A stretch of DNA of 64,000 nucleotides, taken from the NCBI GenBank assembly GCA_030248215.1, contig JASANG010001737.1, positions 496,001 to 560,000 of the forward strand. The letters run 5' to 3'. Both the position numbers and the translations under genes were made by a program. Source of the DNA: Enoplolaimus lenunculus. Lineage: Eukaryota. Shown here one piece after another: positions 1 through 64,000 of the stretch. A model generated the notes under the pieces. It ran no database searches. It saw nothing but the letters and a program-made list of their open reading frames with translations, and had not been told where the DNA came from. Numbering within the stretch: position 1 is the first letter of the stretch; each line of letters opens with the position of its first letter.

Positions 1-222
1 CAACCGTTGGGGTGGAACCGACTGTTGGGGTGAAACCAACCGTTGGGGTAAAACCAACCGTTGGGGTGGAACCGACTGTTGGGGTGAAACCAACCGTTGG
101 GGCAAAACCAACCGTTGGGGCAAAACCAACCGTTGGGGCAAAACCAACCGTTGGGATGAAACCAACGGTTGGGGTGAAACCGACTGTTGGGGTGAAACCA
201 ACCGTTGGGGTGAAACCAACCG
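1..222. repeat. 18-bp minisatellite (GTGAAACCAACCGTTGGG)n, truncated by window start
   Basis: Direct tandem units visible; explains the repetitive KPTVGV ORF 12..242. Confidence 0.9.
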
Positions 223-561
223 AAAGCTCTATAAAGTGGTGAAAGTTATAATCGTAAAATTACATAGCTAACGTGTAAAAAGTGTTGAACCAAAATGAAA
301 AATTTCGTGCACTTTCTGTAAGGAGTTTTTTGACCGTAACTATTGAAGACCACACTGGTTTGCGAAATCCTTTGGCACAAATATTCCCTACGTACCAGGA
401 TACCAGTGTACAAAATTTAAACGATACAGGTCTGATATTACTTGAGCACCAACATGCGAACTAAACTGAAAATACGCGCTTGAGATGCGCGAATCATATA
501 TATGAACACTATCGTGTTCATATGATTTAAATCCTGATAACCAGTCGTAGTGGGACTACAT

Positions 562-1476
562 TTATTGAGCGTAGCTCAAACACACGTAAGCAATTAAGGT
601 AATATGCAAATTAGTTGTTAGCTAACTATTAATTTATGGGTTTTGGACGTCTGTAAGCAATTTCCTCAGATTCCGCGCACCAAAAACCCTTCAGCCACCC
701 TAATAATTTTTGGAATAATTTCAAAGATTTTGTCTTGTCAATTAAGCTAATATGCAAATTAGCTAATAGCTAACTATTTAATTATCGGTTTTGGAGGTTT
801 GTAAACAATTTATTCAGATTCCGCGCACCCAAAAACTCTTCAGCCACCCTAATAATTTTTGGAATAATTTCAAAAGTCCTAATTTTGTCTCGTCATTTAA
901 GCTAATATGCAAATTAGCTAACTATTCAATTATCGATTTTGAATGTTTGTAAACTATTTAGCAAATTCCACGCACCTAAAAACCCTTTAGGGCTGACATT
1001 ATATTGCTTTTAACCTGAATAATTAATGAAATATTGTAAAAAGTCGTAATTTAGGCTTATAAACTATGCTAATATGCAAATTATTTATTAGCTAACTGCT
1101 CAATTATCGATTTTGGAGGTTTGTAAACAGTCTACACGGATTCCTTGCACCCAAAAACTTTTTTATTGTTAAAATTAGATTGCTTCTAACTGTAATAATT
1201 AGTGAAATATTGTGGAAAGTTCTAATTTAGGCTTAATTAATTTTATGCAAATTAGCCTGTAGCTAATAAACGGCTTAAAATTTTAAAACCCCAATGCGAG
1301 GTTAACACCCCAGGATAATTGGCTTTCAAACAAAAAAAGGTTATCAAAATTGGTTCAGCCGTTCCTGAGATTCTTTTCGGACGGACAGACGGACATCCAC
1401 CTTTCGACCCCCAAGTACAAAACATAAAACGCTTGGCGAAACTCCGAACTTCGCTCGGAGTTTCGCTTCGCTCAAC
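562..1476 (+). mobile_element. Putative Helentron/DINE-like non-autonomous element with internal ~120-bp degenerate repeats
   Basis: TTGAGCGTAGC near the 5' end vs GCTTCGCTCAA near the 3' end (sub-terminal inverted repeat); 3' hairpin GCGAAACTCCGA-ACTTCGC-TCGGAGTTTCGC; ACGGACAGACGGAC microsatellite; repeated AATATGCAAATTAGCTAACT...CCGCGCACCCAAAAAC blocks. Confidence 0.45.
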
Positions 1477-1965
1477 AAACATGACATAATTAAATTTAAA
1501 TCCTGTTAACAAACATGACATCATTGAATTAAGTCCTGTTAACAAACATGACATCATTGAATTTAATTCCTGTAAACAAACATGACATCATTAAATTTAA
1601 ATTCTGTTAACAAACATGACATCATTGAATTTAATTCCTATAAACAAACATGACATCATTAAATTTAAATCCTGTTAACACACATGACATCATTAAATTT
1701 AAATTCTGTAACAAACATGACATCATTGGACTTAATTCCTATTAACAAACATGACATCATTGAATTAATTCCTGTTAACAAACATGGCATCATTGAATTG
1801 AATTCATGTAAACAAACATGACATCATTTGTTTAATTCCTGTTAACAAACGTGACATCATTGAATTTATTTCGTGTTAACAAACATGACATCATTGAATT
1901 TAATTCCTATAAACAAACATGACATCATTGAATTTAATTCCTATTAACAAACATGACATCATGAA
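1475..1965. repeat. ~33-34-bp minisatellite (AACAAACATGACATCATTGAATTTAATTCCTGTT)n
   Basis: About 14 tandem units read directly. Confidence 0.9.
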
Positions 1966-2040
1966 ATCTGAATTTTGTTTCCGAAATAGAACTATGACTC
2001 GCTGCTTAAATATTCCAATTTTGTTAATTTTATTTCGCAG

Positions 2041-2262
2041 CACCATGTATTTGTCCGTACGAAGCGTACAATACATGCCCGACTGTGCAAACACAATGCG
2101 ATTGCCCGGTTGAAAACGGAGCAGACGGCGCTGTCGACGATGGCAAAAGCGGCGGCGATTATGGCTCAAAGACCGGCGGACAGGATGGCTTTTATCAACA
2201 GCTGCCGTCGCCGGAAGGAAACGAACCGTTTAAGCACTGTGTGCGAACGTGCGCTGAAAATT
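2041..2262 (+). CDS. Olfactomedin gene internal exon (Cys-rich/Gly-rich linker)
   Basis: tttcgcAG acceptor, GTAAAT donor, open frame, higher GC than flanks. Confidence 0.7.
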
Positions 2263-4480
2263 GTAAATTAATTTTGAGTTTAAGCTAAAGTAGTCTTGTA
2301 TGGACACTCGGGATTCATGGACAATGCTAAGTGGGAAGCGCTAGAATAAAACAAACTGTTTTCTTAAAATAAATAAGAATTTCAAGATAAACAGCTTTCG
2401 TTTGTAAGAAATGTAATGGTCTTATCGATCAGTGATTCGTTATGTGTATATTTCTTGCATGTAATCACGATAAAAGTTTAATCATATAAGCAGGACAATG
2501 ATTAACTTTAAATGATTTTAATACTCAAACCGCTTATGCAGTTATTTGGATTTACATTTTACCGCTCGATGCCCGTGTAAAGATCAGAAACGGAACGTTT
2601 TTCTACGCGACTGCAATCAGTATGCTTTAGCTTTATGGACTATTTTTAATGGCATTTCAGTTTATTTTTAATTTTGTTTCAAAATTGTTCTTTGTTTTGT
2701 TTATAGATACCGATTGGATATATACTCCAAAATCTACCGAAATTCCTATCGAACCAGGAGCAGTTGCAGGTATAGAAAAATTGTGAAATATTTTATAAAT
2801 GCTAATAAAACGTAGATTACAGTTTTAGTTCAACGCTAAATTTGTGTTTCAATTGCGGTGTATCTTGTCTAAAAACATTACAAATATTTGAGGATTTTTT
2901 TGATATTCTGTCAAAGGATGTGCCGATACCAAAATTTTTTACCGATGTCGATACCGAAGCAGATTCTTATTCTGAAATTTGGCCTGTGCCGAACCGATGC
3001 CGATGTCGGTTCCAACTTTAGCACACCATGCTTAAAAAAGGATACTAGATTTCATCATGCGAAGATTTAAGCCGTATCCATCATAAACGATTACAATTTT
3101 TTAATAATGGTTCATTTCAATTTAATTTTTCAAACACAAACGCAAGAGAAATAACAGTTTCCCTGATTAGCCACACTGATATGCGCCCAGAAATGAAACT
3201 GATAGCATTCCAACTGACTGTTAAATGTGCAAAAAGTATCGGCAATGAATCGGCAATTTTTTTGCAGTGCCGATGCCGATACTCACGAAAAGTGCCGATT
3301 ATTACCGATGCCGATTAATCGGCACACCCCTAATTTTGTCAAATATAAAATTTTAACTCTTAATTCTTACTCTTGTACACTTTACCACATTTTAAGTTTG
3401 ACGCTGGGTTTAGATAAAGACTTAGGCAAAGGTTTAGGCTTACGCGTAGGTAAGCATTTTTCCTATACCTAAGTCTAAAATGTTGACAAAGTCAATGTTT
3501 CATTTAGAATTCAACATTCTTGTAATAAAATGTTCTTAATTAACGTTTTGATTTATAATTCTCCCGTTTGCCTTTTAGACTGCCTTATTGACCATTTAAA
3601 AACGCCAATCTTTCACGGCCACATGCTCAACTATTACGGCACATGGGGCAGCGATACTGGGCCGCGATTTCGAAGTCAAGCCGATCGTCGCTATGTTACG
3701 CTGCATTTCTACGGCGACGTAGTAGAAGAATTTGAAAACGAAGCACAACTGCGTCAATTTTCGAACGCTGACAGCGGCAGTCATCCTGGATCAGTTGTAG
3801 CTAGCGACCGGCGACAACAGCAACAACAACAAACAAATGACATAGCTAATATCGAAAATTTTGGAGGCGAGCGACGATCAACTACTACTATACGGAATTC
3901 AAAACGCTACGTGTTGCCACACGTTTACGACGGCACCAATCACGTTGTTCACAACCGTAGCTTTTACTATCATCGCGCTGGAACGCCAAAAATAGCAAAA
4001 TTCAATTTTGATACAGGAGACTATCGAGAAATTGCGTTACCGAACGCTGCGTACAAGTATGACGCGTATTTGTACAACAATTCGTACAATTATATGGATT
4101 TGGCAGTTGACGAAAATAGCCTTTGGGTCATTTATCATTATTGGGACGAGCCGTATTTAGTAATCTCACGGCTGAATTTGTACAATTTATCAATTCACGA
4201 AACGTGGAATTTAACGCACGTCAATCATACGTCGGTTTCGAACTGTTTCGTTGTTTGTGGAGTGTTGTATTCGGTCGTCAGCTCAACACGGATTCATTCA
4301 TACCTGCGGCCGGTTTATGATATGTTTCGACAACGTGAAATGGCGTCTGAACGACCGTTGGCGTGGGTGAACCTGTACAAAAATAGCAATATGATCGCGT
4401 ATAATCCGTTTGATCAACGGTTGTATGTTTACGACCATGGATATTTGTTGACGATACCAGTTGCGAGAAAACCACGATAA
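2041..4480 (+). CDS. 3' part of an olfactomedin-domain gene (possibly gliomedin/colmedin UNC-122/COF-2 type); exons 2041-2262, 2707-2769, 3579-4480
   Basis: Phase-1 introns join in frame: PCICPYEAYNTCPTVQTQCDCP...CVRTCAEN|YTDWIYTPKSTEIPIEPGAVA|DCLIDHLKTPIFHGHMLNYYGTW...; OLF motifs GTNHVVHNRSFYY, YMDLAVDENSLWVIY, NCFVVCGVLY, MIAYNPFDQRLYVYDHG; stop at 4478-4480; 5' exons lie upstream of the window. Confidence 0.85.
2707..2769 (+). CDS. Olfactomedin gene small internal exon
   Basis: tttgtttatAG acceptor, GTATAG donor, phase 1-1, open frame. Confidence 0.6.
3579..4480 (+). CDS. Olfactomedin gene terminal exon, whole OLF beta-propeller domain
   Basis: ccttttAG acceptor at 3577-3578; frame of ORF 3530..4480; OLF motifs. 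Confidence 0.92.
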
Positions 4481-4702
4481 AACGTATCTCATGAACCACC
4501 AAGAGAGAGACCAGGGGGTCTTTACCATGATATCATTACGGCAGGGTATAATTTTCGAGTATATGAGCGATAGTAGCGAGCGAGAAAATTTTTTTCACAA
4601 CTTAATAGATTGTTTGCTATGTAAACCTGACTGGCTTTAGCATGTGAATTACAGTAGAACAGTGTCGCTCGTTCACAATAATATATATGTGTAGTAGAAT
4701 CA

Positions 4703-4708
4703 AATAAA
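4703..4708 (+). terminator. Candidate polyadenylation signal AATAAA of olfactomedin gene
   Basis: AATAAA about 220 nt after the stop; a second AATAAA near 4736. Confidence 0.4.
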
Positions 4709-4983
4709 AGCATGGCAAAAAATTTCACTTTTATAAATAAAAATATGTGACAAAAAGTTAATTTTAAACCAAAATTTCACATGGTTGAATAACGCGACGA
4801 GTGATTTCTGTTTAGATAGTAGTTCTTTCTGAACCTAAATCTAGCCATCCAGCCAATACCATCTAATCTTTTATACAATGGTTTCATTATAATGGTATGT
4901 GTAACGGTCAGAGGCGGAACGTTTTTCTGCGGGACTGCAACAGAATAAGCTTATTCTTTAGACTAATTTTTGTTATTATAGAC

Positions 4984-5179
4984 GGCCCATGTAAAGAAAG
5001 ATCAGGGGCGCAATATTTTTCTGTTGGACTATAACAGGGTAAGCTTAAGCTTTAAACTTTTTTGCTTGGCTTAGGCTTAGGCCTAGGAATATGCTCATTC
5101 TTACCGTTAGGCTTAGGCATAGGCTTAGGCTTAGGAATATGCTTATAATTCCGTTCCGCCCCTGTTGATTACATTGGCC
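4984..5179 (+). mobile_element. Merlin-like MITE (family A) with TTAGGC core
   Basis: GGCCCATGTAAAG...CAGGGGCG and CGCCCCTGTTGATTACATTGGCC termini shared with other copies. Confidence 0.75.
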
Positions 5180-5629
5180 TTATAGACTTAAGCTTAAATA
5201 GGCTAAGGCTTAGGCTTAGATATAAGCTCATTATTACACTTTGTCTTGCGATTAGGCTTAGGCTAGAAATATGTTTATACTACTGTTACAGTCCTGTTTT
5301 ATACATTGGCGCGTACAATAAACCTTTTTTCACACGAATATTTTCAATTTCATCTGAAACGATACAATTTGACTATCACTGCGCATTGTGTATATTATTT
5401 CATTTTCAAACAATGAAAATGTCCCACTTTTGGTGGTCAGTATTTTTCAATTTGTCACAGAGAACACTTTTATAACAAAATTCACAAATCAGATGTACAC
5501 AGTGATTTTGCCCGTCAGGTGAATGCTAAGTGTGTCAGGCGTTTCCGTCCAGTAAACGTATGGTCTTCCAAAATTAGTGAATAATCGAAATTTATTTTGA
5601 TCAACCCACTCATTATATTATATTCAAGC

Positions 5630-5764
5630 TCGCGCTCGAGCGCCAAGCTCCACAGGCTGAACGGTCATCGTAAACGCCTCATTCTGGAGAGATCGAGGAT
5701 CGAATCTTACGTTGAAATTACACCTCTTATAAAATTGAAAATATTCATGTGAGAAAGGGTTAAC
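5630..5764 (+). mobile_element. Degenerate 5' part of tRNA-derived SINE-like element
   Basis: Similar to the reverse complement of 11128-11270 (CTCGAGCG.CAAGCTCC...GAAAATATTCATGTGAGAAAGGGTTAAC). Confidence 0.5.
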
Positions 5765-7788
5765 GAAAAAAAACGGATCGCTTTATTTTGGCATTTCAAG
5801 ATAAATTAAAAAGTTTACTTCACTAGATCGGTAATGTGGCTGACGAAAATTGTAAAAACACATCAATCATTAATGAACTCAAATTCTGCGACGTGCAACC
5901 GGAGGTAAAAAATACCGGAGCCGGAGGTCAACAAAATTTGCCGGAGCAAGTGGCAGTGAAAATTTGTCTCAGCCGAAGTTGAAGCCGGAGGTGAGACAAA
6001 ATTAAGTAAGTTAAAACGATGTTTAAATTTGCTAATTTTAGCAAATATATATAAATTATTATTGTTTTAACTTTACGGGTATTTTTTTGCGAAATATCAG
6101 CAATGTTTCCCCTCAAAATGGTATCAAAGGTTAAAACAAAACGTACCAAACAAATATTATTGCTGTAAAACCATGTAAAATTTCACTATACCTAAAGGGC
6201 CAGAATCTCCGGCAGAAATTTCGTCTGAGCCGGAATCTAAAGGTCGATGTTTTGCCGGAGCCAGAGGCAGACCTATGGTTGTTACAAGCCAGGCTAGTTA
6301 GTTTTTTTCCAAAACAATTTTTTTGCTTTGTATTCTATGCAAATTACCGCAATCTAAAATTCTAGCTACACTTAATGACAAGTATATATTTATATGAGTA
6401 CTTACAGATGTTACTTAGTAACTAATTTATGACAAATGAAACGATAAAAAACAAACGATTGGCATCAAATAAAGCTGCTGAGCGTGCAGAAAGATGGGTT
6501 TTGAGCCTGTTTGCTAGTAGAAAACCAGAGAGGCTCATGGCTCACTGCCTATAACATATATGCCCACCTAGGAAAAGGTGGCGCCGCGTAAGTCATGGTA
6601 GTTTCATGTTTGCCCCTCACCTCTTCTAAAAAGTTATTTTGCCTCGACCTTGTTAGCTTATAAATCTGGTTTACCAGGGTGCAACCGGATATCCACTTCC
6701 GTTTCTGGTATAAATTGGTGTCCGTTTCGATTCCGTTATAGAAATAACGGAAATTACTTTATTTTTACGTTTAAAATTAGTTATATATCACGTACCAAGC
6801 TTTTATATTTCAATATCCGTTTTCCGTTTCCGTTTTCCTTTCCGTTATTTTAATCACAATCCGTTTTCGTTATTTTTACTTTTCGTTTGCACCCTGCAGC
6901 ATTGGTTACCCCGGCCGGTTGGATTTAAACAAAAAATGACCGGAGCATAAATATGGTTTAACAAATCTCATCTTTATTCGTATTCAGATGCTTAATATAT
7001 ATGCCACAGGTCAAACTGCTATTTAGTTGAATTTCTGATCGTCCTAGGCCCAAGCGATTACTGTAGTGACCCGAATAAGAGGCGGTGGACTGATATTTAT
7101 TTGGTTTCTCTATATGTGTACCCCTGTTATTGAGTTACGGACTATTATTAATTTTTAACACGCCGACCACCACCTTTCGTTACTGACATATATCCGGTAC
7201 TGCAACTATCCGTTGAAGTAAACGTTTATTTGTCTTGTGTTAAAAGCTTGACCGATATAGCTGGGAATGTATATACTTTCAAAGCTTTATGTATACAAAA
7301 TCAGAAACGTACAGTAATCAAAATACCAAAATTGAAAACTTGAGCTGGCTATGGGTTTGCATTTGAAGCCAACGTTTCCTCGTCTACAACAACGTTATGA
7401 ATGATATCTTGGTTCAACATGATTTTTTCGCCTAAAACCTAAACCTAAAATATAATATTATCGCAATGTTGCTAAGTTAGTTTCTTTCAATAATTAAAAC
7501 AATACAGTAAGAATGCTTATAATTGAACTGGTTACAGTACATGGTTGACTAATTTTGCGAACCTGTCTATCATTCGTTCGTTAGTCAAGTAACAAATAAA
7601 ACAATACCTTTGTCAGAATTCTTTCTAGGTAATAGGTATTTGTGTTAGCTTCTTCGACCATGCGTGAACTAAAACTTAAACTAAAATAAGCGAGCGAACA
7701 AGCCTTCAACCTGGTTCCTGGTCCAAAATGCCTAAGACTGTTTGCTTGAATTAACTGCGTCGCTATTTTAGAATGATTGTTTTGGTTG

Positions 7789-8037
7789 CACTGTAAATTC
7801 TAATGAGTTGATTTTAACTCAGAATGAGTTTTATCACTCAGTCTGCGTTAGGACTATAAGAATTCATAATTCTGAGTTGATACAACTCATTCTGATTAAT
7901 CAAATTTCCCGGAATGAATTCAACTCAGGGGGTGAGAATCAACTCAACTTAGAGTGGGTTAAACATTACTATTATTAACTCAGAAATAACTAACTTTACA
8001 TCTGAGTTGATTAATTAACTCGTTGGAATTTGCAGTG
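7789..8037. mobile_element. CACTG-ended MITE (family C, CMC/EnSpm-like)
   Basis: TIR CACTGTAAATTC...GGAATTTGCAGTG with 2-bp TG duplication; internal AACTCA/TGAGTT motifs; related copies near 8376-8616, 17852-18101, 18462-18716, 19124-19376, 26299-26831, 37654-37909, 45068-45313. Confidence 0.75.
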
Positions 8038-8150
8038 TGCGCTGAAACGATGTTAATAAACGAATTGATTTTTAGTCTTAATAGCTTAAATTTAGTTTTA
8101 GACTGCAATGATGCAATTGTTATGTTATATATTCGTGCAGTAAATATGCA

Positions 8151-8243
8151 ATGTTTCAAAATTCATTAATAGCAAATCATTGGACCTTACCGGTTTTAGT
8201 GTTACCGATAATTGTTTTAATCAGCGGTTTCAATAACGTGCAG
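8151..8243 (+). CDS. Receptor gene exon 1: signal peptide [31 protein letters not shown]
   Basis: ATG, hydrophobic core, CAG|GTAAAT phase-0 donor; tgcAG at 8139-8140 could be a cis- or trans-splice acceptor. Confidence 0.6.
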
Positions 8244-11200
8244 GTAAATATTTTGTGTTATAAATATGAAAAACGTCAGTTGAAAGCTTTTTAGCTTCCA
8301 AGCGTTACTCTTGTCTGCAAAAAAGTCATTGAAAGACTATTAAAAATAATAGTGATAAATACTTAAACTCACATACACTGTTAATTCCAATGAGTTGGTT
8401 AATCAAATAATCTCAACGCAGAGAACGAATTGGTCGTTTCTGGTTTAATTTTCGAGTTAATAACAGGAAACAATTAAACGCACTCTAGAGCTGATATAAT
8501 TCCGGATGAGTTGCTTTTAATTAACTCAGAATGAATTCCTGAGTTCAGGAAAACCTAACTCAGAAACTGTGATTCAACTCATTCTGAATTGAAATCAATT
8601 CACTGAAATGTACGGTATATTATTTTTAACTTAAAACAAATTAATCCAAATCGCTTACAGCCAATGCATTTTTCATCAAGTATATTTGCTTTGGTTTTAC
8701 CAAAACCGTAATGGTAACTTTCTGTTCAAGTGTATGGAACTGGGTACATTCTGTGTTTAGAAGGAATGCATCTCGCACGCGTTGCGTTCTTGGCCTATCC
8801 CCCTTCAATTCTAAACGGGGTCAGTTCGCACATTCATCTAAATATTTTATGGGTTAACTAATTGCACTGTTCAACTTAGGGTTGCGCTACTTTATACTTG
8901 TTGTCCGGCGCGTCCGTCACCGTCCGTCACCATCAGTCACCCGTACGGCACCGTACGGCACCGTCCGTCACCCGTAAGGCGCCGTCCGTTACAGTCCGCC
9001 ACCATACGTTATCGTACATGAGTTATTAGCGTACGATACCGCACGGTGACGAACGGCGCCGCTCGGGTGACGGACGGTGTCGGACTGTACCGTGCAGATG
9101 ACGGACGTGCCGCACGGCAAAAAAAGTATAGCACTACCCTTATACGCTTATTATTATGCTGCAAAAAACAACTGCCCTTTTCCTAATTACCACTGAGGGG
9201 TCGGGTCGAAACGAAACGCCTGCTTGGACATTTTGTACCATGCACTTTATGGTAATAGTTGCATACTCTTGTTGAAACAGTCATTATCGACTCTCATTGA
9301 TATTATAATTATCATTTTTCCGGATGATGTTGAAACCAGTTGTACAACGTCTAACCCATTGTTTGCTGAAAACGAACCTGTTCACGTTGTGGCGAAAAGA
9401 TGTAAGTTTAGTTTATTTTCAATTCGTGTTCCGGGACCGCATGTGCGAAGACACAAAAGAATGGCAATTAAACCCAGAGACCAATAAGGATGGCGCTATA
9501 CTTGTCCCGCGGCGCCCTCTGTGACCATACGGTATCGTACGTCAGTGGTTCTCGTAAAATACCACACACAGTGACGTACGGTGACGGACGGCGTCTGACG
9601 TCATCAAAAGTATAGCGTCATACCCTTAGACTTGCAAAAATATTTAATTATGATGAGTTCATTTTTAGTGACTCGTTGAAGTGGGATATTGCAATAAGTT
9701 GTTTAAGTAGTACTTTCTGCCTACAGAAGTCCATTTTACTGCCATCTTAAGGCCCAACGCATCCCCTAAACGCTACTCGGCCTAAAAGTTGTCTTTGAAC
9801 AGAAGTTAAAAATATTACTCCTGTTAAAGACTAAATTGCTTATAAGTTTTGAAGATTTACAATATTTATAAGCTTGAAAATCAAGACGTTTCAAATCAAA
9901 TGTTACACAATTATTTGATTTCAAAACTCACGTAAAGATCACGGGTGGAACGTTTTTCTTCTGCATTGTAATAGTTCCAGCTGAAGCTTTAGACAAATTT
10001 TTTTGCTTAGGCTTTAGGTTTAGGTATAAGCTCATTGTTACGCTTTGGCTTAACCTTAGGCTTGGAAATATGCTTATACTATTGTTACGGCCCTGTTTTA
10101 TACATTGCCCAATGTCAGATCCATGGGGGGCCACCCCGGCCGTGCCCACACCCCCCAACAGCATCTCGACAAAAATTATATAGAGTGTCAATTGCTGTTT
10201 CTACGCTGTTTATTTCTCTGTTTTATACGCAATAGTACAAGCAGCTGCCTTTAAATTTGTGCCTGTTTGAAACCAAATCCGAACTTATGTTGCCACTCTG
10301 CTGTTGTTTAGATCTAAATTGCGTTGATGCGTCAGCTTTATTTGTGATTCATCTCAATTGAACGAACGTAAATCAATTATATGACAATAGTTCGTGGTTA
10401 GTGTGCGGGTCAAAAATATGTTTATTACCTGTGAAATTTTACCCCCCCCCCATTTTGAGATCCTCGATCCGCCACTGACAATGCCCACTGTAATTTTAAT
10501 ATGATAGCATTGGCAACATGTCCATGTCTCTTTTTCTCTGTTACAGTCCTGTTCTATACATTGACCTGTTTCAGCAACTCCGTGTGGATTGTTAACCGCT
10601 CCAGCAAACGGTTTCATCAAAGGATTTAATTGGTGTTCACCGACTAGCACTTCGCTATGCTTATACTATAGTGCGGATAGCTCCGGTCTGAGTTACAACT
10701 GGTCCAGGACGTTGTATATTGGATGCGACTATCCGTACATCACCGAACCGTTCCCACCGACGCTGCGATGCAATCAAACAACGGGTCAATTTGTTCCGCC
10801 AGTTCCGTCTCCGTATCCTATTTGTAGCAGTAAGTTTGAACATTTTGCGACAAAAGCATAAGTCATCACACGTTTTAGCTCCCCCCCCCCGCAACCAGGA
10901 ATCACTTTAAGTAGAATGGGTGAGAAATTTTCCTCCCACTGGGTACAACTAATAAGTTCCACAGATAGAATTGTATTAGTGCAATGGCCAGGGTGGGGCA
11001 GCGAACCTGTTCGCTGTGGGTGATGGCAGTCCGCCGTCTCGTTTGGTATGGTTGCGGGCCTGAATAACCATTTGCGTTTTAGGTGGTTAACCATTGGGTT
11101 GAGCGATTCAGTAGCATTTGCCTGTGGTTAACCCTTTCTCACATGAATATTTTCTATTTCCCCTGAGACTTACATTTATGCTAGGATTCGAACTCCAGTG

Positions 11201-14200
11201 ACTGGAGTGGGAGGCGTATACCATCACCACTGAGCTATAGGAGCTTGACGCTCGAGCCCGAGCGGGCTCTCACGTCTTGTGGTGATTTAGTACTATGTAT
11301 ACGTGTTGCAATTGTTAAACACGGTGCGATATATACTATTTACCGTATATATATATACACTGCGCTGAGTTGCCTATAGGCAACTCAATGTGAGAAGGAG
11401 TTAATATCGTAGCGTTTTCCAAAACGGGAGACCAAAAATTTTGAGACGGCTTATTTACTTGACCTGGTCAGCGGCCAGTGTATAGAACAGGGCCATAATA
11501 ATAGTATACTGTAGTGACCCGAATAAGAGGGAATAATAAGAGAGGGTCCCCATTTTGAGTCCCATCAATAGGCGTCCGTAACCCTAATAAAAGACAGTAA
11601 GCGAATATAGTCCCTAAACCCTAATGAGAGTCATATCAATTATCTCTGATTGTAGCGCATACATAACTACAGAACCAAATAAATTTAGTTCAAATCTTTA
11701 ATGCATACTTAACTATTCAAAGTACATTCCTAAGTACAACATTGAATTATCGGTCAAGCTTTAGATACAAGACAAATAAACGTTCAATTCAACGGATAGT
11801 TGCAATACCGGATATTTTTCAGTATTAACGAAGGGCGGCGGACGGCGAGCATAAAATAAATAACATTCCGTAACCGAATAACAAGCGGGGTCCCCTCTGG
11901 AGAGGCCAAACAAATATCAGTCCCCACCCCTCTTATTCGGGTCACTACAGTAAACATATTCCTATGTCTAAACCTAAGCGTAACAATACGCGTATTACAT
12001 AAGCCTACTACTTAGCTGTAACACTATGGCAGTCCTGTAGAAAAACGTTCCGCTCCTGATCTTTACATTGGCCTGTTTAACTATTAATGTCTTCAATTTC
12101 TGAGTTAGCTTGCCTGAAATACATTTATTTTAGTGCGTACATGTCCAACTATAACAGCACCAACAAACGGCTATTTTTTGGTTCAACGCAAATGTATTGG
12201 AGCATATACGTCGTCGTATTGGTGTTTCGATCATCAAACTGATAGCTTAGGTGATCATTTTTCCAGCAGCCGAGGGGGAAGTTGTGGCAACCCCTCACAT
12301 TTTTGAAGTCAGCAAATTTTACAATGACATATTTTAGGAAAACATAGTAAACGACTGGATTCTCGCTCGGTTTGCTCGTGTGGTTTCGTCAACCGTTATA
12401 TATCATCGGACCGTAACCGGGCCCGTAGCCAAGGTGGGGCCAGGGGGGACTTAGAGCATCTGCAAAAATTTTGCCCCCCTTGACAATTTCCAAAGTTGCC
12501 ACTCGATTCGATTAAACTTATTAGTTTCCGTTAACGGTGGTGCTCGTAGCTACTGCCCCTTATTACCAGATAATCGGCCCCGGTAGCTGTAGGGCGCCAG
12601 GAAATATGATCCGGCATGCGATTTAAGAAAAATTGCATTTTCAGCGAAATTCAAGTTAGGAAATGCATTATTCACGCTTATTCGGCTTCTAGCTTGCGAT
12701 GTTTCTTCCAACTTTATATACTGGGTTCTTGCCTAAGTGCAACTCATTTGGCATAGCTGTAGCGACCCTGAAGAACACAGAAGTTTAGCACTAAATCTTA
12801 ATAACCAGTTTAGATTTTGATCGATATTGGCTGGCCAAGGCCTGGGTAGGACTTCCATGGATCGGCCGGGGATTGGTTGATTATTTATATTTCAGGGTGG
12901 GATCATGAATACAACTACGACTACGGTATTGATATTTGGTGTCATTATCCATACCAGCCAACGGGTATCACTCATACTGATTGTGACGCATCGAACTCGT
13001 ATCAGCCGCCCATTGATACGGTGTGTCAATGTAAGGAGCACCAAAATGGTTCGAAGCAGACTCGTAGCCAGCTCACATTGTTACGTCGGCTAATCATTTT
13101 TCAGGAAGGTCATACAAGGATTTTCGGTGACTTACAAACAAGGTTGAAAATTTATGTGGGTAAAATTGTTCCAGCGGGCCTAAGCCCTCCTGGCCGCCCT
13201 CTGGCTACGGGTCCGGTTCGAATTTCTCCAGCTGTTATATCCTGCAGGGTGCCTTAGGCAAAGATATGGTGGACGTCAATATTGAAATAACCTCAATGTA
13301 TCTTTAATGTTCTTAGCTTTTGTATACTCAAAAATAAATGGCTGTCACAACCAAATGGAATTTCTTAAAATTTTAAGCCAAAAAATATTAGAAACAAAAT
13401 GATTTTATTATAAGAATTATCTGTGTTCAGTCTGATATCCGTAGTATTTTTTCACAATTCGCAAAATATTTTATAATTTCAAATTCATCCGAATTGCTAA
13501 ACTGGTCCGTAGCCAGCTCACCTTGCTAAGGGAGACTACAGTATTTTCAAGACTGACGTACAAGGATTTTCGTTGACTTTACAAAGTTAAAAGTTTTCAG
13601 GAGACGCTAAAATTTTTCCAGGAGGGGGTAAGCTGAGCCTCTCTGGTCCCCCCTTGAAAAAAGGACTCGATGCTACACTGAATTTTTGGACATTTTCAAA
13701 ATTTTTCTCCACACTGGTCACAGCATACCCTGTTCTGAATCATCCCGCAACGTTTACTCACAAATGCGAGAGATGCACGGACCATCATTACTGTGGATTT
13801 TACAAAGTATTAAAAAGTTCAAACTTAATATTTAAGTTCGGTAAAAAATTAAACCCATTTGAATTATTGATAAATTGAATTTTTAGTATACTGCAGCGAC
13901 CCGAATAAGAGGGGGACTGATTTTTATTTCGCCTCTCCAGACGGTACCCCTGTTAGTTGGTTGTTATTTATTTTTAACCCTCCCTCCATTGCCCTTCGTT
14001 ACTAATTTAAATATCTGGTATTGGAACTATCCGTTGAATTAAACGTTTATTAGTCTTGTATCAAAAACTTGAGCGATAATGCACGGTTATACTTAATAGG
14101 GATGTTCTTTCGAACCTTAAGTATGCTGTAAAGTTTCGAACTCAACTTTATATGATCCTCGAGTCATTTATGCATTACAATTAGGGATATATAATTGACG

Positions 14201-17039
14201 TTTATGAACTCCAATTACAGGTTAGGTACTCTATTCGCTTACGGACACGTATTAGAGATACGGACTCGTATTGATTGAGACTCATAATTGGAACTCGATT
14301 TATTACCTCCTGTTATTCGGGTCACTACAGTACATTTTGAAATGTTTTCTCTACAGTGACAACGTGTCCTGTGTTGAATGCACCGGTAAACGGATACATA
14401 CAAACGCGACGCAGTTGTACCGATCAAGATCATTGGGATACGAAATGGTGTTACAAGAACGATCTAAGCAGTATATCGTTCGATGCTAAAACGGAATACA
14501 CGTACGGGATTGAGTTATGGTGTCACTATCCGTACCGGACTTCCGGGATTACGAAAACATATTGTGACAAAACGACAAACACTTATCAACCACCGGTTGA
14601 TACGACTTGTTTAGGTAAAAAATACCGGAATATGAAACAGGTTCATCATGGACGCTGTCAGGATTTTGGGCCCATGTAAAAAAATTTTGGACCGAAATGT
14701 TTTTCTGTGTGTTTAGTTTAGATTTTAGACTATTTTTTTGCTTTGGCTTAGGCTTGGATTAGCAATACGCTTATACTACTGTTGCCGCGCTGTTCTATAC
14801 ATTGGCTGGATTTTGAAATAAGAAATGACGTTTTATAGAAAAGTCGAGTGGGGTGATCTTGTGTTTCAAACTCACACCGAGTCTAAAACCTTCAGCACAA
14901 TAATCTTAATGGGGGTTTAACCTCTGAACCTCCCCCGAACTCGGCTACTCCTTTGAAGCTCCTAATCAGCCCAAGTTGTCAAAGCCGAAAAGTTTCAGGT
15001 GGGGCACACCGGAGTTTCGCAGTCTATGTAAACAAGCGAGGTTTAATCGTTTCTTGAAGAGACCGAGTCAATAGGCTTTAAAATCCAGTTAGCCACTTCC
15101 TACAGTGTATAATAAAAAAGTTTCAGCCTCGCACCATGTATTTCTACAAGATCCACAACTTTGGGATGTTTCATTGTTTAGCAACCACAACCACGAGAGT
15201 TCAGCAACTGAAATTGAAGTTAAAATAAGCCAAACAACTTGGGGTTTTAAAATCAATATAGACACTTCCGACAGTATTGTAGGCCAATCTGCTATTCAGG
15301 CCAATTACTAATTGGCATAGACAAATCAGCTACTTTGCGTAATAGCAGTTTCGCCTAGGCTCAACTGATATTGACCAATCAGATATGATTATTTGGACAG
15401 ACGAAATACTGTTAACCAATCAACGTTGGTTTTATAACACAGTTGTTTTGCTACATGTTATAATCGCTAATAGCAGATTCACCTGCGACATATATACTGT
15501 GCAAACAACTCTCTAAACCATTTAATATTTTCACAAGACCCTGCGACATATATACTGTGCACACAACTGTGTAACCATTAAATATTTTCACAAGACCTAC
15601 AGCCCTGTAGTGTTTACAGCAACCAACTGTGAGAGAGCAGTCGCTCCACAATACGGTTATTTGCAAGTCACTGAATCATGCAACGAAAATACACCGGATG
15701 TTTGGTGTACAACGTCGCATCAATCAAGTGATACGTTTAGCAACCGCGTGCGCTACGATAACGGAATTTCGATTAGGTGCAATTCCGGATACTATCTCCT
15801 GTACACAACGTTCACAACTTGTGAACCGGGCGCCAATGCTTTAACACCGTCAATTATTACAGAATGCCATAGCAAGTTTGTTTTTTGTTTTGTGGTTTGG
15901 CGGGGTGGTGGTCTAGACTCCCAATCAACAAAGAGTCTAGACTTTCATTCAACTTGGGGTTTAGACTCTAATTCGACTGCGGGTGTAGACTCCCAATCAA
16001 CTTCGGGTTTTAGACTCTCATTTAACTAGGGGTTTAAACTCCTGGTCAACTGGATGTTTAGACTCCCATTCAACTGCGGGTTTAGACTCCCATTCAACTG
16101 CGGGTCTAGGCTCCTGTTCAACTGGGGGTCTATGCTCCTGTTCAACTGGGGGTTTATGCTCCCATTCAATTGTGTTTCTAGACTCTCATTCTACTGCGGG
16201 TCTAGAGTCCATTCAACTGGGGGTTTAGACTCCCATTCAAAAACCAAGAACCGTTTGGCAAACTGTCGCAAATGAATTTGAGGTACTAAAACTTTGTCCA
16301 TCTTGTCGCTAACGAGGTTTTCATTGTAGTTTTTTTACAAGAACAGTAAAGTACACAAAATTTCTCAATATTTTTCATTGGAACCAGATACCTACGACAC
16401 CAATTCGAACATTCAAAATTTAAAATTTAGGTAATTAACGCGATGTTGCTTAGACCGGAGCCCATATTCTCTACTGCATATAGCACCTATCATCAGTTAG
16501 CGATAGGTTTTCAAACTGTCGAACACCTTCAATTGGACATCTCAAGATTGGTACATAAGTAGGGCAAATCAAACGCGAACAATGTGCTCACTTTCGACGC
16601 TCGCCACGCGCTGGTTTCAAAGTTACAAGACCTATGATCTACTGGTGATAGGTTCTACACACAATTGGGAATACGGGCGGCTCTATTCTTAGACCTGTTC
16701 TAATTGAATATCCTGAATACGAATCTGTCTGCAATATGCTTCAACTAAACACGTCATGGGGAGCCATGGCAGCTTTAAGTATGAATACTTGTTCTTTTCT
16801 TATTATAATACAATTTTTTTCTGTTAGCAAGGTACTTGCGGCGGCGTATGAGCTGGTGTTGAGATCTTTTCCATTTTTCTTTCTTTCTTTCTTTCTCTCT
16901 TCTTTCTTTCTTTCTTTCTTTCTTTCTTTGTTTCTTTCTTTTTATCTTCCTTTCCTTCTTTCTTCCTTCGTTCCTTTTTTCTTTTTTTCTTTTTTGTTTC
17001 TTTTTATCTTACTTTCTTCCTTCGTTCCTTTCTTTCTTT

Positions 17040-17072
<33 letters not shown>

Positions 17073-20000
17073 CTTTTTTATGCTAAAGATCGACTTGTCA
17101 TTTCTCCCAAAGCGCAAATGCGATGCCCAGCGGGGCACGAGGAATATGCTTATTAACGAAGCGAAAATCATTCAAGGTGTTCATGTAATATGTCAGCTTA
17201 AAGCGTCACTTCGGCTCTGTCCATACTAGTCGGCTGTAGACAAATGACACAATACGGCTGAGGCAAGTGGTGCCAAAACCAAATTATGATTGGGGGGCAA
17301 ACTCATGGCAGGATATACGTATACTAAACAAAGAGTTTTTACAATGGAGTAGCGGGTGCCGAGCAGGCGCTGGGCACCGCAGTGTGTCGGCAAGATGGAG
17401 AGCCGACGAAAGCTAGCCCTGTACGGCTTAAGGATACCAACCAACACCTAAAACTCGGAACAGCCAACTGAAATTAAAGGGGCATTCAAGGTACCTGATG
17501 TTGGTAAGAGATTTCTAAAATGATATTCAGAGAAACAAATCTTTGCCAAGTTAAAGAGCGAATTAGTCATTTCTGGTTATATCTGAGTTAGTAAAAGGAA
17601 ACATCAACTCGCTCTGAGCTGATTTAATTCCGGGTGAATTAATTATAATTAACATAGAATAAGTTTAAACATTGAGAATTCTGAGTTCTGAAAAACTTAA
17701 TTCACAGCTCAGGCTTCTAAGTGGATTCAACTTTCTGAGTTAAAATCAACGCACTGGAATTTTGCAGTGTAACCATGTCTCTCTCTATATATAACCTTCA
17801 AGTTCCGCAGTCTACGAGCTTGGTGCTTAATAGACAACGATTTCACAGATACACTGTAAATTTAAATGAGTTGATTTTAACTCAGAATGAGCTGAATCAC
17901 TTACTCTGAGTTAGGATTATCAGATCTCAGAATTTCGAGTTGATTTAATTAATTCTGAGTTTATTAATCAACTTACCCAGAGGCAACTCAACTCAGAAGT
18001 GAGAATCAACTCAACTCAGAGTGGGTTAATGTTTACTGACATTAATTCAAAAATAACCAACTCGATAGCTGAATTGATTAATCAACTCATTGGAATTAGT
18101 GCAGGTAGCGACACTTCTACAGACTACCAGCGTTTTCTGTTGTTATAGCCATATATTGTGCGGTAAAATCATTTCGCACACTAAATCGGCGGCTCTTAGA
18201 TGTCACATTCTATGCTTACTATTGCCTAATCGTGATGTTTGACGCATCCATATCTCTGAAATGTTCCATTAAAGAATCTGAATATGATTGAGACCAAATT
18301 TCGCTGTATAAATAAGCTTCGCAAATGTTTTACAACACTTTTGTAAGAGCCATAAACCTAAAACATAGTAAAAAATTGCTAATTTTTGGGCAGAAGATTG
18401 ACAAAAATTTGATCCCTTCGAAAAATACTGGGAGTGGGCGCATGCACTTTTTGCAACCCCGCACTGTAAATTGCAATAAGTTGATTATAATCAACGCAGC
18501 TAGCGAGTTAGTTATTTCTGAGTTAATAATAGTAAACATAAACTTCTGACTGAGTTGAGCGAATTTCACTCTGAGTTTAGTTGATTCCTTGTGTCCGTTG
18601 AATAATGCGCTCAGAGTGAGCTTTTTGACGCAGAATTCTGAGTTCTAAAAGTCCTAACTCCGACTGAGTGATTCAACTCAATCTGAGTTTAAATCAACTC
18701 ACTGGAATTTACAGTGCAATTCCGGCTGTTTTTGGTTTGGCTATAACCTCATGTAAAATTTTTTTCGCAAACAAGCACAACGAGCGATAAATCTGTTGGT
18801 CTTATACGATCTTAGCATCAGCTGGGTATTGTTCTAAAACCTGTAAAAAAAGTTTCGAAATATTGTTTTTCACAATTTCAAAGAATTCTTCTACAATTTG
18901 TTTCAGAAATTTGCTATTATGTTGACATTTTGTACGCGACCAGGAGTCCAGCATCCGGTGTTATATATGACGGAATGACGGTTACGTATACGTGTTATGG
19001 CGGCGGTTTTGTGATGTTCGGCCCGGATACTGCAACGTGCCAAATTGACGGGACGATGACTCAACAGCCTGAATGCATAAGTATAACAAATTTTCGATCC
19101 GCAATTGATTGCTGGAGCACTATCACTGTGAATTCCAATGAGTTGATGAATCAGCTCAGGGAGAGAATTTTGTTATTTCTGGTTATTGTTGAGTTCATAA
19201 CAGTAAATATTAACTCACTCTGAGCTGATTTAATTCCGGGTGATTTGATGAATTAACTCAGAATGAGTCAAATCAATTCCGTATTCTGCGTTCTGAAAAA
19301 TCTAATTCAGAGCTCACAGTTCTGCGAGGACTCAACTCATTCTGAGTTAAAATTAACTACTCTGGAATTTACAGTGATAGTGTTTCCCATTATGGAGACA
19401 TCAGTGTTTTATCGGCCAACAATGTAAAACTAATAATAAGAGTGGCGCTATCCTTTTGATGACGTCAGGCGCCCTCCGTCGCCGTTCGTCACCGACGCTA
19501 CATGCTCGTCCATACATTACTTAACGGTTAATGTATCAGGAAGAGCGTATTCAGAAGCTTTTTGTATAGTTATAGCAAGGTTGAAATTATTCTACGGCCG
19601 GCCAACAATTTTCCAGGATAGAAACTGTACCCTGTTGCCCCCACCTCCTTGGCTACGGGCCCGAGCTCAACGAGTGCCCTGCGAGGAATTACAAGAGCAA
19701 AACCCCCAGTTTCCAAAATGCTGCCAACATTACTCCTGCTTTGTGCACCGAAACGACCCTCGGAGATTATTTTGACTGGCGGATACGTTATGTTTCTAGA
19801 AAATTGCTCTGTTCTTGCGGCACCATCAAACGGTGGGGTCACTACATCACCGCCTGGGCTGTCAACTATTATACGCCCGATGCAAATTACTTTCACGTGT
19901 AATCCGGGATACCACATGGTCGGATCATCTGTGCTAACGTGCCAACAATCCGGCACCTACAATACCGGACGTCCACGTTGTAAAAGTAAGGCTCAGGAGA

Positions 20001-23000
20001 CCGGTAAATTGGTCCATCGTGTGATCAATCAGAGCCTGGGGGTGGTGGAGTGTCCTACAGACCAAAACGCCTGACAGACGCGGATCTATACCAGCATCTT
20101 CTGACTGCTATAGCCAGCGCAAATTTTGATCGTAGGGTTTTTATTTATGCCATGCTCCTGAAAATTATCTGGGACATACCCACTTTGAGTACATCTTTGT
20201 GTCCTCCACATTAGCCAATGAGGGAATACATGACCCCTGTGCAGTCTTAGCATACAGCTCTGTTTGCAACTTCCATAATAATTCAAGGATGCGTTCATAT
20301 CTCGGCGGCAGAACGCAAATCCGTGCTACAACTATTACTTGTGCGTTTTGTAAGCGTGCAGTTTGCGCAGTAACTTGCGTAATTACACCATGTTACAATT
20401 TTCAGCTATTGTAGCGAAAATTTTGCGTGGTTACTGTAGCTCAGTGGTTAGAACAGCGGACCGTTGATCCGTATGTTGTGGATGTGAGCCCCACGACGTC
20501 TGCAACAAAATCTGTGTCAACGGCTCTGTATGGTACTGCTTAACTTAGAATTTAGTACGCATCATATGCCACACATTGCGGTTTGTTTATCGGTTTCTGT
20601 ACAGAGGCGTCCGTAGAAAAATATATTTGGGTGGGGACAGAATGATTTCGGGGGGCCCATACAATTGCAAATCAAAATTGGGGGGAACAGCCAAATTTCG
20701 GATGCATGACCCCCCCAATACCACCCGTGGGGACGCTGTTGCTTTTGTAGTTCACAGGTCACAATTGTTTCTATTGTGTACGAGTTGTTTATTTCTAGTT
20801 ATATGTCCGGATCCGATTCCGGTAGCGAATGCAACGTATGTACAAAGTACAACACCGATATACGAAGGTCAAACCATAACGTACACTTGTTTCACAGATT
20901 TCCAAATTTTTGGCACCGCAGTGCTGACGTGTCAATCGACTGGCTACCATGATAATCCGGAGCCAACCTGTAAACGTAATTATTCAGCGTTTGTGCTTTT
21001 TTTATTTAAATATTAGATAGATTCATTATACTGTTTTTGAATTTGCATGAGTTTAGTGTGGAGGTTCATCCGCAGGGTCGATAAAGACGCTATCATCCGA
21101 ACGGCGGTGGAAAAAAATTTAATGCGATGTACTCAGGGTGGTGCTATACGTTTTATGACGTCCGTCACCATACGTCACCGTGCGGTATCGTACGTGAATT
21201 ACTCACGTAAGATACCGTTTGGTGACGAACGGCGTCGGACGGCGTCGCACGACAAGTATAGTGCCACCCTAAGCGTTCGCTGAGACAAAGGTATGTGATT
21301 AGTTTGACCGTTCCCTCTCAACCAGTAATTAGTTTTACTCCCAAACCATAACCTTTCATCCGTTCATTGTTTGCCCACCACATAGCAATATTTACATACA
21401 AAAAATAATTTTCCTCTAAAGCTCAATTAACACGTGCAAGTTATAGCAGCGAGAACTCGCATCTGTAACTTGTATTAGTTTTTTGCAGTTGCAAGTATTT
21501 GCAACGAAACATCATTTTCGTTATGAATCTTGTCATGAATTTATGTGAATAATTGGCAAATGACCGCCCAATGATGATGAATTAATTCGACTTACAGTGC
21601 TATTCTTGCATATGAATAAATTTTTGGCGCATATCAACCATAATTATATTGCAGCTGCAAATTCTTCGAATGAATTTTTGAAAAAAACCTTGCATCTGCA
21701 AGTTTTACCGACCCGATTTCTGTTTAGTGCTTAAAATTGAAAAACAAGCGACGTCACAATAGCTGTAGACTGCGAAATATCAAACATTATAGAGATTTGA
21801 ATTAATTCAAGCGTTTTGAACAAATTCAAAAAGTCTCAGCTGAGTTAGATGCACTCACCAACATGTCTTTCGATTCCCAAATCGAAATGCAGGTGCAAGA
21901 AATTCAAGCGATTTGCAAATACGTTCATACGTAAGGATTAAACTTAATAGCACGAATTCCAGTAAATAATTTGCAGCTGCAAGATCTTCAAAGCTGCTCT
22001 GTGACCAAATTTGCGCATGCAAGTTGCATATGTAAGTTTTTGCTGCAAAAACTTGCACGTGTGAATAGGGCTTGACTCAAGAAGCCGGAATGATTTAAAA
22101 TGAAATTATACCGGTTTCGAGAGCTGGAGGAACATCTATATATATTGATTAGCTAAGTAAGCGATACACCTCTACCAATTACACACATGTTACTATAATT
22201 ATAATAAATTTATAATCTTGAATTAATGTTATATACAAATTTTCATGTAACGCGGTTTTGCTTCACTCGTGTCTAATCCGATTTATACCAAGCATATATT
22301 CATTTGGAAACTTAACGATATTTATTTATCAAAGCTAGTTAATAGTATTTGGCTTAAAATGCTAACATAAATTCTGTTTTGTATTATATTCAGGAAAATG
22401 TTATCCAGACATAATTGCGTACGGATCACACGTAAACAGTACAACGCCAGTAGTTGAAAATTCAACCGTCACATACACGTGCGATGACCCGTCGAGTCGT
22501 GCTCTTATGGGTCAACCTGTGTTAACCTGCATGCATTGGGGTCAATTCGACTACGCAACCCCATCGTGTGAACGTAATGAAATTTTAAACGAAAACAATT
22601 TATACTTTAGTTTTTAAACCTGTACTAACCGTTAAACAGATACGGTTGTGCAATACCTACTTTACTGTGCCAGACACCGCCATGAGCCGCCGAACGCCGC
22701 TGAAAAAAATTGGGTAGATTTTATAATAGAAAAATTTTCGGTGCCGCGCATCGACGCACGGCGGCGAGCGGCATGTAAAGCGCAATCCGTAGTCTTATTA
22801 ACAGTAAATTTTACACCTATAAGGAATCATCAGTAGTTGGCATAAACATCGCGGTGCAATGACTATAATGTGATAAGGGCCCCATATTCTCAAATGTGTA
22901 TAGCACCTATCATCAGTTAGCGATAGGATTTCAAACTGACGACGTGCTGCAATTGCAGCAGATCTCAAAATTGGTACAGCAGTAAGGCAACTCAAACGCA

Positions 23001-26000
23001 AACAATGCGCTGAATTTTGAACCTCACTATGCGCTGGCGCCAAAGGTACAGGACCTATCGCGAACTGGTGATAGGTGCTATACGTATTTGAGAATACGGG
23101 CTCTGATTATAGATGGGCACCAGATATCAGGATATCGTGATTACCGAAATGCCTTTGTGTACAAAGCTTTTAATGAGTAATTTTTATCGATACGAAACGT
23201 TCAGTTATGAACAAAATTTTTATAAAAAACGCTTCAAAAAAGCATAATCTGGTTTGAAAATGTTTTTAAGCTGTAATTTAAGTTAAAATGTCACATCAGT
23301 CGGCAAAATATTTCGGGCTGAAAATTTGTATTTTTTAAGAATTCTATTTGCTACGACTTATAAGCGTATCCGATAGTTTCATTAAAGTTTGACAAGCAAA
23401 GGTTAGAAATTGATTTACGTACGTTCTGACGCAGTTCACAGAGTTGAGGCAAATTGCACTAAGTTTGCTTAAATAACAGTTATCCAGAACGCAATATAAT
23501 ATAGCGTCAATTAAGTCAACTCGTAGTTTACTTCAAATCTAAAAGTTTTTGATCCTCTGACAATTTACACGAAACCAAAATGTACATTTTTTCAATAATA
23601 TTTTTGGCCCATGTAAACATCAGGGGCGGAACGTTCTTTTGTGGGTCTGCAATAGAGTAATCTTAAGCTTTATACTAATGTTTTTTGCTTTGCGTAGGCT
23701 TACGCTTAGGCTTAGTCTTATGCTTAGGCTTTAGGTTAGGAATATGCTTATAATACTGTTCCGCCCCTGTTCTTTACATTGGCCCTATTTTTGCCATATG
23801 TCGACTGAAACAAATAACTTTAGATGTGTCTATAGCAGTGGCACGAGTTTAATCGCTTTGAATTATTCGTTGCAAACCAAAGCCGTAGCGACCGCTCCGG
23901 GCCAGTCGAGCAAAAACTACGGTTGAAAGAAACTTCAGTGATTTCCACTGAACTAAACACCACATATCGGTTGAGGAAAACACGCTAATAGGCAAATCAG
24001 TTTCAGTTCAATTCAGTTTAGGCATCCTACCAAGTCGTAGCATCGTATCAAAGCCATCAGACTTTGGTGTTGCAATTTTTGTTTCTGTCACACACCATTG
24101 CTCTGAATTAAGCAATTGCATGAAAACATTCCAGGGCTCTTTTGTGTTCATTGCCATAATTTTGCTCTCAGGGCAGCTTCAGTAAGAACTACGAGCTAAA
24201 TAAAGTGTTTAACAATCAAAAACTACGTTCAGAACCTTAAAAAAGTTAAAATTTAAATTATGAATATTTGAAATGGTAAAAATTAATAATTTCGGATATC
24301 CGGATGAATATCCGGGAATTCTTGCCGGATATTTGAATACGAAAAAAATATCCGATGCCCATCACTACAGTCAGCACAGAAAAATATACCTGCGAGCGTC
24401 TACGCTTACGTCGCGTATGCTTAAAACGTTAGCGTTGACCTATTAACCTAAACAGTATTATAATGGCGTCGACTTGCAAAATATTATGACACATTGTTTA
24501 AATTAGTTTTACCACATTAATTGCTCAAAATTTCAGTGTACTGTGCGAATCCGGTTCAAATTGCAAATGCAACCGTTACTATATCAAGTTTACCTATTTT
24601 TGCCGGCGTCAACGCAACTTATAACTGTTCAAGTACTCATCATTTGATTGGACAGCAAATACTTACTTGCCAAGCGAATGCGGTGTACGATTATTCTGAA
24701 CCGGCTTGTTATAGTATGCGATTGTTATATGCTTTTATTACTTATTGTTGTTAATTGTAGCCACCAGGTTGGGAGCTCTGAACTCGCGAGCAAAGCGAGC
24801 GAAAAGCCAGACGCATTTTAAAACTTCTCAACGAATATAGAAAGTCAGTTGTGCTGAGTTTCTTAAACAACTGTGAAATTTGAGATATATCGGAACAAAA
24901 ATTTGCATTATTTTAGTTTGTTCCTGGAAAAATATTACACTCGGCAGCCGGTGGGATGGGATGCATCCCCCCATCCCCCTGGATCCGTCCTTGCTTCCAG
25001 GTGCATATGGTCCTGATAATTTTTTATGTCAACCCATTTAAGGACACGAATAATACAGTTCAGAGATTAAGCAAGCCCAACGTGATAGTTTAAACTATAT
25101 TAATTGAAGAGGTTTGAATGCTAAGTTAGCAAAACAAAATATTGGCATCCCTGCTGCTGTAGCACATTCGTGCAGCCAATCAGCTGCACTGCTCCGGTAA
25201 ATGACCCCAACGGCACCTTGCTACCAACTGCGCCGAGATTATGACTGGAGTTTCGGTCGTCCGTTGAAGCATTACTCGCAGCTTCGCTCATTGTAGGCCT
25301 CACCAAAGGTCAGTTACCTAGGTATAAAAAAAATTATCATCTTAGTTACCAAGTAAGCCCGCAGCAATACTAAATATGTGCATATGGTGAACGAACTGTT
25401 AATAACTGCAGAGTGCAGCGATTTGTTTCAGTTTAACCTGAACGTATGATTGAATTCATATGAAATTGCAGCACCCCAAAAATCAAACACAGCAAACAAA
25501 TCTCTAGAGTAAACTTTACAATTGTGATAACATGAGAGTTATCGGTATGGCATATATATTCTGGTGTATTAATAAAACGTCAAAAACTACTAAACGCAGT
25601 TGCGGAAAAAATGCTGGACTTTTACTAATAGTTTCAATGTTGTCTTCGACAACTTCTTATCCGAAAATCTGTATAAAGGTTTTAGTTTTAATTTCGTTGT
25701 CACTCGCAGAAAAAACTTATATTTTCTCGCCTCAGACTTACACCAGTATTTTTAACTGACGTTATTCTGAGCGATTTATAAATAGTTTCGTTCATTCTGA
25801 GTTCTGAAAGTCCTAACTCAAGTGAGTGATTCAACTCATTGTGAGTTAAAATCAACTCACTGGGATTTGCAGTGTTGTTTCTTTAACATTTCATCGTGTA
25901 AATCCTTCAGCAATTGATTGGTTCGAATTGCCGTGCTTCGCACTTCGCACGAATTTGGTTCCTGCAAAAATATCAAATTTACGAATTGTTACAGTTATAA

Positions 26001-29000
26001 AAATAGCCAAAAATAACTTAAAAGTTACACAATTAATTAATTTTTTTTAATTTTACAGGAATGTGTCCAGATCCTGCGCAACCTGGTAACGGAACCGTGG
26101 TAGCGTCATCCGTTCCAGTATACGAAGGTCAATATTTGACCTACTCATGTGGATCAAATCATTCTCTGGTAGGATACGGCGTTTTGAATTGTACTCACAC
26201 AGGGTCGTACGATGGATCACCGCCAGTTTGTAAACGTAAGGAACACAGAACCAGTTGAAGTGTTTGAAAGTTGAGCCAACTTAAGCTTTATTAATTCAAC
26301 GCTGTAAATTTCAGTGCATTGATTTTAAATTAGAATCAGTTGAATTACTGAGTATGTGAACTCGTTGTGACTTGATAATTAATCAACTCACCCTGAATTA
26401 GGACTTTTAGAGATCAGGATTCTGAATTTATTGAACACATTCTGAGTTTAATTAATCAAATCACACGGAATTAAATCATTTAAGAGTGTGGTAATGTTTG
26501 CTGGTGTTAACTCAGAAATTGCCAGAAATGACTGATTCGTTATCTGAGTTGATTAATCAACTCACCGGAATTTACAGTGCACTTTAAATTCTGATAAGTT
26601 GACTAATCCATTCAGAGAGTGAATTAGATATTTTTCGGCAATTTCTGAGTTAATAACAGTAAATGCTAACTCACTATGAGCTGATTTACTTCCGAGTCAG
26701 TTGTTAAATTACCTCAGAATGAGTTCAATCAATTCAGAAACCTGAGTTCTCAAAGACCAAATTCAACGCTCAGGCTTCTGAGTGGTTTCAACTCGTTCTG
26801 AGTTAACATCAACTCACTGCAATTTACAGTGTACCCTCTCAAAAGTCACCTGGCGTACACATGATATCGTCGAAATTGCAATAAAATATTAAAATTGTAT
26901 AGGCATCACCGTGAAAGTATTTACTCACTTGCAATTAGTGTGATGGTCATTGAAGCTTTTTTGGCTTTAGTGTCTACACACTACTCCACCTGGTGTACGC
27001 ATGATATTGTGAAATTGCATATTGTCGTCCGGCGCCGTACGACAAGCACAGCACCAACCTTAATTGATCACACATTTCGCTAGAAATTAGACTGGTTTAA
27101 ACTTTTTTAGACGTTTATTTAGAAAAACATTATTAGTAAAATTGTATTTTAACAGAACAAAAGTATAGGTATTGAATTTACAATTTTGATTCTGCAAAAT
27201 GTTGTTAATTCGTTATGCAAAGCGTTCATTAAGACTTATGCAGGGCATAAAAAATACGCTCTTTCCGTTTCGAGACTAAACCTTCGGCCCTTGGAGACAA
27301 ACACTGGAAATTCTAACGAGTTCATTAATCAATTCAGCTAGCGAGTTGGTTATTTCTGAATTAATAGATGTGCAAATTAAGTGTTGATTTTTATACACTT
27401 GAAAGTTGCACGTATGTGCACCTGCAGATTACTAGTTTTTATTAATTGTATCAAGTTTCATTGAATTTTAATTGAATATTTTTGTAATATCTAATGTACT
27501 TTTAGCAATTTGTGATCCGCCCCCTGCGGTTGGCAACGGAACAAGCCAAGTTTCACTTGCTGGCGTGCCTGTAATTGAGTACATTTATTATAATTACACG
27601 TGCAACACTGGATGGCATATGGTGGGTAATGGCACGTTAGAATGCTTGTTTGCAGGTCATTACGACAAAGCGGCTCCTGTTTGTAAGAGTAAGCGTGAAC
27701 AAAATTTAAATTGTATTTTAAAAAAGTCTAAATAATTAAAAAATTTAAATTGTAAAATAGTTACTAAATTGTAAAACCGAGAAATTCGCTATAAATTATC
27801 GCCTGAGCACCCGTATTCTCAAACGTGTGTAACATCTATTAACCAGTTGGTGATGAGCGTTTTAGGTTAAGAACCAGTAAACGATGAGGGTAGAAATGTA
27901 GCACATTTTTGCCCAAAGCCTAAATCTTACGCCTACACCTAGGCCATTATTCTCAAGTGTAGCATCTATCACCAGTTGGTGATTGGTCTTGTAAGCTTCG
28001 AAACAGTGAATGCTAAGGATTAAAATTCTGCAATTTTTCGCATTTCAGTTACTCTACTCGTGTACCAGTTTTTAGTTCAACAACTACAACACTTAGTGAG
28101 TTTTAAAACCTTTTGCTAAACTGATGATAACTGCTATACACGTTTGAGAATATGGGCCCTAAACCTAGATCAAGTCAAAAATTAAAAAATGCCAAAAACT
28201 GTGCGGCAGATGTACGAGAGAGGCCCGTAGCCAGCTCATTTTGCTAGGGGGTAGGTATTAAATTTTTCAGGTGGAGCATACAACAGTTTTCATTGACTTG
28301 CAAGCAAGGTTGAAAAATTTCTAGGGGGGCAAACATGTTTCAGGTTGGTAGTGCCCCTTGGTTCTCCTTGGCTACGGGGCCGGTACAAGGTCGTCTTTGT
28401 TCTTTAAATTACAAGAACTGTGGGTCGAATGTACGAGACCTCAGTTTTTTGGCCCATGTAAAGATCAGGGGCGGAACGTTTTTGTGTTGGACTAGAATAG
28501 AATAAGCTTAAGCTTTAGACTAATTGTTTTGCTTGGCTTTAGGCTTAGGCTTAGTATTAGGTTTAGGAATAAGCATATAGTACTGTTCCGCAGCTGTTCT
28601 TTACATAAGCCGTTTTTTGGTATGTTCTGCATGGTATTCAATAACTTTATAAAATATCAAACAACGTAGAAACTTTAAATTATATTAAAATAATAAGTCA
28701 GCGAATATAATATGCCTTTAAATCTGTTCTGATCCATCAGACGTCGTTTAATTTTCCTGCAGTTATATGCAACGATCCGCCACCGCTGAACAACGGAACG
28801 TGGACAATTGCGTCGTCTCTAATTATTCACGGGGATACGGTAACAAATCAATGCGATCAAGGTTATCATTTAGTCGGAGCGCAGTATCAGAATTGTAATG
28901 AAAACGGCAATTTTACCCAACCGCAACCAATTTGCTACAGTAAGATTGTCTTAAAATCAAAGGCTTAAAATAGAGTGTATTGTAATTCCAAACATGTAAT

Positions 29001-32000
29001 TTATAAATATAAAAATCTACTGTAGTGACCCGAATAAGGGTGACTGATATTTATTTGGCCTGTCTAGAGGGTGCCCCCTTGTTATTTGGTTACGGACTAT
29101 TATTTATTTTTAACCCGCCTTTCGCCGTCCTTCGTTACTGATATATATTCGGTATTGCAACTATCCGTTGAATTAAGCATTATTTGCATTGCATCCAAAG
29201 CTTGAGCTATAATGCAAGGTTATACTTTGGATTTTGGAGTGTTATTTTCAAAACTTAAGTACGCTTTAAGTTTCGAACTCAACTTTATTTGGTCCTGGAG
29301 TCATTAGTGCGCTCTAATTAGGGTTTAGGGACTCTCCGCTTACGGACTCTTATTAGGGATACGGACTCCTATTGATCGGGACTCAAAATGGGGATCCCCC
29401 TCTTATTCGGGTCAATACAGTAATTCCAAAAATGTAATTCATAAAAAATCTAATTCCAAAAATGAAATTCCTAAAAATGTAATTCCAAAGATGTGTGCCA
29501 CTACGAATTACTAGTACTTTCTACAGCTTACATTCTCATCATAACTTGAATTCTACTCCAAAATGTCCATTATTATTGTTCCCTACTTGACAAACGTGAA
29601 AAAATATTCATATTTTCACTACCAATTTCATAGCAGCTTGCACTCACTACAGTATTCTATAGCATTGGTGCCGTATATTTGACTGTTGCTTGCGGCGTAG
29701 CTAAAATTTCATTTCGAGTGAAGATAACTGGCTCAAATGTTCGAGCTGGCGTACCGAGCGAGAAAATTTTTTCAACATCTGCAAGTTTTTCTGCAGCCTG
29801 CAAAATTTGCAATTTTTGAAGTCGTTCATAAAATTTCGCAGTGAATATATCCCTCGATCCACTTCAGGCTCTGGTTAATTGCCTGTTTCATACACTGCAA
29901 AAAATGGGGATTCAAATCGACTCTCTGGGAAATACGCTTTTCCTGATTACACACACTGACTCAAATTCGACAAGAGTCAAATTCGATTCACTATGTCGCA
30001 CGTTTGACTCTGGTGGAGTCGGAATTTGACTCAGTTGATGTAGTCAGGAAAAGCCGATTTCCGAGAGAGTTCTATTTGACTCACCATTTTTTCACTGTGT
30101 AGTTACATTTTTCTTGTTAATCTACATGTCGGAAACGATTTGTGTGATGTTTAATTGAAAATAATTCGACAAATATTTTCATTAGAAATCTGTCCGGATC
30201 CGCCGGATATCGCAAACGGAATTCACGCCGGAAGTTCCGTTCCGTACATCGAGAATGTGACTACAACGTATCAGTGCAACAATGGATATCACTTGGTTGG
30301 TCGATATTTGTTTCAGTGTCAACTACACGGAACGTGGGATTCGTTGAACGCACCGTCTTGTAAAAGTACGGCATGTATGGGTGTAATTGTGCCATGTTCT
30401 TGTCAGCAGAAGCAAGAATGCATGATACAAGAGTATGCAACTCTTGGAGTTCCGCATGGTACAAAACGTACCACCAGGCGTTGCGTTTCTGTCCGATCTC
30501 CTTTGTTTAGAGGAGTCGCTATCACATGTAATGCCCCTAAATTAAAGCGGAACGTTGTTGATGCCGTATACGTACAATGCCATGGTTGTGCAAGTTGTAC
30601 CCTTTCTAAATTAGGAGGAGTCGGTCAAAAACGCAATACCTGGTGGTACATTTTGTACCATGCAGGGACGCCAACAGTTGCACACTCTTGTATCATGCAC
30701 TCTTGGTAAAAGTAACATGTTGGTTCAAATTTTAGGGAATATGTTTTTAGGTTTAAAAACATAAAAAGTTTTTATTGTTTGCTAGTTTTATTTGTTTACT
30801 TATGATTTAAAGAATAACGTTTACTAATAGAAGATTTTCAGCTATTTGTTTTTTAAAAATATGGTCTAAGTTGGGTTTTACGGTTTAGGACCGGGTCAGG
30901 CATCAGTTAGGGCTTCGTTTTGCCCAGGCAATTAAACAAACAAATTGCTTGCGATGTTACAAACTCCGAAGTTCAAAAATCCGCCTGGTGTCTTTGGGAA
31001 GTGATATCGGTTCCGCATTCGGTATCAAACCGGATATTAATAGTATTTTTAAATCAGATCAGTACAGCACACCGGACTAACACCGAGCAACCAGTACGAA
31101 AGTTACACGCAAAGAATCTACGACAATTCGTCGCCCGACAACTTGTCGCACAACAGTGTCCGAAAGTCTACTAATAACTCGAAGCATAATCCAAAATGTA
31201 ACCCTAAGCCGGCCCATGTATAGAACAGGGCCGGATCGTTTTCCGAAGGGGTTATAATAGAGTCAGTTTAAGGTTTATACTAATTTTTTTGCTTAGGCTT
31301 TAGGCTTAGGCTTAGGCTTAGGCTTAGGAATATGCTTATACTACTGTTCCGGCCCTGTTCTATACATGGCCCCTTAAGCCTAAGCATAATGATGAGACAC
31401 GAATTGTTGAGTATATAACATTTCGGCGTTTACAAAATGTGAGTTGCCGAGTTGCCGGGTGGTGAATTTTCGTATTAATACCGTACGCAAGTGATTGTAA
31501 TCGATGCATTCATTGTATTTTTAGAAATTTGTCCCGATGTCAATCCGCCAAACAACGGAATGACCGTCAAATCAGCCAATTTAACCATCGAAGATGAAAC
31601 ACTGACGCACAGTTGTGATCCTGGGTACCATTTGGTTGGCAGCAATGTGACAACTTGTTTAGCGTCCGGCGCATATTCTGGGACGTTTCCGACATGCTAC
31701 GGTAGAGTTTGATTAAATTTTACTCAAATTTTAAATTTGAAATTATTTCGGCGGCGTAGCAGTAGCTGATCCAAAACAAAAATCACAACGGATCAAATAC
31801 GATCGAGCGCGCTATAAAGTATGGTAGACGAAACCTCGTGAGCGAAGCGAACGAAAAGTCAAATGCAATTTTAATATAATAATTAAGGATATTTTAAAAT
31901 TTAAAAAAATTTTCAAATTCTAAGTCACTCAGAAATTTTTTGACTTTTTTGTGGCACGAGCCGGTTACCTGCTCCCCTCCCCATTAGGCTGCTTTGCTAC

Positions 32001-35000
32001 TGTGTTAGTTGGCCTTATAGTATCATAAGGTAAAATTTCTTGGCTTTATTGGAAAATGGATTCAAGCGAGAAGGAAAGCACTTTTATATACTTGAAATAG
32101 TCGGCTTATTAAATTAAGCTTCTGCCTAATGCAGTAGTTTAAGTTATTTGAGTTGGCTAAAATAGAAATCTAATGCCACCACTCTGCGAGCCCATAGCTA
32201 AGGGACGCTGGGCTTAAGTCCGCTTGAAAGAATTTTAGGACAAATCAAGAAATTTTCAGCATTGCTGGTAAGTCATCAAAAACTCTCATTTTGGACAATA
32301 GTGAAAAATTTTTCAACCGTCTATGAAGATGACCTGGCTATAGGCTTTTGTTTGTGTAATTTTGATAACCGCAATTACAAAGCGCTACCGAAATTGTGAA
32401 AGTGCCAAATATTGCTAAAATGTTCAACTGACTTCACTGCTCGGAATTTCTTTTAAATTATAAAGACTTCCTTGAGGTTAAAAGTTTGTAACCAAAGGCG
32501 CAGGAGCGTAACCAACAACGAAAGCTGCCTGGGCAGGCCCATATAAACATAAGGAGCGGAACGTTTTTCTGCAGGACTGCAATAGAATAATCTTAAGCTT
32601 TAGATTAATTTTTTACTTAGGCTAGGCTTAGCTATATGTTCATTCTTACGCTTACGCATAGTCTTAGGCTTAGGACGGTAGAGTTCGATGTTAGGCTTAG
32701 TTATAGATTCATTCTTAAGCTTAGGCTTAGGTTTAGGCTTTGGGATAATGTGCTGTGCCCCTGTTTACAGCGTAGTTATTTAAATTGGCAATTTATACGA
32801 TTGCATTAATTCCTCAATCTTGAATTTTCAAACAATGGGACTAAAAAATATATAATACAGAAGTATTAGTGCATTTTCAAAATCATAATTTGTCGGGAAA
32901 CAAGAATGCCGTCGATCAAGGTTTATTGTTGTCATCTTCAGCCCATGTATAGAACATGACCGGAAGAGTAGTATAAAGCATATTTCTCAGTCTACACCTA
33001 AGTCTAAACCAAAGCGTAAGGATGAGCGTATTCCTAAGAATAAGCCTAAGCCTAAGCAAAAAATTTAGTCTAAAGCTCAAATTGACTGCGTAGGCTTAGG
33101 CTTAGGCTTACGCTTAGGCTTAGGCTTAGGCTTAGGCTTAGGCTTAAACTTAGACTTAGGCTTAGGCTTCGGCTTCGGCTTAAACTTAGGCTTAGGCTTA
33201 GGCTTAGGCTTAGGCTTAGGCTTAGGCTTAAACTTAGACTTAGGCTTAGGCTTCGGCTTCGGCTTCGGCTTAGGCTTAGGCTTAGGCTTAGGCTTAGGCT
33301 TAGGCTTCGGCTTAGACTTAGGCTTAGGCTTACGCTTAGGCTTAGGCTTAGACTTAGGCTTACGCTTAGGCTTAGCCTTAGGCTTAGGCGTGACTCTATT
33401 ACAGCACCTCCGGAAAACGGCCCGGCCCTGTTCTACACATGGACCGAAAATGACAACGATAAACCTTGATCCACGGCAGCAATCTTGTTTGCTGACAAAT
33501 TATGATTTTGCAAATACACCACTACTTTCTAAATCTTTATTATTATTTTCAGCAATTTGTCCGGATCCACCACAATTTGTGAACGGAACGTTGACAATAA
33601 CGTCGAAACCGTACATTTTTGGTGACACCGCACAGTACACATGCGATCCTGGCTATCATCTTGAAAACGATAAAGCGATCAGTTGTAAGCTGGACGGGCG
33701 TTGGAACGCAACTGTGTCATTGGACAAAATTTTATGTTCAAGTAAGCCTTGGTTTTGTTCATATTTTTCACAGTTAAATGTAAATACAATTTCTTTAACG
33801 CATTAATTACGACTGAAGGCTTGAGATTTTTGGGTTCATTATATACTCAGAGGTGCCAGCGCAGTTTCAGTTTAAGTTACAACAACATTTCATTGAGAAC
33901 ATAGACATCCACGCCTAGATGGTTTATGCAAATCATAGTACTGTATTGACCCGAATAAGAGGGGGAGGGGTAATAAGAGAGGGTAGTCCCCAATTTGAGT
34001 CCGAATCAATTGGAGTCCGTATCCCTAATATGTGTCCGTAAGCGGATATAATCTCTAAACAATAATCAGAGTCCATAAATGTCAATTAACCCTAATTGTA
34101 GCGCATAAATGATTCCAGGACCAAATAATTTGAGTTCGAAACTTTAAAGCGTACTTAAATTTTGAAAGTACATTCCTAAGTATAACCGTGCATTATAGCT
34201 CAAGCTATTGACACAAGACAAATAATGCAGTACCGGATATACATCAGTAACGAAGGGCGGCGGAGAGTGGGTTGAAAATAAATAACAGTCCGTAACCTAG
34301 TAACAAGGGGGTACCCTCTTGAGAGGCCAAATAAGTATCAGTCCCCACTCTTATTCGGGTCACTAAGTAGTTTAGTTATTTAGAAAAGTCTAATTGTCTA
34401 AAACTTGGTCGTTCCTGACAGTCGTCACGGGAGGTATTACAGGTCGTGCGCTCCCCCAAATTTGGTTAGTATCCCACAAATAGACTCGGTCTAAATGTAA
34501 ACAATCTTGAATTACAATTGTTGGGGCTTCCAGAATTATTCGATGCCCCCCCAAATGTAATTTTCTGTGGACGCCCGTGGTTCCTGAGTCCTGTACGAAT
34601 ATTTTACGATGTCTAGGGATCAATTTGATCCGCATGCTGGCGCCCCTAAATCTTACTTAGCACTGCTGTAAGACTGACTATGCGGCGCCGTTGGTTCGTG
34701 CTTTACGAGTTCAATGAATGCAGGTTTTTTAATGTTTTCGGAAGCTAAAAAAGCATAATTTTTTAAACTTACGGTCCCGTGGTAATTAGACTGTTTACTG
34801 GTAGACAGGGAGGCTGGTGACTTCGAAACTGAAATGCTTAAATTTAAGCTTAGGATTAGGTTTGCGCTTAGGCTTATGTTTAGTGTTTTAAGTTTAAAGC
34901 TTTGTTAGCAGGCCTGTAAATATGGTCTTGGTACACTACAAAAAAACGGTGAGTCAAATTGACTTTCTCCGAAATAGGCTCTAATGGCTATGGGACCACA

Positions 35001-38000
35001 CAAACTGAGTGACTCAGTTTGTTTAGTCCCGTAGAGCCTATTTGAGTGGGAGTCAGTTTGACTCACCGTTTTTTGCAGTGTACTTAGAAACTCTAACACT
35101 TAGGTTTAGGTTTATATTTAGGCTTAGGTTGGGGGACTTAGAAACTGTAACACTTGGGCTTAAGCTTACATTTGGTCTTAAGCTTGGGCTTCCGCTTAGG
35201 TTAAGGCATAGTGGACAGGTTATTAAGTTACCATGAAGCAATTTACTTTAAACAGGTTAACCGAAATAAAGGGTTGTTTTATTAAAGAAATCTGCTACCC
35301 CGAGTCGATAAAAGACGGCAGTTACAGTACCTCTCGGACTCCAGTGACAGACGACGAAACAGTAACGTATACTTGCAACCCGGAACACCACCTGATTGGC
35401 AGTCCAACGCTAATCTGCTTAAACTCTGGACAGTTTGATGCGAAAACGCCAAAATGCGAAAGTTAGTAGCATATTTCAATTTATTATTTCCAATTTAAAG
35501 AACTCGAATTTTAAATTCTGAGCTCATCTGATAGTGTAGTTTTTTACTGAATTAAGTATGCAATTGTTTTATAATATTTGGGTACTGTATCAAGGTTAGT
35601 AATCTATTCGAGGGGTCGCTAATTCTCCGATTGGTCCCTGATTCTCTAGAGAGTATAGTGACAAGTTGGCATTTTCATAGTTGAAGTTCAGTTAGAGGGG
35701 TGGGTGTATTTACATATAAATCATGCATGCCCACAATTGTTCTTTAGTCTGATGTTTTCTGCCTCCAACTTCAGCTCATTTATTTATTTGTCTAACCAAG
35801 AACATAACTAACAAGACAGCTATGTGATCGTTATTGAAATGTATTTAATTCGAAGCCTTGTTTGCATAATTCCTGAACATATTCTTTAGTGCACTCCTAT
35901 ACTGCAACATCACGTAAAATTTATTGCGTTTAGAGATTTGTCCGGATCCGGTGGCACCCACGCATGGCACGTTTTTGCAAAGTAGCGATCCGCTGATTAG
36001 CGGAACGACCGTTAATGTCACTTGTGACGATGGGTATGTCCTGGCAGGTGAGTAGTTTTGGCTTAGGAATATAATAAACAGTCAGGGCCGTACCTATGGG
36101 TACCCACCTCCCTCCAACCTGTAGTCATGGCCGTTTAGCTCTGGCGAATCAAGCGTTTTTGTGTGAATTTTAAAAAATTGCGGCTGTCAGTATTTTGATA
36201 AATTTCACCTCATTGTTTTCAATCTATATATTAAAGCTAGAACGCCCAACATACGTATTATGGGCAGCGTTCCAACACATTTTTATTTACGTTACGCATG
36301 CAAATTAAGGCTGTATGCATTGAGAATACCCATAGTTTCGGATGTATTTATACGATATATCTGCAACAGCTTTTCAAAAAGCTGCTTTTCTAATTTCGTT
36401 GACTTAATATTAGGGACCCAGGCAACAATATAGTTTAGGGCCGTAGAATCCGTAGTTCAGTTGCACATTTGCGCAACTATGTGTACTAGTTTTTGTTATT
36501 TACAAAACCTTTAGTAATTGTTCGGAACATAACGTAAATGTACTCTGTTGAGAGATCGACTTCATTTTATAAACCATTTAAAATATACCACCAGTTCAAC
36601 GTGATAAAACGACAAAATTTTCAAAAAAGTACGCTTTGATTTAATAGTAAACGACATCAAAACTCCACTAACAACGAACTACGTTCAGTGTAAATTCCGG
36701 CGAGTCGATTAATCAAATCAGAGAACGAATTAGTCATTTAGCCTAACCCTAAGCATAGAACGTGCTTACAGAGAAGCCTAAGCGTAGAACAAGCTTACAC
36801 CTACGTCTATGCCTAAGCGTAAGCAAAGGATAAACTAAAACTTAAGCTTATTCTATTGCAGTCCCCCAGGAAAAACGTTCCGCCCCTAAATCTTTACACG
36901 GGGTTATCAGGATGATAAATGTTATTCAAGCGTGATAAATTAATAAAAATATTTTAATGTCCATTTTAGAATAATGACGTGTTCTATCATTTTTCAGAAT
37001 CACAGGAATGCCCACCAACAAATACGTGTCCAGTTAAAATATACGAAGAAGATCCAGTGATAATGGAATGTCAATCAAATGGACAATTCAATATTGCAGT
37101 TCCTAAATGCGTCGGTAATTTTTGTGTTTAAGCTTGCAGTTGCAACTTTTATTGCAAAATGCACGCTGCAAACAAAATAGTCAGCTCAACGGCAAAATTT
37201 AGCTAAGTAATTCTTACAAATCAACATGCACGTAGTGGCCAAAATTTTGAACTGAGCGAGGTTTGGCGTATAAACAGCCTGGAACATTCCTAGTTCCATT
37301 GGCGAAAATTAGTATCAGGCGTCAGTGATGGAAATATCTGACCTGAATAAGAAATGCCACAAAATACTATTTTGGTTTTGGATTGGTATGGATCTAACTA
37401 GGCACCCAAGACCCATCCTTTGGCTACGACGCGATTAAAAACGGTTTTCTGTTTATTTCAGGCTGTTCGTCAGATGTTTCAATTACGCATGGCAGTGTTG
37501 ATTATAGTGACAAACCAATGATTATCAATGGAACGGCGGTAATTACATGTGATCCGAGTTACAAGCTTATTGGCGAAGAAATCCTGACTTGTGTGTCAAA
37601 AGCATACGATTATGCGTTTCCTGAATGCAAAGGTAAAACGTGAGTTTAGTGTACACTGTAAATTTAAATGAGTTCATTTTAACTCAGAACGAGTTGAATC
37701 GCTGAGTCTCAGTTAAAAATATCAGAACTCATAATTTTGAGTCGATTCAATTAATTCTGAGTTAATTAATCAACTCGTCCACAGTCAGCGCTCAACTACA
37801 GAGTAAGAATCAACTCAACTCAGAGGAAGTTAATGTTTACTGATATTCATTCAGAAATAACTAAACTCGCTATCTAAATTGATTAATCAACTCATTGGAA
37901 TTTACTGTGTAATATTTTCATTCGTAACAACACAGTCCCATGGTTAATTCAGAGGCGGACCGTTTTTTCACGCAGTGGCGGATCCGAGTGGGTACCCAGG

Positions 38001-41000
38001 CCTATGTTCTCCCAAAAAGAGTCAATACTATGATTTGGTATTAAAGTTTAGCGCTAAAATGGTGTTTGGCTTCTGGCTCGCTTCGTTTGTGGAGTTTACA
38101 CTCCCGATTGTAATAACCACTCTAACTATTTTTAGATCCGAAGCAGACCCGTAGCCAGCTCACCTTGCTAGGGTGCTGAACATTTTTCAGGATGGGCATT
38201 CAAGGATTTCGATGACTTTACAAATGTGAAAATTTTCTTTTGGGGTTAAAATTCTTCCACGAAAAAAGCTTAGTCTCGCCTGAGCCACCACTGGCTACGG
38301 GCCCAATTCGAGGTTATAGTGTCGTTAGTAAAAAAGTAAATTTTCTTTGTTTAGCAATTTGCGAACCGCCTAAATCCGACGATACTGCAAGCTTTTACAT
38401 GATCACTGGAAACAACAGCAACGAAATCCTCGAAGGAGATTCCATTTCGTATTCGTGCAAACAAGGATATGGGCTTGACGGTGACCGGATAGCGATGTGT
38501 TTGGGGTCAACGCAGTTTAGCGCGACTCAGCCACCTTGTAAACGTAAGTATTTTTATTTTTTGAGGTACGATGATGCTGTTTCAAGGTATTTGTTCAGCA
38601 AGATTGTATACTAACATCATGACTGAATTTACAAAACAGGCTTCAGCCTAAATAATCGATATATTAAAGTTAGAATGTCCCACATACGTATTTTGGGCAG
38701 CGTTTCAGCGCAGGAGTAAACCAGTCTGACAGTACGGTATTTTAATTAAGTATTATCTACATATCTTTCTAATTTGTGCATATAGGAAGTACTTTACATT
38801 GCATGTCCTAACTTTTCCAAGTTCTGTTATCTACACATGTGTGCAACTGTGTTGACTGGTAAATAGTATCGGGGGACTTTGTCTTCTATCAAATCTTTAT
38901 TATTAAAGCTGAAACACACCACATACGTATTTTGGGCAGCTCTCCAACTTTTATTTGTATACTTTGAAACATAATACGATGAACAGTATATATGCAAAAT
39001 TATTTACGTAACTACGAATACGTAGCGATAAGCAGGTGCGAAACGTTTAAGATCAACACAGCAAACTGACGCTATCCTAAATATGAGAAGTAGGTGTAGG
39101 GTTGTGAATGTTGCAACCATGTTTACCAGTTAACGTTAGGGTAAGTGCAGGTTAGTAAACAAGAAACCATTTCAGCGATTCGTTAAGTTGACTTATTTTC
39201 TCGATTTTATCTAAAAGTTTCTTGCATACGAGCGTTACGCGTGGCAAACTTTAATCCCCTTGGCAGGGTTTATTCTACAGACTGAAAAAGTGCCTCTATT
39301 CCAAGCCTTTCCAGAAATTTAGAGGGGATATATCCTTGTTTTCCCCTTTGTATACGTCCCTGTGTAGCACCTATCACATCAACCTGTCAAACGGGTGCAA
39401 TTTGCTTCTAAATACTGTTGAAAACAGTCGTGGTTTTGCTTAGCTCAGCGAATTTTGACAGTCAGTTCGCAGACTAACGTTGTTTATTACTTCATTAATT
39501 TTTCAGGCATCTGTTACGATTATCCTGACGAAATAGAAAATGGAAAGCTAACGATACAACGCAAAAATGGTAATATCCTCGAAACGATGTCAATAACGTT
39601 AACGTGCAACACCGGATACGAAGCTAGCGGTACAACAGTGTCGACGTGTACCACCACTGGATTCTTTGATCATAAACTTGCGCCTTGCGTCAAAGGTGAT
39701 AAATTAGCATTGGCTGAGTTGCGTTAACATAACTCAAGTCGACCTTTGACTCAGCTCGATTTAGGACTTTTGAGTAAAGATAACTCAACTCGACCGTTGA
39801 CTCAGTTCGATTTAGGACTTTTGAGTAAACATAACTCAACTCGACCGTTGACTCAGTTCGATTTAGGACTTTTGAGTAAACATAACTCAAGTCGACCCTT
39901 GACTTAAGTCGATTTAGGACTTTTGAGTAAACATAACTCAAGTCGACCTTTGACTCAGCTCGATTTAGGACTTTTGAGTAAACATAACTCAACTCGACCG
40001 TTGACTCAGTTCGATTTAGGACTTTTGAGTAAACATAACTCAAGTCGACCCTTGACTTAAGTCGATTTAGGACTTTTGAGTAAACATAACTCAAGTCGAT
40101 CTGTGACTCAGTTCGATTTAGGACTTTTGAGTAAACATAACTCAAGTCGACCCTTGACTTAAGTCGATTTAGGACTTTTGAGTAAACATAACTCAAGTCG
40201 ACCCTTGACTTAAGTCGATTTAGGACTTTTGAGTAAACATAACTCACGTCACCAAAAACCTGGACGCCACTTAAAGTAACATGGGCCGACATCGCAAAAC
40301 ATTTAGCACGATTTCATTAAATTTCTAGGGGGTCCACATTCCGCACATTTGCTGTCAAACAGGCCTGTATAACAATAACACATTTCACTTGCAGATTGCT
40401 AACTTAATCAGAGTCTTATTTCTTTTTAGCTAAAACTCCTAGACTGGTAAGTTTCAGTTTTTAAATATTAGACAAATTATGCTTTGAAACTTTAAAAATC
40501 TAAATTTACAAACTACTCTGAAAATGTTAATATTAGTTCTAATCATCATCAATCTAATGTGTTATGCTGTTGTATTAAAGACTATTTAAATTGGAATCTC
40601 GAATGTTTCTTAACTTGTAAATTTTTTTGGACCTTGCCAGCCGAAACCCACGTATAAAGATCAGGGGCTCAACGTTTTTCTGGGGGACCTGTAATCGTGC
40701 AAGCTCAACCTTTAAACTGATATTTGTTGCTCAGGCGTTCGCTTAGGCGTGTGCTCATTCTTACGTTTAGGCATAGGCTTAGGCACAGGAATACGCTTTT
40801 AGGAATAAGCTCATTCTTATGCTTAGTCTTATGAATTAGACTTCGATTTAGGAATATGCTTATACTACTGTTACGACCCGGTTCTTCGCATTGACTCTAG
40901 CACAATAGATTTGTTTTCTAGAGTCCTCATTCCGAAGTTGTAACAGAAATAATGGGCGCTCTTCAACGTGTCTCATGTATTTTACTCGTGATTATACTCT

Positions 41001-44000
41001 CAATACTACAAGCATTCTTTCTTATAAATAGGTAAACTGTACGGTTATTTTAATAAAACGCTTAAACGGTATTCATAAATGCACGTTTTTTGTAACGAAA
41101 ACTCGCAACTGCAAGTTGCACGCGGAAAGTTCCGCAATCATAAATTGCAGCTGCAATTCATTGCTACAACATTTAATTACCAGTTAGCGATAGGTTTTCA
41201 AACTAACGAACACCTATAATGGCGAATATCAAAAAGGGCACATAAGTACAGGAATAAATCATGTATATAGATATATATATTATATATATATGTATATATA
41301 GTAAAAAAATGCTAAGTTTCGAACTTGGTCGTAGCATATTTGAAAATATGGGCCTAGGAAACGTCAAATAGGGACAGTCTTGCTCTCATTATATCTTTTA
41401 TAATATTGAATCAATTTAGTCTACGCCAGGCGCGTAGCCAGCCCACCTTGCTAGGGAGGGCTATAAAAAATTTTCATGGGGGCGTTCAAGGGTTTTCAAT
41501 GAGTTATAAGCAAAGCTGAAAATTCTCTAGGGGGAGCCAAAAGTTTTGCACGAGGGGCTGAGCCCCCTTGGCCCCCCTTCGCTAGGGGCCCGAGTCTACC
41601 CTATTCACGAAATAATGTCTACTAGTAAAACGCATATGCACACAGGTACAACACTTAGGATTGTGTGGGTACTTAAAGTGTTTAACAAACGACAAAAATA
41701 TGAAATCCGGTATAAAATCAACAATGGCGGAAGTGACTTAACAATTACCAAATGCCTTCGCTCGATTAGGGAATTTATACGTGCAAATTCTTTTGTAGAA
41801 CGATAAACGTAAAAATATAATATACTCGCTATATAAAAAACTTTGTTTACTCTTCTGCTGAAACGATGCTCAAAATACGTATGTGGGGCGCGTTCTATGG
41901 ATGGAGACGGCAATAATACTGAGAGAGAGGCATTGCGAAAAAATTTGTATCGAACAAAAATCATCAAAATACGCAATGTTAAATAATGTGTTTACGCCCA
42001 AATGACTCGCATATCATTACAGAATATGGCATCTGGAACGTTTACTTCAACTTTTTGTCGAACTTGGATTGTTGGTCGCTCATTTGTTAATTGTAATCAA
42101 TGCTGATCCGACTACATTTAAAGTGAGAAACATTTGTAGTGCATAGACAAAAACTTGTATATGTCGTCGCCAAAGTCGTAATTCAGCCCAGTTCCGAATT
42201 GGGTTAGTCCAAAGCGGAATTACGACTTCGGCTAGCCCAAGGCGGAATCATGTCTGATAAAGCTGTGCGTGTTTTGATTGGTTAATTGATAGTCGCAATC
42301 GTGCTTGATCCCACTTTGCTCAGTGAAACAAACTGATAGCCAACAGGTTGCGATTAGTTAGCCAATCAGAAAAGAGTATTCGCAACAGTCAATCGTATTT
42401 GAGTATGGCATTAAGGTAGTAACCAATCACAAGGCGTGCACTTGTCGCATAGAAAGAATTACGCCGTGGGCTAGCCAAAGTGGTAATTACGCCTTGGACT
42501 CTCCCAATTCGGAATCGGGCTAAATTACGACTTGGGCTACGACATGTACACCATGTCACAATTTTTACACTCTTATCAACCAGAAATTAAAATAATTTTG
42601 GTACCTATGCGAAATGGGTTAAACCTCTTTGCTGTTGAACTTAAAATTGGTACAAGAGTTGAGCAAATCACAAGCGAAAAATGTGCCAAAGTTTGAGCCT
42701 CAGCATTCGCTGGTTCGTAAGTGACAAGACCTATCACCAACTGATAATAGATGCTACACACATTTTAGAATACGGGCATAAGTACTAAAGTTGCGTCAGG
42801 TTTCTGGCTCGTTTCATTCGCAAAATTTGATTATTATTTTGACCCATGTTCACGTTTAGGGCTGTTCTGGTATCTGGTGGGCCTGTAAAAGATTATGCTT
42901 ACATTCTAGACTACTTTTTTTGCTTATTTTTAGGCATAGAAAAACGCATTTGCAACGCTTAGGCTTAGGCTTAGGCTTAGGAATACGCTTAATCTACTGT
43001 TAAGGCCCTAAAAGTAACATTGGCCATTATTTGTCATTTCTGCTCTCGGTTACGATAACAATTTGAGAGTTTCATTGGTTGTCGATGTCTAAACACCTGG
43101 TTCTGAGCACGGAAATAATTGAAAATAAAATTTAACTCGTCACGAATTTGATATTTTTTCAGAATAATACGGCATGTAACGCGACTGCGCTTGGGATACA
43201 AGCATTTACTTTGATTCACTTTGCTGGAATGTTAGCCGAATCCGTACAATCTGGCCTAAGAACAGTGAATATGTTTTCAGTTGGTCACATGATTTCTAAA
43301 TCAGCATATTTTTTGGTTGTTTTAGGTAAACACACAGTGTTGCAACAGGAACTTAAATTTTACCGTAACAGGAATTAAATATTGGCAGGAATTCCAGCCG
43401 GAACAGAATTCCGGCGGATCCTTAGAAAAACACCAACGTGTTTTATATGCATAGATAAATTGTTTAGCTGAATAGGTCTGTAGTCAGTTCCAAATGTTTT
43501 AAGAGAATAGTTTCAAATTGAACCTATGGTTCGCAGAGATACCATTACCATTTTGAACTGAAACTTCTCAGGTGCTAAATTAGCAGAAAGATAAAAACTT
43601 ATGATTGCTTGAATAGCCAAGTTACCATGTATGTATGTATGCATGTATGTATTGTTGGCGGACGGTTTAAAGCGTAGAAACGTTGTTTGGAAAAAACTGC
43701 TACATTTGAACGCAAGTTAATTTTAATATTTTTTACAAAACAACTGATTATTTATGCGCTTGGGAGCGTTTTGTGTCACTGATGAAAGCGGGGACACTTG
43801 ATTATTAATCTGAAGTGGAAATAGTAAATTCATATTTAGAAGATTTTTGCCTGTGATTAGGCTTTGTTCTCAGAGTCTAAAATAATCGTATAAGTTGGTT
43901 ATAAGCACTCTCTAAAAAACTAAAACTTAAATTATAGCTTAACTAAGCTTGAATATTAGTTTAGGTAATACTCAAATGGCTGGACGGACTAATTAAACTA

Positions 44001-47000
44001 GAATTTTAAGTTTTACTTAACTAACATATTTTTAAGTTAAACACCAGTTTATGTAAACTTATTTTTGGTTTAAGTAACAGATGCAGTTCAGAAATTATTT
44101 GTATTTGAGAGTTCACTAAGCTTAGCTTACACTAAAAATACGTAAGATTTTAAATTACTCTAAGCGTAAACCAACCTGTTAGTTAAGTTCATCTAGAAAC
44201 TTAGTTTAATACAGCTGGGTTAGCTTAAGTTTAAATCAAGTTAGTTTAAGCTTTCAGAGAGTAGAAAAAATGTAAATGACGTCGATTTTAGTGAAAATTA
44301 AACATTTTCAGCGGTATCTGGATCAATAGCAGGAATCACTGCAGCGAACAACTTTGACGACTACCGTGCGGATTTAAGGTAAACTTTTCTAGGTTGTACT
44401 TTTTTCCTTTCATGTTCTGTTTGTTGCAAATACTTTGATGCCAATGTTACATTAAGGGCCGTAACAGTAGTATAAAACATATTTCTAAGTCTAAACCCGA
44501 GCACAAATTTTAGTCTAAAGCTTAAGCTTACTCGATTGGAGTCTCGCGTAAAAACTGTTCTACCGTCAAAGTAAACGTGGACCATGAATGATTTAATCAG
44601 AACGATTTGGAATATTAAGTAGTTTTTAGTAAAACGATCATACACTGTTTCATCTGTATTATTAAAACTGGAACGCCCCGCATACGTATTTTGGGCAACT
44701 TTCCAGCATTGCTTTGTTTATATTTTCTCAGAACACAAATATAATTGTTCTGTGGACGGAAAATTTGCATGCATATTGTTGTGTGTTCACTAACTTTTGC
44801 ACATTGCGCAAAGCTGGCTGACTAATAAAGTTTATTTCAGCTGTTGGCTGAACTTAGAAAATGCAACATTTTACGCGACGCTAATTCCTGTATCGTTAAT
44901 GAGTTACTGGACTTTGATTTTTGCCGAAAGTGCGGGTATACATGCCGACACGCCGTTGCCATGTGCAAATTTTATTAAGAAAACGGCTGCATTGTAAGTC
45001 ACCTCTAGATTTATTCCTGAACCGCAAGCGCATAAGTCATATTTTCGACTGTGTGACAACTGTCGCCACACTTTAAATTTCAGTGAATTGATTTTAACTC
45101 AGAATGAGTTTAATCCGCTCAGGGCTCTGTGCACTGAATTAGGTCTTTCAGAACTCAGAATTCTGCATTGATTGAAGTCAGCCTGAGTTAATTAATCAAC
45201 TCACGCAGAATTAAATCAGCTCAGAGTGAATTAATGTTTACCGCTATTAACTCGAAAATAACCACAAATAAACTAATTCTCTCTCTGAGTTGATTACATC
45301 GGAATTTTACAGCACAGTTGATACCTATTTTTCTTCGTATTCGCAAATGTGTGTAGCACCGATCACCAATTGACTAAAGACTTGTAATTATTAACCGGTG
45401 GATTGCGATATCTGAAATTCGGTCATTTTTTCTGTTTTGATTTGTTCTGCTTGTGAGCAAATTTGAGGTTTTGCAACTGCATCGAGTTCGTCAGTTTGGA
45501 AAACTGTCGCTAATTGGCAGGGTTCCATCGGAATTCCGATTCCGGCTAAATTCCGCAAAATTTGATTTTCCGATTCCTATTCCGGCTGACTGCTGTTCCG
45601 ATGCCGGTATTCTGATTCTTCGGTCACGGGTTTTTAAGATGATTGAACTTAGATTTTGCTCGCTTCGTTTTGTTTCGTTCATTTTCAATTATTCTGATGG
45701 TTTTTTTCTCAGTAAATATTCCGAGTTGTTACGTGTACTTCGTCAGCTATATAAACATGTTTTACTGAAACTGTGAACAGCAACAAAAACGGGCATACTG
45801 CTTCAAAAGTTAAAAGTCATACACCTTTAACTTTTTAATAGAATTACTAAAACTTGATTTAGATTCCGATTCCGGTTCCGACAGAAAAATTTGATTCCGA
45901 TTCCAAATTCCGCTTCCGATATAATCTAGTTCCGGTTGGAACTCTGCTAATTGGTGATAACTTCCATACGCATTTGAGACTACGCTGTCTGAATTCAGAA
46001 GAAATCGAACGGTGGCATCCGCGAGTCTAAAAATTTGCACAAGAGCGACGCAAATGAAGTGCAATGAATAAGCACGTTTTCTAATCTTCACATACTCTGT
46101 TTCGAACGTTACAACACTTTGGACCAACTGGTAATAGGTGCTACACATATTTGAGAATATGGGCGCACTTTATCAGTGTTGTTACCAGCAACACAAACTG
46201 CATTCAGATTACGTTTCAGCGTCAGATTTATAATAAACACTTAAATTTAGGCACCTTTCAACAACATGAAAAATAGTTGTTTTTTGGTTGAAATTTAGAA
46301 CTGGTACAACAATGTGTGTGTTTCAGCCAATCATATTTAGCCATGACCCCTAAACACTTCTGGATTGGCTAAAATAGATTCTTGGTTTCGCCAGGTGAAC
46401 CGTATTTCGGTTCTCAACTCAGTGACATACTTTCAAATATATGAGGCTTCGGGTGAACTTAAAATTTTAAAAGTTTTAGCAAAATTTATAACAGTTTTGT
46501 TTGAAATCAACAGGCAATATTTGATCGTTAAATCACAATGGATGGGTTTCTGAAATCTTACTTAATTATTTACTTAAGTTATACTTAAGTCGCCGAATTA
46601 AGTAAATACTTAAATTTTCGAGCACAACCAAAGAAGCGCTAAATAACGGCCATTGTCATGACAAGAAAGCTATTAAGAACTTTGCTTTATACTAAGGAGG
46701 TAACATGAGTCTACAATTTCAATTATACCAAGGTTAGTATGCTGAGCGGTTAATTTGTAGTATATCAAATTTAGTCAGCGACTAAAGTATTCACTTAACT
46801 TAAGTACACTTTTAAAAACGACAAAATCGGTACGTAATTACTTGGCACGTACTTAAGTACTAAGTCGTACTTAAATAGGGTTTAGGAAACCCAGCCATTG
46901 TTTTTTATTCTTGTTTTTAGGTTATGTCAAAAATACTTAATGTTAAAAGTGCTGATCAGTTATGTTACGTGGATATTAGGCGCAATATCGATGTTTTATC

Positions 47001-47904
47001 GGCACGGCGCTTTGATTGCTGGCGCGTCTGTATTGCATGTTGTTATTGCAAGTTGCATTTTAGTAATGCACATTTCAACTGAACCAAAAGTAAGTGTTGC
47101 AACAAAAAATATTTCTGACGCCACTCGCGTCGAGGAAGCGGGCTGGAAACGAAATTTTTCGAGCATTCTACTAACATTTTTGGCCCCACTGTAGTAAGTT
47201 TTGCTTCAAATTTTTCATTCATGCTTTTGATATCGTGTGCCGAAGCTTGCAGCCCCAATTTCCTAAGGGGATTCGTCGCCGAGGTAAGGGCCTTCGACCT
47301 ATCAGCAGCATTTTTCTATTTGGAAGCTTGGTTGGATTTGACGCCAACAACGGTTTCAGTAACCGGTTGACCGGTACATGGGGCCTCGCGAGGCTTAGCA
47401 ACGAGCGTGTCTTTATTCTAATGCATCTTAATATACAGCTCTTGTCCACTTTTCCTCACATTTACGCGTAGGCTTAGGTTTGCGATGAGGCTTGCTACAC
47501 TATTCCTTAGCCTTTTGCCGAAAACCTAAAAGGTGAATTCAAACTCAAGCCGGAGCCTGGCCCATGTATAGAACAGGGCCGGAACAGTAGCATAAGCATA
47601 TTCCTAAGCCTAAACCTATCGATGAGCCTATTCCTAAGTCTAAGCCTAGGCGGAAGCCAAAGCAAAAAAATTAGTGCAAAGCTTAAACTGACTCTATTAT
47701 AGCCTCTCCAGAAAACGATCCGGCCCTGTTCTATACATGGACCCTGAGCCTTAATCATACAGCTTATTACAGGTGTTGCTATTTGTCATCAAATTACTTC
47801 ACCGAATATCGAAACGGTTATCGAGTGCAACTCTTCAAGCGACTTTATCGCATTACTACATCAACGGAATTATTCCTGATGATATTGGCGAGCAATTTCT
47901 ATAA
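8151..47904 (+). CDS. Sushi/CCP-array adhesion-class (family B2-like) 7TM receptor without GAIN domain; 32 exons, 1690 aa
   Basis: Exons: 8151-8243, 9281-9401, 10575-10829, 12134-12250, 12896-13030, 14357-14614, 15620-15871, 18907-19080, 19800-19985, 20799-20975, 22394-22573, 24537-24713, 26059-26235, 27506-27688, 28763-28939, 30186-30365, 31525-31701, 33553-33741, 35288-35461, 35934-36047, 36998-37114, 37462-37632, 38355-38543, 39507-39695, 40430-40446, 40922-41031, 42023-42122, 43163-43325, 44312-44378, 44841-44993, 46921-47089, 47773-47904. All junction phases are compatible; total 5073 nt with a single terminal stop. The first two exons and the 17-nt microexon are least certain. Confidence 0.85.
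8877..9141. mobile_element. TIR element (family H) with internal CCGTCCGTCA repeats
   Basis: AGGGTTGCGCTACTT...AAGTATAGCACTACCCT inverted ends; related copies near 9486-9627, 19439-19500, 21135-21272. Confidence 0.55.
9281..9401 (+). CDS. Receptor gene exon 2: pro-segment ending ...HVVAKR
   Basis: aacAG acceptor, T|GTAAGT donor, phase 0-1 bridges exon 1 to exon 3; paralog exon ends HKIIKR with the same phase. Confidence 0.65.
10575..10829 (+). CDS. Exon 3: atypical 6-Cys Sushi-like module 1
   Basis: tttc[21 protein letters not shown]...C...C...GCDYPY...C...PYPICS. Confidence 0.85.
10900..11270 (-). mobile_element. tRNA-derived SINE-like element
   Basis: Minus strand GCTCCTATAGCTCAGTGG (A box) ... 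GGAGTTCGAATCCTAGC (B box), followed by a body shared with 5630-5764; 3' boundary approximate. Confidence 0.55.
11473..12073 (-). mobile_element. Family A MITE carrying a nested family B insertion
   Basis: GGCCAGTGTATAGAACAGGG...CCTGATCTTTACATTGGCC interrupted at 11509-11950. Confidence 0.75.
11509..11950. mobile_element. TA-targeting (Tc1/mariner-type) MITE, family B
   Basis: TIR CTGTAGTGACCCGAATAAGAG...CTCTTATTCGGGTCACTACAG flanked by TA; other copies 13891-14330, 29020-29420, 33941-34367, partial at 7061. Confidence 0.85.
12134..12250 (+). CDS. Exon 4: N-terminal half of 6-Cys module 2
   Basis: [45 protein letters not shown] donor. Confidence 0.85.
12896..13030 (+). CDS. Exon 5: C-terminal half of 6-Cys module 2
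   Basis: [44 protein letters not shown]; tttcAG/GTAAGG. Confidence 0.85.
13891..14330. mobile_element. Family B TA-targeting MITE
   Basis: TA|CTGCAGCGACCCGAATAA...TTATTCGGGTCACTACAG|TA. Confidence 0.8.
14357..14614 (+). CDS. Exon 6: 6-Cys module 3
   Basis: [20 protein letters not shown]...WCY...WCHYPY...C...PPVDTTCL; same 258-nt length as paralog exon. Confidence 0.9.
15620..15871 (+). CDS. Exon 7: 6-Cys module 4 (GC donor)
   Basis: [16 protein letters not shown]...ITECH; A|GCAAGT donor; paralog exon has the same 252-nt length. Confidence 0.85.
15908..16240. repeat. 24-bp minisatellite (TTTAGACTCCCATTCAACTGCGGG)n
   Basis: About 13 degenerate tandem units. Confidence 0.85.
16866..17080. 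repeat. (TTTC)n polypyrimidine tract
   Basis: Low-complexity run; source of the F/L/S ORF 16736..17086. Confidence 0.9.
18907..19080 (+). CDS. Exon 8: Sushi/CCP module
   Basis: ICYYVD...[32 protein letters not shown]. Confidence 0.85.
19124..19376. mobile_element. Family C CACTG-ended MITE
   Basis: AT|CACTGTGAATTCC...GGAATTTACAGTG|AT, 2-bp TSD. Confidence 0.8.
19800..19985 (+). CDS. Exon 9: Sushi/CCP module
   Basis: [11 protein letters not shown]...[30 protein letters not shown]. Confidence 0.9.
20429..20500 (+). pseudogene. tRNA-like relic (A box intact, B box degenerate); tRNA pseudogene or SINE head
   Basis: TAGCTCAGTGGTTAGA; CGGA-CCGTTGA-TCCG anticodon-like stem with GTT; T-loop GGATGTGAGCCCC lacks GTTC. 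Confidence 0.35.
20799..20975 (+). CDS. Exon 10: Sushi/CCP module
   Basis: [11 protein letters not shown]...[30 protein letters not shown]. Confidence 0.9.
22394..22573 (+). CDS. Exon 11: Sushi/CCP module (absent from ORF track)
   Basis: [58 protein letters not shown]. Confidence 0.85.
22878..23101. mobile_element. TIR MITE family F
   Basis: CCCATATTCTCAAATGTGTATAGCACCTATCA...TGATAGGTGCTATACGTATTTGAGAATACGGG; related copies near 16460-16678, 27944-28157, 42590-42777, 45945-46164, 60880-61100. Confidence 0.7.
23606..23784 (+). mobile_element. Family A Merlin-like MITE
   Basis: GGCC termini; flanks ATATTTTT/CTATTTTT (7/8 match); TTAGGC core. Confidence 0.8.
24537..24713 (+). CDS. Exon 12: Sushi/CCP module
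   Basis: [11 protein letters not shown]...[30 protein letters not shown]. Confidence 0.9.
26059..26235 (+). CDS. Exon 13: Sushi/CCP module
   Basis: [11 protein letters not shown]...[30 protein letters not shown]. Confidence 0.9.
27506..27688 (+). CDS. Exon 14: Sushi/CCP module
   Basis: [11 protein letters not shown]...[30 protein letters not shown]. Confidence 0.9.
28451..28611 (+). mobile_element. Family A Merlin-like MITE
   Basis: GGCCCATGTAAAGATCAGGGGCGGAAC...GTTCCGCAGCTGTTCTTTACATAAGCC. Confidence 0.75.
28763..28939 (+). CDS. Exon 15: Sushi/CCP module (absent from ORF track)
   Basis: [57 protein letters not shown]. Confidence 0.9.
29020..29420. mobile_element. Family B TA-targeting MITE
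   Basis: TA|CTGTAGTGACCCGAATAAG...CTTATTCGGGTCAATACAG|TA. Confidence 0.8.
29893..30099. mobile_element. CACTG/CACTA-ended MITE family D with GAGTCAAATTTGACTC motifs
   Basis: TA-flanked; other copies 34934-35080 and 56367-56575, both TA|CACTAC...GCAGTG|TA. Confidence 0.7.
30186..30365 (+). CDS. Exon 16: Sushi/CCP module
   Basis: [11 protein letters not shown]...[31 protein letters not shown]. Confidence 0.9.
31211..31372 (+). mobile_element. Family A Merlin-like MITE
   Basis: GGCCCATGTATAGAACAGGGCCGGA...TCCGGCCCTGTTCTATACATGGCCC; flanks CCTAAGCC/CTTAAGCC. Confidence 0.8.
31525..31701 (+). CDS. Exon 17: Sushi/CCP module
   Basis: [11 protein letters not shown]...[30 protein letters not shown]. 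Confidence 0.9.
32941..33445 (-). mobile_element. Family A MITE interrupted by an oppositely oriented (TTAGGC)n array
   Basis: GCCCATGTATAGAAC...GTTCTACACATGGACC ends; insert at 33088-33390. Confidence 0.75.
33088..33390 (+). repeat. Interstitial telomeric-type array (TTAGGC)n, ~50 units with variants
   Basis: Read directly; TTAGGC is the nematode telomere repeat; flanked by TGACT on both sides. Confidence 0.9.
33553..33741 (+). CDS. Exon 18: Sushi/CCP module
   Basis: [11 protein letters not shown]...[34 protein letters not shown]. Confidence 0.9.
33941..34367. mobile_element. Family B MITE
   Basis: CTGTATTGACCCGAATAAGAG...CTCTTATTCGGGTCACTA. Confidence 0.75.
35288..35461 (+). CDS. Exon 19: Sushi/CCP module
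   Basis: [10 protein letters not shown]...[33 protein letters not shown] acceptor. Confidence 0.85.
35934..36047 (+). CDS. Exon 20: N-terminal half of a split Sushi module
   Basis: [44 protein letters not shown]. Confidence 0.85.
36223..36489 (+). mobile_element. Non-autonomous Helitron-like element
   Basis: A|TCTATATATTAAAGCT...hairpin GTTGCACATTTGCGCAAC...CTAG|T; shares CACATACGTATTTTGGGCA with copies at ~38659, ~38893, 41622-41907(-), ~44653, 51890-52066(-), 53872-54004. Confidence 0.75.
36998..37114 (+). CDS. Exon 21: C-terminal half of split Sushi module with extra Cys pair
   Basis: [38 protein letters not shown]; ttttcAG/GTAATT. Confidence 0.8.
37462..37632 (+). CDS. Exon 22: Sushi/CCP module
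   Basis: [55 protein letters not shown]. Confidence 0.85.
38355..38543 (+). CDS. Exon 23: Sushi/CCP module
   Basis: ICEPPKS...[30 protein letters not shown]. Confidence 0.9.
39507..39695 (+). CDS. Exon 24: last Sushi/CCP module
   Basis: [12 protein letters not shown]...[39 protein letters not shown]. Confidence 0.88.
39723..40247. repeat. 51-bp minisatellite, ~10 units with two or three variants
   Basis: TAAACATAACTCAAGTCGACCCTTGACTTAAGTCGATTTAGGACTTTTGAG tandem; source of ORF 39690..40292. Confidence 0.92.
40430..40446 (+). CDS. Exon 25: 17-nt linker microexon (A)KTPRL
   Basis: tctttttAG and GTAAGT; converts phase 1 to phase 0 as required. Confidence 0.65.
40922..41031 (+). CDS. Exon 26: TM1
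   Basis: [36 protein letters not shown]; ttttctAG/GTAAAC, phase 0-2. Confidence 0.8.
41427..41592. mobile_element. TIR element family G (possibly hAT-like)
   Basis: CAGGCGCGTAGCCAGCCCACCTTGCTAGGG...GCTAGGGGCCCG; related copies near 13060-13214, 13505-13653, 28222-28381, 38146-38303, 59168-59330. Confidence 0.6.
42023..42122 (+). CDS. Exon 27: ICL1-TM2
   Basis: (R)[33 protein letters not shown]; tacAG/GTGAGA, phase 2-0. Confidence 0.8.
43163..43325 (+). CDS. Exon 28: TM3-ICL2-start of TM4
   Basis: [54 protein letters not shown], matching the latrophilin-like C..A...F.L..F..M..E.VQ...V.(V/M)F pattern. Confidence 0.88.
43906..44262. mobile_element. AT-rich TIR element family E
   Basis: ACTCTCTAAAAAACTAAAACT...AGTTTAAGCTTTCAGAGAGT; colinear copies at ~57868-58218 and ~61837-62192. 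Confidence 0.7.
44312..44378 (+). CDS. Exon 29: end of TM4 and ECL2
   Basis: (A)[21 protein letters not shown]; ttttcAG/GTAAAC, phase 1-2. Confidence 0.85.
44841..44993 (+). CDS. Exon 30: ECL2 CWL motif, TM5, ICL3
   Basis: (S)[50 protein letters not shown]; tttcAG/GTAAGT, phase 2-2. Confidence 0.88.
46921..47089 (+). CDS. Exon 31: TM6-TM7
   Basis: [56 protein letters not shown] (TW..G of TM6; H....K of TM7 end); tttttAG/GTAAGT. Confidence 0.85.
47559..47743 (-). mobile_element. Family A Merlin-like MITE
   Basis: Flanks CGGAGCCT/CTGAGCCT (7/8 match). Confidence 0.8.
47773..47904 (+). CDS. Exon 32: helix 8 and short cytoplasmic tail
   Basis: [43 protein letters not shown]; tacAG phase 0 gives the family-typical KV junction. 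Confidence 0.75.
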   Translation: MLLFVIKLLHRISKRLSSATLQATLSHYYINGIIPDDIGEQFL

Positions 47905-48065
47905 ACCGGACCTAATCAAATCCTTACCTGTAGCTTCGAAAGTGATACTTGAGGGGACATAGTCCCTGTTAGAACTTTTTTTGGCGATGTTGGAAAACGT
48001 ATGGCTTGGCTTGGTTAGCCTGCGGAATTCCCACATGGTTCAAGTTTAGCGGAAACAAAGCCACC

Positions 48066-48261
48066 GGCCAATGTAAAGAACACTGGCGGAACAGTATTAT
48101 AAGCGTATTCTTAAGCCTAAGCCTAAAGCCTAAGCGTAAGAATGAGCATATTCCTAAGCCTAAGCCTAAGCCTAAGCCGGGCAAAAAATTAGTCTAAAGC
48201 TTAAGCTTACTGTTTTCTAGTCCCACAGAAAAACGTTCTGCCCCTGATTTTTACATGGACC
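48066..48261 (-). mobile_element. Family A Merlin-like MITE
   Basis: Perfect 8-bp TSD AAGCCACC; GG...CC termini. Confidence 0.88.
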
Positions 48262-49062
48262 AAGCCACCCTTCTCTTATATAAGTTTTGCCACGTTAGCG
48301 TTTTTCATTGCGTGCGAATTTTCTGAAATCACCGCGCGCATGGCTGTAGTTAACAATTTTTGGTTTGATCCTGGGAACCTCAAATATACATACATTTAAG
48401 AAATTCGACAAGTTTTGGCCAAACGCCCGTTGAAGTAGAGATGCCTTAAAGTACACCATCTATGAAGCAGAAAATAAACATTCGCTATTTTCTGAATCTA
48501 TTGCCAGTAAACTTTAAACTTATACCATCCTTCAGCAACGATACCTTTTTAACTTCGGTTATATATTTTCTGTAAAACAAGCTACCAAATAAATAAATAA
48601 ATAAATAAATTAATATATATATATAATATATGTGTGTTAATATATATGTGTTAATATTAAAAACATTTTGAATTAATCGGTCCATTTAATAAAACGTTGG
48701 CAGTCGAACTTTGTTCAATTTAACTGAACATTCAATTTGATAGTATTGTATCACGACAATTCGTCGTCCGGCAACTCGTCGACCCATAACTTGTAATCCA
48801 AAATGTCATCGACTCGCCAATTCGTTGCCCATCATCACACTTTTGGCTTAGGCTCAGGATTAAGTATAGGATTATGCTTGGATTTATTTACAAATTTTAT
48901 GACACTGTTGAGCGTTGGGCGCCAATGTTTTGTCGGCCGACGAATTGTCGTAGATTCGTTAATATACTGGAAATCGCGCAACCAAATACTACTATATGAT
49001 ATGAGTTCCTGTACGTTTAGCCATTCTTTCAGAGTTAATGTTGCGTTTGGCTTAAATTTATG

Positions 49063-49251
49063 GGCTAATGTAAAGAACAGGGGCGGAACAGTACTATAAG
49101 CATATTCCTAAACCTAAGCCTAAGCGTAAGCGTAAGAATGAGCATATTCCTAAGCCTAAGCCTGAGCCGAGCAAAAAATTAGCTTAAAACTGAAGCTTAT
49201 TCTATTCTAGTCCCACAGAAAAACGTTACGCCCCTGATCTTTACATGGGCC
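49063..49251 (-). mobile_element. Family A Merlin-like MITE
   Basis: Perfect 8-bp TSD AATTTATG. Confidence 0.88.
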
Positions 49252-50468
49252 AATTTATGCTTACGCTTACGTTTACATTTAGGCTTGTTTCCGATTTTTG
49301 CTACGCGCAAGATCAAATATTCATTAGTACAAATCAGGGCATAATTGGTGGTCTGCCTCTGGCTCCGATTCCGGTGGGTTTTTTGCCGGATGTTTCTGCA
49401 ATTTCGGTTACGAAACTGTATCGTATTTCTGTAAACGGTATGACCATGACTGAGTTAAGTTTGAGACAATTTTGAAAACATTATTATAGTTGACAAAATT
49501 TCTCAGATATTATGCACACACGCTAATTTTGGCCTAGGTATAGATCATGGTTGGACGTGTAAGGTTTTACAGCGAGAATTCCCAGCAGCTGCAACTTGGA
49601 CGAAATACATGAAGCTGCAAGTATTAGCAAGGAAATATCACTTCATTCTGAATCTTGATATAAATATATATATGACTAATTTGCAGACAACTGCAATATA
49701 TATCAAGCGGAAGCTAAATTATCAGTTCAGCAAAACTCGAAATTTCGTGATTTGAAAACGCTTTCATGAAATACATTTTCTATTTACTGCTTTAAAACAT
49801 AAAACTAGCCTCGTCATCATCGCCGTAGACTGCGAAATATCAAATAAGTTTGAAATTTGACATTTCAATTTTCTGCAATACATTTAAAACGTCTGGATTG
49901 TTTCGAAAAGCGTAACAGCATGATTTCAGCTTAGCCAGTCAAAACGCAGCTGCAAGAAATTCAAACCACTTAAAGCTGCGCCCACATGTGGGAATTAAAT
50001 CTGTAAGCATCAATTCCAGTGACTTATTTAGAGCTGCAAAAGAACTTCAAAGCTGTTTTGTGACCGAATTTTCACCTGCAAGTTGTACGTGCAAGGTTTC
50101 GCTGCAAAAACATGCACACGCCAATAGAGCTTTAGACTGTTTTTGCTTAGGCCTTTAAGCTTATGAATATGCTTATACCACTGTTACGGTTCAGATCTAT
50201 TAGCCGGCTGAATTGGTTATAAGACTCCATTTTTGGTTCACCCTTCACAGATGCTAAGCGATCTGCTAGAGAACATACACATCGCCTAAGACAGAGTTTC
50301 TGTACTTGTTTACTTTTCCATCGACATAAAGGCACATTCCACTTATATGAAACTGTGCCTCCGTCTAAAGACCACTCATGGCAATATGCCTCAGCCTAAT
50401 CCTGCACTTAAGCCTAAGCCTGGGGCTGAGCATAAGACTAAAACATAAGCCTAACGCATGTGATAATG

Positions 50469-51321
50469 GGCCCTTGTAGTCAGGTTAAGCTTTAGACAAA
50501 ATTTTTGGCTTAGTCTTAGGCTAGGCTTCGGCTTTAGGATTAGGAATAGGCTCATCCATACGCTTAGGCTTAGGCTTAGGAATAGGCTCATTCATACGCT
50601 TAGGCTTAGGCTTAGGAATAGGCTCATCCATACGCTTAGGCTTAGGCTTAGGAATAGGCTCATCCATACGCTTAGGCTTAGGCTTAGGAATAGGCTCATC
50701 CATACGCTTAGGCTTAGGCTTAGGAATAGGCTCATCCATACGCTTAGGCTTAGGCTTAGGAATAGGCTCATCCATACGCTTAGGCTTAGGCTTAGGAATA
50801 GGCTCATCCATACGCTTAGGCTTAGGAATAGGCTCATCTATACGCTTAGGCTTAGGCTTATGAATAGGCTTATCCATACGCTTAGGCTTAGGCTTAGGAA
50901 TAGGCGCATCCATACGCTTAGGCTTAGGCTTAGGAATAGGCTCATCCATACGCTTAGGCTTAGGCTTAGGAATAGGCTCATCCATACGCTTAAGCTTAGG
51001 CTTAGGAATAGGCTCATCCATACGCTTAGGCTTAGGCTTAGGAATAGGCTCATCCATACGCTTAGGCTTAGGAATAGGCTCATCCATACGCTTAGGCTTA
51101 GACTAAGGAATAGGCCCATCCATACGCTTAGGCTTAGGCTTAGGAATAGTCTCATCCACACGCTTAGGCTTAGGCTTAGGAATAGACTCATCCACACGCT
51201 TAGGCTTAGGCTTAGGAATAGGCTCATCCATACGCTTAGGCTTTAGGCTTAGGCTTAGGTGTAGGTTTAGACTTAGGAATATGCTTATACTACTGTTCCG
51301 GCCTTGTTCTATGCATGGGCC
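50469..51321 (+). mobile_element. Family A MITE whose interior has expanded into a 36-bp satellite
   Basis: Perfect 8-bp TSD TGATAATG; ~20 units of GGAATAGGCTCATCCATACGCTTAGGCTTAGGCTTA. Confidence 0.88.
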
Positions 51322-51889
51322 TGATAATGTAAGAATCTAAACGCTGCGTGGGGACTTTCTCCATCGATTAAATTAGGTCTGAGCAAGTACGGAATTCAAA
51401 CACCTCAGTGCTATCGCAGAAGTATTGACTACGGCAATACATACGACGATCACGGCCAATTTTACTTTTAAGGGCGTAACAGTGGATTTAAACGTATTCC
51501 TAAGCCTAAGCGTTTTAAAAATGTGCTCCTACGGCTAAGTGTAAGCCTAAGCCTAAGCAAAAAATGTAATCTAGAATCTAACCTACTCTTTTATAGATCC
51601 ACCAGAAACCTGGACGCTCCTTAACATGGGCGACCATGACTATTACATGTTCGCCATCACAAATTTATCTCCATGGTGAAGAATATACCTACTAGAACAT
51701 AGGCTGTGGAGCAATAAAAGATTTCAACCACTTAAATATTTTGAAATACGATATATCAATACCTTAACATCCGAAATCATGTGTATTATAAATAATTTAT
51801 TAAAGTTATGGTCAATGTTAGGTACATTTAAGCCTGTAACTATAGATTAACCATCTTGCTACAAGTAATTTTTGTCTAAATAATTGAAA

Positions 51890-52066
51890 CTAGTCAACGT
51901 GGTTGCTAATTTGCAACCCTAAAATATTCCTCACAAAACTTTTAAAGAATGTGCTCTAATTTGCATATATATGTTGTCTCGTATTTATAAATGAAACAAT
52001 CATTACAAACAGCTGTATCGCTGCCCAAAATACGTATGTGGGGTGTTCCAGCTTCAATAGTATAGA
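51890..52066 (-). mobile_element. Helitron-like element
   Basis: Reverse-strand TCTATAC...CACATACGTATTTTGGGCAG...hairpin GTTGCAAATTAGCAAC...CTAG. Confidence 0.6.
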
Positions 52067-53804
52067 TAATAGCGATCCTTTAAATCATGTATTTAAAATG
52101 TAAAAAAAGTAGTTTCTGCATATTGGGATTAATCATTCTTTGCTAGGCGTTTCAATGCGTGGTTAGCTAAGTCAAGGCTAAGAGCTGTTTAGAGACATAT
52201 TGGGGCGACACCCTGCAATCCAAGGGCTTTTCAATGTAGTAGAGGTATTCCCTTATTGATTAAGCCGAGAAGGATTTTACAATGTTATTGTAAGAACCAG
52301 GATTGGTTTTTCGACGCCAGCGACTGCCAGTGAATAGATTTCTGGCGACGCGACTGTCCGAGCATTCATGCAACATTTTTTGTCCAACTTTCTGAAAAAT
52401 AACCTGTGTAAACCTTGTATTTAAAGATATACCTAATCGAGATTTTTAACTTAATATTGGCAGTTGCTAGCGCACCCCCCGTCTTTATCCACAAAACCTG
52501 AAATGAACTAAATAATTTAAATACATTGAATTCGCCGGAAATAAATTTTTCAAACTTAGCAACAAAAGTTGAGCACAATTTAATGTTTGTATATAATTAC
52601 TTTAAAGCTAGGATGCCAAATTGAATTATACAATAAATATGACACAAACACGGTAAAAAATCCATTACTTTTAACGTTAGACTTTTAAAAATAAAGTTTA
52701 CCTCTTTCTGTAAGCTTTTAGACTAAATTATTTGTGGTCAGGTTTGGGTTACGTTTAGGCGTTTTCGAATCCCTATTTATTACTGTAATAACACGAATAA
52801 AACGGGGGCGACTGATATTTATTTTGCAACTACAGTCAATATCCGTTTCACTATTCGGTTGTGCACTGTTATTTATTTGTCAATTCATCTCCAGTTATTT
52901 GTACCACACAACTTCAGTTTTATGCACGCTGTATTCTACAGCTTAGAGGTGCCTAAAAATATACGTTTAAGAGTTGAGCACGCTGCTACGAGCTTAAGGA
53001 ACATTATGCTTTGATTGATAAAATCATTTCGTAATGAAGTTAATATCGTACAGGAAGCATTTATGCAATCCATTTGGGGTAACTGACGTTTAACTATTTT
53101 GAACTCAATCTATTTATGGACTCTAATTAATGAAACAGACTCCTGTTGATTTAGACTCAAAAGAGAGATCAAGGACTTTTATTACCTCGACCTCTTAAAT
53201 TCACCATTCATGTTACGTATACTGCGCTGGCCAATGTGCAACAATTTAAGTTGACCCGCCAAAATTTGAATTTCTCGTCCAAATTTGAATTTGCCGGTAA
53301 AATTTAAATTTCGCGATATAATTGGAAATTTCCAAGAGGAAAATTTCCTGGCCAAAATTTTGAAAAATAAAGAAAAATTTAAAAGTTAAACCCTGCAGTT
53401 CCTAGACATTGACCGTACAATTTGCACTGTATTTTAAAAGGGTGATGTTTTTTACACGCTATTTTTGCCCGGTAGTTTTATTTTGTATTTCATTTGTATA
53501 GCTAGCTAAAGTTTTGTGCATTATTTTTACAGAGTGTTCGTAAATTAGCTAGGTAATAAAATGGCATTTTGAAATTGGCGAGCGCAGTATAACATTGATG
53601 GTGCATTATATGGGTCACTACTATTGTATTTTTGAAATTTTAGAATAATCTATATTAACTTTGTAATTAACATATTCAGCATAGTTTCAAGCTAAGGAAA
53701 GATTTACAATTTTGTATGATGAGGGAAAATATTTAACATGAGATTAGGCCATGCATTAAGTACATGCATTTTTACCGCAAGTTTGATGTGCCCACATTTC
53801 GCAG

Positions 53805-63209
<9,405 letters not shown>

Positions 63210-64000
63210 GTAACTAAACAGCCTTTATCGAATATTTAATGTTGTGAAATTATAGCCAATGTTTACTTTTAGGACCGTAACAGTAGATAAAGCATATTTC
63301 TAAACCTAAGCCTAAGCGTTGAAAAAAGTGTATTTCTAAACTTAATACAAAGCCTAACTGGTAATCGTTGAAAAATGTGTGTTCCTAAGCCTAAGCGTAA
63401 GCCAAAGCGTTAAAAAAGATTATCCCAAGCCTAAGACGAAGCAAAATATGTAGTCCAGCATCTAAGCCTCCTCTTTTACAGACCTATCAGGAACCGACAC
63501 GGCCCTAAAAGTAACATGGGCCAAAATTATTATGTATAAAGACCAGAGTGCAAAGTAACGAACGGCCTTTATCGAGAGTTTAATTTTGAAAAATTGTTTC
63601 ATACAGATTCTTTCGACTTATAAGGTGTAAGTTAAGCTTCAATTTGGGAAGATGTTTTCTAGGAAGATTATGAATTGGTAAATTCAAATTTGGCGCTGCT
63701 GCATACAGTTTGTGTTCTGTGAAAATATTGTAAATAAAGTAATGCTAGAAAGTTGCTTAAAATATATATGGAGCATTCCAGTTTAAATTATACAGATTGG
63801 AAGAATTAGTTTTGAAATATGCAATAGACCAATAACCTACTGTTTTACTCAAACCAAATTTTTCGTACGTACCTGCATGCTCAAATATAGGGATAACATG
63901 ACGCATATCTGATCAAAATTTTACCACCACTATTTTCAGACAGTTATTGGCCCATGTAACGATCAGGGGCGGAACGTTTTTCTGTGTGACTAGAATAGAA

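Follow-up and report, generated by a model that had tools for sequence, protein, structure and literature searches.

A predicted Enoplolaimus lenunculus receptor gene joining twenty Sushi/CCP-type modules to a degenerate adhesion-type 7TM domain with no intervening GAIN domain

The window, which here denotes the whole 64,000-nt stretch of DNA that was analysed, contains a predicted receptor gene in which 20 Sushi/CCP-type modules run into a degenerate seven-transmembrane (7TM) domain of adhesion type, with no GAIN or GPS sequence between the last Sushi exon and TM1 (Table 1). It is probable that these parts form a single gene with this architecture, the Sushi-to-7TM join being predicted from the DNA. 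Splice-site scoring and exon chaining gave a model identical to that of the initial annotation, and a script that rebuilt the chain in window coordinates returned exactly the 32 in-frame exons and 1,690 aa claimed there (5,073 nt, a single terminal stop). The introns are GT-AG in 30 of 31 cases and GC-AG in one, and 11 of the 31 acceptors end in TTTCAG. The GC donor (15872-15873) follows module 4, and a tandem paralog downstream has GT at the equivalent place (58778).

Table 1. Features of the predicted receptor gene and its tandem paralog, in window coordinates
Feature	Position	Strand	Basis or remark
Exon 1, start codon and likely signal peptide	8151..8243	+	KD peak 2.1 at aa 6-24
Exon 2, phase 0 to 1	9281..9401	+	ends His-x3-Lys-Arg; 5' end uncertain
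Modules 1-4, five exons, 83-85-aa six-Cys CCP variants with inserted hairpin (as read here)	10575..15871	+	alignment, profile, fold of one
Module 1-4 exons	10575-10829, 12134-12250, 12896-13030, 14357-14614, 15620-15871	+	spliced model
Modules 5-20, 17 exons, Sushi/CCP repeats	18907..39695	+	Pfam PF00084, 15/16 above cut-off
Module 17, split exons, two extra Cys	35934-36047 + 36998-37114	+	model
51-bp minisatellite, 10.4 copies, intron after last Sushi exon	39719..40250	.	repeat analysis
17-nt adaptor exon, phase 1 to 0, basic Lys-Thr-Pro-Arg-Leu	40430..40446	+	17.8 bits
TTAGGC-containing dispersed repeat (MITE-like), intron before TM1	40631..40900	.	many copies in window
TM1 exon, 110 nt, phase 0 to 2	40922..41031	+	model; hydrophobicity
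TM2 exon, 100 nt	42023..42122	+	model, candidate ranking, hydrophobicity
TM3 to start of TM4, 163 nt	43163..43325	+	ESM Atlas 7tm_2
End of TM4 and ECL2, 67 nt	44312..44378	+	same size in mouse ADGRL2, ADGRD1
ECL2 Cys-Trp, TM5, ICL3, 153 nt	44841..44993	+	model, candidate ranking
TM6-TM7, 169 nt	46921..47089	+	same size in mouse ADGRL2, ADGRE5
Likely last exon, helix 8 and 43-aa tail (uncertain)	47773..47904	+	model, acceptor score
Tandem paralog: exon 2 and seven modules; leaves window before any 7TM	54446..63209	+	exon chaining, alignment

The signal peptide placed on exon 1 by the initial annotation is likely, this being the sole hydrophobic ATG-to-donor exon located in 4600-10540. The N terminus and C-terminal tail of the model are uncertain because exon 2 has a weak acceptor (2.8 bits) and that of the last exon, at 5.6 bits, does not surpass several other candidates. 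A pyrimidine tract ending in CCG at 9310-9325 (+) occupies the place at which an acceptor of phase 0 would make exon 2 nearly as long as its counterpart in the paralog; either the acceptor there has been changed or miscalled, or the weak AG at 9280 is used. The dibasic end of exon 2, which recurs in the paralog exon 54446-54515, is possibly a pro-peptide convertase site.

The segment that joins the two halves of the predicted protein is short and largely repetitive. The two linker introns measure 734 and 475 nt, close to the sizes first given, and hold the minisatellite and the MITE-like repeat described for them. The minisatellite has 92% identity between copies and occupies one locus in the window with unique flanks; its units contain internal palindromes and fall into four variants arranged in a higher-order pattern. 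Joining the last Sushi exon (phase 1 at its end) to the TM1 exon (phase 0 at its start) calls for a change of phase, and the 17-nt adaptor exon between them sits at the position where adhesion GPCRs (aGPCRs) carry GAIN/GPS exons. With splice matrices trained on the remaining sites of the model, the adaptor is the top candidate of any phase in the 1,226-nt linker, its two sites scoring 10.4 and 7.4 bits against medians of 9.8 and 7.9. Among open pseudo-exons no longer than 300 nt, none in the 33,472 nt of the other 29 introns scores as high; in approximately 12.5 kb of intergenic DNA there is one that does (4982-5038, 19.4), upstream of the gene, and it is formed by one end of the MITE-like element. 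Hidden coding exons in the linker were rejected; open stretches in the three plus-strand frames reach at most 59 codons.

The earlier claim that no GAIN domain can be hidden before TM1 thus held up, and in the DNA as assembled GAIN/GPS sequence is absent between the last Sushi exon and TM1. The three most specific of five GPS-type patterns had no match in the six frames of the window, and the other two had four, all outside the model exons; a GPS pattern of the C-x-C-x-H type is absent from all six frames. The tethered-agonist consensus TxFxxLM was not found in the 1,690-aa model. Only 24 residues separate the last Sushi cysteine from the TM1 core, and the TM1 helix follows the last module at a distance of about 12 residues. 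The stub that precedes TM1 in cleaved aGPCRs is given as 20 to 25 residues (PMC13197933, section 9), a span that in this model falls within module 20.

The ectodomain is built of modules on phase-1 exons, all 20 of which have four or six cysteines. The Pfam scan covered 29 of the 32 exons, leaving out exons 1 and 2 and the 17-nt exon. The 20 Sushi modules of the initial annotation were recovered in part: 15 of 20 passed the Sushi (PF00084) cut-off, which is 15 of the 16 in modules 5-20, and module 17, split over two exons, came close with its first half (19.9 bits against a cut-off of 20.7), whereas modules 1-4 had no Pfam match. Tryptophan is present in 5 of the 16 modules from 5 to 20. Module 17 (35934-37114) also contains a 950-nt intron and a Cys-Pro-Pro-x3-Cys insert, making it a second kind of six-Cys CCP. 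The last module is Sushi (E 2.5e-6) with no HRM match; across the 29 exons the single HRM trace, in module 12, was below cut-off (E 0.046). Between aa 46 and 1385 there is no hydrophobic anchor (maximum KD 1.37). The ectodomain has 25 N-glycan sequons, 23 of them in modules 6-19 and none in modules 2-5.

Modules 1-4 share their six cysteines with four modules of the paralog. The alignment and profile of this type were made from seven modules, with the split module 2 left out, and the profile matches complement CCP proteins weakly. Module 3, the one of the four that was folded, gave a predicted structure with a pLDDT of 85.9, whose best match to CCP modules was middling (Z 6.3, rmsd 2.1 A, 60 residues aligned; about 57 to 60 of 85 residues over the CCP matches), and the top 19 rows of its structural match list were all CCP-containing proteins. 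Structure prediction, which had been proposed as a check, was thus CCP-like for module 3, although Foldseek with this model returned nothing at E<=0.001. On this evidence modules 1-4 are read here as CCPs with an inserted hairpin.

The C-terminal part of the model contains seven hydrophobic segments with KD values of 1.45 to 2.88, all above the ectodomain maximum; five of the seven exceed 1.5, with TM3 at 1.47 and TM5 at 1.45. The TM1 exon was predicted as one continuous helix by a single-sequence method, which is weak evidence. The five internal exons after TM1 are five of the eight best open candidates in 41040-47760, and their chain is in frame. In the ESM Atlas the TM3 exon matched 7tm_2 clusters (score 0.91, 19/30 matches, 179/256 features, recognition 3515), against a background in which shuffled proteins reach 0.9 in 4 to 10 of 100 cases; the TM6-7 exon had no family match there (0.75, recognition 1532). 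Pfam, expected at the outset to return both Sushi and 7tm_2, gave the former as described and the latter in none of the seven 7TM and tail exons, each scanned singly. A PDB sequence search with three 7TM exons likewise matched no GPCR, yielding chance matches or none.

Exon sizes provide a second line of comparison. Those of the 7TM domain (110, 100, 163, 67, 153 and 169 nt) have the same remainders modulo 3 as mouse ADGRB3 and ADGRD1 and agree with them to within 12 nt, provided that a 99-nt exon of ADGRB3 is omitted and that pairs of exons are merged, one pair at TM5 in each of the two mouse genes and another at TM6-7 in ADGRD1. The mouse sizes are 104, 103, 151, 70, 67+86, [99] and 172 nt in ADGRB3 and 104, 112, 154, 67, 67+92 and 127+42 nt in ADGRD1; ADGRL2 has exons of 67 and 169 nt and ADGRE5 of 70 and 169 nt, ADGRC1 and ADGRG6 do not have the pattern, and four of the six mouse genes compared thus show it (PMC6667449). 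These values come from the BED supplement of that study (30 rows, six genes), whose listed sizes are one short as judged from repeat exons of 71, 164 and 143/146 nt; the mouse exons were assigned to helices by size and expectation, and the merging was decided after inspection. With these limits, the exon structure is suggestive as independent support for adhesion-type ancestry of the 7TM domain. Together, the Atlas match of TM3 and the exon pattern favour a family B domain, probably of adhesion type by descent.

The residues that the initial annotation named in assigning the domain to family B2 are present, among them TM3 Cys1468, Glu1489, the ECL2 Cys1541-Trp, Pro1556, Trp1608 and His1641. 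That assignment probably stands as to ancestry, with the Atlas match and exon sizes behind it, but the domain is degenerate, having lost the three aGPCR signature motifs. These signatures, LHxxxLxxFxW, GxGxP and FxxxxxxQG, are vertebrate-derived (PMC8584163); none of the three occurs in the model, where TM3 keeps only the leucine and phenylalanine, in register. The TM3 Trp, TM4 Pro and TM7 Gly are 96-99.5% conserved in human family B (PMC8584163), and the corresponding positions here, with the register set by our own alignment, are Gly, Ser and Ala. In the same way (numbering by our own alignment) position 6.50 is Tyr and 7.50 is Ala, positions at which glycine kinks are described as common to tethered-agonist activation, with Trp6.53 as the toggle (PMC13197933). 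The residues that are kept are Trp6.53, Glu3.50 (21 after the TM3 Cys), Ser1.50, the TM3-ECL2 cysteine pair and the ECL2 Cys-Trp. Since the signatures are vertebrate-derived, divergence from them would weigh more as evidence in a fish than it does here, in a worm. Canonical G-protein activation is doubtful, although G-protein coupling may be intact given Trp6.53, Glu3.50, Ser1.50 and the cysteine pair.

The tandem paralog has the same module order, and six of its seven modules best match the same-numbered module of the first gene at 35-66% identity. Conservation between the two genes is highest in modules 3 and 4 (56/85 and 51/82 residues). Changes are heaviest at third codon positions in all four pairs compared; a pseudogene was rejected on this bias, which concerns the modules only, and on the open frames. 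Module 2 of the paralog is one exon, where the first gene has an extra intron (12251-12895), and the first exon of the paralog was not found in the window. On the other side of the gene, an olfactomedin-domain gene has its terminal exon at 3479-4477 (+) (Pfam OLF, E 2.6e-54); the best match of this exon, one of two, is a Trichinella Ig-collagen-olfactomedin protein (41%); used as a query for latrophilins, this neighbour returned two proteins and no GPCR. The window, with a GC content of 34-43% in 2-kb bins, contains 159 TTAGGC hexamers on both strands, TTAGGC being the nematode telomere repeat. By its sequence features the DNA is likely that of a nematode, perhaps one of clade I. Arrays of it lie inside the MITE-like dispersed element (33091-33389, 50525-51253 and many shorter copies).

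The reading put forward here, held at about even confidence, is that the gene encodes a receptor for adhesion or recognition that is not cleaved and whose 20 CCP modules stand on a degenerate adhesion-type 7TM domain acting as anchor and scaffold. Such a receptor would have arisen from an adhesion GPCR through the loss or replacement of its GAIN/GPS exons and the joining of a phase-1 Sushi exon array, by exon shuffling, through the 17-nt phase adaptor to the phase-0 intron before the TM1 exon. Modules 6-19 would form a glycosylated stalk. A CCP module is 3.5 to 4 nm long, and the whole array, if extended, would reach approximately 70 to 80 nm. The four distal six-Cys modules may be the binding site for a protein ligand carried by another cell or by the matrix; binding would cluster or pull the receptor, and force on the ectodomain would pass straight to TM1 because only about 12 residues separate the last module from its helix. 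With neither autoproteolysis nor a tethered agonist, the receptor would act through clustering driven by its ligand and through G-protein signalling that is weak or non-canonical, the 7TM domain probably being more an anchor and scaffold than a tethered-agonist switch. Granted the architecture, this mechanism of stalk, distal binder and scaffold 7TM is somewhat favoured.

The best surviving alternative, though an unlikely one, takes the same gene to encode a working GPCR in which a ligand or tension in the rod moves TM1 and turns on a G protein with no tethered agonist. The seven 7TM and tail exons are open, with strong splice sites except for the last acceptor; Trp6.53, Glu3.50 and the cysteine pair are retained; and aGPCR signalling, according to a review, does not always need cleavage. 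This is countered by the absence of all three signatures, including residues nearly invariant in human family B, by the replacement of Gly6.50 and Gly7.50, and by the short predicted tail. Less probable again is that an outside protease cuts the same protein at the basic adaptor (Lys-Thr-Pro-Arg), a shedding site replacing GAIN autoproteolysis. The adaptor is the sole non-module linker and is exposed between the last module and TM1, and exon 2 ends dibasic in both paralogs, but cleavage there would leave a stub of some six residues, most of them polar, in which there is no TxFxxLM-like motif.

About as likely as shedding, and if anything slightly less so, is that the model spans two genes or two transcripts: a Sushi protein that is secreted and terminates at a stop in 39725-39727, and a receptor consisting of the 7TM domain only, with Met1404 as its start, for example in a trans-spliced operon. 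Read-through past the last Sushi exon does run into that stop, 10 codons on, and an in-frame ATG lies in the TM1 exon; mouse aGPCR genes are reported to have soluble and 7TM-only variants commonly, and SL2 operon processing to be widespread in nematodes. Yet a phase-correct adaptor exon exists, the linker has no AATAAA, Met1404 lies just seven residues ahead of Ser1.50, and the size of the TM1 exon fits internal exons of ADGRB3 and ADGRD1. An assembly artefact, with an ordinary Sushi-GAIN-7TM adhesion GPCR having lost its GAIN/GPS exons in a collapse of the minisatellite, is very improbable: a 92%-identical array does lie where those exons would be, and the adaptor and TM1 exon would fit equally well behind a GPS exon, but the window has no N, the array occurs once with unique flanks, several kilobases would need to vanish, and a 7TM domain stripped of signature residues fits genuine loss of the tethered agonist. 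Even taken jointly, two genes and assembly collapse are unlikely.

The predicted uncleaved receptor has its closest counterparts in the adhesion GPCRs (B2), with which it shares a 7tm_2-like TM3, the 7TM exon phases, exons of 67 and 169 nt, the TM3-ECL2 cysteine pair, Trp6.53 and, through the predicted join, a very long modular ectodomain (20 CCP-type modules). Adhesion GPCRs typically have GAIN, GPS, a tethered agonist and the three 7TM signatures, whereas the predicted receptor has none of these. Glu-Arg at the opening of TM2, Glu-x-x-Gln-Ser in TM3, and Leu-Glu and Tyr-Ala after the ECL2 Cys-Trp are features that we take to be most like ADGRB. The receptor probably descends from an adhesion GPCR and works partly like one, but it is not filed as a member because it failed the GAIN, tethered-agonist and signature tests. 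Caenorhabditis elegans is reported to have LAT-1, LAT-2 and FMI-1 as its only adhesion GPCRs.

Other systems resemble parts of the predicted protein. CR1, CR2 and factor H-type proteins, which are single-pass, GPI-anchored or secreted and not 7TM, have long CCP arrays and supply the best sequence and fold matches of the modules, but they do not have the inserted hairpin seen in modules 1-4. GABA-B1a is a class C receptor with two CCPs before its Venus flytrap domain; as a GPCR with CCP modules it appears among the structural matches of module 3 (PDB 1ss2). Secretin-type receptors (B1) have no GAIN, and their 7TM exons include one of 61 nt and a 127+42 split, against 67 and 169 nt here. ADGRA1 has a short N terminus, whereas some 1,315 aa of modules stand in place of GAIN in the predicted receptor; the exon sizes of ADGRA2 also differ from those of its 7TM domain. 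Secretin-type receptors are family B receptors whose hormone-binding domain itself has a Sushi-like fold (PMC3776922), a likeness that also favours the working-GPCR alternative, but there is one such domain against 20 CCPs here. Methuselah and Methuselah-like receptors (B3) are 7tm_2 receptors that have repeatedly gained ectodomains, such as Somatomedin B, and are given as absent from the nematode genomes examined in that study (PMC4768249). Methuselah_N (PF06652), the ectodomain of arthropod members only, had no match in the 29 exons scanned, and many Methuselah-like receptors do not have it (PMC4768249).

The initial annotation's GAIN-less adhesion-like architecture is supported at the DNA level by the open model, the Sushi array, the absence of GAIN/GPS and the probable adhesion-type ancestry, but GAIN loss alone has precedents in family B, Methuselah-like receptors among them. 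GAIN is described as the only extracellular element in nearly all adhesion GPCRs, with eutherian ADGRA1 as the exception (PMC13197933), and ADGRA1 (GPR123) is an adhesion-family 7TM that lost it (PMC13197933, PMC11697300). Of 40 sponge adhesion GPCRs, 12 had no GPS, possibly through incomplete models (PMC4302439), and some holozoan aGPCRs have no GAIN or GPS (PMC12716839). A Sushi array on a family B 7TM domain was not found in print in the open-access text available, including PMC2246102, PMC3776922, PMC9085898, PMC6900090, PMC6208332 and PMC11682238; the available text of PMC1764030 gave no usable exon sizes.

Homolog searches used short queries. Against a set of 5.8 billion proteins the TM3 exon gave three candidates, none of which scored, and against 1.84 billion representatives it gave two matches, both to unrelated repeat proteins. 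The profile of the seven six-Cys modules retained 3 of 5,397 candidates, generic Sushi proteins with no 7tm_2. A metagenome match to the TM3 exon (one locus in 334 stretches) was rejected, being 22 residues in a stop-ridden frame on a contig of 63% GC. That no homolog with the Sushi-7TM architecture was seen in the protein collections searched is, with such queries, weak evidence.

Tentatively, and with confidence just short of even, the gene may represent a lineage-specific, tandemly expanded nematode receptor family in which the GAIN domain of a BAI-like aGPCR was swapped for a 20-module Sushi rod with a new six-Cys CCP tip, after which the 7TM domain shed its tethered-agonist machinery. An ectodomain of 1,300 residues with no GAIN contradicts the suggestion, made in the sponge survey, that GPS may matter most for receptors with long N termini (PMC4302439). 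Surveys of aGPCRs that use 7TM plus GAIN (PMC6900090) or Pfam 7tm_2 would overlook such genes. If the reading is true, the gene would be a natural experiment, an adhesion GPCR working with neither GAIN nor Stachel, and would allow one to ask whether an adhesion-type 7TM domain can signal from ligand or force with no tethered agonist and which 7TM residues are kept solely for the tethered agonist.
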